From Eutreptiella sp. 'Long Island Sound 2002' (lineage: Eukaryota > Protista > Euglenida): a stretch of DNA of 64,000 nt. A model generated the notes under the pieces. That model did no database searches. It was not told the DNA's origin and worked only from the letters and a program-made list of their open reading frames with translations. The translations under genes were made by a program, and so were the position numbers. Numbering within the stretch: position 1 is the stretch's first letter; every line of letters starts with the position of its first letter. Below, in pieces: positions 1 through 64,000 of this stretch. The stretch covers positions 79,546,001-79,610,000 of the forward strand of contig OZ038378.1 of assembly GCA_964036045.1 (NCBI GenBank). Direction: 5' to 3'.

Positions 1-551
1 CGTTCACGGGTTTGCGGTTCTTGTGTGCACTATTTCGCGCTGCCTTTTGTCCCCTAGCGCCTCTTGCACCCTTTTACAGGTGAAGGCTCCGAAGGGCAAG
101 CCACATGCGCCACATGTGGTGCAAGACGTCCGCAACAAGAAGGATGGCTTCTTGTTGCCTTTTCGGATGGGGCTGAGTGGCCCGAACCCGACGAGGTCCG
201 TGGCAGACAAACCTCACAACCCCTCTTCTTTTCAAGGCCATTGCCGTTGGCCCAGCAAGCACACTCACAGCCAACCCCACAGAGGTTTCATCGGTAGGCG
301 GCGCTTCCATTGGGGCACCGAAGCCGTTATTTGTTGCGTTGTGAATGCTTTTTCGACGTTCAGATGAATGGTGGCGGCTGCGACCGCTGCTTTGCGTGGA
401 CCATGCAGGGTGCACGGACACCGTTTCAAGAAAGCAAAGAAAGCAAGAATCGAATCCTTTGTGCTGCCGCCCGCATTGACCCCATGGCCCTTTGCCCAAC
501 CCATGTCCCCGCAACGTGCCCTGTGTGTGTTTCGTGTGATACGCGCTCTAC

Positions 552-2194
552 GTGTCCACTTCTGCTTCTGCCTTCGGAGGTCGTGTTACGCGTTCTGCGT
601 GTGCTGTGTGTTCTGCGCCTTCCGCCCATGTTGCCTCTGCTGTTGCCTCTGGAACTGCCACTGGTGTGTTGCGTGTTCTACAGAGTCTCATTTCTCAACA
701 ATCGTTTTTTGTGATGCCACCAAAAGTTCAGCCACCGCTGTACGACCATAGGCTCCCACGGGAGGACTGTGCGGCCGATGTCCAGTACGGTATCCGGCCC
801 GGGGAGTCCTGGCTCATCGGCTATATTGAGGACGAGGTGTGGGACCATATCATGGCCCCCATAGAGAATCTACAATGCCAAGCCCTACGGGACCACGGAA
901 GGCCAGGCCTGCTACCTCTAGTACCTCGGTACAATGCATTTCTAATTCTATTGGGGATGGTGCGACCCATGCAGGTTGACGTGGTTTGGGACCGCAAGGG
1001 CCTATTATACAATCCCTATATGACAAACATGCTGACGCGTCGCCAATATTACTTGCTGCAACGGTTGCTACGTACCGATGTGGTCTCGCTACTGGAAAAC
1101 TGCAATGGCCAATGGGCGGGAGCGTGGTGCATGGGGGGTGGGGCCTGCGGCGATAAGTCCGTGGTGCCCCACAAGGGGATGCTGGCGGGCCCCTTGAAAA
1201 TGTTCATTGCCCGGAACTGCACCCAACCGGGATAAAGTTGTATTGCCTGGCGGACGCCACATGGGGGTACGTGGTGGACATGTATTTGTGCACCGGTATA
1301 CGGGGCAGACTACGCCGCTACGGCACTGTGGCGGGAAACTTTGATGCCAAAAATATCATGAAGTTGCGGGCATCATTGCTACCCGAGGGGACGGTGCTAT
1401 GTGCCGACTCCTTTTTCGGGTCCCACGGCCTCGCAAAGGAATTGCCCGCCAACAAGCGGGCATTCCTCATGATGACGAAGAGGTCCACGTACGGCGTGAC
1501 ATGGGCCGGGGAGCAGGTGCAGGAGGGGCAGACGGCAGTGTTCACTGTTGCGGATTTCCAGTACAGTTTGTGCGTGTACAAGAATCCGAAGGTCGGGCAC
1601 AAACCCCCCCGCGTTGTGCCGATGTTGACGAATGTGTGTTTTGCCCGAAAGGGACCACCTCACCGGCGAAGCGGGCGCGAAGTGCACCCCGTGGTGGCGG
1701 CGTACAGCACACTGTCGCGCGGTGTCGATGGTGTGAACCGGATGGCCCTGCAGATGAGGCAGGTTCGCCGCCAGATGACATGGGCCCACGCGGTGCGTGC
1801 GTTCGTGCATCAGTGCGCGGTTGTGAATGCGTTCGCAACTTGCCGGCAATTGGGACTTTGCAAGGAGACCACTAGTATGTGGGAGTGGCAATGGCAAGTG
1901 TTGCGGCGGCGGTACTTGGCCCACCCCCTCCGACAAGAGGTGCACGTACCGGTGGCGACACAACGGCGGCGTGTGTGCCACTTTTGCAAGAGGGGAAGAA
2001 CCGGTTATGAATGTACTAGTTGTGGAAAGGTGTTCCACGTGTTGTGCTTTGCACCGCGACATGGCTGTGGAGGTGTGCAAGGCGCACGGGACAGGGAGGT
2101 AGACGAGGAGGACGAGGAGGTGTGGGAGAAGGACCATGAGGAGGACGATGAGGAGGGGGAGGACGAGGAAGGCGAGGGGGACGAGGAGGACTAG
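552..2194 (+). pseudogene. piggyBac-family DDD transposase with one -1 frameshift near 1215
   Basis: Motifs GDKSVVPHKG, (PT)GIKLYCLADATWGY, LCADSFF and YSTLSRGVDGVN, plus a C-terminal Cys-rich domain CHFC...CTSCGKVFHVLCF. ORFs 552-1235 and 1238-2194 join if 1 nt is restored at cggaa-ctgcacccaaccgggataaag. Confidence 0.85.
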
Positions 2195-2290
2195 GAGGGT
2201 GAGGAGGATGAGGAGGATGAGGAGGACGAGGAGGATGAGGAGGATGAGGAGGACGAGGAGGATGAGGAGGATGTGGAAGATGAGGAGTAG
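2093..2290 (+). repeat. GAG/GAT/GAC trinucleotide-like acidic repeat spanning the transposase stop codon
   Basis: gaggaggatgaggaggacgag runs. Confidence 0.9.
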
Positions 2291-4189
2291 CGTGGTGGAA
2301 TGGGGGGCTTGAACGAGACGATCATGGAGGTGGAGCCTCTGCTGTCCCTACCCATGGGATCAGTGCGAACCCTGGGGGACAACCGCGTAGGCTGGATACC
2401 CAACTGTGAGGACGGGGCCCCTCCTCGATGTGCGCCCGTGTGCAAACCGACGTGCTGCGCGTTCTGCGCGTTGTGCGCGTTCTAGTATTTCAATTCTGCA
2501 CGTGCCTCTGGAAGCGTGTGTTCGGCGTGCTACGCGTTCTGTGCGTGTTACTTGGTCTGTACGTGTTGTACGCGTTGTGCGCGCTCTACGCGTTTTCAAA
2601 ACCTTACGTGCAACACCGTTGGCTGCAAAAGCGCGCCTCCGGCCAAAGACATACAGATGGTAGACAAAGAAATATGTTGGCTGTTTTCCGGGGGCGCGCG
2701 AGCCACCCACCCAGCTAGGGGGGGCTGAAGGAGAGGGGGGCTCTCCAAAGCCTCCCAGCCAGCAAGCCGCGGCTAGGCGCAGCTCCATAAGAGAAACCTC
2801 AGTCTGATGTAAACATTGATGAAGTCGTGGACCGGCAACCAATGCTAAGGGTTCGAATTGCGTGTTGAGGCGTTTACCAGATTCCGGACCGGGGAACAAG
2901 TTGCCGTACGTTGCATCAAAGTGCCCCACGGAACCAACAGTGCCCAAATTGAGGATACTCCGTGTTACACCCCCCCTTGGTGACAGCCCATCGGAGGGCG
3001 TCGCACACCCCTAATCAGTCATTTTGCCATAAAGATGGCAAAGTTGGCTTGGCTTGTTGAATGACACTAGGGTTAATTTGTTGTTCCATAGGAAAAGCAC
3101 AGAACTTCCTAAGTTGCACGTCGCGTGCATAGGGTCCCGTAAACTTTGAATCTGTGAAGTTTCTGGTTAATTTTGTGTAGAAGCAGACGACGAAGATAAT
3201 GTGCTGCGAAACAGAGCGGCCTACTATAACATAAGCGTTGAAAGTTTAGTTCATCATGCGAGCACTCCTTCATCGCCGACGTAGAGGTACTTGACAATTC
3301 AGCATAAACAAGGATCCGTGTTGCTGGGGGTGTGATACCTAGGATGCCGACCATTGCCGTTCATGGCTTTTCGTGCTGTGCATGATGTCTTCTGTGTAGG
3401 GAAGGTAGTTGCAACTGTCTTCAGCTCGGGTAGTTTGGACGGTTAATTTTAAGGGCGCTTGGAATAGGTGTGACCGGATGCTCTTCGAGGGAAGCTTGGT
3501 CTGAAAGTAGTGCACACTGCGCGTGTTCTACAACGACGCGCCTTCCGTGTCTACCACGTAAGGAGCTATGGCCTCGACATTTCTTCTGTGCGCCGGCATC
3601 ATGTGATTCCTTTGAGGTTCAAGTCCATGGCCGCCTGCCGCAAGGTGGTGTCCCATATAGCATTGCTGTCCACAACACAAGCGGTTGCAGCATCCCCCAA
3701 CCGTTTGCATGACAAGTTTACATCGTGGACGACGGGCGTTGTTCAGAAGGACCAATACCCATCGGCCATGGCCTCCAATCTAACCCGTGGCCCAAAACCT
3801 ACCGCTACCTTCCTTACCCCCTCACTTTGTGCCGCCTTTAGTCCATTGTCCCCCATGCTCTACCCCCTACTACCCCTTTGATGAGTGCAACCATCTACGT
3901 GATTGGGCACTTCTGCGGCAGCATGTCCCAAAGGTGGTTCCACGTACACCACCGTGTGTTCCATGTACACCACAACACGTCCCACCCGCATTTGGGGTGT
4001 AACACAGTAAGGGGGTGCATAGTAACCCCCCCTTACTGAGTTTGACTTTGCCCCCCCTCCCAAACATGTGTCCCGGTTGTTTTTCTCCACCCTGGGTGGT
4101 CCAACACACTTCCCTATGTCCACTCTAGAGGTGTATAACTTCGTTTACCCGGAACTCCATGGTGTGTCGATTTCGCGAAACCCCCCCAA

Positions 4190-4359
4190 AACTCAGCAAC
4201 CCCCCTTACTGACACCCTTACTACCGCAGTAACCCAACTCAGTAAGGGGGGTTACTGACCCCCTTAGTGACTCAGTAACCCCCTTACTCACTCAGTAACC
4301 CCCCCTTATTGACCCCCCTTACTGAGTCAGTAACCCCCTTACTGACCCCCCTTACTGTG
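4190..4359. repeat. Type-A array (mainly C-rich orientation): CCCCTTACTGA(C/G)TCAGTAA
   Basis: Tandem degenerate copies of the pseudo-palindrome TTACTGASTCAGTAA separated by C runs; ends ccccttactgtg. Confidence 0.9.
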
Positions 4360-4412
4360 TTTTAACCGTAGCAACACTAGGGCACGAACAAATCAGGCAA
4401 GTATCAAATGTA

Positions 4413-6068
4413 TCACTCAGCCCTTCGTCGTTTGCGTGCCAACAAAGCCTCCCTTTGTCCTCCCTTGGCCTTGCGCAATTGTACACCCACCGCGAGTGCA
4501 TCCGTGTTGACCACATGGGCCATACCACGCCTCGTCACTCGCGGCTTCTTCAAGCACCAACCTCTCATGCTGTTTTTCAACCGGACTTTGAAGGTCCGGT
4601 TGCGGTACTCAATGGGGATGCTAGAGAACGGGTACAAAGACCTATACATCCCCAAAATTTTGCCACTGTGACACGCGGCCCAATGGGCCCACGGTGTGGG
4701 CTTCCACCCCAAGGCAGTCCAACACTCGCCAAACTGACGGGCATGTGCCTGAGCTTGGGCAACTTGAGTGGGGGTGAGGTACTCCTTTTCCCTCCACAGA
4801 CTATACATACCTGCGAAAGACCGCAACAATAGCTTAATGAGGACATGGGCACGCATTCCTCTCTCCCCGACCACCTCACACTCAAAGTGGCTACACAAGA
4901 TCACAACCAACTTGTGTGGTGTTTGGTGATTCTTCCATAACAAGGCACTGGAGGTCAGACTTAACTTTTCGTCCTTTGTTTGTTTCTGCTGCAAGCGTTC
5001 AGCAGGTGGGATTGCCTCTGCCTCAACTTGTACATGCTGATGGAGTTCCTGTAACTCCTTCACAGCACCACGCTTGCTGTGGTCGGTTGCTACCCAATCC
5101 TCAACCATCCAACCCACCCGTGTCACAATGGCATTTAAAACACGGCAGGCACAATGATTATAATCACCAATGCGCCGCCTTGGTGGGACGGAGGTAAGAA
5201 AAGAGCCCCAACGGCACAGGGCCTTGACAAAATCGGTGGGAACCATGCTTCCCACATTGCCACAACACCAACACTTGTCGCCAGGGTTACTGACTAACAT
5301 CAGCTTTTCATCCCCGGTGACAAACACCTCAAAAGTGTACCTTGTACCCCCCCACATTGTATCCCGATCCTGCTCAAGGTCTTCAACCTCCCTGTCTAGG
5401 CCGGCAAGCCGGTCGACGGCACGGAGGCATCGTCCATCGTCAGGACCATCAAGGGCCCACCATGTGGCCCACCTCCTTACATCGCTAGCTCGACTCGGGG
5501 TACCCCACACGTGGACGTAGACGTCGCAGCGCGTGGCCGATGTGCGCCACAGGGGTGTGGCATCTGGGGCTACAATGACCTTGATCTTAGTGTCCGTAGG
5601 GGGAGGCATTTGGCACTGTTGTGCCAATGCAACTTGTGTGCTCACCACATCCCATAGTGGGACAGCGGCAGCGGCTCTTTGGGACATGCCACTGCCAAAG
5701 ACAGCCATCGGGTGGGCCGTGTAGGGGCGCATGTGGCGGCGGGCTTTATCCAAGTCGGCCCGCTTGCAAGTGCGTGGCAGCTTGTATAACTGCCGCACAC
5801 TAGCTTGCATGTCGATCATCCGCTCAACAAGGGAAGCAGCCTTCTCCACGGGGGTATCAGAGTCGTCACCGCCGTCACTTGGGATGCCCAAGGTTATCCC
5901 CGTGCCCGCTATGGCAACGTTGGTGACGTTGGTGCCTAGCAGGGCGCTTGCCACGCGTGCAAGGCACTTCTTGCGTTGTGCCTTGGTCTTGGCGTCTTTG
6001 AGGGCTTCCAGTGGTGTAAGGGTGAGACGTTGTAGGTGCGCCTCAAACGTATCCACCGCCGCTTCCAT
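4413..6068 (-). CDS. Transib/RAG1/CMC-type DDE transposase, uninterrupted 551 aa (element A)
   Basis: IVAPDAT (D1), FVTGDEKL (D2; compare RAG1 TGYDEKL), CWCC, DYNHC (compare RAG1 DALHC), TPWAHWAACH (compare RAG1 TNYFHKTLAH), FSSIPIEYRN (E). Confidence 0.8.
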   Translation of the reverse strand: MEAAVDTFEAHLQRLTLTPLEALKDAKTKAQRKKCLARVASALLGTNVTNVAIAGTGITLGIPSDGGDDSDTPVEKAASLVERMIDMQASVRQLYKLPRTCKRADLDKARRHMRPYTAHPMAVFGSGMSQRAAAAVPLWDVVSTQVALAQQCQMPPPTDTKIKVIVAPDATPLWRTSATRCDVYVHVWGTPSRASDVRRWATWWALDGPDDGRCLRAVDRLAGLDREVEDLEQDRDTMWGGTRYTFEVFVTGDEKLMLVSNPGDKCWCCGNVGSMVPTDFVKALCRWGSFLTSVPPRRRIGDYNHCACRVLNAIVTRVGWMVEDWVATDHSKRGAVKELQELHQHVQVEAEAIPPAERLQQKQTKDEKLSLTSSALLWKNHQTPHKLVVILCSHFECEVVGERGMRAHVLIKLLLRSFAGMYSLWREKEYLTPTQVAQAQAHARQFGECWTALGWKPTPWAHWAACHSGKILGMYRSLYPFSSIPIEYRNRTFKVRLKNSMRGWCLKKPRVTRRGMAHVVNTDALAVGVQLRKAKGGQREALLARKRRRAE

Positions 6069-6129
6069 TATAAAAAGCTGTGCACAAGGAAAACGGCATC
6101 CTTGTTGCGTTGGTCTCTACTCATCAATT

Positions 6130-6402
6130 GGGGGCAGTAAGGGGGGTCAGTAAGGCGGTTACTGACTCAGTAAGGGGGTCAGTAAGGGGGGGGTTACTAA
6201 GTCAGTAAGGGGGTTACTGAGTCAGTAAGGGGGGGTCAGTAACCCCCTTACTGACTCAGTAACCCCCCCCCCTTACTGACTCAGTAAGGGCGTTACTGAC
6301 CCCCCCTTACTGACTCAGTAACCCCCTTACTGACTCAGTAACCCCCCCCTTACTGACCTCCTTACTGAGTCAGTAACCCCCTTACTGACCCCCCTTACTG
6401 AC
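6130..6402. repeat. Type-A array, G-half followed by C-half (internally inverted)
   Basis: CAGTAAGGGG copies to ~6240, then CCCCTTACTG copies; closely similar to 8213-8481. Confidence 0.9.
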
Positions 6403-6640
6403 CTAGAAAGTGGTGTACCGAGGCAGCTGTTTTCCTAGGGGTTGAATGTTGTTTCCCTCTTTTAGATGGTATGCCCATGCCATGGACAGTAGCAAAGCGT
6501 TGCACAACACAAAAGGACATTGTCTGCACCCTCAAGTCACAAGAGTTGGAAAGATTGTTGATATCGGTGGACCTCTCATGAAACACATCATCACTGCGCC
6601 AACCACATTGTCATTGCTCAGAAAAGGAATTGGCCGTGCC
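6395..6640 (-). pseudogene. Possible degenerate 2OG-oxygenase C-terminal fragment
   Basis: FATVHGMGIPSK resembles VHWGGGIPKA and VHRGSGIPKA in the A and B oxygenases. Confidence 0.25.
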
Positions 6641-6900
6641 TTCAGGCACCCGATCACGCACCCATTCATGAGCCCATTCACGCGCCCAATCACGCATCCA
6701 ATGACCCATCCCTTCATGAGCCCTTTCACGCACCCATTGACGCGCCCATTCACGTGTCTAATGACCCATCCGTTCGGGAGCCCATTCACGCACCCATTCA
6801 CGCGCCCATTCACGCACCCATTCAAGCGCCCATTCACGCGCCCATTCACGCGTCCAACCACCCATCCATTCATGCGCCCGGTCGCACGCCCAACGACGCG
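6640..6900. repeat. ~12-bp tandem repeat (CACGCGCCCATT-like)
   Basis: cacgcgcccattcacgcacccattca repeated; it produces the spurious THPF/NGRV ORFs. Confidence 0.9.
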
Positions 6901-6917
6901 TGCACCTGCATGCTTCA

Positions 6918-8118
6918 CTACTTCTTCCCTTGTCCGATCACCTGCAGCAATTCATTCTTGTGCCTTGCTACCACCTGTGCCTCTGTCTCTGCCTTTTCTC
7001 GTGCCGAGCGTTCTTCGGCGGTCTTCTGCCTTTTGGCTTGGACCGCCTCTTGGAGCGTGCGCACTTGCACTTCCAACTCCACGATCCTACCTTTCTGCTG
7101 AGCGGTCACTTGCCGCATTGCGGCCAAGTCCGCCTCTGCTTTGGACGCCTTACCCTTGGCGGCCTCCTTCACGATCCTCTCGAGGCGGTCCGGTAGTCCC
7201 ACAAGCGCGCTCATTGCGTCTTGTGTGTCCTCTGGGACTACCTCGCTGACCGACTCGGAGACAACACGCCCGACAACCGCACGGAGCTCCGACAACGTCA
7301 ACCCGTCCCCAACTTGAGGAGCCCCCCCCCCCCCCCGCCCTCGACGTTCCTCTGCTGCCCCTGCCTCTTCCTCTTGTCCTTCCCTTGGGACGGGGGGGAG
7401 GAGGACTGGGACGAGGTCTTCGACTGTCCAGCAGGGGAGGGGGGCTGCTCATCCTCGGGCGCCTCTCGCTTGATCCCCCTCCCCGAGGGCCCCATGAGGT
7501 GCTGCTCCTCAAGCCACGCTTGCTGCGCAGTTTCTGCAAGCCCCCTTGCCGGCCCGCCCACGCCACGCATTTGCCCAAGTCCGCGCAGCTTCATCCGCTT
7601 CCCATTTTCGTCGATGCAGATGTAATAGTGCGCGGTGTTGGCACGTGAGAAGCTCGTCCAAAGCCAAAATTGCGGCGCCGGCTGGCCCGCGGCCTCCACT
7701 CCATCCACGCCCACCGGCAGCTGCACCTTCACCGTTTGCATGGTCTTCTGCTCCTGCAACGATGGGCGGGAAGGGTAACTAAACGATTTCAACTGAAGAC
7801 CTCCGCCACGTACAAGGAACTAGCCCCTTTATTTCCTTTGGGGCATATCAACCTGCAAACTTAAATCCCGCGACATGTCGCACCTACACATACCTTGAAT
7901 TTCAGCTCAAATTCTTTGTGCCACGTGGTCTGCCCAACAGACCACACGGCAGACCCCGCATTGAGGACAACGGGGGTTGATCCCGTGGGCCACTGCACGG
8001 TATTCACCGAGGTCGGACCCACCACTGTTGCAGCCTGGAGTGTGGCCGGCTTTGCACTACCCGCCTTGGGTGCCACGTCCTCCAAGGGGAGATCTGCCGG
8101 GATCAACCGGGGCAGCAA
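6918..8118 (-). pseudogene. Element A gene 2: unknown N-terminal domain, low-complexity linker, C-terminal coiled coil (fragmented)
   Basis: ORFs 7861-8118, 7298-7792 and 6918-7301 are collinear; the last is heptad-rich (ELEVQVRTLQEAVQAK). Confidence 0.55.
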
Positions 8119-8212
8119 GTCAACGGTAGCCTACAACACATAGGGATGCAGGCAACCCCCTTCCACACCCCCTCAGAGCCCACTCCTACCCTAACCCAGT
8201 TACAACTCGTAA

Positions 8213-8481
8213 AACTCAGGAAGGGGGGTTAGTATGGGGGTTACTGACTCAGTAAGGGGGGTCAGTAAGGGGGGGTTACTGAGTCAGTAAGGGGGTTACT
8301 TAGTCAGTAAGGGGGGGTCAGTAACCCCCTTGCTAACTCAGTAACCCCCCCCCTTACTGACTCAGTAAGGGGGTTACTGACCCCCCCTTACTGACTCAGT
8401 AACCCCCTTCCTGAGTCAGTAACCCCCCCCCTTACTGAGTCAGTAACCCCCCTTACTGACTCATTAAGCCCCCCCTTACTG
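8213..8481. repeat. Type-A array, G-half followed by C-half
   Basis: Same architecture as 6130-6402. Confidence 0.9.
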
Positions 8482-8760
8482 TCATCTGGCATTTGTCTGT
8501 GCCTGTGGTCTGTGACTATCTGTGACTGTTTGTGACTGTCTGTGACTACCTGTGATTGTCTGTGACTGCCTGTGACTGGCCTGTGACTGGTCTGTGAGTG
8601 TCTGTGACTGTCTGTGACCGTCGGTGACTGGTCTGTGACTATGACTGTCTGTGACTGTGACTTGCCTGTGACTGTGAATGTCTGTGACTGTGACTTGCCT
8701 GTGACTGTCTCTAATTGTCTGTGACTGTCTGTGATCTTCTGTGACCACCAATTGTGATGA
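8482..8760. repeat. TGTGACTG/TCTGTGAC simple tandem repeat
   Basis: gtctgtgactg units abutting the type-A array. Confidence 0.9.
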
Positions 8761-8891
8761 AATTAAACACATAAATTAAGCCCAGATCATGTGGTGATGC
8801 ACAAGCACAGGCAGGGGAAGGGAGGAAACCTTTTAACCATCCAAATGAATAGCACGGAAATGCAATTGCAAGCAAGGTCTCGTTGATTCAT

Positions 8892-11080
8892 TCATTGCAA
8901 GTCATTTGAAACAAAAAAAAACAAATGCAAGGCACAGGGGCAAAACAGGCAGCAATGCATACAAAAAATAGCAAAGGCAAAAGAGGAAAGAAACGCATTC
9001 ACCTGATGACATTCACACATGTAGTCCCCCTTCTTGCCTTGGGGGTCGTCCCGCACGTGACCCGAGCCCGCCAGCACGGAGATGTCCATAATGGGCATGC
9101 GGGGGGGCAGCAGGTTCCACCACCAGGCCGTCACCTCGTCGTTGTCAGTTGTGGGCACTTGGAACCCTGCAAATGGACCCCCATTAACAACGAGGATGGT
9201 GCCCGCCTTGGTCTTCAAGACCATGCGGCAACCGCCAACACCCGGCTGCGGTAGCGGGGCGTCATCCTCGTGTTGCACCCGGAATGGCCAGTCACTCGGC
9301 GCAGGGGTGGTGTCCTCAGGGACAGGGCTAGCATCGAACGGCACAGTAGCATCATGTGCCGTCAGCAACTCGCCTCCACCCGGCATCAGGCATGTCAGCA
9401 TTGTGGGGAAGTGGCTTGGCAGCGCGTTGCTGGGCTGGGCTACTGGCGCCTCATTCGCGGGCTCCTCGCAAGCGGTGCACAACACACCCTTGTGTGTCCC
9501 ACACAACAACGCTTGCTTGCACCCGAAACACCGCGCACTCGACCCACCCACCTTCCGCCTGCACGACACCACACCACACACTTCCTTGCCCACCGCCTCC
9601 GCCTCACGCCGTACCCATGGGGGGGGGGACCACAGGGTCTGTGACATCGTAGTCAACCGGGACGGCTGACAGTCCGCAAAATGCAACCACGCGCGGGAGG
9701 GCATCCATGTCACCGGGCGCAGGGAGGTCCAAGGCCTTAGGAATACCCCCCCCCCCAATGGACCAACAAACTATGAATGATCCACAGGTCGTTGCGGCGC
9801 ATTCCCATCGGCACTTCATGCCACGGGTCGGGGGTGCATCTTGTGGACCCGTACACAAATGTGCTCTCGGTGCCATCAAGCACGTCCAAGTCCATGGTGA
9901 CGGGAGAGAATGCCGACCATGCGAATTGACCGCTTGGCAAAAAATCAGGCGGAAAATCGCGGTGCGGAAACTGCGGGTCATGTGTATTGGCGATGATATA
10001 GGCCACCGCCGTCACCATGTGGCGGAGCTGGGTGGCTTCATCGACCTGGTGCCGCACATGTGCAGCCCAGCGCAAGAGCGCGGGTAAGGGGTGCTCGACA
10101 CCCAGGAACTGGGTCCTCACCAAACCCGGCGGGGGGGGAGGCGGCACACCGTACACCACTTGCCGTGCGAGACCATCCTCAGGGCGCGCATACGTGGGCA
10201 TGGTGCTATTAAAAATGTTCTTGCGCAGCTTGTGGTCCAAACCACCAAACTCACTGCGGAGGTCTGCCGTAAACGAGGCAACCCCACCTTGAGCAAACCA
10301 ATGCTCGAACTCGAGCAAATTTTCCTTGACCTGGTTAACCATTGGGGCAGGGGGCAGAACAATGGCGGTGCGAGGCTCAGCGCTACCTAGCAAACATGGG
10401 CCGCTCTGGAGTGGTAGAGCTAAAATAGTCCCGGTGGTGTATTTCGTTGGTGTTGTTGCACCAGGAAGGTCTTCGAGCCAAGCTTGTGGCTGGCGGCTGT
10501 GAACAGAGTAAACCGGCACCCGCTCCTCACAATCTGTTGAGCGAACATAGCGAAGTTGCTGCACGCATTGTTGGGGGCACCATTGTCCCTCTTGAAAATC
10601 GCGAGGTTTCGGCTTCTGGACACTAAATTGAACTGCACCATACAACGGTGCAACCCAAAGTTTTTGGGTTTTGTTCACTGTTGTGGTGATTTCCTTATCG
10701 AGCACTTTGGTAAGGTGGTCATACTCTGCGAAAGGGAGGCGGATCTGGAAACACGGCACGTGGGGGTGGCGAGCTGCAATGTCGAGGATAAAATCGGAAA
10801 GCACACACGGTGCCCTCTTGTCGAAGAGGGGGAAAGTCACCTTGACGGAACCAAAATCCGTATCCGCGGGAAACTCAACGAACTCACTCGCATGCTTAAC
10901 AACCGCACCATGCTCGACAAACCCATCCCCCCCCCCGTACCCGCGTGTCCCAACTAGGTTATTGACATGGTTGACCCACGTTAGGACGGGCGGGAAGGCA
11001 GCCAGCAGCCCAGCACAAGCCATGGCACTCCGGGGCCACAAAAAGTCTAAAAGGTGAACAAAAGTGTGCAGGAAGGACAC
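8892..11080 (-). pseudogene. Element A 2OG-Fe(II) dioxygenase (PhyH-like) with C-terminal Cys/His zinc-finger-like domain; two frameshifts, both in homopolymer runs
   Basis: QFPHRDF (HxD), LLVHWGGG (distal H), LPRVVAF (R), then CGVVSC...CFGC...CGTH...CTAC. Frame changes fall in the C/G runs at ~9745-9756 and ~9619-9628. Confidence 0.75.
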
Positions 11081-11088
11081 AACGCAAA

Positions 11089-11288
11089 ACTCAGTAAGGG
11101 GGGTCAGTAAGGGGGTTACTGAGTCAGTAAGGGGGGGGTTATCGAGACAGTAAGGGGGGGTTACTGAGTCAGTAAGGGGGTTACGGAGTCAGTAAGGGGG
11201 GTTTAGTAAGGGGGGTTACTGCTCAGCAAGGGGGTTACTGACCCAAGGTCAGTAACCCTTACTGACCCAAACGGGGGGGGTTACTGAC
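11089..11288. repeat. Type-A array, mainly G-half (subterminal)
   Basis: CAGTAAGGGGGGTTACTGAGT copies; inverted relative to 4190-4359. Confidence 0.9.
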
Positions 11289-11469
11289 TTTTTTCAACTT
11301 TGTCTACCGAGGGCATACGGACGGAGAGACACATGTCCTTCCCTATTTTGGACATGGAGAACAGAAATATGCGCCTAGGTCCTAGCAATATGGGCAGATG
11401 TGGTAATGGCAGAGGTGTCCATTTTTGGGGGGTTACTATGCACCCCCTTACTGTGTTACACCCCATTGT

Positions 11470-11740
11470 TGCGGCCTTGTTGTTTTATATTCCACAAAAC
11501 TGTGGTGGAACAGGGCATTGGACTACCGCGTGGTCTCCAAGGGCACTTGACCTCATTTGGCTTCCATGCTTTCAGCCTATCTCCCATGGGGTAGCGGTGC
11601 AAGAGCGCCCGATGGATAAAGCCCTTGTGTCAGGCAAGAGGTTCCACCCAGGTGACAACTCCGTCCACACCCAGCAGCCGCTCCCACTCCCTATGTTGTC
11701 CCCCACCCCCCTCCCTCTCCTCCGCCACCACTTCGTTCAT
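11470..11740 (-). pseudogene. Possible LINE zf-RVT-like remnant flanking element A
   Basis: FIHRALLHRYPMGDRLKAWKPNEVKCPW resembles the non-LTR RT zinc-binding region; a LINE-like DVLWCTWNTR occurs on the other flank (~3950-3990, minus). Confidence 0.35.
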
Positions 11741-11759
11741 CCATGGGACCGAGTAGCAT

Positions 11760-12023
11760 GCTCAGGGTCTCATGCTCCTGAGCTATGAATGCAAGATGGC
11801 CAGCAAGTGGGCCAGACAGGGCAGTGGGCACCCCACCACTTAAACAAACTTCTCCTTTGGTGTTGGTGCCACACACAATTTTGGGATCACCCAATAGAAC
11901 CCGCACTAGCCGCTGAACAGCCTTCAACGGCCACCGCCGGGCCTTGGGGCACTGCAAATCGGTGTACCGCCGGAGGTTAGCTGAGTTCAGAGCCCTCAGG
12001 GCCTCGTTAATAGCATTATCCAT
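11760..12023 (-). pseudogene. N-terminus of the element B transposase, separated from its body (20700-22241) by an inversion
   Basis: MDNAINEALRALNSANL...VQRLVRVLLG aligns with the A transposase N-terminus MEAAVDTFEAHLQRLTL...LARVASALLG and lies directly downstream of a type-B array. Confidence 0.6.
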
Positions 12024-12087
12024 GAGGAATGAGAGGGCCTAGGCAGGAAATGAGGGAGGGTTTGGAAGCAAGGGCCTAAAAAAACAC

Positions 12088-12285
12088 ACGCGATAACCCA
12101 CGCGATAACCCCCGGGATAAATAGGTTATCACGCGATAACCCCCGCGATAACCCCCCGCGATAACTAGTCAGAACGAGATAACCCCCTGCGATAACTAGT
12201 TAGAGCACCCAGTTAGAGCGCGATAACTACCGCGATAACTAGTTAGAGCAGGGGTTAGTGCGCACTAACTTGAGGGGTTAGAGCA
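12088..12285. repeat. Type-B array: GCGATAAC repeats plus CTAGTTAGAGCA
   Basis: acgcgataacccccgcgataactagttagagca. Confidence 0.9.
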
Positions 12286-12293
12286 AGCATTGG

Positions 12294-12836
12294 TCACCCT
12301 AAAACCCATGGCCGCCAGCTGCTGCCGCCACGGAGGCGTGCACTGCAGCACCCCCCCCCTCGCACTGTAAAAAACACGCTCCATCGCTCGCCCTTCCATG
12401 GCAATGGAGCGTGTGGTGCCCTGGTGTTGAACAACAACGGGGCTTGGGGGGTGGCCTTGCATGCCCAACCCTCCACCGCCCTACCCTTGCACACACAGGT
12501 GTGCCGCTTTTTTTCCCTCAGGGAGGGATTCAGCAGGCCACCACTCTCCACCCAAAAATCACCCCCCGTGAAAGACCCCACACACACAATAAGCGCCATG
12601 GGCGCCCCATTACGCAAATGGGCGTGAAAGCCCATGGTGTCCGTCCCTTGGGGGCGAACAACTTGGATGCTACACCATGTGAACGATGGTGGAGCATTCC
12701 GGGTGCAATACTCATTCAAGTCTACAACCAAGGGGGTGAGGGCAGGCCTCAGGGTAGCAGCAGCCATGTGGGTCGCCCTAAAATTAGAGGGGTTGGGGTT
12801 TCCGCTTCCCACTAGGCCGAAGTGGCACATGTCCAC
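12294..12836 (-). pseudogene. TET/JBP- or AlkB-like 2OG-Fe(II) oxygenase domain, second oxygenase of element B; HxD reads HAH
   Basis: FTWCSIQV...MGFHAHLRN...LIVCVGSFTGGDFWVE...LFNTRAPHAPLPWKGERWSVFF has the DSBH strand pattern with distal H and terminal R. Confidence 0.55.
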
Positions 12837-12884
12837 TTGGGCCCCATATCGCTCCTCCCACGAAAAATGCCCTTAGGCAACCCC

Positions 12885-14132
12885 CTTAGCAAACCCAGGA
12901 GTCATTGACTCCCACTCCTACTCTCGCTGCCCTGACTCTGCACCCCTGGCGGCCCCAGCCCCTGCTGGGCGGTGAAGGAGGCACTGAGGGTGGAGGCGAG
13001 GGTGCGCACCTGCGCCTCAGCTACCCCCAGGCGCTGCTGGAGGTCATCCCCCCTGCTCCGCTGCGCCTCCACCTCCAGCCCTCAGGGCGGCCGCCTCCAC
13101 CTCCGCCTTCCGCCTCCCCTCCTTGGCCTCCCTCAGGGCCCCCCTCACCGTCTCCACCTCCTTCCCCCTCTTGGCGGCCAGGTCGAGGGCCTGGTCCAGG
13201 GCACGCTGGGTGTTGCCCTGGACCTTTTCGGCGTTCGCCAAGGCCGACTTGTGGTTGGCCGACCGACCCTTGGCCAGTGCGGCCTCAACCCCCGTGGCGG
13301 CCGCTTGCTCCACCAAAACCTTGCCAGCGTCCGTCACGTGGGTGGCCACACTGGCCCCAAGGCCTCCACATCCAGGGCATCAGGGGGGGGGCTGGGCCGC
13401 CACCTTCGCCACCTTCGACTCCTTGGGGGAGGGCTTGGGGGAGGGGGTGGGGCCCTTACCCCTATGGGGGGGCATCCGCCTCAACAACCACCACCTCAGG
13501 CCCCCGCTTCGTCTGCTTTCCCCGCCTTCCCCCCTTGGGAGCATACTGCCGAACCCATTCGGCAGTGGCATCCAACACATATGGGGGGGGGTCATACCCC
13601 CGAACCTGGTGGATGCCACCCCCCCCCTGTGCAGCTTCTGCCACACTTCCCTCCCAGTGTACTCCCCCGATGCTTCATCAATAGAGCAAACCCTCAACAA
13701 AAAATAATTTTTCCTTTGGGGGGGGTCACTCATCCCAAACAAACACAAAAAAGCCGCAACCGTTTCCCCCTCAGCGGCATTCGGCCATTTGGCCGTTTCC
13801 GCCCCAACCCACACAAAGGGGGGCAGGGCGAGGTTGGTCTTCCTCTCCACCCCCCCCTCCTTCTCGGTGATGGTGACCTTCTGGTACAATCCCGTCCCCC
13901 CCCTCCGGCAGGACTCATCCCAAGGCTCCCCCCACCGGCAGGCCGCCCCCTCCGCCAGCCTCCTCTCCACCTCCAGCTCCACACGGGGCGCCACCGGCTT
14001 GGCGGCCCGTGCCCCTGCTGCTTCTGCTGCTCTTGGTGCTGCTGCGGCGCCTGGGCTTCGTCCTTGACGAAGATACGTGGCAGCTGCAGGATGGTGGCTT
14101 GTGAAAAACAAAAAAAAAACAAAAAAAAACAC
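12885..14132 (-). pseudogene. Element B gene 2: unknown domain, linker and coiled coil (frameshifted)
   Basis: ORF 13380-14132, coiled-coil ORF 13044-13349, then AEAQVRTL (compare LEVQVRTL in A gene 2). Confidence 0.55.
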
Positions 14133-14305
14133 GCGATAACTACCGCGATAACTCGCGCGATAACCTAGTCAAAACGCGATAACCCCCGCGATAACCCCCG
14201 CGACAACTAGTTAGAACGCGATAACCTAGCGCGATAACTAGTTAGAGCACCTAGTTAGAATGCGATAACCTAGTGCGATAAACAGTTAGAGCAGGGGTTA
14301 GTGCA
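14132..14305. repeat. Type-B array
   Basis: GCGATAAC / CTAGTTAGA copies directly upstream of gene 2 (minus). Confidence 0.9.
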
Positions 14306-14323
14306 GGGTGTTGTGGGAAGTTT

Positions 14324-16439
14324 TCACACTTGGTGACATGGGCACATGCCTGTGCCCTCCTTCTTGGCATCGTCCAGCAACAAGTTCATCCTCCGCAGCC
14401 ACACGAAGTCCGTGACGGCGGCATACTCCCCCACTTGCCTCCACCTCACCACCTGGGCCACCCCCTCGACCTCAGGGGCCACCCTTGCCACTCCTCCATA
14501 CAACCCCTTCCTCACCAGCAAAATGCACCCCAGCGGCACCCTAATCCCAACATGCCCTTGCAGGGAGGGCCAGGGCAGTGGCTAACCATAGCACACCTTG
14601 GCCAAGGGGCACTGATCGGGGTGGGCTGCGACCCCACCCACCTCCTCATTAGTGAGGGGGGCAATCACCTCCCTCCCATTCGCCCACCCCAACAACAAAA
14701 AATGCCTGGTGCTTGTTCCCACTGGGAGCAAGCACTGAGCAGATGGCTCAATGCTGACCCCATTGGGGTCCTCAACCACCTCCTCCTCCTCCCCCCCCTC
14801 CACCTTCTTCCCCTCCTAGCATGGCACACAAAGGCCATCTTTGTGGGCGGCGCACAACCGCCCGCTCGCAGCCGTAGCACTTGGCTACGACTTTCCCCCT
14901 ACACCTAACCGCCCCCTCACACTGGACTGTCTTGGCCACCCGGCCACGAGGTGCCCCCAGCTGGGGCCGCTTGATGGACTGGGTCACGTGCGGCTTGGGG
15001 AATCGAAGATTCCCCCCTTGGGTTAGCTCAATGGCAAAAAATGCCATGAGGCGGGGGTGGGACACCCCTGTGGGGGAGGCCTTTGGAATGCCCGACCCCC
15101 GGTGGACATCAAGGGCATTAAAAAAAAAGGCAGTGCCCCTCTTGAATGGCAAAGCCCTCTCCACCCAAGGGTCACGGAACCCCGAACTACTAGAGGGCAC
15201 AAAAAGAAAATGTGACCCATCCTCATCCTCATGATTATGGGTTAGCATAATAAGGCAATTGACAATCAATGTGCCTTCAGGAATGGTGTAGGGGGGGGGG
15301 CGTCGCGATGGAGGTGCTAGGGGGTGTGGTCATAGCCCGAAATTTCGGCCATGTCAAGGATGGTGCACCTCCATCCGACACCCCCCATCACATTCTTCTT
15401 CGCCGTCTCCAGCACACGATCTGCCACCCTTTTGAGGACTCGCAGATCATGGAGGTTGTGGGGGTTGTGCTTGTGGTGGTTGGCAACCCCATAGTTGCCA
15501 TACAATGTGCGGCCGGTCCCACAATCTTGGGGCCTGCCGACAATGGGGGGGTTCTCATTGAAAATGGGTGCCTTCTCTGAGAGAGGCACCGTATCCAGAT
15601 CATCCAAAAGACTTTGCAGCTGCACATCACTCAAAAAAATCGTGCTCCAGGAGGTGGTTGACCACCAGCCTTCCCCCCACAATGAGCACAAGGTCATGGG
15701 GGTCCCTATTCAAGGCCCCCAAGGGCTCGGCGGCAACCACCTCCTCCGCCTCCCCAATAAGGGGGGGTGTTGCCCCAAAAGGAAAAAGAATCACCCCCTG
15801 CCCCGAATTAATGTTGGGAGTAGTGACACCTTACCACTCACGCTCCCACTCCCTTGTGGGGCAAAGGGAGTGCATGGGGAGCTTGTTTTCGGGCTCGTCA
15901 GTGCAGACCCGGCGGGTGTTGTGGGTGAGGGGGTGGGGAAACCATCCATCCGACTTCCCTTTCCCCTTACCCGGTCGGATGCTTACCTTGTACACACTAT
16001 TCATGAGGGGGTTGTGGGGCTTCTCCTTCCCCCTCCCAGCCCCCACCTCCTCCACCTTCTCCACTTCCTCCTCCACTTCCTCCGCTTCCTCCTGACCCAC
16101 ATTAAGGGTCGTCTTCGTCCCCGCACCCTTCTCGGCATGGGCGGTGAAGGACTCCAACACCGCGTCCACATCCTCGGGATGCAGCTGGATCAAGAATCCA
16201 GCAACCCCTTGATTTACCTGTAGCAACTCAAAGATGTAGTTGCTGAGAACCAGGGGGTCTCTCTTGTCGGCCATGAAAGGGGACTTATGGACAAGGAGTC
16301 CAAAGTCCACACCATGTTCAAAGCGAGTCGCCACGGGGCGCCTCACGTTTGCGTCACCAATCGTAAACCCCTCGACCGCCAAGGCGACGGACCCCAAGGA
16401 GCTTTTGATGGTGCTCGCAGCAAGCGTGGGCAGCCGCAA
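14324..16439 (-). pseudogene. Element B 2OG-Fe(II) dioxygenase with C-terminal Cys-rich domain, homologous to the A oxygenase
   Basis: P*HLHRD (TAG at 15317-15319 just before HxD), DVHRGSGIPKA, PRLMAF, then CEGAVRC...CYGC. Confidence 0.7.
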
Positions 16440-16502
16440 GGGCCATTACAAAGAATATGAAAGCTGTGAGAGCTAAAGCAAAGAGGGGAAACATAAAATG
16501 AA

Positions 16503-16612
16503 GCGCGATAACCTGAGCGATAACTAGTTATCACGCGATAACCCCCGCGATAACCCCCGCGATAACTAGTGCTCTAACCCCGTTCTAACCCCGATCTAAC
16601 TAGTTAGAGCAC
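16503..16612. repeat. Type-B array (subterminal)
   Basis: GCGATAAC repeats and the perfect palindrome CTAACTAGTTAG. Confidence 0.9.
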
Positions 16613-16787
16613 ACAAAGACCAAATAGCAAAAAGTGCAAAACGGGCAATATGGAGCAAACGAAACATGCAAGGCACATTGTTGCATCATAGTGCACCCAT
16701 GTAACATGTGAAATTCCGGGTTCCAACCATATTAGCAACACCCAAAATTGGGGGGGTTCCGCACCACGCCCTAGAGGATCGCATCCC

Positions 16788-17379
16788 AAAGGCCCGGTTG
16801 TGGGGCCCACCGTTGCAGCTGGTTGCACCGGTGATCAGGAACCATCAAGTGGGGGGCAGGCCATGGGTTGATGTGTGCACGGAGTGGTGGGAGGCGTTTG
16901 CGGCCATGGGCGAGGTGGCCTAGAAGGACGACTTTCTGAGTGGTGCATAGCAATGTGCCTTGCCGCCATGCCAACTGACCATGGGGGTAAGGCACCTTGA
17001 CCTAGGATGGGGGAAGACCTTGTGGACGCACATGTGGATGGACCACATGTATGCGTATGTTGCACGGTGGGGGACCATTGCAAAGTTTAGTTGCCTTGCA
17101 TTGGAGGACACCCATGTGCGACTGAAACGGGTGCTTAGGAATAGTGGGGGGGTCAGCTTGCTGAACGATGGGTCGGGCTTGCAGTGTGTGGTGGATAACC
17201 ACACGGTGGATGATAACCTTCGCAAGGAAGGTTGGAAGGTGGAGAGTAGGGCTGTGACCAAGCAAAGGGGGTTCCAACGACGGTGCACGACTTCCTCACG
17301 TGCCCGGAGGGAGAGTAAGGGGAGAGAGAACATGGTGAGGAGGATTGTGGAACATGCATTGCGACAAAGGGCCAAGTAA
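16788..17379 (+). pseudogene. C-terminal half of the element C transposase
   Basis: KARLWG...TLWTHMWMDH (H-x4-H)...FSCLALEDTHVRLKRVLRNS (E); continues the minus-strand half ending at 22624. Confidence 0.75.
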
Positions 17380-17414
17380 GTGCGTATGATGGAAGATTTG
17401 TGACGGTGTATGTT

Positions 17415-17580
17415 CAGTGAGCCCTGAGTGAGCCCCCAATTAGCTCTCACTGAGCGCACAGTGAGCGCTCAGTGAGCCATTTGGCGCGCTCAGTGAGGGC
17501 TAAGTGAGAGCTAAGTGAGCCGGCTCAGTGCCGGCTCAGTGACGGCTCAGTCGGGGTGCTGAGTCAACCGAGCCGCCCAA
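17415..17580. repeat. Type-C array: GCTCA(C/G)TGAGC with GCCATTTGGCGCGC
   Basis: ctcactgagcgcacagtgagcgctcagtgagccatttggcgcgc. Confidence 0.9.
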
Positions 17581-17775
17581 AAAAAGGGTCCCCCTGTCGA
17601 ATCCTCTTGGACTAGGGATTGGTATCCCTTTCAAGACATTCCAAAATCCCAACCCACCCCCGGAAGGCACAGCTTTTCACATGAGACCCCTTGAAAAGCA
17701 CCACTTAGCCCCAAATGAGGCGTTTTAGCCCCAACTGAGCCCCAACTTCACATTTCCAACTGAGCCGCAGGTACA

Positions 17776-18733
17776 GGGGCGAAGAGGGCCCGCCTGAGGT
17801 GGTAGCCAGCGACATCGATCTTGGCGTCTGCACTTTGGTTTGGAGCGGCCGGAACCTCCATGGACAGATCAGGTGGGTTGGTTGAGATTGCTGGACCAGG
17901 GGAACCCATCGGAACGTAGACCCAGTGGGCCGTTGTTTCCCACTTTGTCGGATGGGTCACATCCGGCACTATGTGCTCTAGGTGCGCCGCCGCCACTGCA
18001 ACCTTGGGCCCCTGGACGAACCAGACTTGGCCTTTGCAGACCTTGTACTTCAGCGGCAGATGTGCCGTGGTCGGTTCTTGACGGAAGCCCTCCTCTGCAA
18101 GAAACTGCATAGCAGCCGGTCCACAGGTTCAATGTCCAATTGGTTTTTGGAAATGTCATGCGTGCACCACCATTCGGTCGCCGGCCCATTACCATGGCCT
18201 ATGGTCACGAGTCTTTAAATCATGTCGGAATCGGCCCGACACGTCTTGATGACAACCGCAACCACCTTAGAACCCAACAGCCTGTGGGTTGTGTGAGCGA
18301 CCATTGTGAGCGACCTAGGGGTGAGAGGCAAACGGACACACGTGGCGTCGTACACCACTGCTACATGTACCACAGGGTCCTTCTCCGCAGCCATCAACAG
18401 GTTCTCAATCCGCATGGAGAGTTGTGGCCACTGGTTCAGATCCCCATGTTCCATTGTCATAACCTCATTTGGAAATCCTTTTGGGATCAACTCCAACAAC
18501 GGCTCCCCGAGGACCTCCATGGTCCGGACTACACCCGCCGGCCCCTCCGGCACGTCCTGCCTAGGCGCCTCGTTGTCGTCATCGGACGATGAGTCGTTGG
18601 CGTCCGAGGGGGGGGGGGGGGCAGGTTGATTGTGGTCCGCTTCCCCCCCTTTTGTCCTGCCTTCTTCGGCTTCCCCTTCTTGTGGGGCATCTAGAAGACT
18701 GTAAACCAAGAAGGGGAATAGGAAAAAGCGCAT
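17776..18733 (-). pseudogene. 5' half of the PhyH-fold gene of element E2
   Basis: Near-collinear homology with 36663-37565 (GDLNQWPQLS.RI.NLLMAAEKD; GYHL..ALF). Confidence 0.75.
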
Positions 18734-18734
18734 T

Positions 18735-19117
18735 TTGACGTGCGCTATTCTTGGTTTTGACGTGCGCTAAAACGGTTTTGTCTTAAGCAACATTGCACTA
18801 CAGTACAAGCCAAAACTAGTTTTGACGCCCGCTAAAACTGGTTTTGACGTGCGACAAACGAAGGCAAACGAAGCAAACAGCGCAGAAGACAAAAGTGGAG
18901 AGGGACCTAGGTTTGAACTAAGACGGCCCAACCTACTACTGGAAAAAGCATCGATTTAGCCTTCTTTCACATCAATTTGACATGGTTTTATCCTACCACC
19001 ACCAAAACACATGGAGGGACACGGCAAACATCGTTTAACCTTGTTTGACCTAGATTTGACCCGGTTTTAGCGTGTGTTAGCGAAACTTCATTTTCCCCAT
19101 TTGTCTTCGTAGTTACA
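18735..19117 (-). mobile_element. Terminal region of element E2 (terminus TGTAACTACGAAGAC at 19117) including type-E repeats
   Basis: Reverse complement is homologous to 36236-36620; contains TTTTGACGTGCGCTAAAA repeats. Confidence 0.7.
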
Positions 19118-20699
19118 GAGAGGTGGCACAATCCCGTTTTCGGGATGTTGAGGCCCATGCGTGGCCCGAGAAATTAGGGGACAGAAAGAGGAGGAGGGCA
19201 TATTGCTTCCACGCCTTTATTTGCTTGCCATGAATGAAGGTCGGGTAGCAAGCCGCCGTGGCCTCCGGCCAACGGGCCTTGGCCAAGGGGGAGTGTGCCA
19301 GCCACTCACCAAGGAGCTGGGTGACCAAAGGGTCCTGCAAACTCGTGGCGCCACTCAAATGCACAAGCGTCATACCAAGCTCGAGAAGAGTCTCCCGAGA
19401 GAAAGACATAACAAGAGCTACACAAGAGAAAAAAGGGTGGGGGGTGGGGATTCCACTCACTCACTCACTCACTCGACTCAACCCAACGGTAACGCAACCC
19501 GTCTACAACCCCATTGAGCACCATTATATCACACAAAACCCCACTACAGCCCTAGTACACACGTGCAACGAACCGCACAAACATGGAAAAATGCACCAAA
19601 TCTCGTTGAATACATTAATATTTGTTCGTTTAACCTTTAAAGCAGGAAATTTCAAATATTAAACAATATTGAATTTAACGTGGGTTCCTGGGGAAGGTGG
19701 GGGCCCAACTACCCGCCGGGCCCGGCCTGCCCTTCGACTGGTTCACCAGCGCCTAGAGTGGCACATAGGGGCCCACCGCACGCGCAACTTGCCAGCATGA
19801 CGGTGCTGGCAGAGCGCGCACCACACCGCTATGTGCAGTTGCACGAGCAGCAACTGATGTGCGGTAGTGGCCACCGAACGGCTCAACATGTGTGGGCATG
19901 CCCGGTGCAAACCCACGCATGGCGCCCGGCCAGGCAGCACCTCCACGCGCGGGTCATGGACGATCACCACACAGGTGCCGACTGCATATAGTCTCCCCCA
20001 ACCCAAGTGCCTTCAGTATCACATTTTGAGCTAGTACGTTCACACTGAGAGATAGTATGGAGGTATGTCAATAGACAAGAACACTGTAGTGGCGATCGTG
20101 CACCCATTCCCATTGCCATGAGATGGAGCAGCAGAGGTTGTAGCACAATCACCCATTGCCTTCTTGGCCGCACTCACTGGTCCGGCTTGCTGTGCTAGAC
20201 CATTGATACTGATCATCGGCACTTGTGCCTTTCATTACACGTCGCCACATACTGCCGCCCATGCCGTCAAACCCTTGTTGGTTCCTATGGGCGTCTGCGG
20301 GCTGAACCCCCCTCCCGCCGCTTGCACAAAGACGAGCTATGTGTCACCGATCAACCACAGCCGATGGTTTGGTAGATTCTTGCATTAGAAAGCGCTAATT
20401 CATCATGAGGCAGTCGTTGGATAATGGGGCTGGACAGCACTATGTGCCCTCCGCCGATCCCCTCAAAATCTCTCTCCTTCCCACGGGGACCCCATTTAGC
20501 TCAATTGACAATGCGAGGTCCGAGATGTGTCTATGCACTAGTGCAATGCACTAGTGGGGCCAGATGATGTCACACATATCCTGTGAGGTGAGGTGAGGTT
20601 GCCTAGAAAATATCCCGACCATAGTGAAGCTTTACTCTTCACAGCCTTTGATCTAGCTCCTGGGGCTCTTCATGTCCTAATCCATAATAGTTCCTGCTC

Positions 20700-22241
20700 A
20701 TGACCCTCTTGGACCTCGAACAGGTGACCCCCGATTCTGGCGTCATGTGCGAAGACAATTGTGCAACGTGGCATGCAGCATGCATCTTTCCCGGCGGGCC
20801 CTTTTGCGAATGCCCCGCCGTTGTACCCAAAGGGACCTAAGGACCGTTTGGCAACGGGTTATGCGCTACTTTCCCCAAGCAGCCATTGTAAAGTCTACCA
20901 CAGGCCGCAACAGGGCACGTGCCCATGTGCCTTTGCAGTCAATTGTGCAAAATGCAATATCTATGGCCCGAGTCATTGGGAAACCCCCCCCTAGTGGGGT
21001 TGCCATTGTTGTCATTTCAGTTGATGCGACTTCCTTGTGGAAGGCATCCTCTACCCGTGCGGATGTATGGGTTAATGCATGGGGGGGGGGGGCAAAGTAT
21101 GCTTCGAAGGTGAAGCTATGGGCCTCATGGTGTTGCATGGATGGCCGGGATGAACAGGCTTTTTTGAGAAGCCTCGACATGTCCGCCAACCTCAACCTCA
21201 AAATTGGGTGACATTCACGGTACCGTGAATCTCGGATTCAAACGGCCGGTTCACGAAGGGTACATCTCCGCCAACCTCAACCAAGAGGTGAGGGATGTGG
21301 AGGAGGACGCTGTCCTCTTTCAGAACCAATTTTTGACTTGCAGTGTCATTTCGACAGGGGATGGGAAGGGGATGCAAGCAATGGGGGGGGCTGGGTCTAA
21401 GTGTTGGTTGTGCAAAGACCCCAATGGTATTGTTGAGCAAATGGGGGTGGAGTCCACCTCAAGATGGGGGGCATTCTTGAGAAGTGTGACCCCTGATAGG
21501 CGGCTTGGGCACTACCATCATGCAGCATGCCGCATTCCAAACGGCATTGCAAAGCGCACTGCGACCACCCCTCAGGCCCTCCCCCCTGGTACCCCGGGTA
21601 AGGCCCAAGCTCTTGCATCTTTGCAGGCCTTCAAACAAGCCCTCAAGGATGAGACCTTAGGAATTCCTTTGAGGGAACGTCTCCCCTCGGCCTCAAGGGC
21701 CACAGAAAAAGATTTCGATGTTACAAGCACCAAAGTTTTCCTAACCTCCCCCCCCTTCCAAAGGCAATTTGTGGATTGCTTCAAAGAGCCCGTCCCCACA
21801 GTGAGGACCCCTGGTGGACCTCCGTTATGGGTTGTTGTGCATGTCATGGTAAAATGCATTGAGGGTTTGTATGAGCTTTGGAGGGTGAGGGAGATGTACA
21901 CTCTAACCCAAGTGGAACGCCACCGTGCGTTGACCACAAAATTTTCAAAAGCTTGGGGAGACTCAGGTTGGTCCCCCACCAGTTGGATCCATTGGTCCCT
22001 GGCACATTCCACTTTTTTTGCCGAGAAATGGAGGAGCATTTTTCAGCTTTCCTCCATCCCAATGGAGTATCGGCATGGGCCTTACAAGAGGAGGCTCAAA
22101 AATTGTTTTAAGGGTTGGTCCTTGGTGAGGCCAAGTATGTCCCTCCGCCACACGCACCATTGCATGTCCATGAACGCCCTGGAGAAAGGGCTTCTGGGAC
22201 TGGAGGCAGCCAAGGCCTCAGACACTGATGACTTTGTATGA
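20700..22241 (+). pseudogene. Body of the element B Transib/RAG1-like transposase, disrupted by an 85-bp insert
   Basis: ISVDATSLW (D1), STGDGK (D2), CWLC, HYHHAACR, SWIHWSLAH, SSIPMEYRH (E); closely related to the A transposase. Confidence 0.8.
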
Positions 22242-22312
22242 AAAAAGACCATACATGCTTTGTGCCAAGTGTTTTGTGTTGTTTGTCCTATTGAGGGATG
22301 GAGGAGGGGTGT

Positions 22313-22436
22313 GCGATAACTACCTGCGATAACTACGCGATAACTGAGTTATTGCGTGATAACTAGTGCTCCAACTAGTTAGAGCAAGGTGCTCTAACTG
22401 TGTTCTAACTCTGTTCTAACTGTGCTCTAACTCTTT
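22313..22436. repeat. Type-B array (subterminal)
   Basis: gcgataac, ctagttagagca and gtgctctaac copies. Confidence 0.9.
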
Positions 22437-22623
22437 GACCCCCCCCCCCCCCAAAGCCACCCCTACAATGAGGGTTATGTGGGGAAAGAAAGGGGATGGG
22501 GGTTTTTGAGGGTGCTGAATCCATTTTTTTAGGTAGTTTGCCCCAAAATTGAGGCTACGAGGGTGTTCCGGAAATTGCGTTCTAACTAGGGGTCCCGGAC
22601 CACGCCCTAGAACGCTGCATCCC

Positions 22624-23734
22624 ATTGACCAAGTGCGCAGCAGCCCCCTACTCAATGCGCACTTGTCCTTTGGCATTTGCCTTGTCCGCCCCCCACTTTG
22701 CAGGCCGCACCGTGCAGGCCACTTTCCGCGCCCCGTTTAGAACCCCCTGCACCATGGTGGCTGCACTCTTCCTAGATACTCGTCCATGGGTCTCGAGCAC
22801 CCGCACAATTTCATTGACCCCCGCAATGGCAACACACATGACTCCATGCGCACCGAAGTCAGGAACACGGCGGTCCGCCGGGATGTCACTAAACAACCCG
22901 GTCAGACGTACATGGCCCTTGATTGTTTCCAAGGGAAACCTCTTGTCCCCCGAACTTGCGCAAAACTGTTTCACGGTTTGCGCCGCAGCAGTGGCACACC
23001 ATGGCCCCGAGGCTCATCTTGGTGAAGCCGTCCCCGCCAGCTAGCATGATCTGGGCCTTGCCATCGGCCCGGACTAACAATAGGGGGCTGCGCGTCACCC
23101 CATCCTCATGCGGCAGCTGCAGGGCCGTACCAGCGCGGAGCTGAGTATCGAAGTCACACTCCCATTGCATGCTATACACCGTGGCCCACATCTTGCTACC
23201 CCCGAACAACCACCAGCTGGCAAGCTGTGTGGGCCCACAAGCCGGTGCAATCACTTCATAGTGCACGTAGGCCCGATTCCACCGTTTGGTGCCGTCAATA
23301 CCAATGGTCACCCAGGTGTTGCGCTGCGCTCCAGGTTGCCAGGCTTCCGGTGTGCGTACGGCTCGCGCTTCATACAGCAGGGCTAGCCGCTCAGCAATAT
23401 TGCAGTACGCTCCTTGCATTTCATACTCCCCCTCAAGGATACAAACCCGCTGGCTAGCAGGTTGGCTGAGGGGCTTCAGCCACGGGGCCACGTTGGCCCG
23501 GCTAACGGTGCTGTCCAGGTCGGGCAGCAGGTAGGCCATGTCGCGGCGCGACAGCTGTGAACTACGCATCCCCCACAACACGCGCAAGGCCTCCGACTTT
23601 TTGCTGGGATTGGTGTCCGTGGGCCGGCTATAGTCCTCAAGGACTAGCACAATGCTACCATCGGGTTGGAGCTCGGCCCGATATTCTTCACATAGGGAGA
23701 TGCTGAATGTTCCATGCTCCATGCAGATGCTCAA
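22624..23734 (-). pseudogene. N-terminal half of the element C transposase
   Basis: TIGIDGT (D1), VRADGK (D2), CHCC, PDFGAHG, GQVRIE*GAAAHLV ending at the B terminus. Confidence 0.75.
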
Positions 23735-24904
23735 TCCGGGTTGCGCGATGGCGCTGCGTCCCCAACAAGGAAAAGGGACGTTTGGGTGGCATTTTTTTTA
23801 GAACCTATGGTATAGGTGTAGTGCCACATGCGGTCCCCGTGCTTGCGGCACAATTATCTCTGTTGATATCCCTTTGCTACCCCCCCCACCTGTTTCCCGT
23901 TGATTGTTGTCCCTTTCTACCCCTCCCCCCCCTTGCCCCTGCAAGATTCACACTCTTTGTCGGGGTGGGGTAGTGGGGTTGCACCAGGGTGATTGTCCCA
24001 TCCCCCCCCCGTGGAGGCCGTCGGGGTGTTTCTCCCATCATACCCCCCCCCCCCGGGGATGCCGCCAAGGTGTTTGTCCCATCATACCCCCCCCACCCCC
24101 GGCGGTGTCTCATCCTTCCCCGTTATCCAGCCAGGTCCGCGACCACAAAGCAATCTCTGTTTGTGGCCTTTTGCCGGCAGCAAATGCCTGGCATGCGGTC
24201 TTTTGTGCCATTTTGTTTTAACCTGCTATTTGTGTGTTTACTTCCAGCCTGGGACGCGTTATTTCCCCTCCCTTCCCCCTTGGCTTGTATAGCATGATCT
24301 CCCCTCCCTCCCCTTTATGTTGTGTGTTGTTTGTTGTAAGGGCCTGAGCGAGTACGGGGCCGAGTGAGTGCCAGCGCGAAGTGTATGTCAGCGCGCCGTA
24401 GGAGCAGTAACCAGGGGTAAGTGGTGCATCCAGCACGGTGGCGTGCGTTTTGCGGCCGTGTGCGTAGGTATGAAGCGTGACAGCGCGATGCTTGGGGTGC
24501 GGGACTGAGCACCGGCGGATTGCCTGGCAGTCCTTCAGGTTGCACGGTTTGTGGATTTTCAGGGTATGCTGATTGCTACCTCTCTCCGTGTATGGATACA
24601 TCTGAGTACTTCAGGGCTTTGAATGGATGCAATGGCTGGAATGGCTGTGTGGCGGGGTCTTCCAGTGGCTAAATTTCCGACCCTTGTGAGCTCTTCTCCG
24701 TCATCTCCACTTCCATTGCCCCCTCTCATGCCCCCCTCCCCCCGGGTGATGCCCTAATATGCGCTGCAGCCGCCCCCCCCCCCCACAGCCATGGCACTCA
24801 CCCTGTTTTCAGTCCCTGGTGGTAGGTGGCACATCCCCCCCTCACCCCCTGCCCACAACCACCAGTTTGTGGCGGCCAACAATTGGAGGGCCCAGCCAGC
24901 CACG

Positions 24905-25072
24905 TGACTGAGAGCTGACGGAGCCGTTAGGCGCGCTCACTGAGCACTCACTGTGCCGTTTCGCGCGCTCACCGAGCGCTCAGTGAGCGCGCCAAATGGC
25001 GCAGTGAGCGCTCAATGAGCGCGCCAAATGGCTCAGTGAGCTCTCAATTCGCTCTCAGTCACTGCGAACCTG
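24905..25072. repeat. Type-C array
   Basis: gcgctcactgagc / gcgcgccaaatggc copies. Confidence 0.9.
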
Positions 25073-25428
25073 CAGACAGGTACTACATAGGCACCACACA
25101 ATATGCCCAAACATGCTAAAAAATGACTATTTGGTGTCCCAACATACCACAGTGGCCAGATTTGGCCCTGATGAGGCAAGCGTTCTTGAAAACAGGCACA
25201 CAAGGGGGCTCAAAACGGTGACACTTGCCTTGCTTGAAAAAAATTTAGCTGTGTGAAACAATAATGTTTTCAAATAAACATGCAACGGCAATTGGTACAC
25301 GGCCAGAATCAATCACGGCACGTTGACCTGTGAAAAAAAGGCACACAACAGGACAGAAAGTGGTGGCCGAAGAAGTGCACAGCACGCTGAAATCTGTGGC
25401 CCCAGGCCCCCTGGAAGAAATTTCAGCA

Positions 25429-27190
25429 CTATGAAGTGCTCAACAATAATATATACCATACATATATACGGACCACGTAGCGGGGGGTTAAGCGGCTACC
25501 ACAACGCCACCGCTCCAGGGAGAGATGAACCCGGACTGCCAACCACGGGTTCTGGCTCCCAGCCAGGCTGCTGAGCAGCCACCACCACCTCCGACCGATA
25601 CCGGTGGTCTGCGTTCTGCAGGCGGTTGCCACTTCCCTTTCCACCGCCGGCAAGCTGTCCCCGCTCAGGTCCAGCGTTGTGGTTGTTCGAGCCAGCCCCG
25701 CAAAGGTCTGCAGCTGCTGGCACGACGACTTGCCGTCACCCATCGGCCGCGTGGCCAAGTGGGCGTACTCAAACAGTCCTGATGCCAGGAATTGCATGGA
25801 TTGCGCGCTGTAGGTGGCGGTGGGTGCAGCCGGAACCCCTGACTGGGAGGGGGATGCAGCCCCCGGCCCACATTCAAGGGGCTTGAAGTCCTTGGACCGC
25901 TGCAGCACCTCCAGCCGTGCCTCACTGACACCCGTTGGCGCTCAGAGTCCACGAGCTAGGCCTGCAGGTCGTCCCGCTGCCGCTTGACCGTGTCCAGCTC
26001 CTCCTTGAGACGATAGGTTGCTTCCGCTGCCACGGGCAGCACTGGCGGAACTGGTCGCGGTCACGGCATGCCTCCCGGTACACGGTCATGGGCACCGTGC
26101 CCGGAGATCCAAGGTCACGAACGGGGCTCCCGAGAGCCGCCTTTTGTGGTGCGGCTGCATTTCCCTTGCCCACCAAATTTTTTTTGGGGGGGTTGTTGTC
26201 CTTAGCTGCCTGCTTTTTCCCTTTCTGAGCCCCACTGCGGGTACTCTGGTCACTCCGGCCGCCTGCACTGCGGGCTGCATCACTCCTTCCCCCCTCCGTC
26301 CCCTCCCCATCACTGACCACCTTTTGGTCGATGACGCCCGCCCCCAGAGCGCTGGCACGGAAGGTGGCGACGTGGCCGCGCATGGGCTGCCAAGCCTCCG
26401 AGAAAAACCCCTCCCCCTGCACTTCCCATGCCGCCACCTGCTTCAAAGCAAGGGCGCTAGCGCGGGCCAGCAACCCCCCCTCCTCCGTCCCCACAGCCAG
26501 GTCCAAACACCAGCGTTTGGACCCCAACCGGTAAGCAAAGCGGGCTACAAAAAATCCCCCCTCCCCTGCCACAAGCCCACAATCCTCGGTGACGGTCACC
26601 CTGCACGGCAGGTGCATCTGGCTGGGTGTCCTTGTCTGCGGGGCGGTGCACGCGTCGAGGGTGGCGCTCCAATACCACCTCTCGGTGGAGTGCCGCGGTG
26701 CCCCCTTCACGTTAACAGTCCTGTTGAGGAGGTACGCCGGGGCGGGCTGCTTGTGGACCCGGGCAATGTAGAGCCCCAAGTAGGCCGCGCGTACATCACC
26801 GGCCCGGTGTGCCCGCACCGGGGGGAAAGGGACCAGGGCTCCCATTACTAGGTCGGCGAGTGATGGGCCCACCGTCCCCCAACCCTTGTCAACCGCCGCT
26901 GCCCTCTCGTCCGCTGTTGTCACCATCGTGGGCCGCACTTCCGATGCCCCCGGCACCGGCTCCTTCGTCATTGACGCCAGTTGCGGTTGCCGTCGAAGCG
27001 GTGGTCGTGAGGAACTGTTGGCGCCTTCGGTGGGCAGCGCGAACGTTACGGGGCGTGGACTCTGTCTTTTGCTGCCGTTTGCATCAACCAAGTGCTCGTG
27101 CAGGGGGAATTGATCCTGCAAATGTGGTGTGGGGGGGGGGGGGGCTCCAAAAGTACCAGTTTCGATAAAGATGCAACGGCAGCAAAGCAC
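25429..27190 (-). pseudogene. Element C gene 2: unknown domain, Lys/Gly linker and coiled coil (frameshifted)
   Basis: 422-aa ORF 25922-27190; an alternative frame gives RLKEELDTVKRQRDDLQA*LVDSERQR; lies between two type-C arrays. Confidence 0.55.
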
Positions 27191-27217
27191 TGCAACGGCC
27201 CGGTCCCGGGTTCCACC

Positions 27218-27345
27218 TCACTAAGAGCTCACGGAGCCGTCATTAAAAGCTAATTGGCGCACTCACAGAGCGTTCACTGAGCGCGCCAAATGGCTCAGTG
27301 AGCGCTCACTCAGCGCGCCAAACGGCTTAGTCAGCTCTCAGTTGC
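27218..27345. repeat. Type-C array
   Basis: ttcactgagcgcgccaaatggctcagtgagcgctcactcagc. Confidence 0.85.
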
Positions 27346-27785
27346 ACCTCCAGACTAGCAACTGCAACTGGCGGCACGATGCTGGAGCTGCCTCAGCACA
27401 GTCCCATGGTGGCCATACACAGGGCCCATACAGACCCATACAGGCCCCCATACATGCCCCATAAAGCCCAGCAGCAGAAGAGCACGGGCTGTGTTGGAGG
27501 CCCACTCGCTGGCCACCTTGTGCACATGTTTAAACCCACTCATGGGGCACCTTGTGCACATGTTAAGCCCACTTGTGGGGCATTACACGCATGGAACACA
27601 AAGAACCCCTTGCCAGCCCAAAGCGCCACCGGCCCAGAGCCCCGAACCCTCCTTTCCAAACACCCTGGTGCACCCCACCACCACCCAGTCACGCCCCCTA
27701 CCAATATCCCCCCCAACACCCCGGTGCGAATCCTGCAGGGCAGGGGGGGAAGGGAGGAAGACCTTGCCGCTGCAGATGCAACGCA

Positions 27786-29730
27786 CTAAAAGCAGGACCT
27801 CGGCGCCCGCATCGCTCCTTGTACAGCGCTTCTCCCGCCCGCGATGCCAGGAGAAGCCGAGCAGCAAAGCCTCCTGTACAGTGATGGAGCGGGAGGAGGG
27901 GCCCCATACTGCTGCATCAGGGCGGCCTTCCCGGGTCCACTGGTACCCAGGTCGAGCCATGATGGCCCGCTTGTCCACAAGACGTCGCCTTCCTCCACGT
28001 ACACGTGGCACATGGGGTCGGCGGCGTCCGGGGCAGGCCTCGCCAGTAGTAGCGGGTGGTATGGGCAGCCAGGGCGTGACGGAACCACAGGGGCCAGCCA
28101 GTCGGCTAGCATCTCAAACCGCAGCAGACCGACCGCTTGCAGTCTCTTCCCAAAGGTGAAGTGCTGCCCCCAGTGGCTGAGACCCCTGGGGTTGGGCAGC
28201 GGCCCGTCTCCCCGTGGCCGTGAAGCCAGCTCATCCTTGGCCCCTGGCAGAGGGTCAAGGATGAACTGTTCCACGTCCACCCACTTGTAACGCTCGTCAC
28301 GGGTGAGGAGGCGGAAGAGAACAACCTGCTTCCCGAGCCCCGGGAGCGCGGCGAGACGCCGATGTCTCAGCGTTGAGGGAAAGAGAACCATGTCCCCACG
28401 CTGAAACTCGAGGGTCTCGACACGCAGAGCGTCATGGTCTCTCAGGTGGCCGCCGAAGTGCACCTCCAAATCATACTTGTCCGAGAGGACAAGCATCATT
28501 GAAAGATGCCCGGGCAGCTCACCCTTGCTAGGGAGCGTACCTGGCAACTTAACAACGTCAGTATGCCTGGTCTGCTCCCTAACATCTTCGCTGGCGGCAA
28601 TTGCGGACCACTGCGTTGGGAAAAGATTCCTCATCTCAGGCCAGCGAGCAGTGTACTGCTGACTAGCCCGTGGCAAGGGGTCCCTTCCCTACACAGAGAT
28701 AAGCTTGCCGGGCCGAGTACACCAGCGCCGTGGCAATTTGGGATCAGCCAAGCACTCCTCGCGAGAGTGTGCATTGGACAGCAGATCCCAATTTGAATCC
28801 GGCTGGGTGCCGCAGGAGCCGACGAGAATGCGGTACGAGTTCTCGCACTCCTTGGCCTCTACCGCCCCCCCGAACCACCCGGAGCCCCAAGTCGCACAAG
28901 GACTCATTCGACGCAAGGTCATGAGCCGGGAGTTCATGTGAGAACACCGGGGCAGCCAGGGAGACATAGGGGGGAGGGGAGGCGGCACCGCAGAGGAACA
29001 CGGACTCCTTGGTCCTGTACAGGGCTCGGATGGTGTAGTCGGGCACCACATGGCACCACTCGGGAATGATGGGACAAGCCGAAAGGCTTTCCGACCATTC
29101 CCCTGACACCACCCCGACCTTGAACGGCAAGGCCTCAAGCAGTCCCTTCTTGGGTGCAACATGGCTGACACCAAGATCTGCAGTTCAGCCATGCTGCAGA
29201 TCTTTGGTGCGATGAACTCGTGTCCCGAACTCGTGGGGGGTACCGATCACCTTTCCTGAGGACTGCTGACACAACTCTTGGAGAGCAGCCACACGAAAGC
29301 GGAAGCGTACGGCACGAATAGCTGGATGCACCAGGCACAATATTTGGTTGCACCGGTGCATCCAGCTCTTTCCAAGACGGGTCACATCGGACACGGTGAT
29401 ATGCACCACTTTTGGGGAAGGGGCAAGGAACTGCTGAGCCCACAACTTCAAAGGCTCCAGATCTGTCAAAGGCACCCCCGGGTACGCTGCCTCTGTGAAA
29501 GCGGTAAGTACCCGGGGGCGACTAAGGAAACACGTGAGAGCGTTGGAAGCCGCTAATTCCACGCCTGGGGCGACATTAGACATGGTGTGAACGGGAACAC
29601 CTATGGGAGCGGAAGGAATGCATGGGTAGGCGGATAGGGGGGCGGAGGAGAGGCGGAAAGGGGGGGGAACCCCCTGAGTGAGGTCCCAATCAAGTGCAAC
29701 CGAGCGCTCAGTGAGCGCCCAGTGAGCCAT
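27786..29730 (-). pseudogene. Element C 2OG-Fe(II) dioxygenase (fragmented 5' part)
   Basis: EQTRHTDVV (HxD), FQRGDMVLFPSTLRHR (distal H). Confidence 0.65.
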
Positions 29731-29830
29731 TTGGCGCGCTAAGTGAGCGCACAGTGAGAGCTAAGTGAGAGCTAAGTGACCATGCTCACCGACGGCTCAG
29801 TGACGGCTCAGCCGGGCTCAGTCAACTGAG
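29700..29830. repeat. Type-C array (subterminal), closely similar to 17415-17580
   Basis: cagtgagccatttggcgcgctaagtgagcgcacagtgagagctaagtgag...cagtcaactgagccg. Confidence 0.9.
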
Positions 29831-30030
29831 CCGTCACCAAAAAAAAAACCCCCCCCACCTCTTGAACCTTGACCAAGTGAGTGTCTAAGACTTCTAAAAA
29901 TATTAAATGCACGTTACCTAGCATGCAAAAAGCACAACAAACGAGCACAAAGACATCGCAATGCACAAATGAGCCCCAAATGAGCCCAAAATTCACATTT
30001 CCACTTAGCCAGCAGTGAGCCGCATGCACA

Positions 30031-30770
30031 CCGGAGATCCACGAGCAGCTGCAGAACATTGTCAACCCAGATCGTCAGACGTTGGAGGAGTGGTTGTTCC
30101 ATGGTGTTGGTTATCGGAGGGTGCGACTGCCGACCCAGCGGTACATAGTGACTTTGTTTCCTTTTCTGCTCCAGAACCCCTTGTGCAACGCTATCTACGA
30201 GCAATGGATCTTCCTAAAGGACAGCGACCCCTTGGGGACGGTTCTGTGTACCCGGCCAGAGGACACGAATACGGAGGACTGTGCAGGATAAGAGCTGCTC
30301 CACCGCATGCACCATTCGTCCCCAGTGTAGGCCCACCTGACGCACACGTTCATTGTCCCCCTGCAAGACGTGAGGCTGCGCCAGCACCACAGGTGCACGT
30401 GGGCTCACATCGTGGACAGCACACAGCCAACAAGATACACACGATGTCGATGAAACTTGGGGATGCCCTGCGCATGAACGGGCATTTGTTGGTGCGGTTT
30501 GGTGGTGGTAAGAGCAGGTACCGTGTCTTTACGTTGTTGCCGCATCGGGTGCGCAAGGTTCTGCCGTGCGTGGAGGGTCCGGAGGTCATGGAGATGGCGT
30601 GCAAGCAGCCTCCACTACAGACACCACACGCTACTGAGTTCAAGATGGGCGAGTGCCAGCACGTGCCGGTTCCATGGCAATATATGGGTGACGTCATGCA
30701 TCTCTGTTGGCACGTTGCGGACCGGATCATGTGGCTGGCGGTGAAGGGGATGTAGTACACGGACATTGCG
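30031..30770 (+). pseudogene. 3' half of the E2 PhyH-fold gene
   Basis: PEIHEQLQNIV...TFIVPLQDV...GSHRG...MKLGDALRMNG, homologous to 37567-38170. Confidence 0.75.
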
Positions 30771-31084
30771 CCCGATGGCGAGCACGATCTACTGAATTAC
30801 GGAACAGCTTGGGTGCATCGATGGTGGGTCCCATCCGTTAACAATGCGAAGGTGCCGCGACTCAGTTTGCAGATGTGGCGTTTGCCTTCGTGACGGCAGC
30901 TTGGGTTTCACCAAACAACCCAACCTGAAAGTGATGGCCTTCTGGCAGATGGCGCGCTACTGGGGTGCGCTCACCCCTGTTGACAACCTCCGCAACTCCG
31001 CCCCGTGGAAGGGGAACGAGTGGGTGTGCAATTGTCAATACCAGCGGTGTAACTACCGCTTACCGTTTTTTCGGCGCGCGTCAA

Positions 31085-31225
31085 TGCTTGTTTTAGCGCA
31101 CGTCAAAACTTGATTTAGCGCACGTCAAAGCGCGCTTTAGCGCATATCAAAATCCGCGTGCATTGTACCGAAGACAAACCGCTTTCAGCGCACGTCAAAA
31201 TAGGTTTTAGCGGGCGTCAAAGTCT
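31085..31225. repeat. Type-E array: TTTAGCGCACGTCAAAAC
   Basis: Several tandem degenerate copies. Confidence 0.85.
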
Positions 31226-31590
31226 GGTAACATTAGTGGAAACATATTCCACGTTTCTTCAGGCCCATCTTCTCATTGCGACCGTGAACCCCTTGTCCTA
31301 TGGCGCACGGGAGGACCCGAGGGTGACGCCGAGCAGCCAGCTAGTCATTGCACCGCTGTTGACAGCGTCACCCGTAGCCCAAGCTCCACCGGTGGCAAAG
31401 GATGGGGAGGGCAGCAGAGTCACGATGGATCCCTCGAGCATTTGCACGCCACACATTGACCTCATGGAGTGTTGGGAGTTCAAAAAGGAGGCCACGCTTG
31501 ACAGAACTGCGGTGGAGATTGCTGATGCGGATTGTTTGGTTGCTGAGACGATGAATCTCACTTGCGGGCTTTGCAGCAACATGGACTCGT

Positions 31591-34137
31591 TCACGGTGAC
31601 TTGCCCGTTTTGCGTGCCGGTGTCGTCACGGGCCATGCCGCGTGGCCTTCGTGGCCAGCTCCGCAGCAGCAGCTGATACCCCAGCCCAGGCTCCTGCATC
31701 GGGCACACGACGCCGCCCCATGCTTCAAGCAGAGCGTGCCCACCGTGCCGCTGCCCGCACCCGGGGGGCGGCTGCGCTGCGGCGCCGCAAGCGGAACGCT
31801 GCGGGCCGGAGCCCGCGGGGGCCGCTGGGCATACAGAAGCAGTGGAGGCCCCCCGTCGAGCGAGCGGTGGAAATAATCCATGAGAAAGCGGTCACTGTGC
31901 TGTGGCCGCATGCGCGCTGACGCCCGCAGGCGCCGGCCCCACGAGTCGCGGCAGTGCGTCGCCAAGGCATCAGCTGCAACATGACCTCGTGGCGCGCCGC
32001 AAAGTATGGCCGAGCCGAAAGCTCCGCGCACACGCCCCAGTGGGGCCCCGCCCAGCAGTGCGCCCGCTGCCAGACGGCGCTCCGCTAGCCCCACCGCTTT
32101 GTGCAGGATTTTCGGCTCGTTCCCCCAGTGGTAGGCGTGTGCCCCGCAGCCGGTGGTCCGGAGAGGCGCGAGCACCAGCCCCACGAAGGCTTCATAGTCC
32201 AGGGCTAGCTCAGCCCCGGAGACCTCCGCCGGCCCCGGCATCCAGGCAAGCGCCCGGGCCCACCTGACGAGGTTGTGGATGAAGTCCTGGGGCCACCTCC
32301 AGTCCGCTGGCACCCCTAGCTGCAGCCGCGGCTGGTGGCGGACGGTGTCCCCCGGTATGGGGCCTACGAAGGCGTCCCATGGGTAGGGGTCGCAGGGCTG
32401 CGGACGCTGCTACTCCGGGAAGAGGAAGTCGCCGTGGCCGGGCGGATCCCCCGCGCTAGCCTCCATGCGGGCCGCAAGGACTGCCAAGTACATGCCATAC
32501 AGGCGGTACAGGAACTCGTCGAGGACGTCCCGGTCCACCCCCTGTGCCAGCCGGAGGAGGAAAAGACCCGCCTTCCGCAGGCAGGAGGGCCACTGGTCCG
32601 GCGGGCCCGGATTGGGGATGGCCCCCGCCGCGCCGTTCAGCCACGTGAGCCACGTTCCCTCGGCGCCGCCCCACTCTGGGTTGTCCCAGAGGACGTGGGC
32701 CTCGTCCTCGTGCGCCGCGCCGTAGTGGGGGCACGCGGAGTTGGCCCGCATGCCGGGGTCCGACACCCGGGCCCCCGTCCACATGGCCCGGCCAGGAGCC
32801 CGCGCAGCAGCGACTTCTCCAACTGTGTGAAGGCAGCCCGCAGCGCCGCGCGGCAAGCCGGGCCATCCACCCGTTCACCCAGCCCACCGAAGGTGACGGG
32901 GCGCCGCGCCTCTGGCTGGCCCGAGGAGTGGCAGCAAAGGCTGTCCCGGACCTGGTGCTGGAGCTGGCGGAGCGGCTCTTGCACGAAGTGCAGGGGGTGC
33001 CCGTGCCCTGGGACGTCCCAGCACCACCAGCCTTCGCGCGGGGTCCAGCTCAGGGAGGCCGCTGAGCGGAGCGCGCGCTCCACCGCGCCCGTCTCGGGGG
33101 GTCGGCCCCCCAACTCCCAAATAGCTTGGGCAAAGACCTGCGTGACCCCCGGCCATCGGGCCATGCGGGCCAGCCAGAGGAGGCGCTCATATCGCGTGTG
33201 CATGATCAGGGACACGCGGTGCCCTTTGAACAAGATGGTAAAGACGACCTCCTTGGCCCGGGACACGCGCGCCGGCCCCCACAGGGCCCGCACCACCGCG
33301 GTCTCGAGTCCCCTCAGGTCGGGCTCCGTCACCCACGCCACGGCCACCCCGTGGAGGGCCAGCGGGGTGACCAGGGTGCTGATGGCTCGCTATTGCCGGT
33401 CGTAGTTCGAGAGGTGGGGTAGGCGACGCTGGGCGCTGCTCCCCGCCTCCAGACGCCAGGACTACACCGGTCCCGTGGACTTGGAGCCCCCAATGGGGAT
33501 GTCAACGCCGAGCTGGCGCAAGGTCGTCGCCAGCGGGATGGGGACCCCCCGGAGTAGCACCGCCGGGGCGCCGCGTTCCCCCTGGACCCAGGAGCAGGAC
33601 TTGTCCACGCGGACGCCCTGCCCCGTGATCCGCAGCCATTGCTCCGTCGTGGGATTGTCTCGTGGAGGGCGGCCGCGCCCAGGGCCACTGCCTGGGTGTC
33701 GTCTGCATAGCCCAATGACCCCAGCGCGGGTTAGCCGGGGCCGGCTTCCTTGAGGGGGAGTAGGGCCCCCGGTTCCAGGTTGTCCGCTGCGTCCTCGTCC
33801 AGGGCTCGCGGGAGGGCGGCCGTTTGTGCTCATACCTAGCGGCGCAGGGAGTCCACCACCCATTTTTCGATGGTGGTGAGCACATTCACGAGGATCACCG
33901 ACAAGGGGCACCCCTGGAGGATGTCGTTGGTGGCCTGCCACCATAGGCCGAAGGCCCCCGCGATCTTGAAGGCCCCGCGGAGCTGCTTGTACATGGCCCC
34001 CAAGGCACGACAGGTGCCCGGGTCCATGCCCAGCTCCAACGCCAGGGCCAGCACGACCGCTTGGGGATGAGATCAAAACACTTGACGTAATCGATGCTCA
34101 TCCCCGCGACGGCCCATCCCCTTAGACGGCCCAAGTT
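31591..34137 (-). mobile_element. 5'-truncated non-LTR retrotransposon (LINE) ORF2 with frameshifts
   Basis: SIDYVKCFDLIP, ILQGCPLS, GYADD, GVRVDKS, KYLG-equivalent region, ACPH...AHVLW zinc-finger-like motif; high GC. Confidence 0.85.
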
Positions 34138-34369
34138 GCCCCCCTCCCCCCCCCCAAATGGACCCCCGCCAAAAAAGTCACCAAATGACGGTCATCAAAA
34201 ATGCGTTCTACAAGGGTGAAATTTTAGCAACAAGTAGCGCACGCCTGTTTCCCCTCGTTTTTGACTACCCCCATATATGTTTTTGGCACTTTGCGCACAA
34301 CACCAACCTCAGGCTGGGCCCTATGAAATATGGGGAAAATAGTCCAATTTTGAGGAGGAACCCCACGGA

Positions 34370-35161
34370 ATGCATGTGTGTCCATGCACACTTCAATATC
34401 ACTACACCAGCGAAGGCACTACTCGTCGACGCGTACCATGTTCTATGATGTATACCATGATGTATACGAGACGGAGATCAACGCATGTGTACCTTGTGGG
34501 TTGCTTCTTTGATGCCTTGGGGCAGTTGCAGAGGAGGTCACATGTGCTCCCGTGTAATGTGGTGTGCGCCATTGACGGCCATGCATGCCAAGCGACGGCA
34601 AAAGCATGCGCGGGTGCCTTCAGGGTCCGCTGGCAACGTGAGCGAGAGGACCCGCTGCTGCGTAAGACCATAGACGTGGACATGGAGGAGAAATTGACCG
34701 GCGAGCAGTCTAATGCTGAGCAGTCAGACGGCGGGCAGTCACTTGGGAGGCGCGGGTAGCGCCGGAGACCGAGGGTCCCGACCACACTGAAGAAGAAGCC
34801 CAAGCCCCCACCAGTGCAAGTGGGACAAGCTGCGGAAGTGGCACGGGGTGTGGTGGAGCAGATGCGGGAGGCGCATAAGCAGGAGGTGGAGGCCCTGCAG
34901 CAGTCACATGCAGCTGAGCTGAAGCGCATTGAGACAGCAAGCAAGGCACGTGAAGACCAATGGCGTGCGAGGGAAGGCAAGCGGGAAACAGAGCGCAAGG
35001 CGCTGCAGGACCGGCTCGTGAAATCCCAAAAGCCGCAGGTTGGGAGTGGGAACGTGGCAGGTGTCAGTGAGGAGGGGGACAGCGCGGGGACGACGCCATA
35101 CCTCCAGGAAGCAACGGGCACATTGCATGGATCTTCGACGAGAGCCGTGACGGCTCTATAG
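34370..35161 (+). pseudogene. Unknown domain plus coiled-coil protein, candidate gene 2 of element E2
   Basis: ORFs 34370-34759 and 34814-35161 are in the same frame, separated by a stop; EQMREAHKQEVEALQQ; lies between type-E arrays. Confidence 0.4.
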
Positions 35162-35984
35162 TGCGCCTCATGGCTGATTGACACTCAGGGAAAGGAGAAG
35201 GGTCAACAGGCACCCCCTGTTGCACTGACCCAGTACACGAAACTGTTGGGAAAGTACAGTGTCCAGAGGATCGTTGGTGGGGTTAGTAGTAGTAGTCAAG
35301 GTGAGGGATAAGGAACAAACAACAGAGTCGTTGGCAGTACGGGCGTGTCTATCTGGTTTGATGGCCGTGATGTGCCTCTCATTGCCCCGCTCTCAGATGT
35401 GCCCCCTTTGTACCACGGCTTCGTTGGTCATGGGGAAGAAGAAGAGGAGCCACAGCCGGTAAGAGCACAAATAGCATGAACGAGCAGCAGCCCACAGTGC
35501 CCCAATCGGAGCCTGGCTCCGACGCCGTGTTGCTTTCCGCACCTGGCAAAAGGAAGTCGCTCCGAACGGGGTGAGGCTGTGGATCAGTGAGCTGCTGAGC
35601 CACGCCGAGGCGGTGGAGTATCGGTCAGTTGCCGCGAACGACGTTGCGACGCGCACCAACGGTGAAGCACATCAGCGCCCGGATGCCAACGACCAGGCAT
35701 GGCCGAAGCCCCGGGCCATGCACCTATTTTTTGTGGGAAATTTGGTTACACCGACGGCGACCGCGCAGCGGTCGTTGCATTTTCGTGTCATTCGGAGGGG
35801 GAGCGGGGAAGGCACTACCTCTGGATGCAAGGCGCAGTGTGGCCCTCCATCAGGGTAGCGAGTTTGTTCGCCTAATCGGGGTGAAGACCCCGCAGTCTTG
35901 ACAAAAGGAGGGGGGGTAACCACTGATTCTTTGGGTTGTCACCTTGATTTGGCGCTCTTTTCCTCACTCTAGCACGTGCGAAAA

Positions 35985-36065
35985 CACCCTTTAGCGCACG
36001 TCAAAACACACTTTAGCTCACTCCAAAACACGCTTTAGCGCACGTCAAAACACGCTTTAGCGTGC
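35985..36065. repeat. Type-E array
   Basis: tttagcgcacgtcaaaacac repeated. Confidence 0.85.
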
Positions 36066-36662
36066 GTCAACACCCCGGTCAACACACGGCCAACACACAA
36101 AACGCACACTTCACCTGTCCTTTGTGCCACGCACACTGCCATGGCGTACTACTTGCAGTATCATGAGTCGGGACCCCGTAACCATTCTACCCGCCGCGAG
36201 CGCCTAAGGGCTCTGCGGCGCAGGTGCACGCTATATGTAACCACGAAGGCAAATAGGAAAAGTGAAGTTTCGCTAAAACACGGTAAAATGCGGTAAATCC
36301 AGGTCAAACTTGGTTAACCGTCGTTTGCCGTGTCCCTCCATGTGTTTGGGTGGTGTTAGGACCAAACCATGTCAAATTGATGTAAAATGAGGCTAAATGC
36401 ATGCTCTTTCCGGCAACAAGTTGGGCCGTCTTACGTCAAACGTGGGTCCCTGTCGACTTTTGTGTTGTGCGCTGTTTGCTTCGTTTGCCTTCGTTTGTCG
36501 CATCTCACAACTAGTTTTAGCGCGCGTCAAAACTTGTTTTAGCTTGTACTCTAGTGCAATGTAGCTTAAGACAAAATCAGTTTTAGCGCTCGTCAAAACC
36601 AAGAATATCGCACATCAAAATGTGCTCTTTCCTGTTCCCCTTCATGGCTTACAGTCTTCTGG

Positions 36663-38170
36663 ATGCCCCAGAAGAGGGGGAACCCGAAGAAGGCAGGACA
36701 GAAGGGGGCGAAGCAGGCCACAATCAACCTGCCCCCCGCGGACGCCAACGTGTCATCGTCCGATGACGACAATGAGGCCGCTGGGCAGGTCGCGCCAGAG
36801 GGGCTGGCGGGTGTGGTCCGCACCATGAAGGTCCTCGGGCAGCCGGTGTTGGAGTTGATCCCAGAAGGATTTACAAAGCAGGTTGTGAAGTTGGATGATG
36901 GGGATCTGAACCAGTGGCCACAACTGTCCGTGCGAATTCAGAACCTGTTGATGGCTGCGGAGAAGGACGGTGTGGTACATGTAGGAGTGGTGTACGACAC
37001 CACATGTGTCCGTTTGCCTCTCACCCCTGGGTCGCTCGCAACGGTCGCTCACACAGCCCACAAGCTGTTGTGTTCGAAGGTGGTTGCGGTTGTCATCAGG
37101 ATGTGTCGGGCAGATTCCGATATGATCCGCCGACTCGTGACCATCGTTTGTGGCAACGGCCCGTCCACCGAATGCTGGGCCACACAGCACATTTCAAGAA
37201 ACCAATGGGACAACAAACCGGTGCACCGGCTGCTCTGCAGCTTTTTGTAGATGAAGGCGGCCGTCAAGAAACCTACAACGGCAGATGTGCTGGTCATCTA
37301 TAAGGCCTTTAAAGGCCAAGACCGGGTCGGCCAGGGGCCAATGGTTGCATTGGTGGTGGCGCAGCTGCAGCACATTGTGCCAGATGTGACCCATCCCACA
37401 AAGTGGGAATCAACGGCCGACCGGGTCTACTTTCCGATGGATTCCCTCAGTCCAGCAATCACCACCAACCCACCTACACTGTCCATGGAGGTTCCGGCCG
37501 CTCCAAACCAAAGTGCGAACAACTATGATGTCCCTGGCTACCACCTCATGCAGGCCCTCTTCCCCCCGGAGATCCACGAGCAAGTGCAGAACATTGTCAT
37601 CCCGGATCGTCAGACGTTGGAGGAGTGGCCTATCCATGGTGCTGGTTATCGGGGGGTGCGACTGCAAACCCAACGGGACACGGTAACTTGCTTTCCTTTG
37701 CCGCTCCAGAACGCCTTGTACAACGCCATCTACGAGCAATCGATCTTCTGGAAGGACAGCGACACCTTGGGGACAATTCTGTATACCCGGCCAGAGTACA
37801 CGAATACGGAGGACCGGGCAGGATGTGAGCTACCTCACGGCATGCACCATTGGTCCCGCGCGTACACCCACGTGACGCACACAGTCATTGTCCCGCTACA
37901 GGACGTTGAGGGTGCGCAAGCACTGCAGGTGTAGGCGGGCTCACATCGTGGACAGTCGACCGCCACCAAGATGCACACCCTGTCGATGAAACTTGGGGAT
38001 GCCCTGCTCATGAACGGGCCTTTGTTCGTGCGGTTTGGTGGTGGTAAGAGCACGTACCTCGTCTTGACATTTTCTCCGCATGGGGTGCGCAAGGTTTTGC
38101 CGTGCGTGGAGGGTCCCGAGGTCATGGAGATGGCGTGCAGGCAGCCTCCACTACCGACACCACACGACAT
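36663..38170 (+). pseudogene. PhyH-fold (DSBH) protein of element E, lacking a recognisable HxD; two in-frame stops
   Basis: VPGYHLMQALF, TVIVPLQDV...LQV*AGSH, MKLGDALLMNG match the PhyH strand pattern. Confidence 0.6.
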
Positions 38171-38250
38171 GCAGGTGCACTCTATATTGGGGGAGGATTG
38201 GGATGTGCGGGTGTTGCCCCGGCAACGGCGTTCACTTGAATTGATATGTC

Positions 38251-39494
38251 ATGCATCAGCCGCTGAACCTCACGCCGGCCCCGAGCTTTGCGCAGGCTGC
38301 CTTGTGGGACATGCGGCGGCAAAGACTTTCCCTGCGGCAGCTACCGCATAGTTTCACCACGTCTGCCTGGTGCACGCCCATGGCAACTCTACTATCGCAG
38401 AGACGTGCGTTAAGTATGCCCCCGATCACAGACTTTAGCTTCGAGACGGAGACGTTGCAAGGGTCCCTTCTGCTTCGTGCCGAGGTGCGGGGATGCGAAA
38501 CGTCGTTAAAAAAAAATTGGAGGTGTGGTCGGTGCTCGAAGTGCACTTCGTCGCCCGATAAACCCCCATGTGGTGCACGTTGTGTGTTTTCCGTTTGTTA
38601 CACAGGTAATGTGGGCCACTCGGGCACCACAATCGCACCGTGGTCCAATTTTGGTGGTGATCGCGATCGATGGCACGGGAAGCCACAATCGGATCTTCGT
38701 GCACTTCAGCGGGGGGGATGTGAGGACCTCATCACCCTACGGTTCGTGGGTGTTCGTGCATGGTCCGGAGAAAAAGAGTGTCCTGCAGCGGTTGAGTGCG
38801 GTGGCCGAGTTGAACGATGAGATCAAAGCCGTACAACAAACAACGTAAATAGACAGCAACGGCTTTGAGTGTACCGTACAGTTGGAGATCATAGCCGCTG
38901 GGAATGGTCATGTGGCGTTTGGTGCGTGCAAGGGGTGGACCACTGCCCACCCCTTGGGGGTTGTGTGTTGGTTGTGTGGGAAGAGTCATGATGAGTGTCT
39001 GAACCAATTTGGCAGTGGACATGTAATAATTAAGGATGAGTGGGAGCATATTGGGGTGGTGTTGAGTGCCGTGAAACCCAAACAGAGGCCACCGGAGTAT
39101 GGGCTGCATGGGGCACACCACATGGTGTGCTGTGGATGCACAAGGCTTTACAATGCATTGTGTGACCAACATGCTTTTACAGAAAAAAGAGCGTCGGAGT
39201 GGGTCCAGTTCTACCTGGACCCCATAAGAATCCGAGCTCGAACAGTGACAGCCCACGATTTTGTTGGGGAGGAGAGGGAGGGAGTTCACATTGAACAGAG
39301 TGCGGCAGGGGAGTGGATTAAGGCTCAGGGATGGGATTGCATTGCCGATGACCTCCAAAACAGCAAGCTTTTGCAACACGACATTGTGCATAACGGTGTG
39401 CGCGTGCCATGGGGGGAGGGGTTCAGGCGGTGGGGGGTGCTTTTAGGAAAGACCGCTAACGTAGTATGGGAAAAGGGTTTTTTGACAGTGAATG
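38251..39494 (+). pseudogene. Element E transposase, 5' part (frameshifted)
   Basis: ALWDMRRQRLS (compare C: VLWGMRSSQLS), VIAIDGT, AAGNGH (D2 degenerate), CWLC, EYGLHG, VHIEQSAA, WEKGFLTVN. Confidence 0.7.
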
Positions 39495-40024
39495 CAGTGG
39501 GGGGGGGGGGGGGAGCAAAAAATTCACCCCGGCAGCCGAAATTTCAACCCAGTAGGGCGGGGACAAGTGTCGTGGTTGAAACAGAAAAACACCCAAAGTT
39601 GACAAAAGTTCCTGGTCCGGTGGGGTGTTTTTTTGGGACCGCCGTCGAGGTTGAAAAACTGCATGATAGCGGCGCAAAGTTCATCGCCCCCGATGGATTG
39701 CGGCATTGGAGGTCTTGGTGGACGGTTCATTAAACAAGGTAACTCTCCCTAAGCTTGGAAGCTTAGTCCCGCCAATGCAACTATGCCGCAATCCAGAGAT
39801 CCCTTGTTTGGGCAGTAGGCTATTTTTTTCTATGGCGTACTGCCCAAACAGGGGCCCCCGGGGGCGCCGTCCACACTTGTGCGTCTTGCTGATACGTTGT
39901 TCGTCCGTACGGAAGTGGGTCCGGGTAGGCCAAGGACTGATTCTGGTTTCACATCTACAAAATAATAGCGCAAACGTTGCTTGCTGGTGGTGATTCGTGC
40001 TTTGCTGGAGTGTGACTGAGCTAT

Positions 40025-43000
40025 GTGGTTGTATCCATGGCCTGTGGGAGTCCGGGACAGTGCGATAGTGCGAGCCTTGCCGTTGCCGCCGTTAACGTTG
40101 GATCCCCTCCTCCTTGGTTTTGTTGTACATACAATACAATCTTCCCTTTCCTCACAATACCTGATATGCGTGCATCTTTCCCCTTGCCTCCCATCAACGT
40201 TGCCGCAAGATGGCGCAACGGCGACATCCCGACAAAGAAGTGGCGGTGCCCCTGTGGCAAGGTCTTGCCCATAGTGCAGAACCCAGACAACAGGGCATTT
40301 AGCATCCACTGCTTGGGTACCCAGCATACCAACTGGGTGCGGTACGGCAAAGTTGTGCCGGAGTTCTTTCACGGTAGCATCAGCTCCGATACTCCCCTAC
40401 CGAGCATGATGATCCGTGTAGACAAGCATCCGCAGCTCCTAGGGGCTGTCCGGCTTGCATCTACATTGGCCGCATCTAGTGCAGCCGCTGTAGCAGAACT
40501 GGGCCCCATTCTTCAGATGCCAAACCTGGATGTAGATGATGCAATGGAGATGGACCCTTACCCTGACGCTGCGATTCCTCTCCGCGAGCGCAAATGTCCC
40601 GGCGTTCCCCCTAGGCAGGCTTGCACCCTGCAGCAGCTGCGGTGGATGTACCCCGTGCATGCACGGCAACTACGAGAAGCCACGTGGGGAGTTCTGCGAC
40701 CGCCGAGGGCTATACGCCCTGGATGGCCGCACAGATGGTCGTTGGACGACATGGAGGGCCGCTATGGTCCCTGTCTACCGTGCCTGGATTTGCTACCCGG
40801 GAAGTATGCGGCTAGGCTGAACAACTGGATGAACACCGCCATTGACCCAAAGGACACAGAGCCCCATTAACGGCAAGGGCCCCACGCCTTGTCCCGTCGC
40901 CTCAACGACGCTAAAGACAGGGGGTGCGTTGCCCAGGAGGCCCTGGGCCAGTTGCAGGAGGACTTGCACAAGTTCCGGCAGCTTTGCGCGACCTACAAGG
41001 CGCTCGCTGTTGCCATTGCGGAAGACGACCGTCCGCTTGCCGGGCGTCGTGGAGCATGGCTTTTGCAGGTCGGGTGGCCTCCAGCCAAAGTGTTGGGGCG
41101 CCTCTGCGATGCCCGGAGCGTGCAATCCTGGGATGCCTAGGACAGGGATACTCCGGCGGTAGCAGCACTGGGCGTTGGGGGGCCCAAGCTGTTGCAGGCA
41201 CTGAACAACGCTGGGTACCTGCCTAGCTACGACACGGGCCGAAGGCACGTCTAGGGAGCCCCCCGTGTTCGTCGGAACGAACCGCCACGTCTGCCCTCGC
41301 TGCTGGAGGCCCTAGGCCACATCCCGGGTTGCCATGTGTGGCACCTGTGCATCCATGAAATCCATTTCGAGGACGTCATCACTCTCCCTTGCGAGCCACT
41401 GGCAGTCGGATTGTGCGCCATGTGTTGGCCGCACCCCATGCCGCTGGCTAGTGGCGCCGATGTGGAGGCTCTGGCACAGGAGCTGGAGCAGGATCCAAAT
41501 ACATACCACGCCGCCAACCAGGCGACAGTGGTGTTTCTGGCTCCTCATACAGAGGAGGGGTACTCTGCCATCCGTGTGTGGGTCATCTCCACCTGCGGCA
41601 GGTCCAAGGCAGAGCATTGCTATTCTTTTCGGAAATACATGGCCGAGTTGTGCGGCAACGCAGCATTTTGGGACCTCAACGGTTTTCTCCCGTCCGCTGA
41701 TACGGACGGTGACGCACGGCGGTCCCGTGAGATGCAAGCGTCACTGTATGCCGAGGGTGGTAGCACCCTCCCCTGGATGCCTGAGATTCCACACATTCCA
41801 TTCCATACCGATGAGTTCGGAATGTGTGGGAACTTCGACCCCACCCATTTGATGAAACGGGTGTCCCGCATGTTGGGGGGTACCTCCCATGTTTTGTAGG
41901 GAGAGTTGTCTTATGGTGTGCTGCAGGAGCTGCATAACCATTGTAACGACCTTAAGGCTGTCTTACCCCCCCTGCCACAGGACAAACAAGAGGTTGAGCC
42001 CGCGTTTGACCTCCCGAAATCCATGGCTGCTATACGCCGCGCAGCCGTGCACAACCTTAACCTGCCGCCCCCTCTAGTCCATGCTGCCGGCGATGCCCTT
42101 TGTTTGGGTACGGCACTTGAAAAATTCATAGGGGGGGTTTATAACACAGAGCTGGCGCCAACGGTAGCACTGGAAAACATCGCTGAAGCTGGATACATCA
42201 TTTATCTCATCCAGCTTCGGTATCAACCATTCCGGGATAGCTGGTATTTGCATTTCGTTCGCACAGTCCAGGCGTTCCCGGTGATTGCCCCCCTTTTTGC
42301 AGTCGCTGGCGAAAAAGGGGTGTGGGGCACAAAAATTTTTGCTTGTCTGTGTGGCAACCAGAGGGCAGAGGACCGCTTCTGCCTTGTGAGGACAATGGTG
42401 ATCAACCGCAACTACTCGGTGGCTGAGCTTGCAGTACGGTTGTCGGCTGCACTGATTGTAGGCACAATTTACAGCCGCCACCCGACCTGGCAGCAGCAGC
42501 GGTCTCGCCATTCCTCATTGACTGCGCGCGGCCGCGCCACTACACGGCGGACATGGACATTAGCCGGGTGGACCCGCCCTCGGTGTGCCACAGGGCTACC
42601 GACATGGCTTTGGATGTTGTCCGTATGTGGTGGTCCGATGAGCGTACCCTGACCCTAAGGAGCACAACTTTTGCGAACCGTTCGGGGAGGGCCTTCTGCA
42701 TGTTGACCTTGATCATGTATGGGTGGCCCCAGGGGACAGTGGGGGTGGTGAAACAGAGTACGATGTGGATACACTCGCTGAGCTACTTTGGGAGGCTCAA
42801 GGGGGGCGAATTGTGTATCAGGGGCGCAACATGCATGTCATGAGTGCAGTAAATCTGCGCATCAACAGGAACCATGTCCGGCGGTTGGCTGACCGCCTTG
42901 CCAGTACTGCCGGCATTCCGGCTATAAGGGGGGGGCCGGAGCCCACAATGGGCAGGGCTCAGTTCCGGAAGGGCTGCCCGTTTGTGGCAATTTTGAACCT

Positions 43001-43193
43001 GCCAGGGCAACCACCACAAAGTGCGCCATTTTTGCTCACCTTTTCCTCTGCACTCATTGGGGGGCGGAGTGTCCCTCACCCCTCCCATCAGGAGCTCGCA
43101 ATGGGCGCGGCGTTTGTGATAGGGATGCCGCAGAGATTTGTTTGTAGGGAGGGGGATGGGATGCTCGTATGGGAAGGGGCGGGGGGAAACTGA
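40025..43193 (+). pseudogene. P-element/THAP9-like transposase, fragmented
   Basis: DTDGDARR, FDPTHLMKR (D-x2-H), QDKQEVEPAFDL, GNQRAEDRFCLVRT (E); in-frame TAG at 41897-41899 and frameshifts. Confidence 0.7.
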
Positions 43194-43699
43194 TGCAGGT
43201 GGAATATAAGGCCTGTGAGTGGGTGAACACTTACCTTGAAAAGGGGGTTCGGGCCTTGCAAGCGGGGTTCCTGGATAGCCGTGCGTAGCAGCTAACCCCC
43301 AAAACACAAGCCGCTCCCTTGCTGCCCAGGCAAGTTGCTGCCTGCGAGGGGGTTACGCTGCTGCCTGCAATGATTCGTAGGCGGGATGGGGAGGTTTGTG
43401 TCCCGCGTGCCTGGTTGTGGGAAGACAGTATCGCTGTGGAGGATACGGATTCACATTGCGTTCCACCTGCCCTCAGAAACACTCCACCCCCCTTGCTATG
43501 GATGTTGCGGGGAAACCGGCTGTGTCCTGCGTATGCGTCGCGTAAAGGGGGAGCCACATGCGCATCCGGTTTCTTGCGCAAATGGGTTTTTTTGTAAGTT
43601 CAGCATGCGGGTAGCCCGCAAGCAGGGTGTGGAGGTACCGCCTGTTGAGTGCCCCGTCTAGCGGTGCGGCTGGCAATGGCGGCACAACATGCGCCGCCA

Positions 43700-45610
43700 C
43701 TGTGAGCAGCAACACCCAGACCACCAGCTGCCTGAGGAGCGAGCCGTGCCATGGGACCGGGGCCCGGACGAGCTGATGTAGTTCATGGATGCATCACGCC
43801 ATTTTGCACACCCCAAGGGGCGCCGCAGCCACTGCAAAAGGAATCGGGACCAGTCGAGACGGGCACTGGCAGAACTGTGAGGGACAAGTTGGACGTTTTG
43901 GGGGTTCCGCGCCTTCCTTTTGGCTTGCAATGCATCCAATTGGTAGAGTGAAAACCCCTGCACTGCTGACTGGTGGCATTTGACATGTTGTGATCTGCTA
44001 ATGGGTACTTTAGGTTGAACGGAGGGCATGATTTGTACCCCAGGGGGTGCCGCAGCCATTGCAAAAGGAATTGGGACTATTGGGGACGGGCATTCGGAGA
44101 TCAGTGAGGGACCAGTTGGACGCTTTGGGATTTTTTCCCCCCTTTTTTGCCGTGCAATGCATCCAAGTGCTAGGGTGCAAAGGAGCATTGGAGGCACACA
44201 ACATTTGAAGTAGTGGCAATCAAAGGACTGTTTTGGAAGGAGCCTTTTTTCTTCTCCACTCCCTTTTGTAGTACCCCTACAGGTTGCTTATACAACGCCT
44301 GGGAAAGAAAAGAAGAGGCGGAGGACCCCAAAGATCACCCCATACCGGGGCAAGGAAGAGCATAAGAAGAAGGAGAACATGAAGAAGAAGAGAAGAAGAG
44401 AAGAAGAGAAGCAGAAGGAAGAGAAGAGGGAGAAGAAGGTGCAGAAGATTATCCCCTTTGAGGGGAAGGCGAGGAAGAAAGAAGAGAAAGAGGAAAAGGA
44501 GGAGAAGAAGGTGCAGAGGCTCATCCCCTTTGAAGGGAAGGCAAGGAAGGAAGAGGAGAAGGAAGAAAAGCCCATCCCCTTTGAAAGTATGGCAAAGAAG
44601 GAAGAGCAGAAGGAAGAAAACCTCTTCCCCTTTGAAGGGAAAGCAAGGAAGGAGGAGGAGAAGGAAGAAAAGCAGCGGAAGAAGGTGCAGAGGATCATCC
44701 CTTTTGAAGGAAAGGCAAAGAAGGAGGACAAGAAGGAGATTGCCACTTTGTTTGGCGAGCAAATGTTGGGCAGCATGCGTAGCGACTAGGTTGGGGTCGC
44801 CCCGGCAGCCGCAGCCCCGCCCCGCCTGTCGGCCTACCAACGGGCCGACCGGGGGAGCATTCGTCCCTTCCCCGGGTGAGTGAGCTCCACGTTCCACGGT
44901 GCCACAACGGTGTTTTTCAACACCACTAGGCCTTCCACCATGACATGAGATGGACAAAGCATTACTGCGGATGGTGGCACACACAGAGACTACTGCGGAT
45001 GATGGTGGATAGATAGCGAAAAGATTGTGAAAAGCCTCGCGCTGCTGACTGGTGACATTTGAAACGTTGTTGTCCGCTAATGGGAAGTCCGCTTTGAAGT
45101 GAGGCCATTCTGTGTACCCCATGGGGCACCGCAGCCACTGCAAAAGGAATTGAGACCGGTGGGGACGGGCACTCGGAGAACCGTGAGGAACAAGCTTGAC
45201 GCTTTGAGGGTTCATTGCCTTTTTTTGCTTGTAATGCATCCAGCTGGGAGGGTGAAAACGTCTGCACTGCTGACTGGCGAGATTTGAAACGTTGTGATCT
45301 GCTAATGGGGAGTCCGGGTTGAAGTGAGGGCATTTTCTGTTAACCAGGGGGCGCCGCAGCCACTGCAAAAAGAATTGGGACCATTGGGGATGGGCACAAA
45401 GAGAACTGTGAGGAACAAGTCTGACGCTTTGGCGGTTCATTGCCTTTTTCTGCTTGCAGCGCATCCAGCCGGTTGGGTGAAAACGTCTGCACTAGTGACT
45501 GGTGACATTTGAAATGCTGTGATCTCCTAATGGGGAGTCCGGGTTGAAGTGAGGGCATTATGTGTAAACTAGGGGGCGCCGCAGCCACTGCGAAAAGAAT
45601 TCAGACCGTT
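43700..45610. repeat. ~225-bp tandem repeat interrupted by a purine-rich block
   Basis: gcagccactgcaaaaggaattgggacc recurs near 43825, 44050, 45130, 45355 and 45580. Confidence 0.85.
44330..44790 (+). repeat. AG-rich tandem repeat (IPFEGKARKEEEKEEK-like units)
   Basis: cccctttgaagggaaggc recurs about five times. Confidence 0.85.
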
Positions 45611-45687
45611 GGGGACACGCACTCGGAGATCTGTTTGCCTGGCTTGTTTGCCTCCTTATGTGAAGACACATGTGTTGCTGACAAGCG

Positions 45688-47405
45688 TTGAGGGGATGGC
45701 CCCCACGACCTCCACCGAAAGAGGCACCCAAGAAACCAGAAGCTCAAGCAGCAGAGACGTCAAAAGAGGCAGCAGATGCACCAAGACAAGCAGCAGAGGC
45801 AGCCCTAGTGCCAAAGGAGGGAAAGCCACAAGCGGCAAAGGAGTCAGAAACGCAGCCGCAGTCAGCGACACAGCCGGCAGAGGCAGCAACGCCGACAGAA
45901 GCAAAGCCGCAAGGGCCATAGGTGACAGCAAACCAGCCAGCAGCGGCAAACAGCGCCGAAAATAGCAAAGCCGCAAGCGTTGAAGGAGGCAGCAAAGCAG
46001 CCAGCAGCGGCAGCAACGCCAAAGGAAGCAAAGCCGCAAGCGCCGAAGGAGGCAGCAAAGCAGCCAGCAGCGGCTGCAGCGCCAAAGGAAGCAAACCCGC
46101 GAGCGCCAAAGGAGGCAGCAAAGCAGCCAGCAGCGGCTGCAGCGCCAAAGGAAACAAAGCCGCAAGCGCCGAAGGAGGCAACAAAGCAGCCAGCCGCGAC
46201 AGCAGCGCCAAAAGAAGCAAAGCCGCAAGCGCCGAAGGAGGCAGCATAGCAGCCATCAAAGCAGTCAGTAGGGGCACCACCAACAAAGAAAGCACAGCCG
46301 CAAGCGCCCCAAAAGGCACCGGGAACGACGGAGGCAAAGCCGCAAGCGCAACCGGAGGTAAAAAAGAAGGCAGGACGGCAGCCTACGGAGGAGTGTCTGC
46401 AAGCCGGGGTTTCCATACCTAGCTGGGGAGCAGAGTCGGATGATTCCTCCTCAAGCGGGCACTCCGCCACCTTCTTTACCGCGGAGATCGGCGAGCTGAC
46501 GGACATAGTACTGGCAGCCTACAGGGCCGGGGGCCCACCACCACCGAATCCTAGCGAGTGGGATGTCCCACGGAAAGTTCGATTGCCCCAGTTGGACGGA
46601 GTTGGCAAGACAGAGAGTGGCGGAGGACGCACCGCACAGAATACCGCACCGCCGCAGCGAATGCAGCCGGGTTGGTGGACGAGGACCGGAAGCCCGTCCA
46701 TTTTACGGTGACGACGAAAATTGACATGGTGGCGAAGGCGACCGCACCGGCCTCATATTATTACATCGAAGGAACCATGAGGTCAGCCTGGGAGCTCAGC
46801 GAGTTTCTCCGGGTAGAGGAATGGCTGAGCGGACATCAGAATGCACCAGAGGCAAAGGCAGAGGCAGCAGCGGAGAAGGGACATGCAGCAGACCAGCCAC
46901 AACCATAGAAGGGACATGCCCCGGATCAGCCATCAGGAGAGAAGGCAACGTAGGCGGAGAAGGGACATGCTGCGGACCAGCCACAAGTACAACCCGAGAA
47001 GGGGGAAAAGGCAACACAAGGATCCGGAAGATCGGAACAAAGGCTGTGGAGCACGCCAGGACCCCCACCAGGGGCGCGGACGGTGGAACCCGCCATGAAG
47101 AAGGCGCCCCGCTCATCTGCGGGCCACCCAGTCGTGGCTGGTGACTCGGACTCGGACAATTCGGAGGAGTGGTCGGAGGAGTCGGTGGAGTCGGACACAA
47201 TTGCCAGCAAAGTACGAGACCACAAACCAAACCGGAACAAGACGCCGTACAAAGACAAAAAGACAGAGAGGAGGCGCAGAGAAAGATGGAAGCAAGAAAG
47301 GCGGAGGACAAGAAGGTCTTCGATGGCCTGAAGCGGCGGTACAAGAGGCAAGCCGCGGAACTCCAACGAATGTTCGAGTTACGGAAGAACTTGAGCGGCA
47401 CCTAA
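45688..47405 (+). pseudogene. P-element cargo: Pro/Ala/Lys/Glu repeats, MBD-like domain and coiled coil (fragmented)
   Basis: 63-bp unit KEAAKQPAAAATPKEAKPQAP; EWRRTHR...SYYYIEGTMRSAWELSEFL; EEAQRKMEARKAEDKK. Confidence 0.4.
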
Positions 47406-47899
47406 GATTTGGGCAATTTCCATTTGTGTCCCTTTTGTTGGAATTTTTGCCCTTCTTCCGTTCGTCCAAGCATGCCTTCTGTCGCCTATACTGGGTGGGT
47501 CGGAGTGTGCCGGTCGGACCCCAATTCTCGGCGACCCTCAACATGCAACCACGGGGGTAGCCCAGAGTGGCGCTAGAGAAGGTCGGGCATCGGTGCCCGA
47601 AGATGCTAGTTGGGCTAAGGCCACAATATATTGAGTGCAGCACACGGTGCACTACCCCCCAATCGACTTCTCGGGGTCTCCACTTTAGCCGTGCCCCCTT
47701 GCGACAAATCTTGCATCGCATCAGCAACATGGCGCCGATGTGAGTGACATGCAGTGGATGACAGAACAGGAGCAAGTGGTGAGGCTGTCCACAAGGTGGG
47801 TTGAGAATGCGACCAATGTGCGCGCCCCATCGCTCGCGGAGAGGAATCGGCAGCTGCACAGCTCCAACGCCGCCCTGGCCGAGTTCCGGAAAGGCGGCG

Positions 47900-48400
47900 G
47901 ACGCTGTGGAGGCCCCAAGGGGCCATGAGGCGCGCAGGCTGGTAGCCTGCAGGGCGCACCGGGCACCTGCCCAATCATCCGGTGGCATACCACAGCCCCC
48001 AGGATGATGGGGTCCTCCACCCCTGCCGGCCCAGCCGCCACTCGTTTGTGGTGGCTGTGGACCGGGAGGGCGACTAGACGTGGATTGTGCATCCGCTGCA
48101 CCTGCAGCCAGCGCACGACTTGGCAATGAGCTTCCAGCGAGCCGGATTCACGGTGCATGCCGTGCAAGAGCCCCGGCTGGAGAGGGTGGCCCAGAATCAG
48201 AACTGCTCCTACCTGGCGGTCAAAGCCGCCAGCGCGTTCATGTACAAGCCCACGGACAAGTGGAGGATCACCGAACCCAGCGACCTCTTGGACAAGGACA
48301 AGTCCATGATGGACAGCACCGGGAAGAGCGGCGTTCAACACTGGAATGGCTGCAGGGATGGAGCCAGATCAAGGTGCGGGCATAGTCCAAGAGACGGGGC
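47900..48400 (+). pseudogene. Possible Ulp1-like (C48) peptidase remnant
   Basis: RHSFVVAVD...VAQNQNCSYLAV loosely resembles the HW...Q-N-x-x-C motif order. Confidence 0.3.
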
Positions 48401-49879
48401 AATTGCGTCCCCAAGCGGCCCCAGATCGTCAGCACCGCGGAGACAACCCTGCAAGAAGGATTGCGCGCGCGCGGGTACGGAATGCAGAGCAAGGAGGTGA
48501 TGATGGCGGCTGTGGCGAGGCGCAGTGGATGGGCCCTCGACGTGATGAGGAGCGTGGCGGCCGGCTCCGAACCGGTGCTCATGCTCGGCGCCCCGGACAT
48601 GGAGTTGAGGTACTGTAGTACCTCGCGGGCGCAGGAGTTGCTGGGCTTGGCGCACCGAAGTCGGTAGTGGAGCAGGAGCAAGACCCGGAAGGAGGAGACG
48701 GTGGCGAAGATGCGGTGGCTGGTGCTGATGGTCACGGAAACGGAGAGTGACGCGGTCGTCGGCATGCGGGCGCGTGGGCGACCAAGGAGGCAAGAGACCA
48801 AGCAGGCAAGCAAGAGAAAGGAGGAAGAAGCGGAGCAAGAAGAAGAGGAGGAGGAAGAGGAGGAGGAGCCTACGCACAAAAGAAAAAAGTGTTGAAGCGG
48901 ACCCAGATGGTGGATAGGGACAGTGGCCAGCGTACCACGGCACTGGTGACTGCCCTGTGGCGTGCGGCGTGCATCCGGCAATGGTTCGTGCAGCCCGCCA
49001 TTGTCTAGTGCCGGGGGGGCAGACCGTGCAAAGCCCCGCCCCGTCATCGTCCTCCACTGCGCGGCCACTCCGGTGGAGGTGGCAGGCCCGCCGGTGTGTG
49101 GTGGTGGGACCACAGCCAATGTTGGGGAAGGGACGTGCGCCATTGGGTGGTTCCAGTGTTGTGGCAGCGGGACCAAGAGGGGAAGGACACGGGTGCAGAT
49201 GAGAACCGTAGGGGGCATGGGAGCCAGAGAAGCAAAAGAAGCGGCAATGCAAGGGCGATGCAAGCACGATGCAAGGGCGCCACACCGGCGATGCGCGGAG
49301 GACCCCGTTGGCCTTACCCTGGCAGCCACACGGATGAGGAGCTGACCTGAGGTGGAAAGGGAGGAGGGAGCAGGAGAACAATGTGCCTGTGCAGTATGAC
49401 CAACTACTGCGCAGGACAGGGCTGGCTCACTAGGACAAGGTACAGACAGGGAGGCAAACAGGCCAAGTGACCGTGACCGTGACCCACAACAGGGAGGAAA
49501 GGAGGCGAGATGGGTGGCGCCGAGAAGGGGGAGCAACAGAGAACGGGGATGATAATGGGACGAGACGGAGGAGGGCAAGAGGGGAGCGAGGGGGCAGGCC
49601 CCCCGCCAACAACAGAGGGTGGAGAAGATGGTGGACAGAGGGACTAGAGGGAAGGGGGCAGAGGGAATGGCGGCGGGCTGGGGGGTTGGGAACCCGGTTC
49701 CGTGAGTCTGCTCCGCGATCAGGGGCATGTGATTGGCCACGCGTGGCCATGGTAGCCGGGGCAGCCTTCACAGGAATTCACTGCAGTTCCTGTGGAGCTG
49801 GCGGAGCACGGGAGAGGGTTGGGGTGCTTGTCGTGCATATCGTCCATGTTCGCTCCAGAAGCTGTCCACACGTATCAAG

Positions 49880-50700
49880 ATTGTGCAAACGATCTCTGAA
49901 TGGCGTTGAAGACAGGCAAAAAACAGGTGTGTCGTGGTTGCGAATTCTCTGCAGGTTGCAAGGATGATGCGCGAAGGAGTACCCAAGTTGACCTGCCGGT
50001 GGGCAAGGCAACAAGAAGGCTAGTGCATATGTGAATGGCGATGAAGACAGGCAAAAAAAAGGTGTGTTGTGAATGTCATTTCGCTGCAGGTTCCAAGGAT
50101 GATGCGTAAAGGAGTGCCCAAGCTGATCTTCCGTTGGGCAAGGTAATAAGAAGGCCAGTGCATATTTTAATGGCGCTGAAGACAAGCATTCCAAAAAACA
50201 GGTATGTTGGCGCCCCGGCACACGTGCCACTTTTGTGCAGGTATCAAGAACTTGTGCAGCAACAAGAAGACCTTAACCCTCAAGTTCAGCATGGCCGCAT
50301 CATGGGCAGCGCATCTCTGCATGGCGCCGAAGAAAGGCAAAAAACAGATGTGTTTTGCTTGCCACTTTTTTGCGGGTATCAAGGTGTTGTGGAGCAACAC
50401 TACCACCCTGAGCCGCAAGTGGACAATGGCCGCATCATGGGCACTGCATCTCTGCATAGCACTGAAGACAGGCAAAAAGCAGGTGTGTTTTGCTTGCCAC
50501 TTTTCTGCAGGTATCAAGGTTTTGTGGAGCAACACCAAGACCGTGACCTTCAAGTTGACAACGGCCGCATCATGGGCAGCGCATCTCTGGATGGCGCTGA
50601 AGACACACACGAAACAGGTGTCTTGTGCGTGCCACTTTTCTGCAGGGCCCTCGGTATTCTGCACCTTTGAATCACCGTGAAAGGCTCAAGTCCAACACCT
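49880..50700. repeat. ~135-150-bp tandem repeat
   Basis: gaagacaggcaaaaa...gtgt...tgccacttt...tgcagg recurs about six times. Confidence 0.85.
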
Positions 50701-51344
50701 GTGCCAACCACCAAGGCTGCTGCAACCACCAGACGGCATTTTCGCATGGCGCCGAAGGCAGACATTCAACAAAAAGAGGTGTGTTGGCGCCCAAACACAG
50801 TGTGTGCAAGATGCAAGTCACAAGGGGTGTGCGTGCGAGTACCGAGTGCGACGCAGTGCCGAAGGGTGCAATTCCCTTCTACGCCTTTGCACATTGAGCC
50901 GGGGCCGTAGTCTCTTCTCTTTGAGAGAGCGATGGTGTCAAAAGATCAATGTCCTCCTGTACATATACATGTGAACAATCCATCTGACGGTTGGTGCTGT
51001 TGTGCTTGGAACCCGGCGCTCCGTCAGTCGGCCCTAGGATCGGGGGCATGTGATTGGCCATGCCTGGCCATGGTAGCCGGGGCAGCCTCCACAAAAATTC
51101 TGTGGAGGCGGCGGAGCAAGGGCGGTGGGGTGGGGTTTGGGGGGGCCGGGGGGTGGGGGGCAACAGGGGGGGGGGCTCCGGAGGGGGGGGGGGGTTCCTG
51201 GACCCAGTGGGGACAATGGGCGGTTAGGGTAGAAAAAGTCCCCCACAGGTAGAAGTTTTTGTGTACGGGGTTGGGGGGGGACGTGTTGCGGTTGAAAAGA
51301 AAGTTTGCGCCTCTTGGGGGAATTTTTCTTCCGCCCTCCCCCTG

Positions 51345-51687
51345 GGTGAATGAGTTGAGGTCTCACCTGAAGGGGATGGGGGCACTGCACAGGGCGTTGG
51401 GACTTAGTATTAGTTTGTGGCCCCACTTGTGGGTAGACCACATGGTTGAGGTGGCAGGGCTGTATGGGGATTGGAGCCTGACAGGGGGGTTCAAAGCAGA
51501 GGGGAGACACAAGCGGCTGAAGCAGGAGGTCAGCAAAAGGTCTTTCAAGGGGGGAGGGAAGGGGAGCAGGCTGAGGGGGGTGGGCAAGAGTTGGGGTGAA
51601 CTCATCCGAAATGATAATATGGACTACAATTTGTTAAATAAGGGGTTAATTGTGTGGGACCCGGCATGGACAAAACAGGATGCATAA
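51345..51687 (+). pseudogene. Element E transposase, 3' part
   Basis: VNELRSH...SLWPHLWVDH (H-x4-H)...FKAEGRHKRLK (E). Confidence 0.75.
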
Positions 51688-52479
51688 GAAGAATGAAGTG
51701 CTTGGAAGCACTTGAAGGGTGTACAAAAGTCAGAACACTCATTGTTGTTGTGCTCATGCCATGTACCTCAGCGTGCATTATCATTTTAATGTGTCCATGT
51801 ACCCAACGAAGGGCTATGGTTTCATTTAACCATGATTTAGCTTAAGACAAAACTAGTTTTAGCACACGTCAAAGCCAGATTTAGCTTGCAATGCAGGGTT
51901 GCAAACCTAAGACAAAAGTTGGTATGGTAAGCGCGCATCAAAAGTAGTTTTAGCGCGCGTCAAAATAAGGTCAAATCACGGAAAGCCCCCGTTTTGACTA
52001 TGGGGTCAATGAAGTAGCACCGGACACGAAACACCCCGTCGTGGGGTGATGGCGGCGGTGTTTTGGTTGATTCAAAAGCGGGGAGCCTTGTTTTTCCTTG
52101 AAAAAACTTTGTTGAAAAAGGGTACAAGTGGGAGGAGGGCAGTAAGTGGGGATGTGAGTTTTTGCCTTGATTTGCAGGAGTTTACCGCGTTTAAGCGAAC
52201 TTCATTGTCTTCGTAGTTACATCCGAGTTCATGAACGGGGGAGGGGTTGAGTACACGGCCGCTACCGGCCTCAATTTTTTTGTGTGGCGGGGTGCATGCC
52301 TGTGCCATGGTGGGAGTTGGACCAAACTTTCTATTGGGCTCCACGACCATGGCAAGCGGGCCCCCACACCCGCTTATTTGCAGCTCACTGGAATGGTTGT
52401 TTCGAGGGGCAAGGACATGGCCGCTTTGGTCACAATACTTGCGAACAATATTCAGGAAAGCGGCCATTTTGTGGTGAAA

Positions 52480-54698
52480 TAATTTTTCGAATTTAGTCTT
52501 AACATTTCCCGTTGAATATCTCGTTTTTCGTTAATATTAAGAGGGAACGAATTATTAACTTAATATTAAGCGAAAATTGTGAACGCAAAAAGTAATGCAC
52601 TTGTTTTTTGTAGGTTTTGCAATCAATTCATGACTGCAAGCTGTTGTATTGGGCAACTTCTTGTGTGTGGAGTGAACCAGCTGTTGGGGTTAAGTGCCCT
52701 CTTATGTGACGCCTGATTGGCGTCCCTACATTGCCCATACCGTCCTATATATACAGGAAACATACAAAATATACCAAATCAATGGGGCATGTTAACACGC
52801 ACACACACACACACACACACATACACACATACACACACCCACACACACAACCCCTCTGTCACACATTCTTGCTGCTTGCGATGCCCTCCCCTTGAATTAG
52901 GGTTTCGGAGGGTATCCCCCTTTTGTTCTGAAGGTCTTGTGCAAATTGTGAACAACCACAACAACAACAACGACAACAACAACAACAACAACAACAGCAG
53001 CAAGCAAACGGCCATCGCAAATGGTTTGAGGCTACGAGTCCCCCCTACCCCCCCCCCCCCCGGCCCCACAAACACTCTAAATGATGGTGGGTGGGAAAAT
53101 GGCTTTGGGGGGTGTGGTGTGTGAGGGGTGGTTTCTAGGTCTGCGGTGCGTGGGGCTGTCTTGTGTGGGGGTGTGGTTTCTAGGGCTTTGGTGTCTGGTG
53201 ATGTGGTTTGTGGGGCTGTGGTGTGGGTTCCGGTGCCTTTTTGGTGCAGAGATCAACGGTCGAGGGACAAAAAAAAATCTTTTTTAATTTTTCTGCCGCC
53301 TCCTTTACTTTTTATGGTTTAGTATTAATAGCGGCGTCCATTAGCATTTAATATGTTAACCAAATACAAGCAATTAAATGGTAATCGAGAAATATTAATC
53401 TTCTGTTTTGCAAAGACCCACATCACACTATCCCACACCCCACAGCCCCACACGCCACCTCCCCACACCCCACGGCCCCACACCCCACACGACCAAGCAC
53501 CACAGCCCCAAACGCCTCAGTCCAGCATGCCGCGCCCCCACAACCTGCAGCCCAACAGCGCACAGGCCCACACCCGGTAGCTCCACACTTCACAGCCCTC
53601 ACCTCTACAGCCCCCCATCCCGCAGCTCCCCACCCGAGAGCCCTACCCCCCACAGCCACACGCACCACAACCCCATACACCACAGCGGCACACACCACAG
53701 CCCTACGCACTACATCGTCACACACCACAATCCCAAACGCCACAGCTTGGCACCCCACAGCCCCACAGCCCGTAGGTCAACACACCACAGCCCTACGCAC
53801 CACAGCACCCAACAGCCCCACAGCTAGCAGGCCCACAACCAGTAGCCCCACACCCCACAGCGCCACCTCTAACAGCTCCACACGCCAAAGCCGAAGGCTG
53901 TCATATTTTTCGTGAGGTATGCCTGGATACCTTGCATATGTTTTTGCCGCGTCTCGTTTAATATTGATTTGATGTAACTCTCGTTTAACATTAAAAAAAA
54001 AATGCCGGCACTCCAAATATTCAATATTAAGAGTAAACATTAAACGCAAAAAATGAAATGAGACACCAAAAAAATTACAATTACAAAGTTCTGTGTCCCT
54101 CCCGAGTTTTTTTCTACGCCAAAGACCCACCACAACCCACCAATGGTACAGTGCCGCCCGACAGCATATCCTTTGGGGCCGCGGTTTGTGGGATTGTGGT
54201 ATGTGGGGCTATGTTGTGTGGGCATGTGGTCTCCCGGGCCCAGGTGTGTGGGGATGTTTTGTGTGGGGGTGCGTTGTACTGGGTCATGATGTGTTGGGCT
54301 TTGGTGTCTCGTGGCGTGGTCTATGCGGCTGTTGTATGTGGGACTATTGCCGCACACCCCCACACGCCGCAGCGCCAGAAACTACAGCGTCACACACTAA
54401 AGCCCTATAAACCACACCCCCACACTAGACAGCCCCACACACCACACACCCACACACCACAGACCTAGAAACCACACACCACCTACTACAGCCCCGCACA
54501 CCACACTCCCACCCACCGGGTTCGGTAGTGCTTGGGGGGTGGGGGGCTTAGGGGGGGGCCGCAGCCTAGAAACGACACCTTCACCCACCACAATGGGCAC
54601 ACACACAAACACACAGACACGGAAACACACAAACATACCCCGAAACCATTTCTGATGGCCTTTTCATTGTTGTTCTATTGTTGTTGTTGTTGTTGTTC

Positions 54699-54736
<38 letters not shown>

Positions 54737-55330
54737 ATTGTTGTTGTTCACCATTGCAAAATACCTGGAGAGCAAAAGTGGGATACCCTCCCAAATCCAC
54801 ATTGCAAGGGGAAGGCAGAGCAAGGAACGAAGATGCCTAACGTAAGGGATGGGTGTATGGGGTTCCAATATCGGTGTGTGTGCGTGTTAGTGTTCGTGTG
54901 CGCATAGAAGGGGCGAGGGGGGGAGATGGATTTATGAATTACTAAGGTGGCCCGCATGGGCATGGACATGGGACGTGAGGGCACATGGGTATGTCAAGCG
55001 TGTTTTTGTGCATGTATAGGGAGGATTACTTTTGGGGTGAAACCCTTCAATATCTATTTGTTTGATATTAATGCGCGTGACCCCTTGATATTTCATTTTT
55101 GAAAAATTATTTCAATTTTTTCAAGGCAAATATCAATCACCGAGCACCGTTTTAATATTTTTGTACATCCAAACGGGTAAAACGCCCCCCCCGACCCCCG
55201 ACGCAAAATGGTAGGCAAACGTGCAAGGCACCCCGTGGGGGTGAATTTTTGCCCGAAACACCGCAAAAACCATCTCCAAAAATAGGCAAATTTCCTTTTA
55301 GCGTATTAATATTTACCCAGACATATATAC
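52480..55330. repeat. Non-coding foldback-like region with nested inverted repeats and CA/CAA microsatellites
   Basis: ~52790-53040 is an inverted copy of ~54630-54900 (gagggtatccc..ttttg, (CAA)n, ggccatc..aaatggttt). C-rich ccccacag and G-rich gtgtgggg blocks and AT-rich patches alternate. Confidence 0.75.
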
Positions 55331-55339
55331 CATATGGAC

Positions 55340-56300
55340 TTTAACGTGGGTTCCTAGGGTTTGCTCGTTGGGCACGTGTGCGGGTACCGCCGCTTGCTTT
55401 TGTAAACACTCTTGCATGTCGGTTGGGGCTACCTAACAATGGTCTCCGCACCGGGGGAAGGTAGGCGTACGGGTGCCGCGGCATCCACGTGAGATCCGCC
55501 CGCGGATTCTCCTTGGTTGCCGCATCCAGCCAAATGTTGATGGAGGTGATCCGGTTGAAGGGGGTAACCACCGCGTTGATGGTTGATCTTGGGGATAGGC
55601 GTACCTTCCCCAAGCCGTGCGCATGTAGTGTACCCCTTCGCCACACTTTATTCGCTCTTGGTACCGTCGAATTGCGCCCACTGTTGACTCCATCTTAGGT
55701 ACAACGCCGTGCCGTGTGGTGTGGTGTGGTGTGGTGCGGTGTGGTGTGTGGTGTGGTGTGAGTCGGTGAGTGAGTGAGTGAGGACGCACCTGTCGCACTA
55801 ATAGGATCACTGCCAGCCCACGTTGCTGACTGCTCGGTGTGGTGCGGTGTGGTGTGCTCAACGCACTGTTACGAAACGTCAATCGCCGGGATGTTCTTGC
55901 ATATGGGTAATGCAAACTGGGAGGGGTGTGTGTCGAAACGCGTGTTGTGTGTAGTAGGTGGTGCACCTATGGCAAAGGGCCATCACTCTCTGTGGCCTCT
56001 GCTAGCTACTTCCTAGGGCTGCCCTGGGGATGCCCTGCGGCTATGTGGTATGTCTGATACCGCTACTAAAGTTCTCGCTAGGCCAGGGCCATCTTGCCTC
56101 CGGGCCCTAGGTGGGCATTGATGAGGCCGATACATGGGCAGCTTAGAGCTTTCGATACAATGCCACACTGCGGTGGGTCGTCGGTAGTGGGGATGTTGCA
56201 GTTCGCGGACATCTCGGAGCGGCAGTCGGCAATTGGGTGCTTTTATACATCACATCGGTGCGTTGGGCAGCGGGTAGTGGAGATCATTTAGTCCACGGCC
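55340..56300 (-). pseudogene. Degraded Penelope-like element 3' part (GIY-YIG-like)
   Basis: VIY*CDRC, then after a microsatellite YL(G)ESTVGAIRRYQER; needs frameshifts. Confidence 0.35.
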
Positions 56301-56319
56301 ACAAGGCAGCATGGGGGCA

Positions 56320-57300
56320 GTGGGCAATGGAACTCTTGGTGAACACTGCCTCACAATCTTGGGGTGGTGGGCAATTGAAAACTTGTTGTGCACTGCCTCA
56401 TCGCCTCACAGCTGCGGGTTGTGGAACACCTACGGGACACCGCCTCGCTGCCTCGGAGTAGTGGGCCGTGGAACCCCTTATGTACATTGCCTTGTTGCCT
56501 TGGGGCAGTAGGCAGTGGAACTCCTACATTACAGTGCCGCACCACCCGGGGCACTGGGCATGGGGACTCCTGCGGTGCACCGCCGCCGTTCCTTGGGGTA
56601 GTGGGTCGTGGATTCCCTTTGGCACATCGTTGCGGTGCCATGGGGCACTAGGCAATGGAACTCTTGCGGTACACCACCAGACTGCCTTTCTGAAATGGGT
56701 AGTAGAACTCCTTTGGGGTATTGCCACATCGCCTTGGGGCAGGGTCAGTGGAACTCCAACGGCGCACTGCCGTAGTGCATGGGCGCAGTTGGCAGTGGTA
56801 CTCCTGCGGTGACACCGACTTGGGATAGTGGGTAGTGGATTGCCTTGGCACTGTACTGCAGTGCCTTGGTACTTTTGCAGCACACTACCGCACCGCCTGT
56901 CGGCGGTGGACAGTGGAACCACGTGTGGTACACCGCCGCACTGCCTAGGGGAGTGGGCAGTGGATCTTGCTTCCACTGCGGCAATGCCTCGGGGTAGTGG
57001 CCAAGGGGACTCTTGCGGTACACCGTTGCACTGCCTTGGCGCAGTGGGCAGTGGATTGCTTTGGCACTCTCTGCAGCGCCTTTGGGCAACGGGCGCTGGT
57101 ACTTTTGCAGCACGTTGCCACACCGCCTGGGGGCAGTTGGCAGTGGATCTCTTGCGGGACACCGCCGCACTGCCTCGGGGCAGTGGGCAGTTGAACTCCC
57201 GCATACACCGCCGCACTGCCAAGGGCAGCGGGCAGCGGAAGTCTCGCGGTACACCGCCGCACTGGCTTGGGGCAGTGGGCAGTGGAACGCCTATGGCAGC
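56320..57300. repeat. Degenerate ~45-50-bp minisatellite
   Basis: ggggcagtgggcagtggaactcttgcggtacaccgccgcactgcct units. Confidence 0.85.
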
Positions 57301-58462
57301 CTATAATTAAATGCTATTCTAGTCGCTAGTCAAATTCAAACTAAACGCGTTTATGCGTTTGTTTTCCAAAAAAAGCGCCCGTTTTTGGGCGAGAATCGCT
57401 ATTTATTGATGTTTGTTGATGTTTATCGGTGTTTTCACATATTCTTGTATGCATTGGGGAATGTTTTGGGTTGCCTTGTTGTGCCATTCGCTTGCAAGTT
57501 GTCATTTGGGGTAGGTGTCACTTAAATTGGTTTCCGTAAAGCAACAATCATACGCGCCATCTCGTTCGCTTACAACACAGAGGTTAGGGAAATGTGCCTC
57601 TTGACACTTCGTGACGGCTTGCATTTGTACATCCACATTAGAAAAACAAGCTTCAATGTAAAACAAACAAAGTTCTGGCTTCTAACTCACTGCATGTACG
57701 TGCGCATTACCATAAATAGATAGACAAAGCCTGAACTTCGCTGGTTCGTATGTTTCTCCATTCCCCAAAAGAATTATCATCTCTCGTCTTCTGGTTTGTT
57801 CACCCTTCAGACCCTATTTTCCTCTCTGGCATCTCGGGATGGGTGGTGATGTATGGATGCGCCGCCTTAGTCTGGTCGCTCCCGAGGGTGCCGATTGGAT
57901 GCATTTCAACAATGCCTCGGCCGCCCTCCGGTACCTGCACTCCCCTGACGGTGGGTCGTTGATGAAGTTGGCCCACACCCAAGTCATGCGCGCCGCCAAG
58001 GCGGATGGCACGCGTGATGGCTAGGCCTTCGCCCTGAAGAAGCCGGCGTCTAGCTCAGGCGCATCGGTTGCCCCGCCTCCGTCGTCTTCACGTGCCACCC
58101 CCTCCTTAAGTCCTTTTCTTCTTGTTCCGGTAAGGTGTGCATGTTGTGGTGCAAACATTTGTGGCACCCAGTATTCTTGTCAGAGGTGCCATAACGTGGT
58201 TGATGAGGCGCGCATGACCATGGTTGGAGCAACCGTGCACTGCTTCTCGTGCACCTGCCGTGCCTGTAGACAGGAAGTGTCCATGCCTGATGTGGAATCT
58301 CACAAGTGTCATTTCCGCGTGCATCCAGGGTGCACCACAGATGGTATTTTCACCTACTGTGTTGAGAGGTGCCGGCCGTCTAACCCCCCCAAGAAACGGC
58401 AGTTCAAAAGGGAGTAGCTTCTTACCGGCTCTTGGCTAAGGTATGATGCTACTAGGGACAAG

Positions 58463-60760
58463 ATGTGGTGCACTACATGTCAGCACTACCCTCAACTTGG
58501 CCACTCTGTTCCCTTCGTGCCAGGTACTTCAAACTTCATGCTGGGCTCCCTTAAGTATTACCAACGGTCGGGCTCACACGCTGTGTCCTTGGCCTTGTGG
58601 CAATCAGGTGGTTGGGTGACGTCAGTCATTCAAACCTTGCCCTCTGATGTGCTACAGGGCATCCTGGCCCTATTCAGGATAGTGTACAGGATTGCGCACC
58701 GCTCTGGTCCCCTCAGTCATCTGGAAGGGGATGCTGAGAACGTGTCGCTCAATGGAGGCACAATTATCCCAAGTTATCGTTCGGGTCAGCCGCCGGATTC
58801 CCATTCTCGGAGGGCTATGGGCGCCTTCAGTGAGGCTGGTGTATGCAAGCCCTCGAGTTCCAACCCCCGCAATGGAGGTGCATTCACGTGCTATCCATTG
58901 GCCTTTTGATACGGATGGATATGTTAAACCCTATAGGGCTTTAGAGCCTCCTCTTTTTGAGCTCTCACAGCTCAAGCCGTCCGGCATTGCAGGCAGCTAT
59001 GCCTTTCACGAGGTCCGGGTGTTTAATGAGGAAATAAAATTTATTGAGCCACCACCTGGTGAGGCCCTTCAGGGTAAAAGTATATGGGGTAATACACCGG
59101 ATGGCTGGATTGACCCACAGTTGGTTGACAGCCTACGGAAACAATTGTCGGTACCGGTTTGGGATGAGTCTATGCCCATTTATGATTGGGAAATATTGTA
59201 TCGTGATTGGTGCCCCCCCCCCCCCCCCTTGCAAACTCCCCCCCCCCCTTGCAATCTCCCCCCACCACCCGGGAGACCGTCACTTCCATGTTTTTCTAGT
59301 TATTATGTATTGTGCTGGTTTGTGTTGCCCATCTGCTTTACGCATGGCCTTGCATTGCTTTCCCATTACTTCAAATCAAGCAGCAGTTCAAAGTGTGTTA
59401 TTCTCGTACCCAGAAGTTCTTTACCGTTCCTGTGGATCCTCAATAACATTTGTGTTGGATGACGCACAGTGGCATCAACGCGAAAGTTGCTTCACACGTG
59501 TTCTCTTTGCTCGCATTAGTGGAGGGTACCACAATTTGCCTTGAAATACCCTTGCAATCCCCCCCCCCCCCCGGGAGACCGTCACTTGGCGACCGTCTCC
59601 CCCCCCCCCACCCGTGAGACCGTCGCGCGCTAACCTGGGAGTTTGCAAGGGGGTTGGGGGGCACACCCCCCTCCGGTAGGGAGGTGCTTCGCTTTATTTC
59701 CCATCCATTTCGCATTTCCCAGGGTTCGATCCGCTGGCTGACACGTTTCAGCCTGCTGCGCTGTTTTGGAATAATGCTCCCTCTAGGCTCAAGACATTGC
59801 ATGCAGTGGCTCGCGCCCTCGATGCCGCACTCTTGAAATTAGGGGTTCTGCACACTCGTCGCTAGTGTGCTTTTGCAGCCGATGCATTGCGCCGTATGAA
59901 GCGGTGCTATGTGATTGTTGTGCTTGGTTTGCGTGAGTTACACCTGAGCAAGGCAGTCCACAAAGAACAAAGAGATGCTTTGCTTTTTGCGCTCACGAAC
60001 GAGGTCTTTCTATGTGGTCTTTTTTTTTATGCTGGATGTTGTGCAGGCTTCGGCCGCGATGTCCAAAGGAAGCCAGGTGACGAAGAGGTGCTCTGCTCTG
60101 ATTGATCGCAGTGTGGAGGCATGCGTTGTTGAGTTGGACAAAGTAGCGTGATGGGAAGGAGATGAGTGGCTGGCATTCAAGGCCGCTTTGGTTCCCACGA
60201 GGGCTCCCATACACGGTTTTATGGTGTCCCCCTGCACAACAGCAACGGGCGTACAAAAATCATGTCGCAGGCAAGTGATTTTGTGGCGAGGGCGCGGGCT
60301 GAGTTGCTGTCACGCTTTGTGAATACCCACCCCGTTGCTAAGGCGACAAGCTTCTTGGATTTTTTCGGCGGGCCATGGCCCGATAGTGTTGCGCTGGCCT
60401 CGCATGCAACAAATGGCATCACCACCATCCGTGACCATTTTCAGCCAGCATTGCCCCCTTTGCCCTGTGCAGTGGACCAATTTATTCACATTAAGATGAG
60501 GTTGCATGCAGACATGCGTGCTGGGAAGATACCGTGTGACCCTTCGGTGACTCCTACCCCTGTTTTTACTGTCCGATGAGAACCGAAATGCGGCGGAGCA
60601 TGCAGGTTTGTTTGCGTATGTGTGCAGTAGTGTGAACAGTGTGCAATATCTCAAGTATGCAATATACCAATGCACATCCCGGGACTGTGGGTCTGCCTTT
60701 GCTTCTTAGGCCCCCCGGCAAGGCAATGCGTGGCGCCAGTGAACAATGACGCCTTGGAGC
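58463..60760 (+). pseudogene. hAT-family (ZNF862-like) transposase, heavily degraded
   Basis: MWCTTC...FVPGTSNF (TTF-type zinc finger), LFRIVYRIAHRSGPLSHLE...NG...Y, IRWLTRF, FFMLDVVQA..MSKGSQ, CEQ.AISQ (dimerisation region). Confidence 0.65.
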
Positions 60761-61547
60761 AAAGACCAGCAGCAGCCCCTCGGAACGTTATCGATGTGGA
60801 CAATGACGAACAGGAAGAGGAGGAGGACGAGAGGGACGAGGGTGGTGAAGAGGAGGAGGAGCCGGAGGAGGGGGAGGGGGAGGGGCGCTTATGCCTCGGG
60901 CAGGAGCACAACAGCAGGGTTGTCACGGAGCGGGAGGGGAGTGAGTGGCCACCGGACTACTAAAGCAACCGCAGTGGGGGCTGTGGAGCCCGCGCACATA
61001 AACACGTACAAGCATTCAAATACAAAGATGTTCCGCATGTTTATGTTGTGCTCTTGTTTCATGTGCAGGGTATGGATTACAGGAAGGGATGAGCCAAGAT
61101 TATTATTCACATGCAAACGCAAACAGCGGGACACAAAAACAAGGCACAGAGGAAAAATCATTTGCAGTTGAATGAAGGCCCCAAAAGTAAACATTTGAAT
61201 GAAGGTCCCAAAGGTACACATTTGAATGAAGGTCCCAAAAATAAACAAGGATTGTAAACACCCAAGAATAAACAACATGGGATTTGCTTTGTACCAAAAT
61301 TGAAGACATACAAACATATCTAAACATGTAGTAGACAATTATAAAAACCTCAATGGTACCAGCCACATAGAACAAAGTTGTGTCCTATGAACCTGCAATT
61401 GAAGAAATAGGTATAAGGAGGCAAGCATCTGCAGAATAACCATTTTTGTAAACAATTTGTTTCAAAAAGAGGTAAAAAAACAAAAAATTTTCACCAAAAT
61501 AAACAATCTACTAGTCACTAGTCAAATGGCCTTTGGATAGTGTTTAT

Positions 61548-62860
61548 TTAGAGGCTGGAACTAGGTCTCTTCCGTGGTGGCCCCGCCGTGGTGCCGCCGT
61601 GGCGGCAGTGAGGACTGGGATGGCGAAGGCGCTGAGGGCGCGTCCGCCACTGGGTCAGAGGAGCTCCCCCCGGCGGCGCCGGCCGCAGCGTGAGGGGGGG
61701 GGGGGGGGGCGCAGAGCATGTCCGCCAATGACTTGGTGGCCTTAGGCTGAGGCAGCCGCCGACCCAGGGGGCGGATCGTCGCCGTGGCAATGCGCAGCTA
61801 CTCAAGGCCGCAGAGATGCGGCCGAAAACATGAGTGAGTGACGCCGGTGGGGGGCCGGTGGGGGGCGCTACTCTTCTGCTGAGGGTGGGGGGGGTGTGGG
61901 CATGAACCTCTCCCGGCTGCGGCAGGACGGCCCACCACACATCGGTGACCACAGGGAGGAGGGCGTGGACCGCATAGGCCACTTCTCGCCACGCCGCCTC
62001 AGGCCCAGGGTAGGGGGGTGGCTGGCGGGCGGGATCGTTGTCCCATACCCGGCCCCACCAGTCCACCCCCACGACGTGGGGCCTGCCGGCGGCCTTCTCT
62101 CCCTCAAAGAGGGTGAAGTGGTGGCGCGGACGAAGGAACCAGCAGGGAGGGGGGTCGTCCCACTGCTCGACGCGGTGAGGCCGGGTCTGCCGCCGCAGCG
62201 GCACGCCCGTCTCCTCCCGCCACATGGGCGCCAGGTACAGTGTCACGTGTACGGGAGGCAGCCGTTGCGGGGGTCCGGCAGGGGGGCGTGCGCGTAGAGG
62301 ACCTGGGACTGCAGGGCTTGGCCCATAGTGGCCCCCTTGGTCCCGAACTTGGGGCCGCCAGGGCGCTCGACGGCGGTGATCCAGACCCGTTCATCCTCGG
62401 GCCGGTGAACGCAGTGCCACCACCTCGAGGCTCCCGCCAGGAGGTCACGGAGGTGCAGGACCCCAGGGAGCAGCCCCACGAGGGGGGCAGGGCACAGTCG
62501 GTGTTGGCCCAGCCCCGCTGCTGGGGGCGGGCCGGAAACACCAGGGTGGCGTGGCGGTACAGCAGCGAACCAGGGCGAGGCCATGGTGCCGCCGCTAGTG
62601 CTCGGTGAGGGGGGGCGGGGGGGCCGGGGCCACATGCCCGCGTCCCCGTCCCTAGCCTCGCCCCCGTCCACGTCCTCTTGGTCCACGCGCCATGTGCGAA
62701 AAAGGCTGGCTGCAGGTCGAAAGGGGGCCAGGGCCGGCCGCCGGGGGGCTGGGGCTGGGGTGGAGGGGAAGGAGGCCCTGACCCGTTGCGTCTCCCGCCC
62801 CCCTCGCTCCCCGGTCAGGAAGCGCCTGTCTCCCGCTGGCTCCCCGGGCCCCTGCATTCC
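61548..62860 (-). other. GC-rich degraded coding-like fragment of unknown mobile origin
   Basis: Long overlapping open frames with composition like the LINE at 31.6-34.1 kb; no diagnostic motif. Confidence 0.25.
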
Positions 62861-62931
62861 CCTGAGGGGGTGTGGCAGCACAACGCACAAAACAACTACA
62901 AAGCACACTACATTAAGCACAAATTGCACGT

Positions 62932-63710
62932 GTGAACCGCAATTACGCACAGGCAGCCATCCTGAACAAAGATGTGGAACGGGTTGCATCTGGATTGAAC
63001 ATACCACTGTGTCGACCTGCCAATGTCACTGCCCCATACATGACCCGTGTACAACGTTCATCCATACAACAGATCGTCAACCGCATGATCCAACACACAC
63101 ACAACGGTCATCTTGGGAGCGGCAGGCCATTCGCACACGCATCCCAGTTATCCCCTCTGCACCCCTCAATGTCCGCCGAGCTTTCGAACGCTTGGCAAAC
63201 AAACACGACAAGGGCACAGTCCGACCCACGTGCTTCTGCAACACAGAGCATTTGCCAATTTGGCGACAATGAGGTACCGTAAGTCTGGTTGATGGCCACT
63301 ACGCACTGCTACCGGTCAACATCGAACATGAAGGGGCACCACTACGCGCCACACACCGCGTGCCCTGTTCCGGCATGCGCTCCCGCGAACATGCCATCAG
63401 CAATCTCACACAGTTAGCACGCACACTACACATACAACACGCGTTTCCTTTCCATGTCCTCACCCAACACCTGCCTACAATTGACCGGCAGGCTCCAGCG
63501 ACCTTGCGCCACCGCATTCAGAATATTGCTCACGGCCTTAGCTCTTTGGCATGCATCCGGGTGGCAGACAAAAGCAGTACCATGATGTTCGCGTTTTGTC
63601 GCCAATGGGTATGGGATCAAACGGCACAATTTCTGGTTTCCGAAAAGTACGATCCCCAACCCCTCACAGACAGTACACGCATTAGTGCATCGTTTGTGTT
63701 GACAAAATAG
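62932..63710 (+). pseudogene. Penelope-like RT N-terminal remnant
   Basis: LACIRVADKSSTMMFAFCR resembles the PLE IKPADKG motif that precedes the RT core. Confidence 0.4.
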
Positions 63711-64000
63711 GCCCAAAGCAAGAACACGGGTGATAGATGAAAGCCGGAAGGATTAGTCTATCATGGATGTCATTGGAACTGCTGAACATTGCTGCACATG
63801 CATACCAGGACGTAGCAGCAACAAGCAGCTGAAGCCTCCCGCAACCATTAAGAAGCCCCCGAGAACATTTCTGGTTAGGGTGCATTGGAAAGGGGCAGCC
63901 CCCTCCCCCAACTAGGGGGTAGGAGCTTTGAACCGGCGGGTGCAGCGCCCTTCCCCAAGGGTGGGGGCACTGTGCATTTGAGGTATGATGCTTGGGATGT

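Follow-up and report, generated by a model that had tools for sequence, protein, structure and literature searches.

The window, by which we mean the whole stretch of 64,000 nucleotides of euglenid DNA analysed here, carries nested copies of one group of transposons, confirming the family of elements described in the original prediction. Its members are called A, B, C, E and E2. Element A, which would be a separate and recent insertion, has the following parts:

3993-11465, minus strand: element A, a complete 7.47-kb copy with inverted ends of about 38 nt starting TGGGGTG, and a 2-bp duplication TT/TT
4413-6068, minus: transposase, an intact 551-aa ORF with a predicted RAG1-like fold
6921-7819, minus: third gene, with an N-terminal domain of about 100 aa, a low-complexity linker and a C-terminal coiled coil
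8892-11080, minus: oxygenase, with an N-terminal domain, a PhyH-type core with HRD...H, a Cys-rich zinc-finger-like region and a C-terminal domain
4230-4375, 6132-6403, 8216-8481 and 11086-11290, no strand: arrays of the palindrome TTACTGA(G/C)TCAGTAA, the first being subterminal

The palindrome is present in 22 copies, none of them outside the four arrays. The third gene carries one frame break at a homopolymer run in the window copy, short-read contigs having one extra C at 7321, and the G run 9741-9751 cuts the oxygenase into two ORFs. This run breaks the oxygenase frame in all copies seen, with 10, 11 or 13 G vs the 9 or 12 needed. A second locus (L003) holds an independent full copy of A that is colinear, 96.8% identical and flanked by the duplication AA, with an intact 273-aa ORF for the third gene. 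All three genes lie between its ends. Two further copies of A (L001 and L004) are rearranged or truncated.

Nesting, inversion and element structure

Of the remaining elements, B, C and E2 are interleaved, and the parts are distributed as follows:

12079-16788, minus: 5' part of B, inverted, with its end at 16788
16482-16615, 14121-14304 and 12079-12261: B arrays of CGCGATAAC, in the inverted 5' part
about 16328-14327, minus: B oxygenase, frameshifted, with HRD...H kept
about 14132-12294, minus: B third gene, in the inverted 5' part
20759-22624, plus: 3' part of B, with transposase (20759-22241, one frameshift), an array near 22320-22390, the end at 22624 and the duplication TT
22625-30031, minus: 5' part of C, with its end at 30031 and arrays at 29672-29845, 27249-27343 and 24907-25068
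28676-27786, minus: C oxygenase, HTD...H
27190-25922, minus: C third gene
23734-22660, minus: N-terminal part of the C transposase
16789-17775, plus: 3' part of C, with an array at 17411-17560 and the end at 17775
16990-17265, plus: C-terminal part of the C transposase, with Hx4H and E
17776-19117, minus: 5' part of E2, inverted, with its end at 19117, an array at 18733-18842 and the start of an oxygenase-like gene
30032-31225, plus: continuation of E2 beyond the C insertion, with the oxygenase-like gene (30032-30630) and an E-type array (31052-31225)
36236-52221, plus: E as originally delimited, with its 5' end at 36236, arrays at 36493-36601 and 51835-51968, and the 3' end at 52221
about 36663-38351, plus: E oxygenase-like gene, triad lost (HGM...R)
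38618-39733 and 51346-51633, plus: pieces of the E transposase

Both ends of B finish ...GCATCCCA, at 16788 in reverse orientation and at 22624, and are flanked by TT/TT. The duplication of C is CC, and the uninterrupted copy E provides the corresponding empty site. The 3' part of C is cut off from the rest by the insertion of B and by an inversion of about 8.5 kb (approximate limits 12050-20650) that scrambles both elements. Of its two breakpoints, one separates the last internal array of B from the B transposase, and the other is to the left of the 5' flank of E2. We infer the inverted segment from the orientation of the parts, backed by the reconstituted transposase of C: with the inversion undone, and B and one copy of the duplication removed, a single continuous profile match runs across the junction. 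The proposal that A, B and C all read oxygenase, coiled-coil gene, transposase once the inversion is undone is borne out, as the C transposase joins across the insertion site of B. The order of events would have been C into E2, B into C, then one inversion. The inversion is known from one assembly only.

The limits of E are less secure. Foreign insertions of about 11.5 kb separate 39.8 from 51.25 kb, and the flanking pairs of E do not match between its two sides. E-type ends occur at 36236, 52221 and 19117, with TG...CA common to E and E2. Because the 52221 end is closer to the 5' end of E2 than to that of E (17/17 bases and the same TC flank), E as delimited may be a chimera of two copies. 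No transposase of E2 was found in the window, nor any 3' end near 31.4 kb, where one was looked for. Of what had been said about this pair, the common termini and oxygenase stand, as does the missing E2 transposase; the outer limits of E are doubtful, and its oxygenase lacks the iron ligands.

All four families start with TG (TGGGGTG, TGGGATG or TGTAAC) and end with CA, and the target duplications are 2 bp long (TT for A, AA for its L003 copy, TT for B, CC for C). Each family has a short motif of its own, palindromic in most families, whose half-sites recur in the terminal inverted repeat and whose arrays adjoin both ends and stand between the genes. The order array, oxygenase, array, third gene, array, transposase, array is that of A, B and C, and the same order up to the transposase is found in another family of this genome (L007, ends unmapped); the fourth array, after the transposase, is seen in A, B and C only. 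An environmental contig (L006) reads array, transposase, array, oxygenase, its transposase being 38% identical, and two loci (L002 and L005) have a transposase without cargo. Both the recurrence of the synteny and the existence of a multi-copy, multi-gene lineage of DNA transposons bounded by inverted repeats, as originally predicted, are upheld by these data, with ends and duplications in A, B and C and a full copy in L003. A, B and C have third genes with only marginal sequence likeness to each other and no Pfam match. As signs of mobility, tens of near-identical protein copies exist per family; signs of RNA are a few low-depth metatranscriptome contigs, possibly DNA carry-over.

The alternative that the locus arose by duplication of a host gene cluster, or through misassembly, and is not mobile DNA could appeal to the homopolymer-length differences in a long-read assembly and to the single-assembly inversion, but it is hardly tenable against exact ends with 2-bp duplications at loci unrelated to each other, the empty site of C, the tens of copies and the presence of the elements in independent sequencing runs.

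The transposase and its classification

The transposase, of about 550 aa, has two zinc-binding motifs and a predicted RNase H core of the RAG1/Transib type. A family profile finds its remnants at 4419-5891 (minus), 20759-22217 (plus), 23620-22660 (minus) with 16990-17265 (plus), and 38618-38842 (plus) with 51346-51633 (plus), that is, in A, B, C and E, as had been claimed. The motif series given for it also holds: D169, D253, C266xxC269, H462x4H467 and E487 are shared by 24-29 of 29 transposase sequences, D302xxH305 is likewise among the conserved motifs, and Hx4H and E are kept in C and E. Public data contain 513 homologues. The kinship with RAG1 is visible by structure comparison only, because Pfam gave no family at E up to 10 for any of the 29 transposases (RAG1 and Transposase_21 included) and a profile search of PDB sequences gave no RAG1 match. 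When the AlphaFold model (pLDDT 87) was compared with the PDB by Foldseek, it matched the RAG1 core over its whole length (E 4e-12, TM 0.56), then BbRAGL (1.5e-9) and HzTransib (1.4e-7). Fold searches in the Atlas and AlphaFold DB returned RAG1, Transposase_21, Plavaka and DUF1280 clusters all at TM 0.6-0.7, values that do not separate Transib from CMC. The transposase had been labelled Transib/RAG1-like; the predicted fold agrees with that label, Transib proper is not established, and the broader CMCT clade fits equally well.

This clade (EnSpm/CACTA, Mirage, Chapaev and Transib, as well as Plavaka, ESTA and Lanisha) is characterized by a DDE transposase with C(2)C and H(3-4)H motifs, duplications of 2 to 5 bp and mostly 5'-CA...TG-3' ends (PMC12730594). 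The motifs and 2-bp duplications are present here, and CA...TG ends are absent, all being TG...CA. That CMCT is as good a fit as Transib follows from the 2-bp duplications, the TG...CA ends, the subterminal arrays and the lack of a Pfam RAG1 match. As for EnSpm/CACTA traits, there are no CACTA ends, the duplication is 2-bp and not 3-bp, and Transposase_21 is not matched.

We also weighed whether these elements belong to Transib as strictly defined, the sister group of RAG1, a reading that we regard as rather doubtful. RAG1, BbRAGL and HzTransib are the best matches among solved structures, but the PDB, with no solved structure of a CMC transposase, cannot discriminate, and about equal matches (TM 0.6-0.7) come from predicted Transposase_21 (EnSpm) and Plavaka clusters. 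Among the nearest language-model neighbours, no large named family occurs other than the RAG1 clusters; no Pfam RAG1 match was obtained for any of the 29 members. Several genes, 2-bp duplications, TG...CA ends and subterminal arrays are all unlike canonical Transib, and the strict Transib traits, a 5-bp duplication and a CAC-type RSS-like heptamer, are absent from the elements. This absence does not exclude kinship, since both traits vary among Transib relatives, which can show 3-bp or TA duplications (10.64898/2026.08.26.747230).

The interpretation that we favour, at a probability of roughly 0.8, is that of cut-and-paste transposons of the CMCT clade, forming a lineage not found in Pfam or the searchable papers and carrying a PhyH-type oxygenase under selection. 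No lineage matching these elements was found in either source, in agreement with the idea of an undescribed lineage; its novelty is tempered by the precedent of dioxygenase-bearing CMCT lineages (PMC12730594). In such elements the transposase would cut at the TG...CA ends and join these to target DNA opened by cuts 2 bp apart on the two strands. By analogy with En/Spm, in which TNPA binds subterminal motifs, the arrays would be bound by a protein that the element encodes, namely the transposase through its N-terminal domain, or else the third protein.

The oxygenase: identity, selection and possible roles

Judged by its sequence, the oxygenase is a PhyH-type 2OG/Fe(II) dioxygenase; it is about 700 aa long, and its tail is rich in Cys. 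The oxygenase of the environmental contig L006 matches PhyH (PF05721) with 27.9 bits vs a Pfam gathering threshold of 22, over profile positions 2-204 of 213, and of the 100 named Atlas clusters nearest to this protein, 93 are PhyH. Because the window oxygenases fall under the Pfam thresholds (no match for A, and for C only E 5e-4 to 2OG-FeII_Oxy_3), the PhyH membership of A rests on homology with the L006 protein (E 6e-17). The iron-binding HxD...H triad reads HRD...H in A, B and L006 and HTD...H in C. The genes of E and E2 are homologous but have H-x-M...R, the iron ligands being lost; of the presumed double-stranded beta-helix oxygenases attributed to all five elements, only those of A, B and C thus keep the triad. 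Compared with PhyH, TET/JBP and AlkB, the proteins appear PhyH-type and neither of the other two: no search revealed TET/JBP or AlkB likeness, Pfam giving only PhyH, 2OG-FeII_Oxy_3 and 2OG-FeII_Oxy_5. An alignment-based homologue search with the oxygenase gave no match, and an Atlas search with that of A gave GAF domains at 0.66, which is uninformative. An oxygenase profile iterated over six-frame translations shrank to a short segment. The AlphaFold model of the A oxygenase (pLDDT 44) is too poor for fold comparison, because its input comprised only 13 sequences, many of them fragments.

Among copies of family A, dN/dS is 0.7-1.9, which corresponds to neutral drift and is uninformative for selection. 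Between A and the sister family L009, however, it is 0.13 over 430 oxygenase codons (dS about 1) and 0.22 for the C-terminal ORF. The value of 0.13 argues against passive cargo, and the oxygenase is a long-standing part of the element, kept by purifying selection.

As a counterpart of the TET/JBP enzymes on fungal transposons, the oxygenase would hydroxylate chromatin, nucleic acid or a host factor and so let the element escape host silencing, a role that we propose tentatively, at somewhat less than even odds. Activity on DNA or chromatin would be new for the PhyH family, for which we know of no nucleic-acid, DNA or chromatin role. A more specific version, which we consider unlikely, combines oxygenase, third protein and arrays into a module for self-recognition and anti-silencing: one of the element's proteins, recognizing specific sequence, would bring the PhyH-type enzyme to the arrays of the same element, where a DNA base or chromatin mark would be hydroxylated. 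If true, the module would represent new nucleic-acid or chromatin chemistry for the family; a modified base made by a dioxygenase, base J, is known in euglenozoans.

A different role is possible, though we would not bet on it: the enzyme may hydroxylate proteins or small molecules and exert control over the transposition complex or over a host protein, without acting on DNA, RNA or chromatin. Known PhyH members act on protein side chains and small molecules, and family membership as well as the lack of TET/JBP or AlkB likeness in any search speak for this, but the Cys-rich zinc-finger-like tail suits nucleic acid or chromatin as well as protein. It is quite improbable that oxygenase and third gene are host passengers, captured in Pack-type fashion and useless to the element. 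Capture of host genes is common in DNA transposons, iron-binding residues are lost in E and E2, and the A oxygenase ORF is interrupted in every copy seen; against this, families with transposases of only 25-45% identity show the linkage, as does an environmental relative, dN/dS is 0.13 between sister families, and each gene is bracketed by the same arrays.

Comparison with known transposon systems

To our knowledge, transposons carrying their own 2OG/Fe(II) dioxygenase are known only from fungi, and the enzyme is always TET/JBP, which is thought to undo methylation-based silencing. The euglenid elements suggest the same strategy arising with another enzyme family (PhyH) in a distant eukaryotic group, enzyme type and host group being the new parts. 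Their arrangement is regular to an unusual degree: family-specific arrays bracket each of the three genes. To the RAG1/Transib/CMC radiation they would add a lineage that branches deeply, duplicates 2 bp and has TG...CA ends, which bears on how much end and target recognition vary in the neighbourhood of the V(D)J recombinase's ancestor. They lend themselves to testing, as the 551-aa transposase is intact, the elements are nearly so, the ends are defined and there are candidate binding sites.

The closest parallels are the fungal CMCT transposons with a TET/JBP dioxygenase (ESTA, EnSpm and Plavaka) described by Kojima 2025, among which ESTA has 2-bp duplications and a transposase that is RAG1-like by HHpred (PMC12730594). 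Our elements share with them cut-and-paste transposition, a DDE transposase with C(2)C and H(3-4)H motifs, and several genes including a 2OG/Fe(II) dioxygenase. They differ in a PhyH-type rather than TET/JBP enzyme, a euglenid rather than fungal host, duplications TT, AA and CC vs TA, ends TG...CA vs CA...TG, family-specific arrays between the genes and a third gene with a coiled coil. With Transib and RAG1/ProtoRAG they share the predicted fold throughout the catalytic core (E 4e-12), the motif series D, D, CxxC, Hx4H, E and a spacing of 20 residues from the second His to the Glu, but they show no Pfam RAG1 sequence match, a 2 bp vs 5 bp duplication and no CAC heptamer. Canonical Transib has a single gene, and ProtoRAG adds a RAG2-like gene and no oxygenase. 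As in En/Spm (CACTA) and Mirage, the duplications are short (2-4 bp in CMC elements; 10.64898/2026.08.26.747230), there are subterminal motif arrays, and more than one protein is element-encoded; unlike in these, CACTA ends and Pfam Transposase_21 are missing, and intergenic arrays and an oxygenase are present. In mushrooms, the TET/JBP genes of KDZ elements (Kyakuja, Dileera, Zisupton) have been proposed to serve escape from methylation-based silencing (PMC12730594); these too link a DNA transposon to a 2OG/Fe(II) dioxygenase, but with another transposase lineage and another dioxygenase family.

Architecture of the transposon families and their copies

The window has a GC content of about 57% and is dense in repeats. 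Four kinds of short-motif array serve as markers of four transposon families (A, B, C and E), in each of which the arrays occur solely beside element ends and between genes.

Array motifs of the four transposon families
Family A: palindrome TTACTGA(G/C)TCAGTAA, 22 copies
Family B: CGCGATAAC, 19 copies
Family C: GCGCTCA(G/C)TGAGCGC, 14 copies
Family E: TTTAGCGCACGTCAAAA, 16 copies

Element A (3993-11465) has inverted ends of about 38 nt that begin TGGGGTG and are flanked by ...TT and TT..., and on the minus strand its oxygenase, third gene and transposase follow one another in that order, with an array before each gene and a fourth after the last.

Genes of element A
11080-8892, minus strand, oxygenase
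7819-6921, minus strand, third gene
6068-4413, minus strand, transposase (intact ORF, 551 aa)

A copy of A at an independent locus (L003) is colinear with it at 96.8% identity, shares its ends and is flanked by an AA duplication, so that all three genes lie within the ends of a mobile unit; this bears out the original prediction, which placed the oxygenase and coiled-coil genes inside the TIRs. Copies at two other loci (L001 and L004) are truncated or rearranged. The non-coding 5' region of A (window 11081-11465) is 83% identical to that of a sister family (L009 9065-9460). Because it is more conserved than the synonymous sites of the neighbouring gene (dS ~1), this sequence comparison points to functional cis-elements.

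The three-gene synteny that had been predicted to recur does so in one further family, L007, known from its genes and arrays, in which the oxygenase, third gene and transposase come in the same order, each preceded by an array; its transposase is 35% identical to that of A and it has a palindrome of its own, TTCCTGCACAGGAA. In the environmental contig L006 (572-2762) we found array, transposase, array, oxygenase, with TTACTGCGCAGTAA palindrome arrays on both sides of the transposase (38% identity), the reverse of the gene order in the Eutreptiella elements. The transposase-oxygenase linkage persists in this contig despite the change in gene order.

Nested insertions and an inversion

Both ends of element B finish ...GCATCCCA, at 16788 (in reverse orientation) and 22624, with TT flanking both in B's own orientation. 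The ends of element C (17775 and 30031) begin TGT(A/G)C(C/A)TGCGGCTCA and adjoin the two halves of a second E-type copy, E2, with a CC duplication at the insertion site as compared with the uninterrupted copy E (37560-37570), while the two halves of C's transposase adjoin the ends of B. These parts are consistent with one history, namely insertion of C into E2, of B into the transposase of C, and then inversion of a segment lying at roughly 12.05-20.65 kb of the window, the inverted segment carrying B's oxygenase and third gene, the 3' part of C and the 5' part of E2. When the halves of C's transposase were joined after taking out B and one duplication copy, the family profile aligned unbroken from its position 217 to 488, spanning the join (E 8e-19); with the inversion undone, the proposed order of oxygenase, third gene and transposase is restored in both B and C.

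E-type ends, TGTAAC(C/T)ACGAAG, were located at 36236, 52221 and 19117. The end at 52221 (52205-52221) is identical to the 5' end of E2 (19101-19117) at 17/17 bases, with a TC flank in both, and differs at two bases from the 5' end of E (36236-36252), which has a TA flank. Because of this better fit to E2, the end sequences suggest, at roughly even odds, that the E originally described may combine two copies, its 5' part coming from one and its 3' part from E2. Element E is without a third gene, and its transposase is interrupted by about 11.5 kb of insertions (39800-51250), with ORFs at 40025-40870 and 41906-42652 that lack Pfam matches.

Tandem repeats inside the transposase of E
43.8-45.7 kb, 225-nt unit
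45.8-46.3 kb, 63-nt unit
49.9-50.7 kb, 135-nt unit

Flanked by E-type arrays at 31052-31225 and 35950-36097, the segment at 31250-35950 (~4.7 kb, GC up to 70%, long ORFs on both strands without a Pfam match) probably represents a further insertion. At 552-2194, two ORFs make up a piggyBac-type transposase (Pfam DDE_Tnp_1_7, E 3.8e-11), after which comes an acidic GAG/GAC repeat (2075-2313). Beyond the elements described here, tandem repeats occur at 53406-53900, 54348-54520 and 56315-57291, comprising C-rich 15-nt units of the CACCCCACAGCCCCA type and an array with a 47-nt unit.

Relationships of the transposase

Our family profile search recovered remnants of the transposase from all four families (A, B, C and E), in agreement with the earlier reading that they carry the same type, and the motif series first noted (D, D, CxxC, D-x-x-H, H-x4-H, E) corresponds to the conserved residues D169, D253, C266xxC269, D302xxH305, H462x4H467 and E487. 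An HxWxDH variant is common to the C and E transposases. The Glu lies 20 residues after the second His, a spacing common to RAG1, where the second His likewise stands 20 residues ahead of the Glu.

The transposase had no match in Pfam or among PDB sequences; at E up to 0.001, public data hold 513 homologues, most of them from the Eutreptiella genome under study and short environmental contigs. A confident structure model built from 29 sequences (pLDDT 87, pTM 0.82) matched, in Foldseek and over its whole length, the mouse RAG1 core (E 4e-12, TM 0.56), an amphioxus RAG1-like protein (1.5e-9) and Helicoverpa Transib (1.4e-7). The Transib/RAG1-like label is a fold match, and the modelled proteins of EnSpm-type (Transposase_21), Plavaka and unnamed clusters resemble the transposase about as closely as RAG1 does. 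The family thus falls within the RAG1/Transib/CMC radiation at large, on a branch that these comparable matches do not single out.

Oxygenase, third gene and known systems

The oxygenase of A is one gene spread over two ORFs (447 aa, then 288 aa), and its L006 homologue is a single continuous ORF covering both, including a Cys-rich zinc-finger-like stretch. The split falls at a G run (window 9741-9751; L003 11324-11333) whose length is 11 G in the window as against 10 in L003, with 13 G in some of the short-read contigs; a single ORF needs 9 or 12, and no copy of A seen has an in-frame run. Transcriptional slippage, frameshifting and assembly error are all possible. The L006 oxygenase exceeds the Pfam PhyH threshold (27.9 bits vs 22) over nearly the whole profile, 93/100 of its nearest named Atlas clusters are PhyH, and its best PDB sequence match, the putative oxygenase 4nao, aligns through the WHRD and HRG motifs. 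No match to TET/JBP or AlkB profiles was found. The HxD...H triad is present in A, B, C and L006 but lost in E and E2, so that the DSBH oxygenase claimed for all five elements keeps its triad in three.

A deletion derivative of a sister family of A (L009 9065-11701) has kept the 5' end and oxygenase and lost the third gene and transposase. Between the A and L009 oxygenases (430 codons, dS ~1) dN/dS is 0.13, and 0.22 for the C-terminal ORF; the oxygenase is therefore under strong purifying selection during its travel in transposons. Copies inside family A show neutral drift by dN/dS, as expected once inserted.

In the protein encoded by A's third gene, a low-complexity linker joins a ~100-aa domain to a coiled coil. 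The coiled-coil gene attributed to A, B and C is upheld in position and layout, which L007 shares, but sequence similarity is just marginal, and none of the four had a Pfam match. The reading frame of A's third gene is broken at a C run (7321-7335); the break may be a long-read homopolymer error, since contigs from one short-read data set (run X2) have an additional C there.

The transposase would integrate the elements with a 2-bp stagger, and an element-encoded protein may bind the arrays, in parallel to TNPA in En/Spm. The oxygenase might counteract host silencing, or else regulate the transposition complex. Two estuary metatranscriptomes contain a few low-depth contigs of transposase and oxygenase, which could be DNA carry-over.

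Our literature search found no paper tying PhyH enzymes to DNA transposons and no description of the family in euglenids. Kojima 2025 (PMC12730594) defined the CMCT clade (EnSpm, Mirage, Chapaev, Transib and relatives) and described TET/JBP dioxygenases in fungal ESTA, EnSpm and Plavaka transposons, ESTA having a RAG1-like transposase by HHpred and TA duplications. Transib relatives differ in duplication length and end sequence (2026 preprint, 10.64898/2026.08.26.747230).
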